Shown: positions 1 to 25,039 of the stretch, piece by piece
Layout of the letters: each line of letters starts with the position of its first letter
Numbering within the stretch: the first letter of the stretch is position 1
From: Euglena gracilis
Taxonomy: Eukaryota
NCBI GenBank assembly: GCA_039621445.1
Contig: CP154954.1
Span: 21,252,642 to 21,277,680, forward strand
Length of the DNA stretch: 25,039 nt
Direction: 5' to 3'
Notes under the pieces: model-generated
The model's input: only the letters and a program-made list of their open reading frames with translations
Databases searched by the model: none
Told to the model about the DNA's origin: nothing
Made by a program: the position numbers and the translations under genes

Positions 1-49
1 CGCCTCCTCAACGCGTGCAGCGACTGTCCGCCGCTGCAGCTGTTCGAGG
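1..49 (+). CDS. Gene 1 (DUF4397/AlgF-like repeat protein) exon, 5'-partial: RLLNACSDCPPLQLFE(G)
   Basis: GC3-rich codons. Resembles the DUF4397 start 'RxxNASPDAPxVDVY'. Joins in frame to 448 across an intron with pairing ends (49-60 with 435-446). Confidence 0.75.
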
Positions 50-447
50 GAGGAGGGCGGCCCCGCCGGGGTTGTGGGTGGTTTTTGTTTGCACTCAGGC
101 GACAACCCCACCTGAGGACATTTTCGGCAGGTTCTGAGCTTTCACTGGGGCACATTCGAAGGAGGAAGATTGAAAGTTGAGCATTTACAGATTCTTGGAA
201 TGCATCAAAATGTTATGCACAAATGCATTTTTTTGAAGTTGAGGTATTGTTTATTTCTACGTCTCTCCATTTATCATCATGATGTGTATGTTATGCATCC
301 ATACATACGTTATCTTCATCACATCTTCAACGACATGTCTATATCGGCATGCATGCATACAAAAATGCATTTTTAAATATGTCTGCTGTGAAGATGCTTC
401 ATTTCTCTTTTGCTTTCCAGAAGAAAAAACGGTACTGCTCTCCCCCA

Positions 448-484
448 GTCATGCGAAGGTGATCCGCTCCCAGCCCTACAGCCA
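448..484 (+). CDS. Gene 1 exon: (G)HAKVIRSQPYS(Q)
   Basis: Continues the DUF4397-like pattern ('KV..NLxY'). Both flanking introns have pairing ends. Confidence 0.75.
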
Positions 485-702
485 GATCAGAGATTTTTTT
501 TTTACGTTTGGTGTCCCGGGGGGGGGGTCAAGCAAAGTGGGCACCCCCCCCACTTCCCTCTATTTTCAGTGCGAAGCGAAGTCGATTTTGGACCCCAGAA
601 TTGACCCCAAAAGTGCCCCCCCCCCCCGCCGCCTGCCCACCCCAAGGGTTCTTGGGTGGGACCGGACCCCCTCCCGTGGTCCTAAAAAAAATGCCTGAGC
701 CG
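485..702 (+). other. Nonconventional intron made of a TIR element with a 7/8 TSD
   Basis: CAGAGATTTTTTT ... AAAAAAATGCCTG; flanks AGCCAGAT (480-487) / AGCCGGAT (698-705). Confidence 0.8.
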
Positions 703-760
703 GATCTCGGAGTACGTCACCCTCCCGGTGGGGCCGGCCCACATCACCGTCCGGGTTCGC
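703..760 (+). CDS. Gene 1 exon: ISEYVTLPVGPAHITVRVR
   Basis: Typical DUF4397-like 'SxYxxLPxGxxxITVR'. In-frame junctions at +4 CAG / -8 CTG introns. Confidence 0.85.
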
Positions 761-1505
761 AACCAGGCCGTCTTTCCTGCTTTTTGTGTACCCATCCTCC
801 AGGTTTCCCCGCCAGACCGGCCCCACCCCACACTACCCCATCCTTTAACATCCTATGGTCCCACAACCGCTTAGCACCCCCCCCCCCCGCGTCCAACCAC
901 CAAATAGTCACCCCAGAGGGAAAAATGCTGAAGAAGCAAGAGACAACACTGTGCAAAAACCACACGGTGTGCTGAAAATACAGGCAAGGTGGGTTTGCCA
1001 ATTTTTGGGTTTTGGGCAGAATTATAAAATTGACCAAAACGCTTTGTTTCACACTGCAGGTTTTATTATTTTTAAGGCAAAATTTTTCAAATGTTACAAG
1101 ACGGGGGTTTTAAGGTTTTTAAAGGTTTTTAAGGCATTTTGAGAATTTTTGAGAATGTTTAAGGCGTCTATTGTCCATGGGAGATGGGCGGTCAAAGGGC
1201 CGTCCGGGCATCGAACCAACGTCGGTCCAGGTTGAAAATAAAAAAAACAAACAAAACATTTTTTTTGGAGTTTGGGTGTATCGACAATGTTCCAGCGATG
1301 CCAGAAATCATTTTCCCCTCTGGAGTTGGCTTGCTTTTTTTTGCTGAGATTTTACGACTTCTTATTTTTTTGCTGGAAATTCGCAAAAAAAATTCCGGAC
1401 GAATTTTTTTAAAGGTTGTTGAAGGTTTATTTTGAATTTTTTTCAGGCATTTTGGAAAAAAAGATTCCTCCCAGGGACGACAGCAGTGGCTGGCCGCCTG
1501 CCCGG

Positions 1506-1558
1506 AACTCCACCACGCTGCTACGGCAGGAGCCGGTGCACCTCCCGCCGAACCCCAT
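1506..1558 (+). CDS. Gene 1 exon: NSTTLLRQEPVHLPPNP(M)
   Basis: GC3-rich. In-frame join via intron 761-1505 (CAGGCCGTC pairs with GGCCGCCTG). Confidence 0.75.
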
Positions 1559-1651
1559 GGCCAGGGCCCGCGGTGCGCCCGGTGCAGTCTGTTGCAGCCC
1601 TCTCGGCCCCGTCTCCTTGGGGGTCCGTTGTGCCACGCAAGCCCTGTGGTG
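1559..1651 (+). other. 93-nt nonconventional intron, in frame and stop-free
   Basis: CAGGGC at +4 pairs with GCCCTG at -6. Removal gives NPMTYVVFG. Confidence 0.7.
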
Positions 1652-1696
1652 GACGTACGTGGTGTTCGGGACGTACGCTGCTTTGAGGACCAACTG
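1652..1696 (+). CDS. Gene 1 exon: TYVVFGTYAALRTN(W)
   Basis: DUF4397-like 'YTVxxxG' strand, followed by GT donor GTGTGC at 1697. Confidence 0.75.
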
Positions 1697-3293
1697 GTGT
1701 GCCCCTCGTGCCTCCATGCCTGCAGTGGCACTGCTCCATTGCTTGTGCGACCGTTTGGTGTGCATGGACTGCTCGACATCGCGTGAGTTGGGTGAAGTTT
1801 CGTCGCAATGACATTTAAGGGAGAACAAATGCGCCTTATCTTTTTTTGTGTGTGTGTGTTATAAAATCCATGTGTAGTTCTTTTTGATCACCATTTGAGG
1901 GAACTCAAAGTTGACCGAAACGTGCATTTACCTGGAGGTTCTTTTTGATTCAACAAATTTTTTGGAAAACGTTGAATGGCAGAGTCTCTGCCAATATTTC
2001 TGGACGTTCTTGGCGACGGACAAATATTGATAATGTGGTCTGCAGCCAAAGTGCAGAAATTGATTGGAAATGACAAGCAACAGTCGAAATTACCAACGTG
2101 GCCGAGCATGGTAATTTTTGGGTGTGACTATTTGTGCCTGAATGTGTCCTTTTTTTTTGTGGTGTTCAGCAATTTTGATGTGAGTACCTTTCCCAGTAAC
2201 TGTCGGGATTCAGGGAGAACACTGGCAGACCGTCTTCTGGGCAAAAAATCTCGCGACCACACCTCTTTTCGACCTCGACAAAGCAAGGATTGTCCCGAAG
2301 CCAAAACGAAATTTTGCAGAGAGGAATGTGTCCATTTTCAATTAAGCCGTGAACCCCGAAGCTGGAATGTCGTGTCAAAGCGTCGTGTACCTTCTCCTGT
2401 GCCTTCGCCAGATGGGGTGCAACTGAATCAAATAAATCAGAAAAATCAGGTGTTGTCGTGCATTCTTGAGACCGAACGACCCAGTGTTTAAGGTTTAAAA
2501 GTGCTATTTTTAGCATTTTTCGCGATTTTCGGCCATTTTTTTGTGGGTCCCCCGGGACCCCCCCCCCCCCGGGGCCCCAGGAGGTGGGTGGGTGGGGGGG
2601 GACCCCCCGGTCTAAAAACCCCTGAACTTGACCAGGGCCCTGGCTGGATTTTTCTGTTCAAAAAGTTAAGTCACAGGTCACAGGTCGATGTCGGGAACCC
2701 TGCACGAAGCGAAATGACTGATCCAGAACTCTGCAAATGTGAAATGCTTATGACGTATCAACGGTTGTCTTGGATGATGCGTGATGCGCAGGGCGGTCCT
2801 CAAGGGACGGGTGGGCATTTTTTTTTTATTTAAGGACCCCCTCCTCAAGCGGCCAGCAAACGGCAGGTCCGGGACTCGAGCGGGGTCGAAAAGTTAAATT
2901 TTAAAAGAACCAGTTTTGGAGTTTGGGGTTGGCGACCGTCAAAGGATGCCAGAAATTTCATTTTCCCCCCAATGTCGACCTTTTTTAGCCAAGAAAATGT
3001 CGATTTTTTCCTGTGGATTTTCTGTTGAATGTGCCGAGACAGCAGAGTTTTTTTTGATTTTTTTTTTAAACTGCCCTGGTGATTGGTTCCGAATTACCAT
3101 GACTGGCCAGGCAGCCTCACCCATTGGTGTACAGTGAAGTGCTGCCTGATTCCCAACATCGACAGATGGACCGCAAAGCATCCTTCTACGGGCTTGTTTG
3201 CTCATCTGCAGCCCTGCAGATGAAGTGCAGGAAGTATGAGCCACGCCGGGGGACCCTGGGGACCGCTCCGCCATGCCCCGGGGTCTGGCTCAG
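1697..3293 (+). other. Conventional GT-AG intron
   Basis: GTGTGC...CTCAG; in-frame join NW|YSD. Confidence 0.75.
2789..3078. mobile_element. CAGGGCGGTCC-family MITE nested in a GT-AG intron
   Basis: TIR CAGGGCGGT/ACTGCCCTG; flanks GTGATGCG/GTGATTGG. Left end nearly identical to 10210. Confidence 0.7.
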
Positions 3294-3417
3294 GTATTCG
3301 GACAGCTGGGAGTACGCGCCCGACCAGGCGGCGCTGCGGTTCCTGCACCTCTCTGAGGGGACGGCGGCGGTGGACATCAAGCTGGCCGGCGTCGGCACCT
3401 CCATCCAGTGGGAGCAT
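3294..3417 (+). CDS. Gene 1 exon: [41 protein letters not shown]
   Basis: CAG acceptor at 3291-3293 and GT donor at 3418. Matches the second DUF4397-like repeat 'AxLRFxHLSPDAxAVDI'. Confidence 0.9.
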
Positions 3418-3591
3418 GTGTGCCCCCCCCACCCGCCTTCCCTGCATCAAGGTGGCTGCCCTCCCCCCCCCCACAGCCCCACACAGGGGCATCCTGGGCA
3501 TTCTGGCTGTTCACGGAGATTTATGGAAGCGCAAAAACCCCAGTGGAACACCTGACACGACAAGAAACCAACAGTATGCTTGACACGATGG

Positions 3592-3624
3592 ATATGTATA
3601 TATCTTTATATATATACATATATG

Positions 3625-3701
<77 letters not shown>
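3592..3701. repeat. (TA)n microsatellite
   Basis: Direct reading. Confidence 0.95.
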
Positions 3702-3702
<1 letters not shown>

Positions 3703-3704
<2 letters not shown>

Positions 3705-4203
3705 GCAGCGAATCTTTACTTGGCCCGTGGGCCGAGTAAAGACTCCGGGGGGGGGGGTCCATATAGCATCCCCGCGTCCGGCGTTCCCCCCGTTTCGGCC
3801 CCGCGGGGCCCCGGAACCGCGCCGGATCCGGGCCAAATCGGTCGGATCCGGGGAGATTTCTCACTTAATTGGAGGTATAGGGTTAGGTTTGGGTTTGGCA
3901 TTTTTCCGGTCCAAAGTTAGGCCGGAAGTTGGGTTCCGTTTTGGGAAGATTTTCGAATCACCCGTTTTCCCCCAAAAGGCCCCGAAGGGGCCCAAATCCC
4001 CCAAATTTTTGTCCGCCCCGCTACCTAAATCCTCCCCAAAATCCCCAACGGGGGAGCCCTCCGGGAATTTGGTCGCGCACCTAACCCTATTCCAAAAAAT
4101 AACCCCGAATTCTCCCGAAGGTCGGACGCGGGGGATGCTGCACGGACCCCCCCCCCCCTGGAGTCTTTACTCGGCCCGCGGGCCGAGTAAAGACTCGCTG
4201 CCA
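3703..4203. mobile_element. MITE with ~80-bp TIRs containing palindromes, inserted in (TA)n
   Basis: TGGCAGCGA...TCGCTGCCA termini. Perfect 36-bp palindrome at 4161-4196 and a near-perfect one at 3713-3742. Confidence 0.85.
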
Positions 4204-4216
4204 TATACATATATAT

Positions 4217-4701
4217 AGAAGCAAGATTCTATTTGCCCCCCCCCCCCGGGGCCAAGTAGAATCTCCAGGGTGGGGGGTCCGGGTAGCATCTCCTGCGTCC
4301 GCCCTTCGGGAAAATTCGGGGTTATTTTTTGGGGTAGGGTTAGGTGCGCGACCGGATTCCCGGAGGGCGCCCCCGTTGGGGAATTTAGGGAGGGGTTCGG
4401 CCGAATTGTGGGCGAATTTTGGGGGAATTTGGGTCGAATTCAGGCATTTTGGGGGCAAAATGGACCATTCCAAAATCTTCCCAAAACAGAACCCAACGGC
4501 CCAACTTTTTTCCGAAAACGTGCCAATTTTCGGCGGGCCAATCCCAACCCTAACCCTATTCCTCAAATTAAGTGCCACATCTCCCCGGATCCGACCGATT
4601 TGGCCCGGATCCGCTGCGGTTCCGGGGCCCCGTGGAACCGAAACGGAGGGAAGGTCGGACGGGGGGGGGGATGCTACCCGGACCCCCCCCTGGAGATTCT
4701 A
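4217..4701. mobile_element. Second, diverged copy of the same MITE family in inverted orientation
   Basis: Inverted repeats TAGAATCTCCAGGG...GGTCCGGGTAGCATC / GATGCTACCCGGACC...CTGGAGATTCTA. Interior is the reverse-complement homologue of ~3745-4160. Confidence 0.8.
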
Positions 4702-4835
4702 TTATATATATATTATATATATATATATATGCATATACACACATATGTATATATGTATGTATATATGTGTGTATATATGTATATTTTATATGTATATGTG
4801 TGTATGTATATTATATATGTACACATACATATGTA
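4702..4835. repeat. Degenerate TA/TG microsatellite
   Basis: Direct reading. Confidence 0.9.
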
Positions 4836-4837
4836 AA

Positions 4838-5001
4838 TGGTGGTAATTTTAGTACCCCCCGGGGGGGTGCTATAGTTCACTCCGCGATGGCCATCGAAAA
4901 TTTTTTCCCATTCTCGTCCTCGATCGCAGGTTGTTTCGGGGTTTTTTTTTTTCGGCCAGGGGGAGGCGCGCGACAGGGGGTATTAAAGTTCCCACCTGCC
5001 A
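4838..5001. mobile_element. Short MITE in a TA-rich tract
   Basis: GGTGGTAATTTTAGTACCCCC vs GGGGGTATTAAAGTTCCCACC; right end CTGCCA as in 3703-4203. Confidence 0.6.
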
Positions 5002-5100
5002 TATATGTATATGTATATATATACATATACATATATATGTATATATACATATCTATGTATATATATGTATCTCTCTCTCTCTCTCTCTCTCTCGCTCTCT
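5002..5100. repeat. Degenerate (TA)n followed by (CT)n
   Basis: Direct reading. Confidence 0.9.
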
Positions 5101-5123
5101 ATGCCCGTGGTCTGGCTTTTCAG

Positions 5124-5327
5124 GTGCCGTATGCCTCCGCTGGCGACTTCCAAACTGTGGCCATTTCCACCGCTCCGCTCCGCTTCTCCGTCACGAACGC
5201 CTCCGGCGTGGCCGTCGCCGGGGCGCTGGTCCCGACCCTCACCGCGGAGCAGTCGTACACGCTGGCCCTCCTGGGCCCCTCCGCCCAGGTCATCACCCGC
5301 CTGTTTGGCGGCTACAACCCCCTGGCC
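5124..5327 (+). CDS. Gene 1 exon: VPYASAGDFQTVAISTAPLRFSVTNASGVAVAGALVPTLTAEQSYTLALLGPSAQVITRLFGGYNPLA
   Basis: TTTTCAG acceptor, strong GC3 bias, DUF4397-like 'VxY...YTLxxxG'. Confidence 0.9.
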
Positions 5328-5682
5328 GCCCAGCGGGGGGGGGGGGGGTTGGATGGGTAACCAACTTTGGTGTGCGGCGGACATCGACCTTCTTTTTCTG
5401 TGCTGTTTTTGTGTCCGTGTTTTCGTGTCTTCTGTGCAATTGTTGACTTTTGCGCCGCGGAATTACCAAATGGTGAATTTCCGCCACAATGTGGAGATTT
5501 TTTGAGGCGAAGTGTATTGCAAACCGTGGCGCGGACCCCTTCGCGCCACCGAGTGCCACGCGTGCATTTAGGAACGGGGGCGGCATCACGCCGCTTTCCC
5601 GTGTTGCCGCCCGAGGCAGTCAGTCAGCTCTGCCCGGCGGAACCTCTCTCCCCCGGTCCGCCCTGCCGCCCCCGCTGGCCCC

Positions 5683-5801
5683 GGCCCCCCCAAGCCCTCG
5701 GGCGCCGCGGTGCCGGAGCCGGGCGACCCCCCGCTGGAGCACTGGCGGCGGGTCGGTACCGTGGCCCTGGCGGCGAGGGGGCTCCTCCCCCGGCCGAAGG
5801 C
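5683..5801 (+). CDS. Gene 1 exon: GPPKPSGAAVPEPGDPPLEHWRRVGTVALAARGLLPRPK(A)
   Basis: In frame after intron 5328-5682 (CAGCGGGGG / CCCCCGCTG at +4/-6). GC3-rich. 3' boundary approximate. Confidence 0.7.
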
Positions 5802-6175
5802 GGCCGAGGGCGGGGGCGGGGAAACAGGCTGCGCCGTAAAAGTGCAGTGCGAGAGGAAGGACGGAACAGCGCGTCGACGGTGCAAACACGCGGCGTTCCC
5901 ATTTGCCCCATGATGCCTGCGTTTGCACAGAAGTCTGAATTGCGGGGGAAAACGACCTCCGCCGTTTCCCCGAATTCGGGCATTTTTTACGGCAACGCCT
6001 GCAACTCCCCGCATTTTTCCAGCAACGTCCCTGTTTTCCTCTTCACGATGGCCCCTGGGGGTCTTCCGAGTAATGAAGAAGCTTGATTCGCAATTATCTC
6101 AGTTTTTTTTATAACGGAGGCCAAGGCCACAACCATGCCGTAGGCAGCCGCTTCGCGGGGCAGCGCCCTCCCCCC

Positions 6176-6248
6176 GGTGCTGAGCGCCGCGCTGTGCTGC
6201 TTCCACTGCCTCGCCCAGCGGGGGCTGCTCCACAGCTGCTACATCCAC
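6176..6248 (+). CDS. Gene 1 exon, Cys-rich: VLSAALCCFHCLAQRGLLHSCYIH
   Basis: All codons end in G/C. Flanking intron ends pair (GAGGGCG/CGCCCTC and GTCGGGGA/TCCTCGAC). Confidence 0.7.
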
Positions 6249-6335
6249 GTCGGGGATGCCACCCGCGGCCCCCCTTCTGCCTTCGGCAGAGCCACACCAC
6301 CCTTCCCTTGTCTTTCCTTGGCGGTCTGGGGGGGA

Positions 6336-6511
<176 letters not shown>

Positions 6512-6570
6512 TTTCACACTTTGATTCCTTCCATCCTCAAACAACTCTGCCCACACCCTCTCCTCGACTT

Positions 6571-6691
6571 GTGCGCCAGCTCGTCAAAATGGGGGCCTCG
6601 GCCTCAAAGGCCTCGACGGGGAGTACAGTCTGCCCCTGGACGCCTGCATCGCCGCCCGGTACGGCGGGGAGGACGACTCTGGGTGGGGCCG
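6571..6691 (+). CDS. Gene 1 exon with probable 1-nt frameshift at G5 (6591-6595): VRQLVKMG/GLGLKGLDGEYSLPLDACIAARYGGEDDSGWG(R)
   Basis: Entry frame fixed by intron 6249-6570 pairing. The codon-biased frame switches at the G run. GTAGGC donor at 6692. Confidence 0.6.
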
Positions 6692-6783
6692 GTAGGCAGC
6701 GGGAGAGCCCCCCCCCCCCCCCCCCCCGCCGAACCCCCCAACGTTCCACCTCAGCCCCCAACCTCTCTCCCTCTGAGCCGCAG

Positions 6784-6832
6784 AGCTGTGTGGGCTCCGG
6801 GGGTTCTCTGGCTGCCGAGGACACCGCTCTGA
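6784..6832 (+). CDS. Gene 1 probable terminal exon: AVWAPGVLWLPRTPL*
   Basis: Pyrimidine tract plus CAG acceptor (6781-6783), TGA at 6830-6832. Depends on the frameshift interpretation. Confidence 0.5.
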
Positions 6833-8465
6833 CGATAGCCGTGAGAGGATGCCAGAGGGAACGCCTGGGTTTCCAACACCCCTTTTGGCAGTCACGGATT
6901 GGATGATGGCGGGGTTTGAGGTCTGGACCTCCCAAGGATTGGAAGAGCCGGAGGGGCTGTCTTTGGGAAAGGCAGTTGATTCTGCATTTTCCACTGGTTC
7001 CCTGATCACCCACGATGGAACTTCCTCACGAGCCGCACTGCATCAATAAAATTTTATTTTTTTCCAGCAACAAAAATCTCCAGGGCTGCTTTTAAGGGTG
7101 CTTTTTTACCTGAGAGACATTTTAGAAAGGGTTGACATATGAACGAGGCATTATTGATGCAAGACCCCCCCACCCCACCGCCCCCGGCAAAGCAGTTCCT
7201 TTGTTCTGCCAACATGATTTTTACTGACAATTTTTTTTTCATGCCCAGGAAGCGAACCCCTCCCTGTTCTCCACAAGATATGGGAATCAGTGGGGTGTTT
7301 GATGAATTATGGATCTTTTTTTTGGGATGGGTAGGTAGTTTAAGTATTTTTTTTTGATTTGTATTGTGGTGTTAATTAATTGTTTAATTGTAGTATTATT
7401 TTTCTTAATTTATTTTTAATTTGCACATTGTCTCTGTCTTGAGCTTCCTGCTCTCCTTCTCCTGCATCTTGCCATCCGCTGGACCATCTTCTGTACAACT
7501 CGACGCTGATATATATTTTCTGCACCAAACCTATACTCCTCGCTCACATCAAGGTTTGACATTGATCCGGAGGCAGATCGTTCCAGTCTATGGGCAACAC
7601 GGCTCCGAGAGGTGCCTGTGACAAAACATTTCATTATTCTTCATCACCGACCATCTTTCTCTGAGGTGAAGGCTTTAATTATTATTTTGAAGTAGAAATA
7701 CCATTTTCGCTTTGCTCGGTGTTTATTGGCCCTACGCACCGTGATTTTCCAATTTTGTCTAATTTCCCCCAGCTGCAATTCACTCCCCACCCCGCCCCCC
7801 AAATTCATTGGTGCTTTCAACTGACATCGATGTGAATTGTTCCTCAGATCATACAGCAACAGCGGCAAAGCCAAATTCGATCCTTTTCAACATGGCGAAC
7901 TTGACACTTGACTGTTAAGTTGGAATGAAAATTCCAAGTGACGTCCACGAAGCTGGCATTTTTTGAAAGCACCGTGTTTTTCTCCCAGAACCCTCGTGAA
8001 AGTCATCTCCAAAGGCGCATTGAGCTTTGTCAACCGTCAACCCAATTGTGCTTTACTGACAAACCCTGGGAGAACCATCTGACCCACTGCTTTTGCTTCT
8101 TCGCACGTGCTCCGCACCATTGCCCTCAAATCATTCTGACGTTTGCCCCCTCAACCCGCTGCCTTGACCCTCGTTTCGAACAGTGGAGTGCACTTTGTGT
8201 TGTGATGATTACTCTGAATTCATGGAAGTGGGATTGACTCCCCATCCCATTTTGGGGCTTTGCGGCCAAATCACTTCCAAAGGCGCCTAAGGTGATGTAA
8301 AAATGGGGAGGGCGGGTTGAGGGGAGGTCGACCCCACCCACCACCCATTCATCCAAGCACAGATTAAGCTTTCAGGTTCGAAACCGCCGAAGTGCATGTT
8401 CCCCTTCCCCTGGTGGTGGTGGTTAATTTCTGCATTTTTTTGCACACCGATGCATATTGTATAAG

Positions 8466-8468
<3 letters not shown>

Positions 8469-8540
<72 letters not shown>
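8469..8540. repeat. (TG)n microsatellite
   Basis: Direct reading. Confidence 0.95.
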
Positions 8541-8541
<1 letters not shown>

Positions 8542-8826
8542 CGCGTGCCCCTGGGGTTATAAGTGGTGGCAAGTTCACTCCTTGGGCCTGTGGCAGAGCA
8601 ACATCCCGGTCCTCGCACCTTCTTTCTTTTGTTGGCTTTTTTTGGGGGGGACGACACTCGTGTGTGTGTGGGGCGCATTAGCAGAATTTTCGGGCCGCCG
8701 CATCACTTGTCCTGCTGGGGGCCAAGCCCAACTCTCCCTACTGTGTCTTTCGCCTCCACCAGCACCGCCGGCAGCCACTGACCCACAGTCAGTGCCCAGG
8801 GAGGGAGGCCGAACCTGACAACTTAC

Positions 8827-8920
8827 CACACGTCACACGTCACACGTCAGAAGTCACACGTCAGACGTCACACGTCACACATCAGGCGTCAGACGTCACA
8901 CGCCACACGCCACACGCCAC
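8827..8920. repeat. 7-bp tandem repeat (CACACGT / GTCACAC), about 13 units
   Basis: cacacgt-cacacgt-cacacgt-cagaagt...cacacgc-cacacgc. Confidence 0.9.
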
Positions 8921-9019
8921 CTTCCATCTGGGGTGACCCAACAGGGCACCAACCCCCCGGGGCAGCCAACGGATGCCAACGTATGCCGGGCGGCCAGCCT
9001 GGTTTGCCCCGGCCCTGCC

Positions 9020-9039
9020 CGCCTTGTTGTGCCCCCCAG
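9020..9039 (+). promoter_or_regulatory. Candidate spliced-leader trans-splicing acceptor
   Basis: Pyrimidine-rich tract ending in CAG (9037-9039), 5 nt before the gene 2 ATG. SL trans-splicing is standard in Euglenozoa. Confidence 0.45.
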
Positions 9040-9044
9040 CATCG

Positions 9045-9127
9045 ATGCCCACACCGGGGCCGCCCGCCCTGCTCCTCGCCCTCCTCCTGACCCTGGCCTC
9101 TTGCGGCAGTGGCGGGCCTGGGCCCCC
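9045..9127 (+). CDS. Gene 2 (Methyltransf_24-type SAM methyltransferase) exon 1 with signal peptide/anchor: MPTPGPPALLLALLLTLASCGSGGPGP(P)
   Basis: ATG followed by hydrophobic ALLLALLLTLA. Joins in frame to the downstream exons. Confidence 0.8.
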
Positions 9128-9130
9128 CTC

Positions 9131-9517
9131 CAGGGTTTGATATGAGGGCGTACATGGTTTAGGTGGGGGGGGTGTCCCCCCCCCTCCTGGCCCGCAGGGG
9201 GGGGGGTCCGGACCACCCCCCCACCTGCCAGGGGGTCCGGACCGACCCTCGGGGGGGTTCCCGGGACGCCCCAAAAAGGGTCATTTTTTTCCTCCGGCGC
9301 TTCGCGCCGAAAATTTTTTGCATTTTTGGCACATTTTTGCCCAAAAAAATGCCCAAAATGGCACTTTTGGTCGTTTTGGGGGGTCAAAAATTTTTCGGTA
9401 ACCCAGACCGCGCACCTGTTTAGGTGGGGGGGGGTGTCCCCCCCACCCCCCCTCCTGGCCCGCGGGGGGGGGGGGTCCGGACCCCCCCCCCCCCACCTGT
9501 CCTTATATCGAACCCTG
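9131..9517. mobile_element. Non-autonomous hAT-like TIR element forming essentially all of intron 9128-9522
   Basis: 17-bp TIR CAGGGTTTGATATGAGG / CCTTATATCGAACCCTG (15/17). Perfect 8-bp flanking repeat CCCCCCTC. Internal direct repeats at ~9158-9228 and ~9418-9499. Confidence 0.85.
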
Positions 9518-9522
9518 CCCCC

Positions 9523-9546
9523 CTCCTCGCTGGCGCAGCTCACCGT
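9523..9546 (+). CDS. Gene 2 micro-exon (24 nt): SSLAQLT(V)
   Basis: Bounded by two introns with pairing ends in the +4/-6 register. Frame is maintained. Confidence 0.75.
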
Positions 9547-10060
9547 GCCCAGGGCCGGCCCGGAAGTGGTCTGTTGGACCCGGGGGGGGGGGGGGGTTGG
9601 GAGCCCAGGGCCCCACTGCCCGGACAAAAAAAACCATCCACACAAAACCCCCCAAAAACCCACAGAACAATTATGGGAAGCTGCCCCAATTTTCCCCATG
9701 TTTCCCCCCGTAATTTTTGTCTTGTGTTGCAAGCCGCCGTCAGGGGCAGTCAAATGACACACACAGAAATACGGGGTGATGTAATGCTGTCAAGTTTTGT
9801 GTTTGTTTTTGAAATGAAAGACCACAACAAAGCGACCAGGAAATCATTTTGACCGTTTGAATTCTTGAGGTTCTTTTTTGCCAAAAAAAACTTCAAACAA
9901 AAACTTAAATGTTAAATTTCCCCATTTTTTTTGCATATGGGAAATCATGAGAAATCAAAAGAATTTCCATGATTTTGATTTTTGAGCTGTTTCCATAATT
10001 TTGTCTCGCATAATTTTTGTCCTCACCCCAACCTCTTGGTCCCTGGCTGGCCCCGGCACT

Positions 10061-10126
10061 GCGGGAGCAGATTGGCGCGCTACTGGAAGTGGAGAACATG
10101 ACGGTGGGGGCGGAGCTGGGGGTCCA
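10061..10126 (+). CDS. Gene 2 exon: REQIGALLEVENMTVGAELGV(Q)
   Basis: First half of SAM-binding motif I (ExGVxxG). Confidence 0.85.
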
Positions 10127-10209
10127 GCCCAGAGCTGGGGGGTTGCTCGAGGCCGGCCGAGCATCCTTAGTTCCCTCGTGGTCCGCCCGCCGTCACAATC
10201 TGAATCAAC

Positions 10210-10520
10210 CAGGGCGGTCCACAAGGGATGGGAAGTTTTTTTTTCAAAGGATTGCCCCTTAAGGACTGCCTTAGGCCCAAGGGAGGGCCAACGGCCGGTC
10301 TGGGGATCGAATGAGGGCAAAAATCAAACGGTCGGAGAACGTATTTTTGACGTTTTGGGTGGATGGGCGATGGTCCAAGGACGCCCGAAATCACTTTGTT
10401 CCCCGAAGTCGACCCATTTTTGCCACAATACGGCCCTTTTTCCGTCCATTTTTTCCGATGAATTTTTCATTGACTGTGCTGGGACAGGCAGTGTCTTTTT
10501 TCCCGTTAAGGACCGCCCTG
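10210..10520. mobile_element. CAGGGCGGTCC-family MITE nested in a nonconventional intron
   Basis: Perfect 11-bp TIR CAGGGCGGTCC/GGACCGCCCTG; flanks GAATCAAC/GCACCAAC. Confidence 0.8.
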
Positions 10521-10693
10521 GCACCAACTCGTCGAGTTACGGCCCGCAATGTTTCGCGGAGAAAGTCATTTCCTCTCCCCCAACCTTCCCCCCCCCCCCC
10601 GCGGACGTCGGCGAGCGGGGTGAGCATCAAAGTGTTCTGCTTCTTTCCCCCAAAGACGGACGCCGTCGTCCCCCCCCCCCGGCCCTGTCTGCT

Positions 10694-10773
10694 GAGAGGC
10701 CAGTTCGCCCTCCAGACCCTCTCCCACTGGCCGTCCTGCCGGCGGTATTACCTCGTGGACCTGTGGCAGCCCC
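10694..10773 (+). CDS. Gene 2 exon: RGQFALQTLSHWPSCRRYYLVDLWQP(Q)
   Basis: Completes ELGVQRG; 'YLVDxW' acidic motif II. 5' boundary uncertain by 1-2 nt. Confidence 0.85.
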
Positions 10774-11261
10774 AGGCAGGGCTGAACGGGAACCTGGGAA
10801 GCCCTCGTGGATGGGGTGGGGGAAGGTCGCAGCACCCCCGGGGAGGATGAAGGGGCACAATTGACTCCCTTTGGCGGCCTGGCTTTGCGGGGGGGAGTGC
10901 TCCAGCCCCCCCCCCCCCCCCCCCCCCCGGTGCAGTGGCCCGAAACGGCCTGAAGCCGCCTTGGCAACCATGGGTTGCCCATGGGCAGGCACCCCATGGC
11001 CTACGGCATCCCCCTCCCCGGCGGTGGTCGGAAGCTTTGCAGGGCTCGAACCCCGACCCCCACCCTGGTGGGTCGGGAGACCAACCCCCACCAACCCTTC
11101 CCATTTTCCCCCCTTCCATTTTTTGGTCAAAGTGTTGGTTAAAGCCGAGGGCCCCTTTCCCGGGGCAGTGCCAAACCGGGTGGGGAGGGGGTATGTGTGC
11201 GGCGGACGGGAGAGCCTACGGCACACTGCAGTGGTAGGTGCGGAACACCAAGGCCAGTCTG

Positions 11262-11334
11262 ATCCGGATAGATTATTGGTTAAGGTGTTGGCCTCACAAG
11301 CAGGAGGTCGTGGGTTCGAGACCCAGGTCCCGCC
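11262..11334 (+). pseudogene. Degenerate tRNA-Val(CAC)-derived sequence (pseudo-tRNA or SINE head)
   Basis: TAG..TGGTTAA (box A-like), anticodon loop CTCACAA, AGGTC variable loop, TGGG-TTCGAGA-CCCA T arm (box B). Acceptor and anticodon stems are mismatched. Confidence 0.65.
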
Positions 11335-11449
11335 GTGTGAGTGGTCGACCCCGTACTGGCAGAGGATATACCGCGGGGATCGATCGGCGCACCTTCGGCT
11401 GTATACAGGCACCCCCCCTCACCTGGCCTCCCCATCCAGCCCCGGCGCC

Positions 11450-11521
11450 AGGACAACTACACGGAGTCCGCCAACGTCCCCCTCCCCCAACAGGAACGCT
11501 ACCTCGCCGAGGCCCGCCATC
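11450..11521 (+). CDS. Gene 2 exon: DNYTESANVPLPQQERYLAEARH
   Basis: GC3-rich, in frame, flanked by pairing introns with 7/8 and 6/8 direct repeats. Confidence 0.85.
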
Positions 11522-11660
11522 CCCCACGGCTGGGCGCCGCTGAGGGTCGTCCCCCGAGGGAAGGGGTTGGGCTTTGGTTCGGTTTGGAGGAGGCTTCGAC
11601 CCCTTCCCCCGATGGTTGGGTCCGTTTTGGGGGTGGGGGGATGACAACGCAACCCCGGCA

Positions 11661-11925
11661 CTGAGCTTTTTTTTAAGTTTTGTGACCCAAGGGGTGGGTG
11701 GGCCCCAGCTGAGACCCCCCCCCCCGGGGGTCGGGCCAAGCGGGCACCCTCCCGGAGGCGGGTTTTTCTTCTATTTTCGGCGCTTTGCGCCGAAATCATT
11801 TTTTTTTTGTGCCCAAAATTGACCCCCCAAAAGTGGGCCCCCCGAGCCCCCCCCCCCCGGGTCCTGGAGGTGAGTGGGTGGGTGGGTCCGGACCCCCCTC
11901 CCCCAGGGCCTTAAAACAACTTCTG
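11661..11925. mobile_element. MITE related to the intron 485-702 element
   Basis: Shares CTATTTTC...CCCAxAATTGACCCC..AAAAGTG...CCGGACCCC internal blocks and T-run/A-run ends; flanks CCCCGGCA/CCCCAGCG. Confidence 0.7.
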
Positions 11926-12608
11926 CCCCAGCGCGAAGGTGCTGGGGGCCCAAAAATGCCATTTTTCAGGAAACGTGCCTCGGTTGGCCCAAGCCAGGAC
12001 ACAGAACAAACCCCCTCCTGGCAGGGGTTTGGCGAGGGCACCGGACGGTACCCTGGTCCCTTGCCCTTTGCAGTGATGGGTGGTGGGCTGCCCAAACAGT
12101 GCTGCCCTTGCTGGCGCTGCAAAAGAGGCCCTGGGAACCCCTTTCAGCCGCCATCAATCGCTTGAGGAGGGCATGAGAAATCGCTTGAGAAAGGGATGTT
12201 TGCTGTCTTAACAGGTCAGGGAAACTGCTGGAGGGGGAGATGGCCCTTGACAGCTTGGCCAAGTGCCAGGGGGTGGGGAAGCACTTATGTTTTGCTTGAG
12301 TTTTGCAAACCTTATCGGGCACATTCAAAATGAACGGATAAAATAATTTAGGGAACCAAGGGTTTTGATTCAGCGGGAAAAAATTTAAACCACTTCCGTG
12401 GAACAACCCTCCGCACCAACATGCCTGGCTCAGGCAGCACCAGGAAGTGCACCTGCTGACTGCGTGCCAGCGCGTCAAAAAAAGTGGGGGTTTCAAATAT
12501 TGGGGCATGGAAGGCTCTTTGCCGACACAGTGCCCTGTCCTTGGAAGCTTGGAAGCTCTTCTGGCATCCCGGCAGTGCCGGGGGTTGGAACGGCTCAGCC
12601 GTGCCACC

Positions 12609-12682
12609 GCCTGGCACCGTTCAACGCCTCCGTGGTCTACCTCCGGATGTTCACCACGGAGGCGGCCAAACGGATCCCCGAC
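12609..12682 (+). CDS. Gene 2 exon: (R)LAPFNASVVYLRMFTTEAAKRIPD
   Basis: Family-typical 'RxxSxEAAxxIPD'. In frame. Confidence 0.9.
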
Positions 12683-12853
12683 GCCATGGCCGGCGCTCGC
12701 TCATTTTTCTTTCCGGGCGTGGTGAGTTGGTGCATGTGCCCGGTGGCGTGCGTGCGTCGCAGGTTTCAAGCGTTCCCGTAATGGTCCACATGAGCTGTAT
12801 GATTTCCACAGCTTGTGAAACATAATGAAGGAGGTCCAAGGGCAGAGGGTGAG

Positions 12854-13155
12854 CAGACTTTTTTTTTAAGGAAGTACGCCGCCCCCCCCCCCCTGGGAGG
12901 GACAGGCTGGGGGGTGGGGGATTTTCGACCCCCCTCCCCCGTGGGATCGCATTTTGGGGCGGGTAGTGCTATGGCACGCCCCCCGCCCCCGGCGCCAACG
13001 GTGCCGGGGCCCGAAAATGGCCATTTTCAAGGGACAATTGGCTTGGTCAGCGGTCACTGGAGTCCAGATTAGGGGGGGGGGTTCCTGCTCTGGGCAGGCA
13101 CCGCCCAGCGCAAGGCACCCCCTCCTCCCCCCGGGGTCGGCAAACAGGCAGCCTG
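12854..13155. mobile_element. CAG...CTG element with a perfect 8-bp TSD, nested in intron 12683-13287
   Basis: AGGGTGAG (12846-12853) CAGACTTTTTTTTTAAGG ... GCAGCCTG AGGGTGAG (13156-13163). Confidence 0.8.
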
Positions 13156-13287
13156 AGGGTGAGGTTTCTGCCTCACCAAGGCCGCTCCGCAGCCTCTCTC
13201 CAGCAAACGCTGCGCACTTGCATGCGGCAGCCTCGGAGACTTGGCATGCACGCCCACCCCAGCTCTCCTCAGCACCCGCCGTGTCTC

Positions 13288-13352
13288 ATGTCCCTGGACT
13301 ATGTATACATCGACGCCCGGCACGACTACTGTGGGGTGATGGAGGACCTCCT
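13288..13352 (+). CDS. Gene 2 exon: MSLDYVYIDARHDYCGVMEDL(L)
   Basis: Hallmark Methyltransf_24 motif 'DxxYIDxxHxYxxVxxDL'. Confidence 0.92.
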
Positions 13353-14361
13353 AAGCAAGCACCTATGCCTAAAATGGCCTAAAATGGTCTAAAATGACTT
13401 TCTGACCCCCTATAGGTGGGGGTCCCTAAAATGGTCTGAAATGGCCTAAAATGGGGAAAATGCTGTTGCACAACACTTTTTTTTGTGAACAACTGAATCC
13501 ATTCCGGTAATGATTTTTGGTGTCTTTTGTTAATGTGGACGGCGAATGCTAATGTGGACGGTGAACAGTGCATTTGGTTGAAGAGCACAGCCCACAAAGC
13601 CCATTTTTCTGATCCCAATTAATATTAGTATCAGTCCCCAAATCCACGGCCCTCAAACTTCTTTTGGCGCTGAATTTTGAAGGTTTGGGCAGCTGTATTT
13701 TGTGAAGATTTTCAGAGAGCTTCCCATTTCGGCAATTTTCAACAACCATTTGGCACACAGTATCGAAGAGTTTTGCATACAACAACCAACCCAAAATGGC
13801 TAAAATTTTCCTAAAATATGGCGAATACAGCAAAATCGGACGAAAAAATACGAAAACAGGAGAAAGGGTCGAAAACATATGTCATTGCTGCGATCGTGGA
13901 CTAATCGTGGATGGGGAATAGACAAAAAAAAACAGAATCAAGGAAGCGGTAAATATTCCATTCTGCTTCAAACGCCATGTTTGACAGAAATGTAACACAA
14001 AAATAGAATAACTAACGTGATTTTAAGGAATTCAACATTCCTGAAGTAACACCAAATTGAAACGAAAGGAACAGCATTGCGCCTTGCTTTCTTCTTCCAG
14101 GAGAAACAAGAGGACAGTGCAGGAAAACAGAACGAAGACAAGCTTAGAACAACAAACGAAGCGATCAAATTGGATTTCACCGAGCAACAGCATCATCTTT
14201 AAAAAAACACTTCTTTTTGCGAAATCCCGCAAAAATGGTGTTGATTTCACAAAATACAAAAAGCCGGGCGCTGTTTTGGTAGCGCAAATAAAAACTTTTA
14301 ATATTTTCCCAACATTTTTTTTTTTTTTTTTTGAGTTTTTATTTTTTTTTTTTTTTTTTTT

Positions 14362-14413
<52 letters not shown>

Positions 14414-14769
14414 CCCCTTTTTTTTTTCATTTTTTTTTTTTTTTTTTTTGTTTCCGAAAAATATTTTCACTGCTGTAAATTTGAACTGTTCAGAATTCCT
14501 GTATGGGTATGAATTAAGATTTGTTGAGCTTCCCATGGTTTTGATCCAGTGTTCATGAATTTTGCACGCTTTTTTGGCTGTACGTTTATTATCACTGAAT
14601 AAGAGAAGGTTTGCAAACGTTATGATACAGTTTTTGGGAGAAAAATGCTGCAAAATTATGGTTTTCAGAACCCCCACCTGTGCCTTAAAATGGCCTAAAA
14701 TGGCCTGAAATGGCCTGAAATGGCCTAAAATGGGGAAATTTTTGGGCTTGACTATAGGTGCTTGCTTCT
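13353..14769 (+). other. Nonconventional intron with a perfect 14-bp terminal inverted repeat and subterminal GCCTAAAATG arrays
   Basis: AAGCAAGCACCTAT (13353-13366) / ATAGGTGCTTGCTT (14754-14767); flanks CTCCTAAG / CTTCTGAG. Confidence 0.88.
14314..14449. repeat. Poly(T) tract, ~135 nt
   Basis: Direct reading; exact length may be unreliable. Confidence 0.9.
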
Positions 14770-14858
14770 GAGCTACTGGCCCAAGGTGCGGGTGGGGGGT
14801 ATCTTCGCGGGGCATGACTTCTACTTTGCTGACCACTTCCTCTTGGGGAGAGATGACT
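14770..14858 (+). CDS. Gene 2 exon: SYWPKVRVGGIFAGHDFYFADHFLLGRDD(W)
   Basis: Hallmark 'WPKxxxGGxxxGHD'. Confidence 0.92.
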
Positions 14859-15120
14859 GGCGGGGCGATCTTTTCGGTGCTGTTTTCCACGTGCAACCTT
14901 TTCCTCGATTTTTTTCAAGTCATTTGTTGCATCTGGTCTTGTGCCTCTAAAAGCGAATTTCCTTTTATTTACACTTTCAAGAACCAGAGAGGAGAATTTT
15001 GGTTGGTTTGTTGCCAGATGACAGTAAAAGGTATTTCTTGGCAGTCCTGGAAAATGAGGCTCATTGCCCTGGCAACCCAACAATCCCATCCCGATGTCCA
15101 TGAAAAAGCTGCACAGCTGT

Positions 15121-15316
15121 GGTTAGGGTTCGGGTTAAACCCTAACCCTAACCCTACCTTGGTCCCTCGAAAGTGCCACTTTTCGGCGTGCCGATCCGAA
15201 CCCTAACCCCATCCCTCCAATTAAACGCGGAATCTCCGCATCCACCCATTTCTGGATCCGGCGCAATTCTGGGGCACCGCGGGACCGAAACAGGGGGAGC
15301 GTCGGACGCGGGGGTG
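15121..15316. mobile_element. Partial copy of the 3703/4217 MITE family with telomere-like repeats
   Basis: Colinear similarity to ~4510-4670 (GTGCCAxTTTTCGGCG...AACCCTAACCC...ACCGAAAC...GTCGGACG). Confidence 0.7.
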
Positions 15317-15601
15317 CACCTGCCCCTATGCCAACAGTCAAATATCCCCTGATCTGGCAAGTGCATGTTTTTTTTTTGCTGGTTTCTTTGTGATCCGGGT
15401 TGAATATTATTTTACAAATGTCAGATCCCACCCCCCCCCCCGGGGGGGGGCGCTTTGGCCCACGCCATGATTGACTGTAAGGCTGGGGGGCCAACCTTGG
15501 GGGCCAAGTTTGCATGTAGGGGGGGGGGCAAGTGCCTGGGGGGGGAGGTCGAGCAGGATGGAATCCATGGGGGATGGGGGTGGGGAAGGGCGCCCCCCGC
15601 C

Positions 15602-15671
15602 GGTCTCTTTGCCACAACGGGGAGCGGCACGCGGAGGCCGTGAAGGGCGCGGTGGTGGAGTTCGCCCGGGA
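15602..15671 (+). CDS. Gene 2 exon: SLCHNGERHAEAVKGAVVEFAR(D)
   Basis: 'VKxAVxEF' helix, GC3-rich. Intron 14859-15601 pairs over about 14 nt. Confidence 0.85.
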
Positions 15672-17407
15672 CTCAGGTGGCCGAAATGGCACAAACCTGG
15701 TGGCCACACCCTGCTTTGGAATGCCCAGGAGTTGCAGCCCCACGGCTGATGATGGGAAGTCCCATGGGCGGTGGGGCGGGGGGGGGGGAGGGCGGCACCG
15801 GCCCTGCCTGTTTGTCCCGGGATGGTTCAGGTCAAGCTTTCTCAACGCAGTGTTGGCGGGTGGGTGGCCCCCACGGTCGTTCCCCGCAGCACCGCCCCGT
15901 GCAGCCATTACAGTCCCGTGTTCTTCCCCGGGGTGTTCTGTGGCTGGGCGGATGGGGAGGGCTACCCTAGTTGCAGGCAGCCAGCCACCAACCCCAACCA
16001 GCCCCTTCAAAGTTCTCCGCAACCTTTTGCTCAATCCAGGAGTTCGCCAATCGGTGGCTTAATTTCGATTTGGCGTTGTTTTTATTCGAAGGTTGCCCGC
16101 TTGGCCGAGCTCAATGTTGCTGGGTCTTTGCAGAAAATTTAGCATGCAAAGGTCCAAACCTTTTCAGCAGAGGGTTGGAAGCCTGTGCCTCTAAAATGAT
16201 CCCTGTTGTAGACATCGACGGGTGGGTGGGGAACCCGCATATTTCTGTGGTCAAATCCAACCGATCTAGAAGGGAGCTGGTCAGGAACATCTGGTCAGGA
16301 TTGACTTTGGTGGCCTAATGTCATCCCAGCACCATTCTTTTAAAATAAAATAAGATTGGCTGGGGGGGGGGTGTCATCTGGGGGGGATTCACTTTTTTTG
16401 CATTTTTTTTTGATTTTGGCAAAAGCTTTTTGTCTTTTCCCTGCATTTTTTTGATTTCAGCCGTAAAACGTTTTCGAATTAGAATAATTCTGCATATTGG
16501 ACTCCGATTTTCCCTGAGACCAAGCACCTCCAGCGACAAATCTGACAAATTCTGACAATCGTGGCAAATCCCGACATATTTTTTTTGGCCTCTAGATGTG
16601 TGGGTTCGGACAAATCTTGTCAAATCCCGACAACACTCAAAATTATTTAAATTAAAAAATCTTTTTGCAAAAATAATTTTTGGACAAAAGGATGGACGAA
16701 GTTTCCCAAAAGGAATGTTTATGACTTTCCTGAATTTCTTTGCTTTTCTTTGTTTATGCTTTTTGTCTTCACGGGTTGTTCTAAAAATGAGAGCCGTTTT
16801 CTTTGGTGTTGGTTCAAAAGGAGCTTGTTGTCAGTGAGCATAAGTTTTATGTCTCAACAACGATAGGGCCACTATTTCCATCAAGAAGACGGTCAAGAAG
16901 TCAAAATGTCATTAATTTTCCTTGTTTCCCGCAGACATCATTTTGCTTGAATTTGAGATTAAAAAAAGCTTGGCATTGTCCAGCAGCTGGTTGAAATTGC
17001 TATGTAAGTGGATTTGCATTAGAGCACTGGTGTATGTGGCAATTCTCATGAGAATCGACCATTTCCAACATTAATGTTCTATTTCCCAGGCCTCCTTTTT
17101 TCCTCCGCGGTTTTATCTCTGTGCATCAGAGATGAATGTGTTGTAGATGCAAAACGTAGGCATCGTAGAAAAATATCAGTGGTCCTTGGACAATTGTGGT
17201 ATGCAATCCAAGAAATCATTGCAAGGAGGATGATTTTAGGATGCTAAGGTTTGACAATTCTTGCAATTCCTGACAAAGACAATAAAATATCATGTGTCTG
17301 AAGGTGATTTCCAGTATGCCCCCCCCTTGTCTTTTTGTCCACGACCCTCACTCATTGTGGAAGATGAACCTTTGCTGGCCCCTGGTTCAAGGCAAATGTC
17401 AGTGGTG

Positions 17408-19983
17408 CAGGGGGGGATATGAAGCGCGCATATTCTTCACATATTTTGCATATTTAGCACATGTTGGCCAAAAAGTGCATGTTGTGTATATTTAGCACAT
17501 ATTCCGAGAGTTTTCAGAATTTCTGCCACATACTTTACTCATTCCATGTCTTTTGGGGCCGTTTGAATTTTTCCAACCATTTTAAGCCATTTGCTTTCAT
17601 CTCAGGCGGTGCATCTCGCATTTAAGCTTTTTTTTTGGTCGATGTGCGCATTTTCGCAAACCGACCAAAAACCACTTTGATCGCCAGCGTTACAAGGGGT
17701 GAGAGCAAGGGGCAGCAGGATTGGACAAAATAAGAGCGATTTCTCATTTTTGGCACTGACTCTCCCAGGAATTATGTGTTTTTTTGCTGTTTTTTTTTAG
17801 GTTGGAATGTCACAAAAACCCCCGGACCTATCCCCCCAAAGTGAAAAAAAACACCGACAAAAACTCCAAAACCATTGTACCGCCACCCCCATTCCCTGTG
17901 TGACAGCTGCCAGCGCCAGGTGGTGCTCTGGAGGTGGGGTGCAGGTCCATCCCTTTGCTTGCTTTTTGAAGTTTTGCGACACGTTGTGGAGGTTTTTGAA
18001 GTTGGTTACGAAAGGAGTGGAAGTGCACATGCCACATGAACAATGCACTGTTCGAGAATTCTGCCACCGAGGGATGATGAAGAGGATACAGAACACAGCA
18101 GGACTGCCACCGGTTGCCCATTGAGTTCGGTGGCAAGTTGTCCATCAATGCCCCACTGATGTTTAAGGCTCCGTGGCACCAACGCAACGTCATAAATGAG
18201 GTCGGTTTGCGCAAATGCGCACATGGACGATGTGCGCATTTGCGCACATGGACGATGTGCGCATTTGCGCACGCCGACGCTTTAAAACCAACCAAGAGCC
18301 TCCAATGGCAGTGTGTTTGGAGCTGGAAAATGAATATGGCAACACTGTGATATTACCTCCCTGGTATTCATTTGGTGCTGGACCCCTCTGTTGAATGCTG
18401 CTGGTATGTTTGGGCGGTTGGTGTGCGCAAATGCGCACATCAGCCATTAAAATGGTTGCTTTTCACAACTGTGGGCACCAACCAGAACTATTTTTCATTT
18501 TGAAGCCTTGGCAACAGGGATTTCTGCCACAAGAGAAGGATCGAAACAGGAGGAGAGCAGATTGTGGGGGTGTTGTGCTCAAAGTGGTGGTGTTGCAAGG
18601 TACGTCTGAGAAGGTCAAATGAAGTGTGTCGGTATTTTTAAGTTAGTAGACACATCCATTTCAAGCCAATGTATTGTGCCTCATTTTGAGACTAAAAAGG
18701 GTGAAGGGCACTTTTAAACTCGTTTTTTTTTGGATAAAACCTGAAGATGTTGTTTATTTTGATGTTTCAGGGGCTAAGAAATGGTTTTTAACAGGCTCAA
18801 TTGCCAATGCCCAAATTTGGGCCCGCAGGCTGGTCATTCTGTTGAGTTTAAGTAAAACAGAATACCTTGCATTTAAGGATTTTCAAACTGCAGTGGTGCC
18901 ACACCCTCCAAATGATACGTGGGTTAAGTTGCAGAAAAGGTTGGCGTGCACAGATGCGCAAACCGACCAAAAAGTCTGGTTTCGCATTTGCACAAACCAA
19001 CCACTTGAACAAATTTACAAACACACCAATTGCAGCTGGCACAGATGGTCTTTTTCACAGTTGCACAAACGGCTGGTGTGCGCATTTGCGCACCATCTAT
19101 TTGCGCACACCATCTATTTGCGCATTTGCCCGCCCACCAATATCTCACATAGACAAGTTTCAGGTTATTGTTTCAGGCGTATGCCCACCCACCAAATCGT
19201 TCAGTCAATATCCTAATTTAATAAGACAGCCATTGTAGGATTCTGAACACACCTGCTGGGTGTAGTCTATATTATGTGCTGCGGTGATTCCTGCTCCTAG
19301 GCACCCTATTTGCCAAAGTCCCTGCTCCCATCTCCGCGTCCTGTGGCAACACATCACATCCTCCCTACATTTTTTTTATATTTTCGGGGTCGTATCTTGT
19401 CATTTTCATAAAAAATGTCGATGTGCGCAATTGCGCACATCGTCAAAGAAAAAAGCTTAAGTGCGAGATGCGCCGCCTAAGTTCATTTCGGAGGCATTTT
19501 CGAGCTTTTTTTTTTCCAATTTCGGGCCATTTTTTTTAACATTGAGCAACTTAAGGCCATTTTTGGGCCATTTTGGACCATTTATGGTCATTTTTGGTCA
19601 TTTTCTATCATGGTTGGCCTTTTTTTTTGAGAAAATCTGCTGCTTTGGTCATTTGAGCCATTTTCCATCGCAAAATCATTGTAATTTGCTGAAAATGGCC
19701 AAAAACGACCAAAAAGAAAATAGGCCCAAAATGGCCCGAAATGATGGGAAAATGGTCTAAAACAGCCGATTGTGCCCGTTGTGGGCTGAAATGGCCCCAG
19801 AATGGACCAAAACGGCTTGAAATGACTTGCTGGTTGGGTCATTTGAATATGTCCAAATATGTCTCGGTTCCAGGAAAATTGTATGTATATTCAGCATATT
19901 TTTCCGCATTTTTAACGCATATCCCTGCATGTTTTAGCGCATATTTGGGGGAGCTTTTTAGCGCATATTCCCCCCCCCCCCTG
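17408..19983. mobile_element. Probable TIR element (CAGGGGGGGATATG...CATATTC(n)CTG) with GCATATT subterminal repeats
   Basis: Inverted termini and GCATATT arrays at both ends. TSD not clean. Confidence 0.5.
17603..19479. mobile_element. ~1.9-kb TIR element with ~48-bp TIRs and TGCGCA palindromic repeats, nested in the previous element
   Basis: CAGGCGGTGCATCTCGCATTTAAGCTTTTT...GATGTGCGCA vs TGCGCACATC...AAAAAGCTTAAGTGCGAGATGCGCCGCCTA; TTCATCTC/TTCATTTC adjacent to the ends. Confidence 0.85.
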
Positions 19984-20987
19984 GTGGGTAGTGGTATGGA
20001 CTGCATTCAAATACTGCCAATTCAATGAGGAGCAATTTGAGTTTGCTGCCTGAAATCTGCCTGGAATGAGTCCCGCACTCCACAAGTAAGTGATGACAAG
20101 ATTCCATCTCATGGGTCAACCACCTTGTGTTTAACACACATCATTTGCCTCGGATCAACCTTTTCCAAAATCATGTTGCTGGGACCCCACCTCCAGTGTT
20201 CAAACCCCGACAAGTCCTGACAAATCTTGACAATTTCAACAAAATGCCAAGCTTTTGGAGGTGCTTGCCTGAGACCAATCCTTTTTGTCATTTTTGAATC
20301 TTTGGCCAATAATTTGCATATTTGCAAATAGAATCAGATTGGTATCAAATAGTAAAAATCATGTGATTTTGATGTTTTTTTTGTAAAAAATCCATAAAAC
20401 TGTGATTGCATTTCTTTTTCTTTTTTTGCATATTTGCAGGCTTTTTGCTTTTTTTCTCCGCTCTCTGCATCTTCTTTGAGGGTCCATGTTTTGCCCCCCC
20501 CCGACAGTCACATGGGTTTGGGTGAGGCACGACAGCCCCTTTGAGGGGGTTCGAAGCGGGTCCTTTGCCGGGGCCGCTGTAACATCTCGAATTCACCCAA
20601 TCAATGCATTCCAAGCTGCCCTCCGACCCCACCCCCTTCCTCCCCATCTGTCAAATCACGAGTGGGAATAGAATTTCCCAGGGCAGAATATGGCATCTTG
20701 GGTCGGGGGGGGGGGAGGGGGCTTGGCTGGAAGCACGAGGTGTGCACACCCATCGATGGCCCATCGGGGACCTTGTTTTTCACGGGTTTAGAGTGGGAAA
20801 ATATTTTCTTGGGGGAGGTTAGGTTGGGGGTTCCCCGGTTCGTGTCACGCCTGTACCACACCCAAACTCACTAAGGATTTTGGCAGTGGCAGCAGCATGG
20901 TCGGAGGCTCTCAGTTTGTGACAAAATTGATGTGCTGGGCTGGTTCTGTAGAGATGGTCTGGTGGTGCCATTCTGGCCATCTAAGAA

Positions 20988-21014
20988 CAACCGGTCCCTC
21001 TCCATCTGCGTCAC
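20988..21014 (+). CDS. Gene 2 micro-exon (~27 nt): NRSLSICV(T)
   Basis: Found through pairing of CAGGTGGCCGAAATGGCAC (15674-15692) with GTGCCATTCTGGCCATCTA (20965-20983). All codons end in G/C. Restores the frame to 22714. Confidence 0.7.
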
Positions 21015-21924
21015 GAGCGGCGAGGTGTGGCACCATAGCTTCGTTTTTCACGAGATTGCTGAACGCGAGGCAACCCTACCCCCCCCCCTTCAGGCCCCCC
21101 CGTACAGCGAATTCCCATTTCCCTGCCCAATCCAGTGCTTTCCCATAGAAGCTGTGTTGTTCTTTCCAAGCTGCTGCTGATGATGCATTCCTTTCTGAAG
21201 TGGCCAAACTGCATCAAAGTTGGTGGATGAAGGGTCTAAAATTGTGATGGGATCTGCACCTCCACACCTCCACAAAGTAGTTTGGGAGGGGGGATGTAGG
21301 GGGTGCATATTTTTTGTACGTTTAGCACCTTCTCCATCAGAATTTTCCTGCTGCATATTTGCTCGTTCTGTTTTTGACCACGCATTTTTGGGGTATTGTT
21401 TTGGAAAATTATTTAGGCCATTTTCTGTCACCAGACGTGGCATCTGCACATGGCAGGGAAAACAGAAATTCTTGGGAGGCAAAAGGTGAAGGTGAACGAA
21501 ATAGTTCAAACACATATTTCTGAAAATGTATTGTTTAATGGTTCCCAAGATGTGTTGTACTGAAATGAAATATGATGCTTCACATGCAGATGCTTCATTT
21601 GTTTCAGACATGTGTGTTTGATTAATATACAGGTGTTTGTTTTTTTTCCATTCTCTGTTTACACAACCATGAATTAGGCACCATGAAGATAGCATTAAGC
21701 AATTTCAGGGTCCTCAGTTTGGAACGGGGGGGGTGCATATAATTGGCTCTGAAACATATGTGGAAAGCATGTGGTGGTTTTGGTACAGGGCCCTTTGGTG
21801 TTTTTTTCAGAGCTCCCATTGGGTCAGTCATTTCAGGTTACAATTGAGGTTGGGACTGTTACTACCAAGCATTCCGATGATTCCGGGTGATGCAGGGCGA
21901 TGCAGGGAGATGCCATGCAATTTT

Positions 21925-22460
21925 GTGGCCATTGTTGAAAATTGCAGCCATTGGCCACTTCTGCCATTTCCCCCCCACTTTTTCCATGTTTGAGCACTTC
22001 TAGCCGCTTTTGGAGCTTTTTTTTTTGGCCGCTTTTGGTACTTTTCGGCCACTTTTGGCCAGCTTTAGGCCAGTATTGTCCATAATTGACCGTTTCTTGC
22101 TGCTTTTGGCTGCCTATGGCTGTTTTTTGACTGCTTCTGACTACCCTTGGCCACCTTTCGTCATTTAGCCGTAATTTTTGGCCATTCTTTTGACCATGTT
22201 GGCCATCTTTGGTTGCTTCCGAAGAAACAGAAAGGGAAGGCCAAAATTGTCCAAAATTGGCCAAAAGCAGAAAAAAGGGGCAAAAATGGCCAATGGTGGC
22301 CAAAAGGGCAAAATAGGCAACCAAAAATTGTCAAACGTGGCAAGGAGCAACCCGAACCAGCCAAAAGTGGCACACGTGATCAAAAGGGCTTGGTTCCTCT
22401 TGGCTGCTTTTGGCTTGGCCAAAATCGAAATGACCAAAGTGGACAATAGGCTGGCCAAAA
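21925..22460. repeat. Fold-back array of TTTTGGCC followed by GGCCAAAA units
   Basis: T-rich TGGCC units up to ~22230, switching to the A-rich complement thereafter. Confidence 0.65.
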
Positions 22461-22517
22461 GTGTCCAAGCCAAGAAGCAGCAAGCACCTTCGCGGACCGC
22501 AAAAACGGCGCATGGCG

Positions 22518-22559
22518 ATGCGGGCCCCAAACGGGATGCGGGCCCCAAACGGGATGCGG
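22518..22559. repeat. 18-bp tandem duplication GATGCGGGCCCCAAACGG x2.3
   Basis: Direct reading. Confidence 0.9.
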
Positions 22560-22713
22560 CACGCCAGGCAGGCGCTTCCCACCACTGTGCGCCCCTTTCA
22601 TCCATGCGTTCAGCCGCTCTTGACCATTCCAACCATTTCGGGGTCACTGTGGGGTGTGTTCCGCATGGTCCGCCCGGAACCCTCCTTGGCTGCCTCCCCA
22701 CCTCCCCGGTGCT

Positions 22714-22750
22714 GCGGGACCTCTTCCCCTCGTGGCTCATCCGCAAGCCT
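22714..22750 (+). CDS. Gene 2 exon: RDLFPSWLIRKP (continuation and stop uncertain)
   Basis: C-terminal 'PSWxxRK' strand. Intron 21015-22713 pairs at +4/-6 with Y|R junctions. Unspliced, the frame runs on to a stop at 22957. Confidence 0.75.
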
Positions 22751-23612
22751 GGCCCTGGGGTGGCGGGGGAGGCGGGCTGCATGAGCCCCAGCCGGCCGAC
22801 TGCCGGGGCCGGAGCGGGATTATCAAAGCCCCACAGATCACAGGTCTCCTGGCAACCTTTGAGATGCATTTTCACCAAAAAATTTTCTGCATTTTTAAAC
22901 CCTGTTTTGGAGTTTTACCTTCTGCAATTCTGCATTCTGGACGCTGTTGTCTTCTGAGACCAATTTTTGTGATTTTTCTTCGGCTAATTATCACATATTT
23001 TCAGAATCAGCAAGCTCCTACATTTTTTTAAAAAAAGCCACGGGGGTTTTTGATTTTTTCCTTACATCCACACCTCCAAAAAAAATTTGGATTTCGCGTT
23101 TTTTCCTTGTGTGCTTTGTTTTTTGTTAGTGTTTTTCTGCGTGGCATTTTTCGAGGGTCCATGTTGCGTCCTCCACCCCTGGTGCTTGAGGTGCCCCAGC
23201 GATGGACAGCCAAAGGACAGAAGTCTTCCAGTGCTACCTCTGAGGCAGAAGTATCTGTTTTGAGAGCGATGGGGTGCTTGACGAGCGGCCGAAGGGGACG
23301 AGGCGGCCACAAGCGAGGTGTACACCCCACACCATCAGCGCCTCCTGCAGCGCATGAGGAAGGCAGAGCGTCTCTTCCTCCTGATGGACAGGAGAATGGC
23401 GTCCCACCACCAAGGTGCAAGGAATCCCCATTCAAAAGCTGGCCGGAAACTACCTCACAAAAAACGAGGCACAGCATCACTACTATTGACAGTGGCCCTC
23501 ATTTTTTGCAAGTGACGGCATATTTGTCTGCGGCGGGTGCACCCCCCCCCCGAGATCACAGGTTGGGGTGGCGGGGTTGGATGGTTCGGTGGGGAGGGTA
23601 TCCCTCCGCCTA

Positions 23613-23722
23613 TTAAACCCCCCTCCCAAATAACACCCCCCCCAAACAACACCCCCCCTGGGGCCCCAGCTCGGGTGCCCAAATAACACACCGGGGGGGG
23701 GAGTGTTATTTGGGGGGGGTTA
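23613..23722. repeat. Inverted repeat CCCAAATAACACCCCC / GGGGAGTGTTATTTGGG with internal direct copies
   Basis: Direct reading; small MITE-like hairpin. Confidence 0.6.
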
Positions 23723-24157
23723 CTTGGCACGAAGCGACATAAATACTTGATATGATCTCTAGAGCAGTGGGTCGTCTCATGTCCACCCTCCCACCCTCCC
23801 ACCGTGATCCAAAAGGACAAACTCTTGGACAGCAGGCGGGACGGTACCCCCCCCCCCCGTTAATGCATCCGTCTCACACCCGCAAGCCAGTGCACACTTC
23901 CAGCGGCGGCCCTGCGGGGGATACCGGGCCAACCGCCCCGCTGCCGCCAACCGGTCTGTGCCTGTGCCGTCTGCCACTCCCGCCCAGGGTTGTATGGGAA
24001 GCTCCGTAGGGGGTGGGGGGTCACCCCCCCCAGGGGGTAAGGTGGTAGGGGGGGGTCCCCCCTCCTAGTTTCGGAAGGGGGGTCCCCCCACCCCCCTTCT
24101 CCGAGATTCCCATCCAAGCCTGCTCCTGCCGCTGCTGGCTGACCCTCTCCGGAGCCG

Positions 24158-24409
24158 GACGTCCGGAGGCTTCTGGTGGTGCCCCCCACCTCGTGGACTG
24201 CGGGGGTTGCGCCGATCCACTGCCAGGTCCGCTGGATTCAGGCCTTTGCCGGTGTATCCCAGGGGAAACGTTCCAAGTGGCGGCACTGGAAGTTCGGATT
24301 TATGAGCTCACAGATGAAGCTTCTGGAAGCATCATTAACCACCAAAGATACCTCGGTCAGCCGGGCAAACTACGGCTTGCTGTCGTCCAGCCCCCTTCTG
24401 GGGCACTGA
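24158..24409 (+). CDS. Possible further exon (DVRRLLVVPPTSWTAG...), unknown product
   Basis: Open, moderately codon-biased frame preceded by pairing ends (GCTCCG at 24001 with CGGAGC at 24150-24155). No recognisable domain. Confidence 0.25.
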   Translation, partial: DVRRLLVVPPTSWTAGVAPIHCQVRWIQAFAGVSQGKRSKWRHWKFGFMSSQMKLLEASLTTKDTSVSRANYGLLSSSPLLGH

Positions 24410-25039
24410 ATTACCCACCCCCTTTTCTGGGGGGGACAAGAAAACAAAAAACCATTGGTTAATGATAACCTGATTGGTTAATGATAAGTAACCTGGACCC
24501 CCTTTTTTGCTCAATGGCGCTGGATTTTATGCCTAAATAACCTTGGTGCTATTTTTTTTTACCACACCTCCCCAAGCCAGAAACTGGCACGTCGCCGGGC
24601 TATTTGGGGAAGGGGATGGCATTTTTAGAGGCCACTCAGTTAAACTGGGGAAAATTTGGAATCCCTGGCTTTTGGTTCCCTGAGTCTCTGCGGAGCCTCT
24701 CTTGCCGAGCCTCTGCGGAGTCTGGTTACCTGGGTGCTTCCCCACGGAGCCTCCCCAGCTCATGGAATTCGTGTTCAGGTCACCACAAACCCCGTCTTCA
24801 GGCCACCTCCAAGACTGCACCACATCTCATGCCCCCCCTCCCTGGCACAACGCATCCCCAATTCAGTGAGCGTTGTTTGAATGTTGTTTTTTGCAAGGGG
24901 GGGTCAGACCTCTCCCCCGGTGTGCTCAGACCCCACCTCCTTCCTTTCAGACCCGAGGGGTCCAGGACCGTCCCAAACCAAAAATAGTGCCCCCCCCCAG
25001 TCCGGAGTGCCCCCCCCCCTCCTGCCAGGGGGTCTGCAC

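Follow-up and report, generated by a model that had tools for sequence, protein, structure and literature searches.

About one third of the nonconventional introns in two Euglena genes keep 8-base duplicated flanks, which supports a transposon origin of this intron type

Two genes of Euglena gracilis raise the question of what the short direct repeats at the ends of their nonconventional introns represent. The window, the whole stretch of 25,039 nucleotides that was analyzed (contig CP154954.1, positions 21,252,642 to 21,277,680), contains a DUF4397 gene (bases 1-6242) and a Methyltransf_24 gene (9045 to at least 22771). Spliced alignment of two transcript-derived Euglena proteins, P0001 and P0002, set the positions and lengths of 18 introns, all on the forward strand, without use of the repeats. 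Sixteen were nonconventional, and two GT-AG introns (1697-3293 and 3418-5123) served for comparison. Exons joined in the nonconventional register recovered all 242 residues of P0001 and 230 of the 235 of P0002. Five of the nonconventional introns (50-447, 5772-6175, 10127-10693, 14859-15601, and 15671-20989) were added to the set scored in a first-pass annotation of this DNA, all 11 of whose repeat scores were reproduced.

Intron architecture and splicing register

Euglenid nonconventional introns have been described (Milanowski 2014, 2016; Nomura et al. 2025, PMC12501133) as having no GT-AG ends, pairing CAG-like and CTG-like motifs at positions +4 and -6, spacers of 3 and 5 to 6 nt, a purine at the start of the downstream exon, and direct repeats that allow the junctions to slide. 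The introns of the window are of this kind. All 16 have a paired terminal stem and the same stem and spacer architecture, and in 15 of them the base after the 3′ junction is a purine. Fourteen introns were 8 nt longer than their hairpin-bounded core, and the other two were 9 nt longer. The splicing code derived from knock-in tests is N3-CDG...CH'G-N5-6|R, in which the donor spacer is obligatorily 3 nt long, the acceptor spacer measures 5 nt but may be 6, and both spacers are written as N (PMC12501133). The 8-nt excess thus equals the published N3 and N5 spacers, and it fits excision of 3 + 5 = 8 nt with free drift of the spacer bases. The first-pass annotation had also proposed that the stem is retained irrespective of repeat identity, and this was supported (rho = -0.11; stems in 16 of 16). 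Among the 16 introns, neither the length of the stem nor that of the intron was correlated with repeat identity.

Where the two 8-mers of an intron differ, the protein places the junction between positions 5 and 6. At 485-702 the P0001 residue is Q rather than R, which puts the junction no earlier than position 5, and at 11522-12608 the protein demands a junction no later than position 5.

The 8-nt repeats compared with chance

The 8 nt upstream of the 5′ inverted repeat were compared with the 8 nt downstream of the 3′ one. Over the 16 nonconventional introns, 64 of 128 positions matched. Real pairs matched at 6 or more positions in 5 of 16 cases and at 7 or more in 3 of 16, whereas mismatched 5′ and 3′ pairs (n = 240) averaged 2.775 of 8, with at least 6 matches in 3 pairs and at least 7 in none. 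When repeat lengths of 2 to 14 were tried, 8 alone stood out, with a match fraction of 0.50 versus 0.28 to 0.40. Along the diagonal set by intron length, the block at -8 to -1 had 63 matches in 112 positions compared to 93 in 350 for the flanking positions (Fisher, 2e-8). None of 73,559 derangements of the intron pairs reached 64 matches. The 8-nt peak that had been claimed at this register is therefore upheld by shuffled pairs and other lengths run in the window. A blind search of the whole window for paired inverted repeats, which was weak overall, found 8 pairs with flanks matching at 6 or more of 8 positions at the correct register, compared to 0 to 8 at 18 control shifts, and 4 versus 0 to 2 at a threshold of 7 or more.

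The signal was carried by six introns. The perfect case is the 395-nt intron 9128-9522, which consists of a 387-nt element (9131-9517) plus 8 nt, with CCCCCCTC at both 9123-9130 and 9518-9525. Seven of 8 positions match in the 218-nt intron 485-702 (element 488-697; AGCCAGAT at 480-487 and AGCCGGAT at 698-705) and in the 676-nt intron 10774-11449 (element 10777-11444; GCCCCAGG at 10769-10776 and GCGCCAGG at 11445-11452). Six match in the 1,417-nt intron 13353-14769 (element 13356-14764; CTCCTAAG at 13348-13355 and CTTCTGAG at 14765-14772) and in the 1,087-nt intron 11522-12608 (element 11525-12603; CCATCCCC at 11517-11524 and CCACCGCC at 12604-12611), and five match in the 745-nt intron 761-1505 (element 764-1500; TTCGCAAC at 756-763 and CCCGGAAC at 1501-1508). 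A stretch inside the last of these, 1263-1318, is related to 2914-2968.

The ten introns scoring 4 of 8 or less averaged 2.5 of 8, no higher than background, so that individual scores of 4 of 8 are uninformative. Four introns had this score: 5328-5682, 5772-6175, 9547-10060, in which the second pair of the stem is an A·C mismatch, and 21015-22713, the last base of whose 3′ 8-mer, 22716, is the end coordinate given in the first-pass annotation. Intron 14859-15601 scored 3; 50-447 and the 93-nt intron 1559-1651 scored 2; 12683-13287 scored 1. The two introns with a 9-nt excess, both with spacers of 3 and 6 nt, were 10127-10693, which scored 0, and the 5,319-nt intron 15671-20989 (core 15674-20983, 17-pair stem), which scored 1. 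An exact match to P0002 would place the start of the latter at 15669 or 15670 instead.

The similarity might also reflect a junction preference shared by both ends (pyrimidine|purine), together with chance and selective reading of the sequence. The purine after nearly all of the 3′ junctions would be expected from such a preference, and the conventional CAG|G consensus could account for CAGG, four of the seven matches in 10774-11449. However, shuffled pairs retain both composition and junction consensus and still fall to the background values given above, and the same repeats surround elements outside exons. The 8-mers also vary from intron to intron, which, with the shuffled-pair control, argues that they are not a splice consensus. 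Thus, it is extremely improbable that junction preference accounts for the repeats.

The perfect repeat at 9128-9522 could have another significance. Splicing of this intron is presumed from P0002, which comes from another allele or a paralogue, since P0002 and the window exons differ at 5 of 235 residues. Element 9131-9517 might therefore be a recent insertion that disables this allele and stays in the RNA, with the transcript derived from an uninterrupted allele or paralogue. The downstream exon begins with C, the sole pyrimidine among the 16 introns, at a position where a purine is described as preferred (PMC12501133). Nevertheless, the N3-CAG...CTG-N5 core of the code is present in the element, and the other exons of the window copy are all intact. 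Its ends, CAGGGTTTGATATG... and ...TATATCGAACCCTG, pair, and the predicted RNA fold of the intron has a strong terminal stem of about 20 bp (z = -7.0; none of 100 shuffles folded equally well). A disabled allele is accordingly regarded as unlikely.

Related elements in non-coding DNA and an empty site

Similar structures were found outside the exons. A 3,747-bp non-coding element (16521-20267), nested in intron 15671-20989, has the same ends, CAAGCACCT... and ...AGGTGCTTG, as element 13356-14764 in intron 13353-14769, and is flanked by a perfect 8-bp duplication, CCTGAGAC, at 16513-16520 and 20268-20275. The end 9-mer occurs 5 times compared to 0.16 expected, and four of these occurrences are the ends of the two elements. 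None of four open reading frames of 15520-19213, three of them inside 16521-20267, had a Pfam match.

The repeat around this element has an uninterrupted paralogous copy at 22850-23141. The alignment of this copy with the left flank of the element extends to 22960 (identity at 74 of 96 aligned bases), and that with the right flank begins at 22954 (135 of 169). The copy has the 8-mer, TCTGAGAC, only once, at 22953-22960.

Three further elements had imperfect repeats. A 311-bp element nested in intron 10127-10693 (10210-10520; ends CAGGGCGGTCC... and ...GGACCGCCCTG) has flanking 8-mers that match at 6 of 8 positions (GAATCAAC and GCACCAAC), and it shares 66% identity with 2789-3055 over 299 nt. 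The 290-bp relative to which the latter belongs (2789-3078), within the conventional intron 1697-3293, was located by homology before its flanks were scored, and these also match at 6 of 8 (GTGATGCG and GTGATTGG). A 138-bp element on the forward strand (23985-24122; ends CAGGGTTG... and ...CCAAGCCTG) has 8-mers that match at 7 of 8 (CTCCCGCC and CTCCTGCC). This element agrees with the published splicing code, and a search for a transcript protein covering this region found none. Identity among relatives within the window is only 66 to 77%.

Short direct repeats could also arise as scars of double-strand-break repair, by staggered fill-in or microhomology with captured filler DNA. This origin was offered for the eight-nucleotide repeat of a recent gapC intron (Milanowski 2016, PMC4770533), and short direct repeats likewise mark the junctions of recently gained introns in Daphnia (cited in PMC4770533). 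Repair, however, carries no expectation of terminal inverted repeats, of end motifs that recur, or of a single fixed repeat length. Here the length is fixed at 8, paired inverted ends directly adjoin the repeat in every case, end motifs recur across independent exonic and non-exonic insertions, and comparison with the empty site shows that the insertion was clean. Repair scars are therefore considered a very improbable source. Instead, the specificity for length 8, the non-coding elements with like ends and 8-bp flanks, and the empty site support the proposal that the repeats are 8-bp target-site duplications of terminal-inverted-repeat elements.

A probable transposon origin and the introns with background scores

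These results suggest that many, perhaps all, of the 16 nonconventional introns probably began as insertions of non-autonomous, hAT-like DNA transposons with terminal inverted repeats, which duplicated 8 bp of target and are removed by hairpin-guided excision from RNA. In the proposed sequence of events, an element would insert and duplicate 8 bp of target, and its two inverted repeats would pair in the pre-mRNA. The host nonconventional splicing machinery would then cut 3 nt upstream and 5 nt downstream of the stem, taking out the element with exactly one copy of the duplication and so restoring the pre-insertion reading frame. Later, those bases of the duplication that lie in the intron (3 + 5), having no sequence role, would drift, and the paired ends and spacer lengths would remain under selection. 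The proposal agrees with the gapC intron of E. agilis, which is strain-specific and hence recent and carries a direct repeat of eight nucleotides, exceeding those of the other introns analyzed in that study (PMC4770533).

A MITE-like origin of euglenid nonconventional introns has already been proposed in print. In the passages and sections of that literature covered here, no statement was found of the 8-bp duplication length, of N3 plus N5 as a target-site duplication, or of the transposon superfamily. Slidable introns were set aside by Nomura et al. (PMC12501133).

The hallmarks of hAT elements are an 8-bp duplication and YARNG ends (PMC3014272). The elements of the window resemble non-autonomous hAT elements in duplication length, in their short terminal inverted repeats, and in ends that start with CAG or TAG. 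Many ends are CAGGG or CAGAG, and 17 of 40 arms fit YARNG compared to 1.2% of all 5-mers, although the other 23 deviate. Duplications of 8 bp are also made by the P and Merlin superfamilies. The window showed neither a transposase nor an autonomous copy (none of 4 long open reading frames had a Pfam match), and the putative hAT assignment therefore draws entirely on duplication length and end motif. Maize Ds can reportedly, in 1994 work attributed to Giroux, be spliced out as an intron. In contrast to Ds, the introns of the window would leave the RNA by hairpin guidance and not through cryptic GT-AG sites.

For the ten introns at background, transposon origin is an extrapolation. Only the high scorers might be transposon insertions, and the others might never have had an 8-bp duplication, coming instead from converted conventional introns, other element families, or copying through RNA. 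The series 8, 7, 7, 6, 6, 5 and below would then be a mixture and not an age series. The background scores themselves, the two 9-nt length excesses, and the non-CAG ends of several low scorers (GAG, GGG, ATG, CGG) are in keeping with a mixed origin, and conversion between intron types has been proposed (Milanowski 2014, PMC3935182). Furthermore, the intron that scored 0, 10127-10693, shares its position with a GT-AG intron of a distant metagenomic homologue (L010), and 10774-11449 lies at the same codon boundary as another. Against this, the stem and spacer architecture is common to all 16 introns, and eight unconstrained positions would decay neutrally to background anyway. Among the low scorers, the eight whose length excess is 8 nt also show a small, nonsignificant block excess (24 of 64 versus 52 of 200 for the flanks; P = 0.083). 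A mixed origin is thus a serious possibility, though a doubtful one, and the low scorers would more plausibly be old insertions of the same kind.

The age gradient of repeat identity proposed in the first-pass annotation is not supported in the window, where scores of 4 of 8 or less cannot be told from background. The earlier suggestion that intron gain is continuing has only two perfect duplications in its favor. Intron 10774-11449 matches at 7 of 8 positions and can be slid to GC-AG ends (10776-11451); neither this nor the position common to the L010 intron is expected of a young insertion.

Introners, the transposon-derived spliceosomal introns of Micromonas, Aureococcus, dinoflagellates, and others, are likewise DNA elements with inverted ends and target-site duplications at the junctions, tolerated in exons through removal from RNA (PMC11282704). 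Those of Micromonas and Amoebophrya have 3- to 5-nt duplications and take one spliceosomal splice site from the element or the duplication (PMC11282704), whereas the Euglena duplication is 8 bp, is cut 5|3, and leaves noncanonical ends.

Intron map of the two genes

The window contains poly-C and poly-G tracts, microsatellites, and numerous small inverted-repeat inserts. The exon translation of gene 1 matched one EukProt protein, EG_transcript_23625 (P0001, DUF4397), and that of gene 2 likewise matched one, EG_transcript_27551 (P0002, Methyltransf_24). On the basis of these labels, the DNA was taken to be from Euglena, most likely E. gracilis. Junctions were placed with tblastn and exhaustive enumeration of all junctions that reproduce P0001 or P0002. 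This yielded 18 introns of fixed length, whose positions can slide over short equivalent ranges. Two of these (1697-3293 and 3418-5123) are plain GT-AG introns and were classed as conventional; the other 16 lack GT-AG ends and have paired termini. When the exons were joined in the nonconventional register, 242 of 242 residues of P0001 were reproduced, and gene 1 therefore corresponds to this very locus. For P0002 the match was 230 of 235 residues, and the gene 2 transcript has another allele or a paralogue as its source.

At the protein level, the residue matches to P0001 and P0002 point to removal of the nonconventional introns from pre-mRNA, and we infer that the perfect 8/8 element at 9128-9522 is spliced from this allele. 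Introns of this class in euglenids are presumably removed as circles, without the spliceosome. In introners, spliceosomal GT-AG or GC-AG sites are supplied by the element or by its duplication; in contrast, 15 of the 16 nonconventional introns here have no mRNA-compatible GT/GC-AG register, the exception being 10774-11449, which can be slid to GC-AG.

ARAGORN and Rfam searches of the window gave no match, and a protein search with 23269-23412, a possible third gene, found no protein. P0001 stops at residue 270 (…HSCY), and the frame in the window is open beyond 6242 (IHVGDATR…), which would reflect either a truncated transcript protein or an additional intron downstream.

An eight-nucleotide repeat at the intron ends

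For each nonconventional intron, the 8 nt upstream of the 5' inverted repeat were compared with the 8 nt downstream of the 3' one. All 11 repeat scores in the first-pass annotation were reproduced, and the five nonconventional introns that it had left unscored were added. The 16 scores were 8, 7, 7, 6, 6, 5, 4, 4, 4, 4, 3, 2, 2, 1, 1, and 0, a sum of 64 matches in 128 positions. In the shuffled control, which preserved composition and junction consensus, the 5' 8-mer of each intron was paired with the 3' 8-mer of another. The 240 mismatched pairs averaged 2.775/8, with three reaching 6 and none reaching 7, compared to 5 of 16 true pairs at 6 or more and 3 of 16 at 7 or more. None of 73,559 sampled derangements reached the sum of 64. 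When the assumed repeat length was varied from 2 to 14, the fraction of matches was 0.50 at 8 and 0.28 to 0.40 at the other lengths. Along the intron-length diagonal of the 14 introns whose length exceeds the stem-bounded core by 8 nt, the -8 to -1 block matched at 63 of 112 positions versus 93 of 350 for the neighbouring 25 positions (Fisher, 2e-8). The 8-nt repeat in this register is therefore real. Its edges can be followed in a 13-intron profile, in which the per-position count drops from 8 to 4 on the upstream side of the block and through 9, 5, and 1 on the downstream side. The comparison with shuffled pairs and other offsets, run within this one 25-kb window, thus gave an excess at length 8 only, as the first-pass annotation had anticipated.

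The signal is carried by six introns. The ten that scored 4/8 or less averaged 2.5, slightly below the shuffled mean; the 4/8 cases are indistinguishable from background. On the diagonal, the eight low scorers with an 8-nt excess matched at 24 of 64 positions in the block versus 52 of 200 outside it (P = 0.083). The low scores fit either decay to background or mixed origins of the introns.

Blind inverted-repeat scans of the window were dominated by TA/CA microsatellites and chance pairs. With 3580-5100 excluded, 413 candidates were obtained, and flanks of at least 6/8 were found for 8 of them at the correct register versus 0 to 8 at control shifts. At the threshold of at least 7/8, the numbers were 4 versus 0 to 2. 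The outcome is weak, and the blind scan was not counted as support on its own.

Decay after insertion would make repeat identity a measure of age, with the terminal stem retained. Repeat identity was unrelated to stem length (rho = -0.11), consistent with retention of the stem, and to intron length (rho = -0.06). Stem length and intron length were rejected as proxies for age because neither correlates with repeat identity, and no intron is dated by anything in the window. In print, the only demonstrably recent nonconventional intron is described as having an eight-nucleotide repeat, exceeding those of the others analysed in that source (PMC4770533), which counts for a link between identity and youth.

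A distant metagenomic homologue of the methyltransferase gene, from a eukaryote (L010), bears on the same link. Its introns are GT-AG, and two of the four lie at the exact codon boundaries of 10127-10693 (0/8) and 10774-11449 (7/8), after GVQ and after the Q preceding D/P (L010:1-1318 compared with the window). By a rough estimate, two such coincidences of position would arise by chance with a probability of ∼0.03. The last four matches of 10774-11449 (CAGG) are also expected from the conventional CAG|G consensus. Taken together, the coincidence with L010, the slide to GC-AG, and the CAGG of this 7/8 intron are awkward for the view that high identity means youth. The shared positions suggest either that the sites are old and their intron type has changed, or that introns were gained in parallel at CAG|G; a tree of methyltransferase homologues placed L010 without resolution.

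Elements outside the exons and an empty site

Elements with the same end motifs are also present where there is no exon to be restored, which is evidence that the repeats are generated in the DNA. The 9-mer CAAGCACCT occurs five times in the window, compared to 0.16 occurrences expected, and four of the five are both ends of the intron core 13356-14764 and both ends of a 3,747-bp noncoding element at 16521-20267. This element is nested in a 5.3-kb intron and is flanked by a perfect duplication, CCTGAGAC. The repeat that surrounds it has a second copy at 22850-23141, which is identical to the left flank at 74 of 96 positions up to 22960 and to the right flank at 135 of 169 positions from 22954, and which has one TCTGAGAC in place of the two 8-mers of the occupied site. 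Comparison with this uninterrupted paralogous copy, as an empty site, shows an 8-bp target-site duplication.

Diverged relatives with CAGGGCGGTCC ends lie at 10210-10520 (flanks 6/8) and, inside a conventional intron, at 2789-3078 (flanks 6/8), and a 138-bp element lies at 23985-24122 (flanks 7/8). Of the four extra elements, that at 16521-20267 included, three came to notice through a flank-identity filter and one, 2789-3078, by homology; they are illustrative rather than added statistics. A family-D copy at about 11659-11925 was not counted, as its flanks match at 3/8 and its ends are unclear. Self-BLAST detected distant relatives only, 66 to 77% identical, within this one 25-kb window. Introners appear as introns in many near-identical copies across genes.

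An origin from transposons with 8-bp target duplications, as the first-pass annotation had proposed for the nonconventional introns in general, is well supported for about one-third of them and for several nonexonic elements, but the low scorers are at background.

The hallmarks of hAT transposons include an 8-bp duplication and YARNG ends (PMC3014272). The 8-bp duplication was found here as a length-specific signal, perfect at 9131-9517 and 16521-20267, and in the empty site. YARNG fits 17 of 40 element ends compared to 1.2% of all 5-mers; the 23 ends that do not fit include the CAAGC ends of the best-documented family. Non-autonomous hAT elements would have an autonomous partner with the same ends that encodes a hAT transposase. 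None of four long ORFs in 15520-19213 was assigned to a Pfam family, and no transposase ORF was found in the window. hAT transposons prefer targets of the type nTnnnnAn. Among the ten best 8-mers, T was at position 2 in four and A at position 7 in five. Because of the lack of a transposase ORF in the window and the 23 misfitting ends, the elements are termed hAT-like rather than hAT.

Several further repeats accompany these elements. The fifth CAAGCACCT stands alone at 22481-22489, within intron 21015-22713; the window has no exact partner for it, and it may mark a broken member of this family. A GC-rich module, 70 to 82% identical among its copies, is common to 586-691 (intron 485-702), 2543-2608 (conventional intron 1697-3293), 9429-9475 (element 9131-9517), and 11804-11919 (intron 11522-12608); its recurrence suggests that elements may be composite or nested. 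Two elements of ∼0.5 kb in inverted orientation at 3588-4830 (self-match, 74% over 1,305 nt) are embedded in a TA microsatellite within conventional intron 3418-5123 and have ends unlike the CAG type. A related fragment (77 to 79%) at 15168-15317 adjoins a short palindrome with telomere-like CCCTAA/TTAGGG units at 15121-15153 in intron 14859-15601. Within the 3.7-kb element, 17600-19450 is a cluster of palindromic TGCGCA-rich repeats, such as 18201-18278 (self-inverted, 85%) and 17601-17665 versus 19417-19481 (85%). Long poly-T, (CA)n, (GT)n, and (TA)n tracts occur in introns and intergenic DNA (14290-14450, 6340-6440, 8470-8540, and 3600-3700).

The duplication and the splicing code

The published code for these introns, N3-CDG...CH'G-N5-6|R, demands a donor spacer of 3 nt and an acceptor spacer of 5 nt, with 6 tolerated, and leaves the spacer bases free (PMC12501133). 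The excess of intron length over the core was 8 nt in 14 of 16 introns and 9 nt in two, lengths that agree with these spacers. For 9547-10060, an alternative pairing with a 2-nt excess was dropped, and the 8-nt register, with an 11-pair stem containing one mismatch, was retained. The strict motif (CDG at +4 to +6 and CH'G at -8 to -6) was present in 7 of 16 introns, compared to the 61.2% reported to have the full signature in the source study (PMC12501133). A paired terminal stem of 3 to 20 pairs stood at the motif register in all 16, and the first base of the downstream exon was a purine in 15, the exception being 9128-9522.

Where the two 8-mers of an intron differ, the copy that is retained can be read from the protein. 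By the protein, the junction of 485-702 cannot lie before position 5 of the 8-mer, and that of 11522-12608 cannot lie beyond it; thus, one fixed cut would divide the 8-mer 5|3, with 3 nt before the stem and 5 nt after it. This split equals the published N3 and N5 spacers, and excision therefore takes the core and exactly one 8-mer.

It is possible, if somewhat short of probable, that the whole Euglena code N3-CAG...CTG-N5 is a relic of a single type of transposon, with CAG/CTG as its terminal motif and N3 plus N5 as its 8-bp duplication, and that the machinery erases exactly such insertions from RNA, so that only elements making 8-bp duplications could colonise exons. This reading, if true, would account for the 71.8% of E. 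agilis introns reported as nonconventional (PMC12501133). Under it, identity across the genome should peak at 8 nt, and the peak should be lower in older element families.

A MITE-like origin was put forward in 2014 (PMC3935182), and in a 2024 review the paired CAG/CTG ends are given as inverted repeats, with "TSD-like" repeats also mentioned (PMC11282704). In the 2025 genome-scale study, 84.4% of the introns of E. agilis had direct repeats; the study left those introns out of its motif work and called the origin of euglenid nonconventional introns unclear (PMC12501133). A duplication length of 8 bp, the equivalence of N3 plus N5 with the duplication, or a superfamily was not found stated in the texts reached by our literature searches, the supplements of which may carry repeat-length tables. 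The window yields a countable signature, an 8-bp duplication cut 5|3 into the experimentally defined 3- and 5-nt spacers, which together with one clean empty site makes a MITE-like origin testable on hundreds of thousands of mapped introns. Were it to hold genome-wide, this signature would explain why the spacers have fixed length but free sequence and why most junctions are "slidable," and it would indicate a specific transposase class to seek.

A CAGGGCGGTCC-like end with one mismatch was also seen on the minus strand at 5655-5665, 12 nt inside the 3' stem of intron 5328-5682, and may be what is left of an element end that was older or nested.

Follow-up and report, generated by a model that had tools for sequence, protein, structure and literature searches.

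The nonconventional introns of Euglena follow a code, 5'-N3CDG-/-CH'GN5-6|R, in which the middle bases of the two motifs are complementary (PMC12501133, PMC3935182), and are described as being released as circular RNA in a spliceosome-independent manner (PMC11282704). Knock-in work characterizes the intron cassettes as portable if CAG/CTG and pairing next to them are present and if the donor spacer is strictly 3 nt and the acceptor spacer 5(-6) nt long; cassettes with the features of the code, natural as well as synthetic, were spliced from a foreign exon (PMC12501133). The purine with which the acceptor exon begins is, according to the same study, a preference and not an absolute requirement, and an A-to-C change at this base in knock-ins gave an unstable transcript (PMC12501133).

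A MITE origin of these introns was proposed by Milanowski et al. in 2014 (PMC3935182), when, as stated there, no transposable elements had been identified in euglenids. A 2024 review mentions TSD-like repeats at the junctions and reads CAG/CTG as inverted ends (PMC11282704). In papers on nonconventional introns the origin is called unclear or put forward as a hypothesis (PMC12501133, PMC3935182), and the MITE-origin texts, in the parts dealing with it, give no duplication length, superfamily or repeated family (PMC3935182, PMC11282704). The earlier note on this DNA proposed that the 3-nt and 5-nt spacers together equal an 8-bp hAT duplication, and its novelty is partial: the MITE origin and the TSD-like repeats were already published, while full-text searches of the literature, figures and supplements aside, found no explicit link between the nonconventional introns of euglenids and either hAT or an 8-bp duplication, and the term '8-bp' is absent from the text of the four Euglena intron papers listed.

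Three transposon systems offer comparisons. Introners of Micromonas, Aureococcus, dinoflagellates and others are DNA transposons that sit in exons and are removed from the RNA by the spliceosome, the target duplication supplying part of the removed or kept sequence and, in part, the GT/GC-AG sites (3 nt in M. pusilla) (PMC11282704, PMC9860276). Transposons of the hAT superfamily are marked by 8-bp duplications and by short ends, 5-27 bp long (PMC3517528, PMC3942097); Mar, a hAT MITE of Drosophila willistoni, has ends CAG(G/A)GGTAGGC and 8-bp duplications, and the Buster target consensus, nnnTAnnn, has TA at positions 4-5 (PMC3517528). Merlin is described with 8-9-bp duplications and with ends that span 24-462 bp and have a conserved terminal 5'-GG; the draft genome of E. 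gracilis is reported to contain two Merlin families, both with 8-bp duplications (PMC8101967).

A 387-bp element in intron 1 of a methyltransferase gene

The window, that is, the whole 25,039-nt stretch of E. gracilis DNA analysed here, carries on its + strand a PF13578 methyltransferase gene with 11 exons and 10 introns. Intron 1 contains an element whose inverted ends, CAGGGTTTGATATGAGG...CCTTATATCGAACCCTG, are flanked on either side by CCCCCCTC (Table 1). The coordinates and letters of this arrangement in the earlier note are right, and its reading of the element as a MITE is borne out by a length of 387 bp, no coding capacity, 17-bp ends, an 8-bp duplication and repetition in a DNA run.

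Table 1. Positions of the intron 1 element, the adjoining exons and two further elements or introns in the window
Feature	Position	Strand	Remarks
Exon 1	9039..9127	+	5' leader, ATG at 9045, signal-peptide-like N-terminus MPTPGPPALLLALLLTLASCGSGGPGPP; end set by N3 rule
Left TSD copy CCCCCCTC	9123..9130	+	first 5 nt predicted exonic, last 3 nt donor spacer
Intron 1 (predicted borders), N3-CAG...CTG-N5	9128..9522	+	395 nt = 387 + 8; sole placement in agreement with the published code
MITE-like element	9131..9517	+	387 bp, non-coding
Left TIR CAGGGTTTGATATGAGG	9131..9147	+	within 20-bp terminal helix of predicted RNA fold
Left subterminal G-run/C-run module	9157..9222	+	direct repeat of 9418-9491, 86% over 74 aligned columns
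Right subterminal G-run/C-run module	9418..9491	+	same orientation as left module 9157-9222
Right TIR CCTTATATCGAACCCTG	9501..9517	+	within 20-bp terminal helix of predicted RNA fold
Right TSD copy CCCCCCTC	9518..9525	+	first 5 nt predicted acceptor spacer, last 3 nt exonic
Exon 2	9523..9546	+	coding (S)SLAQLTV
311-bp element	10210..10520	+	ends CAGGGCGGTCC; flanks GAATCAAC / GCACCAAC (6/8 match)
Intron 7 of methyltransferase gene	13353..14769	+	1417 nt = 1409-bp element + 8 nt

Of the 17 positions of the inverted ends 15 match, and the other two form G.U pairs in the sense RNA. Within the window the 17-mer end pattern occurs at two places only, which are the two ends of this element; in shuffled sequence, searched with up to three mismatches, it had a mean of 0.21 matches and two or more in 1 of 100 shuffles. 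The interior consists of runs of G, C, A and T, and the frame crossing the element (9146-9757) has no Pfam match.

The flanking duplication matches at all eight positions and directly adjoins the ends. Because one more base matches on either side of the 8-mer, the full direct repeat is 10 nt (GCCCCCCTCC, 9122-9131 and 9517-9526), which leaves two symmetric readings, CAG...CTG ends with 8 duplicated bp or AG...CT ends with 10. Three other CAG...CTG elements of the window fit an 8-bp duplication and not one of 10. The repeat is C-rich, so the caution attached to it from the start, that it is of low complexity, holds.

The element is highly repeated in DNA run X1. Over 9101-9460 the contig depth of this run sums to 1.2-2.0 million, whereas the bins on either side have 86 and 113; at 9165-9197, in the left subterminal module, it reaches 2.0-3.2 million. 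Inside the left end, at position 9143, a GAG insertion variant is found in 10 contigs of this run (depth 13,864). More than 100 variant contigs were recovered from the run. Depth and variant contigs speak against a single-copy element, the finding that the earlier note named as fatal to its proposal. A metagenome scan with the end motif returned at least 117 loci with a single match each, and none of the listed matches has both ends; these loci were rejected as copies since blastn of the element against them gave four 20-nt matches only, attributable to chance.

Flank repeats in the window and the superfamily of the elements

Flank repeats of 8 nt are not confined to intron 1. Among 56 CAG...CTG pairs in the window with ends matching at 11 or more of 14 positions, four have 8-nt flanks matching at six or more of eight positions (null fraction 0.0062). 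Significant flank repeats number four pairs at k=8 and 0-1 pairs at each other k from 3 to 12; in 100 block shuffles of this test the mean was 0.13 and the maximum 2, and none reached 4. Three further CAG-ended elements share the 8-nt flank repeat, which would make it a feature of the class; copies of the intron 1 element lacking 8-bp duplications, which the earlier note had named as refuting its proposal, did not come to light in the window. A scan for any TIR with 2-12-nt flank repeats was swamped by the palindromic region 3600-4780 and by microsatellites and was left out, and the flank test over all 64 start triplets was likewise swamped by microsatellites.

A 1409-bp element (13356-14764) makes up intron 7 of the same gene apart from 8 nt. 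It has perfect 11-bp inverted ends, CAAGCACCTAT, flanking 8-mers CTCCTAAG and CTTCTGAG that match at six of eight positions, and a left end that is high-copy in run X1 (bins 13241-13600). The 311-bp element is also high-copy in X1 (bins 10181-10540); it is nested in intron 3 and is not an intron itself. Only two of the ten introns in the methyltransferase gene thus consist of a TIR element plus 8 nt, and the pattern may not be general: intron 5 has a 9-nt repeat (7/9 match), and the 3+5 geometry fits neither intron 8 nor intron 9. Open frames exist across the elements 488-697 and 23985-24122 when element plus 8 nt is removed; GC-rich sequence gives such frames by chance, and the two elements are at most candidate introns. 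Rfam and ARAGORN returned nothing on the window.

The assignment to hAT in the earlier note is unproven. By duplication length and end motif the intron 1 element would be hAT-like: the 8-bp duplication is shared by the four CAG-ended elements, with an excess at k=8 only, and the 17-bp ends starting with CAGGG are short and of the CAG/TAG type, within the 5-27 bp of this superfamily. The element resembles hAT MITEs such as Mar in being a few hundred bp long and non-coding, with CAG(G/A)G ends, 8-bp duplications, many copies and a position of the kind often occupied, in or near genes (PMC3517528). A Pfam scan of 20 window frames found no family, hence no transposase, no BED or hAT-dimerisation domain and no domain in single exons either. 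Unlike Mar as described, the element has no known partner transposase, its 8-mers lie off the Buster consensus, and it fits removal from RNA by a non-spliceosomal code (PMC3517528).

A MITE outside hAT, mobilised by Merlin or by another superfamily with 8-bp duplications such as P, is a serious possibility, if not the one that we favour. Merlin shares with the element its host species and its 8-bp target duplications (PMC8101967), and the 9-nt repeat at intron 5, as well as the lack of hAT domains in the 20 frames, would suit such an origin. So would the target sites: the duplicated 8-mers of the four elements are CCCCCCTC, AGCCAGAT, GAATCAAC and CTCCCGCC, none of which has the TA of the Buster consensus (PMC3517528), four sites being too few for a consensus. 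Merlin in particular fits poorly, since its ends begin with GG and span 24-462 bp, whereas here the ends are 17 bp and CAG...CTG adjoins the duplication in all four elements (PMC8101967). CAGGG is, moreover, the start of the ends of Mar (PMC3517528), and short ends with 8-bp duplications are what marks hAT (PMC3517528, PMC3942097).

Two further motifs bear on the assignment. The hAT end motif is YARNG, which the ends of the 387-bp element also fit; the Ac target consensus is nTnnnnAn, and T2 and A7 occur together in none of the four 8-mers, a number of sites again too small for a consensus.

Probable removal of intron 1 from the messenger

A search with the exon-1 frame led to a transcript-derived protein, EG_transcript_27551 of Euglena gracilis in eukprot (P0001; 235 aa, PF13578). 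It contains ...GPGPPSSLAQLTV..., and its junction region reads GSGGPGPPSSLAQLTVREQIG. In tblastn its residues 1-29 align at 9045-9131 with 100% identity. The claim that removal of the element plus 8 nt restores the frame holds exactly: 395 nt is the sole length whose removal reproduces this protein with 0 mismatches, and a junction of another length, which would have told against the proposal, does not fit it. A search with the frame 12967-13392 gave no protein match because the exon is too short.

The 395-nt intron has 11 equivalent donor positions (9121-9131), all giving one messenger. None of these placements has GT/GC-AG borders; canonical borders of the kind used by introners are therefore impossible at any placement, and unlike introners intron 1 would have its cut positions measured from paired ends. 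Placement 9128-9522 agrees with the N3-CDG donor and CH'G-N5-6 acceptor rule as N3-CAG / CTG-N5. The pairing of CAG at +4..+6 with CTG at -8..-6 that the earlier note had pointed out is present and starts the terminal helix: the predicted RNA fold has a 20-bp helix, 9131-9150 / 9498-9517, beginning exactly at CAG/CTG (MFE -251.7 kcal/mol, z = -5.8; 0 of 100 shuffles fold as well). Its arithmetic of 3+5=8 likewise agrees with the experimentally defined spacers of 3 nt and 5(-6) nt (PMC12501133).

Intron 1 thus resembles described euglenid nonconventional introns in the absence of GT-AG, the positions of CAG and CTG, the 3-nt and 5-nt spacers (PMC12501133, PMC3935182), the terminal helix, a direct repeat that makes the junction 'slidable' and, probably, its absence from the messenger. 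It departs from the purine preference of the code (PMC12501133): position 9523 is C, and 9524, which would begin the exon under N6, is T. Unlike the introns of this class as described so far, intron 1 in its entirety is a single recognisable copy of a multi-copy transposon, flanked by a perfect 8-bp duplication.

Reads add to the left side of the junction. A contig of run X15 (1071 nt, depth 54.7), RNA by guess as for all six small-share sequencing runs, matches 9039-9121 with 0 differing letters and continues upstream of 9039 with 24 more letters; the window has AG at 9037-9038. The match stops at 9121, which is as far left as a 9121>9517 joint, ambiguous over 10 letters, can be placed. The best 15 of 354 read joints are all repeat-driven and from the DNA run, and 9121>9517 is not among these 15. 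RNA reads over the window are mostly less than 95% alike and come from paralogues, whose sequences their loose ends match.

These observations suggest that a MITE inserted in the first coding exon and is most probably removed from the RNA, together with one copy of the duplication, as a nonconventional intron. A non-autonomous cut-and-paste DNA transposon with CAGGG ends would have entered the gene for this secreted-type PF13578 methyltransferase and duplicated the 8 bp CCCCCCTC. In the pre-mRNA both ends would pair in a helix of about 20 bp, which would set CAG at +4..+6 and CTG at -8..-6, and non-spliceosomal machinery would cut 3 nt ahead of CAG and 5 nt past CTG. Cuts at these places would remove the element plus 8 nt, that is, one duplication copy, and would restore the pre-insertion reading frame GPGPP-SSLAQ with no scar. 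The actual cuts, hidden by the 10-nt repeat, are probably those set by the code, and the transcript probably comes from an allele carrying the element.

An empty site and a scarless splice yield an identical messenger, and the transcript could also stem from an allele or strain that lacks the insertion and has only one CCCCCCTC, in which case the window copy would be unspliced or poorly spliced and effectively null, with a stop at 9141. EG_transcript_27551 differs from the translation of the window at 5 of 235 residues and may therefore derive from a different allele or strain, or from a very close copy. (At residue 216 tblastn reading through intron 10 gave the appearance of a sixth difference.) Two haplotype-like X1 contigs at 12243-12476 have 0 and 12 differing letters, and the X1 contig of the left flank ends at 9131, the last base common to the filled and the empty site, which would fit a fork between the two forms. 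The acceptor exon of a spliced intron 1 would, in addition, begin with a pyrimidine, disfavoured in knock-ins (PMC12501133). We nevertheless regard an empty allele as unlikely: the element has the other features needed by the code (N3-CAG and CTG-N5, with adjoining pairing of 12 bp or more), cassettes with such features were spliced from a foreign exon (PMC12501133), the allele in the window is open through all 11 exons, and the X15 contig is identical to its exon 1.

Finally, it is very improbable that the flanking repeat arose by chance in C-rich coding sequence and that intron 1 is an old nonconventional intron containing common repeats with no discrete insertion: the 8-mer is a low-complexity word with look-alikes (CCCCCCTCCTGG) inside the element, at 9179 and 9447, and depth is far higher over the inner G/C modules (2-3 million) than at the ends (about 14 thousand), but the repeat exactly adjoins the inverted ends, these ends are themselves multi-copy (10 variant contigs at 9143), the excess of 8-nt flank repeats extends to three more CAG-ended elements and is seen at k=8 only, and the site lies in a linker that is variable among 7 E. 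gracilis paralogues. Taken together, the inverted ends, the flanking repeat, the high copy number and the exact absence from a transcript go far beyond what chance would give.

Spacer lengths and the origin of nonconventional introns

The probable removal of an inserted MITE as intron 1 gives a concrete example for the older idea that the odd introns of Euglena derive from MITE-like elements. The MITE-origin texts share with it the reading of intron-end inverted repeats as transposon ends and the TSD-like junction repeats (PMC3935182, PMC11282704); the intron 1 case adds the 8-bp length, a copy-number signal and a transcript. The locus looks young: its ends are intact, its 8-bp duplication is perfect, its copy number is high, and a transcript lacks exactly this stretch. 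Nonconventional introns make up 71.8% of all introns in E. agilis, and their origin and removal mechanism were called unclear in 2025 (PMC12501133).

A more general reading, which we put forward tentatively and would not call probable, starts from the sum of the code spacers, 3 + 5, which equals the 8-bp duplication of CAG-ended hAT-like transposons. Exon insertions of such transposons could be erased without a scar, and most nonconventional introns genome-wide might be insertions of this kind, the spacers being the two parts of the duplication and the acceptor purine target position 6. The code would then act as an RNA-level neutraliser matched to one class of transposon, or equally as a filter through which only this class builds up in exons. 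We infer this evolutionary link between spacer lengths and duplication length, and with it the idea that such insertions account for the splice geometry, from a single gene and four elements within 25 kb.

Three predictions follow for CAG/CTG introns. The length of their flank repeats should peak at 8, in a register of 5 exonic and 3 intronic bases, the introns should cluster into repeat families, and there should be a transposase-bearing master copy that has the same ends. If true, the strict 3-nt donor and 5-nt acceptor spacers would be explained. Euglena would then represent a second, non-spliceosomal route by which transposons make introns on a genomic scale.

Gene structure and intron 1

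No single exon of the methyltransferase gene gives a Pfam match. The stop-to-stop frame with the ATG (8937-9140), used as the protein search query, matches one protein, P0001 (eukprot EG_transcript_27551, 235 amino acids, PF13578; N-terminus MPTPGPPALLLALLLTLASCGSGGPGPPSSLAQLTVREQIGALLEVENMTVGAELGVQ...), which is 100% identical over the exon-1 part and whose record name denotes a Euglena gracilis transcript. According to tblastn and an exact spliced fit of P0001, the gene lies on the + strand from 9039 to about 22771 and contains 11 exons and 10 introns. The P0001 family includes six more E. gracilis members (54-70% identity), and its green-algal relatives carry an O-methyltransferase annotation. 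Comparison within the family places the insertion site in a variable linker between a signal-peptide-like N-terminus and the conserved domain.

P0001 is fitted with 0 mismatches only when intron 1 is 395 nt long, with 11 equivalent donor positions (9121-9131). Since 395 is the 387 bp of the element plus 8, the length removed is that expected from the earlier note, which had read intron 1 as an hAT-like MITE plus one 8-bp target site duplication.

Four sequencing runs were placed on 8921-14300; most of the RNA reads there are less than 95% alike and derive from paralogues. A 1071-nt contig (depth 54.7) from X15, a run guessed to be RNA, matches 9039-9121 with 0 differences and breaks off at 9121, the end of the left-placed 9121>9517 joint with its 10 ambiguous letters; removal of 396 nt would instead end the match at 9122. 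The break is consistent with the predicted joint, which is absent among the 15 of 354 joints listed. The contig also has 24 extra letters upstream of 9039, directly after an AG (9037-9045 region) and six bases before the ATG. Following what is familiar of Euglena trans-splicing, we take this AG, together with the 24 letters, to be probably the spliced-leader acceptor of the gene.

Anatomy and abundance of the element

The letters and coordinates read earlier at 9123-9525 agree exactly with the window sequence. Reverse-complemented, the right inverted end is CAGGGTTCGATATAAGG, which agrees with the left end in 15 of its 17 letters; the two mismatched letters, each a transition, become G.U pairs in sense RNA. 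A degenerate 17-mer of the ends has only two sites in the 25,039-base window, namely the two ends of the element. The RNA fold of 9113-9535 (minimum free energy -251.7 kcal/mol, z = -5.8; equally good folds in 0 of 100 shuffles) contains an unbroken 20-bp terminal helix, 9131-9150 with 9498-9517, whose outermost pair joins precisely the C of CAG to the G of CTG.

Features of intron 1, elements with 8-nt flank repeats, and other introns of the gene
Feature	Position	Length	Ends or splice geometry	Flanks or sequence	Flank match
Left 8-mer	9123-9130			CCCCCCTC	
Left inverted end	9131-9147			CAGGGTTTGATATGAGG	
Right inverted end	9501-9517			CCTTATATCGAACCCTG	
Right 8-mer	9518-9525			CCCCCCTC	
Element	488-697	210 bp		AGCCAGAT / AGCCGGAT	7/8
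Element (intron 1)	9131-9517	387 bp	begins CAGGGTTG	CCCCCCTC / CCCCCCTC	8/8
Element	10210-10520	311 bp	ends CAGGGCGGTCC	GAATCAAC / GCACCAAC	6/8
Element	23985-24122	138 bp	begins CAGGGTTG	CTCCCGCC / CTCCTGCC	7/8
Intron 2			CAG/CCG		4/8
Intron 3			N3-CAG/CTG-N6		0/8
Intron 4			CAG/CCG; GC-AG also possible		
Intron 5	11516-12611	1087 nt	8-bp perfect inverted ends CACGGCTG...CAGCCGTG	GCCATCCCC / GCCACCGCC	7/9
Intron 7 (1409-bp element 13356-14764 + 8 nt)	13353-14769	1417 nt	perfect 11-bp ends CAAGCACCTAT	CTCCTAAG / CTTCTGAG	6/8
Intron 10			N3-CGG/CCG-N5		4/8

Inside the element, two G-run/C-run modules of about 70 nt (9157-9222 and 9418-9491; 86% alike) lie in direct orientation around an A/T-run middle part. 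Modules of this type (for example GGGGGGGGGTCCGGACCCCCCC, bordered by AGGTG/CACCT) are found at 9157-9227, 9418-9499, 2555-2608, 11868-11910, 24009-24032 and 25000-25034. In a DNA run the summed depth of the module reaches 2-3 million and greatly exceeds that of the element's own ends; the module resembles a mini-palindrome that is extremely abundant in the genome.

In the DNA run X1, summed contig depth, which is not a copy number, is 1.23, 1.97 and 0.47 million at 9101-9280, 9281-9460 and 9461-9640, against 86 and 113 in the adjoining bins (8921-9100 and 9641-9820). It reaches 2.0-3.2 million at 9165-9197, in an inner module, likewise as a sum rather than a copy number. Between 96 and 105 different contigs bear variant letters within the element; at position 9143, a GAG insertion occurs in 10 contigs with a total depth of 13,864. 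The ends are also repeated, at a level below that of the inner modules; thus, the element is not single-copy, as the earlier note had anticipated.

Flank repeats in the window and in the gene

All CAG...CTG pairs in the window lying 40-3000 nt apart, with an inverted-repeat match of at least 11 in the first 14 nt, were taken. Four of these 56 pairs have 8-nt flanks matching at six or more positions, and three of the four begin with CAGGG. Among 18,769 control pairs without good ends the fraction is 0.0062, corresponding to 0.35 expected among 56; 100 shuffles within 200-nt blocks gave a mean of 0.13 and a maximum of 2, four being reached in none. When flank lengths of 3-12 were each examined in their own register, a length of 8 yielded four significant pairs (P<0.005) and every other length none or one.

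The direct repeat around the intron 1 element is actually 10 nt long (GCCCCCCTCC, 9122-9131 and 9517-9526), owing to one extra matching base per side that the earlier note overlooked. This leaves room for a symmetric alternative in which 10 bp are duplicated and the element ends are AG...CT; the sequences of the three other CAG-ended elements of the window speak for 8 as the putative duplication length. Element 10210-10520 is nested in intron 3, and its summed X1 depth of 1.2-2.1 x 10^5 (not a copy number) marks it as high-copy, so such elements also enter non-coding DNA and intron status does not define them. Several X1 contigs omit 98-126 nt within it, which suggests deletion variants.

Visibly, two of the 10 introns of the gene are an element plus 8 nt. 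The second, intron 7, has two flank differences, both transitions, and subterminal CCTAAAATGG repeats in the same orientation at both ends; the left part of its element is high-copy in X1, and its acceptor exon begins with G if the 3-nt and 5-nt spacers are counted from the element ends. Intron 5 fits spacers of 3 and 6 nt, or another element class with 9-bp duplications. Introns 6, 8 and 9 show no fit to the 3+5 geometry. The eight introns other than 1 and 7 have a greater age, a different nature or a different origin.

Other repeats are present in the window. At 17 sites (for example 9355, 13371, 14687, 14697 and 19526-19735) the window carries the word AAAATGGC, for which 3.5 sites are expected; 0 of 100 shuffles reach this count. 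Most of the sites belong to tandem arrays in the subterminal parts of intronic repeats, and the word could be a transposase-binding motif common to several element families. A large nested inverted repeat at 3590-4790 (arms 69-192 nt, complementarity 80-91%) has (AT)n/(TA)n microsatellites on either side, one at 3592-3701 and the other at 4703-4835. This structure may represent a long element that forms a hairpin. Summed X1 depth is about 1.5 x 10^5 over part of intron 4 (11261-11440), a high-copy stretch that includes a tRNA-T-arm-like GGTTCGAGACC and yields no match with ARAGORN or Rfam.

Origin of intron 1 and affiliation of the element

Intron 1 is best explained as an inserted MITE, flanked by an 8-bp duplication and excised from the pre-mRNA in the manner of nonconventional introns. 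The left copy of the duplication would supply five exonic and three intronic bases, the right copy five intronic and three exonic bases, and the messenger would retain one complete copy; the 3+5=8 arithmetic proposed earlier is sound.

A transcript from an allele without the element would give the same messenger as scarless splicing. P0001 differs from the window translation at five residues (an apparent sixth, residue 216, is tblastn read-through of intron 10) and is the only member of its 90% cluster. X1 contains two diverged forms of intron 5 at 12243-12476, one with 0 differences (depth 40) and one with 12 differences over 233 nt (depth 55), and an X1 contig on the left flank (8781-9131) stops exactly at 9131, the last base common to filled and empty sites; these signals could reflect an insertion polymorphism in that strain. 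The acceptor exon of intron 1 also begins with C, a feature disfavoured in knock-in experiments in E. gracilis. As described in PMC12501133 (2025), these experiments show that splicing requires a donor spacer of 3 nt, CAG/CTG and adjoining pairing, that the acceptor spacer is 5 nt with 6 tolerated, and that a purine is preferred as the first base of the acceptor exon. However, the knock-in literature favours splicing of the filled allele, which we regard as quite likely.

According to PMC3517528 and PMC3942097, hAT elements duplicate 8 bp of their target and have short ends (5-27 bp); the ends of one hAT MITE, Mar, are CAG(G/A)GGTAGGC. Judged by duplication length and end motif, the chances that the element is an hAT are about even. 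Membership of another superfamily is a less probable but credible alternative; E. gracilis has Merlin elements, which carry a terminal GG and make duplications of 8 bp (PMC8101967).

On the ground of their inverted ends, PMC3935182 (2014) proposes that nonconventional introns derive from MITE-like insertions; it also describes direct repeats at most of their junctions and states that transposable elements of euglenids had yet to be identified. A 2024 review (PMC11282704) names CAG/CTG as the TIR and notes TSD-like repeats at many junctions, its passages on the subject giving neither length nor superfamily. PMC12501133 classes 71.8% of E. agilis introns as nonconventional and 84.4% of all introns as 'slidable' via short direct repeats; where it treats intron origin, it terms it unclear and cites the MITE idea. 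A full-text search, covering the running text of papers, found no publication in which the 3+5 spacers are connected with hAT or with a duplication of 8 bp. The four elements and two introns described here, from 25 kb of sequence, lend some support to the idea that the splice geometry is causally tied to the 8-bp duplication and that most nonconventional introns arose in this way, which we put forward tentatively. The observation made in the earlier note is confirmed. Its interpretation has support in part: the MITE with an 8-bp duplication is supported, and the hAT label and the general causal claim fall short of that. The quantitative point added here, 8 = 3 + 5, was not found in print by the full-text search, and the locus offers a new and unusually clear instance of what had been hypothesised before.
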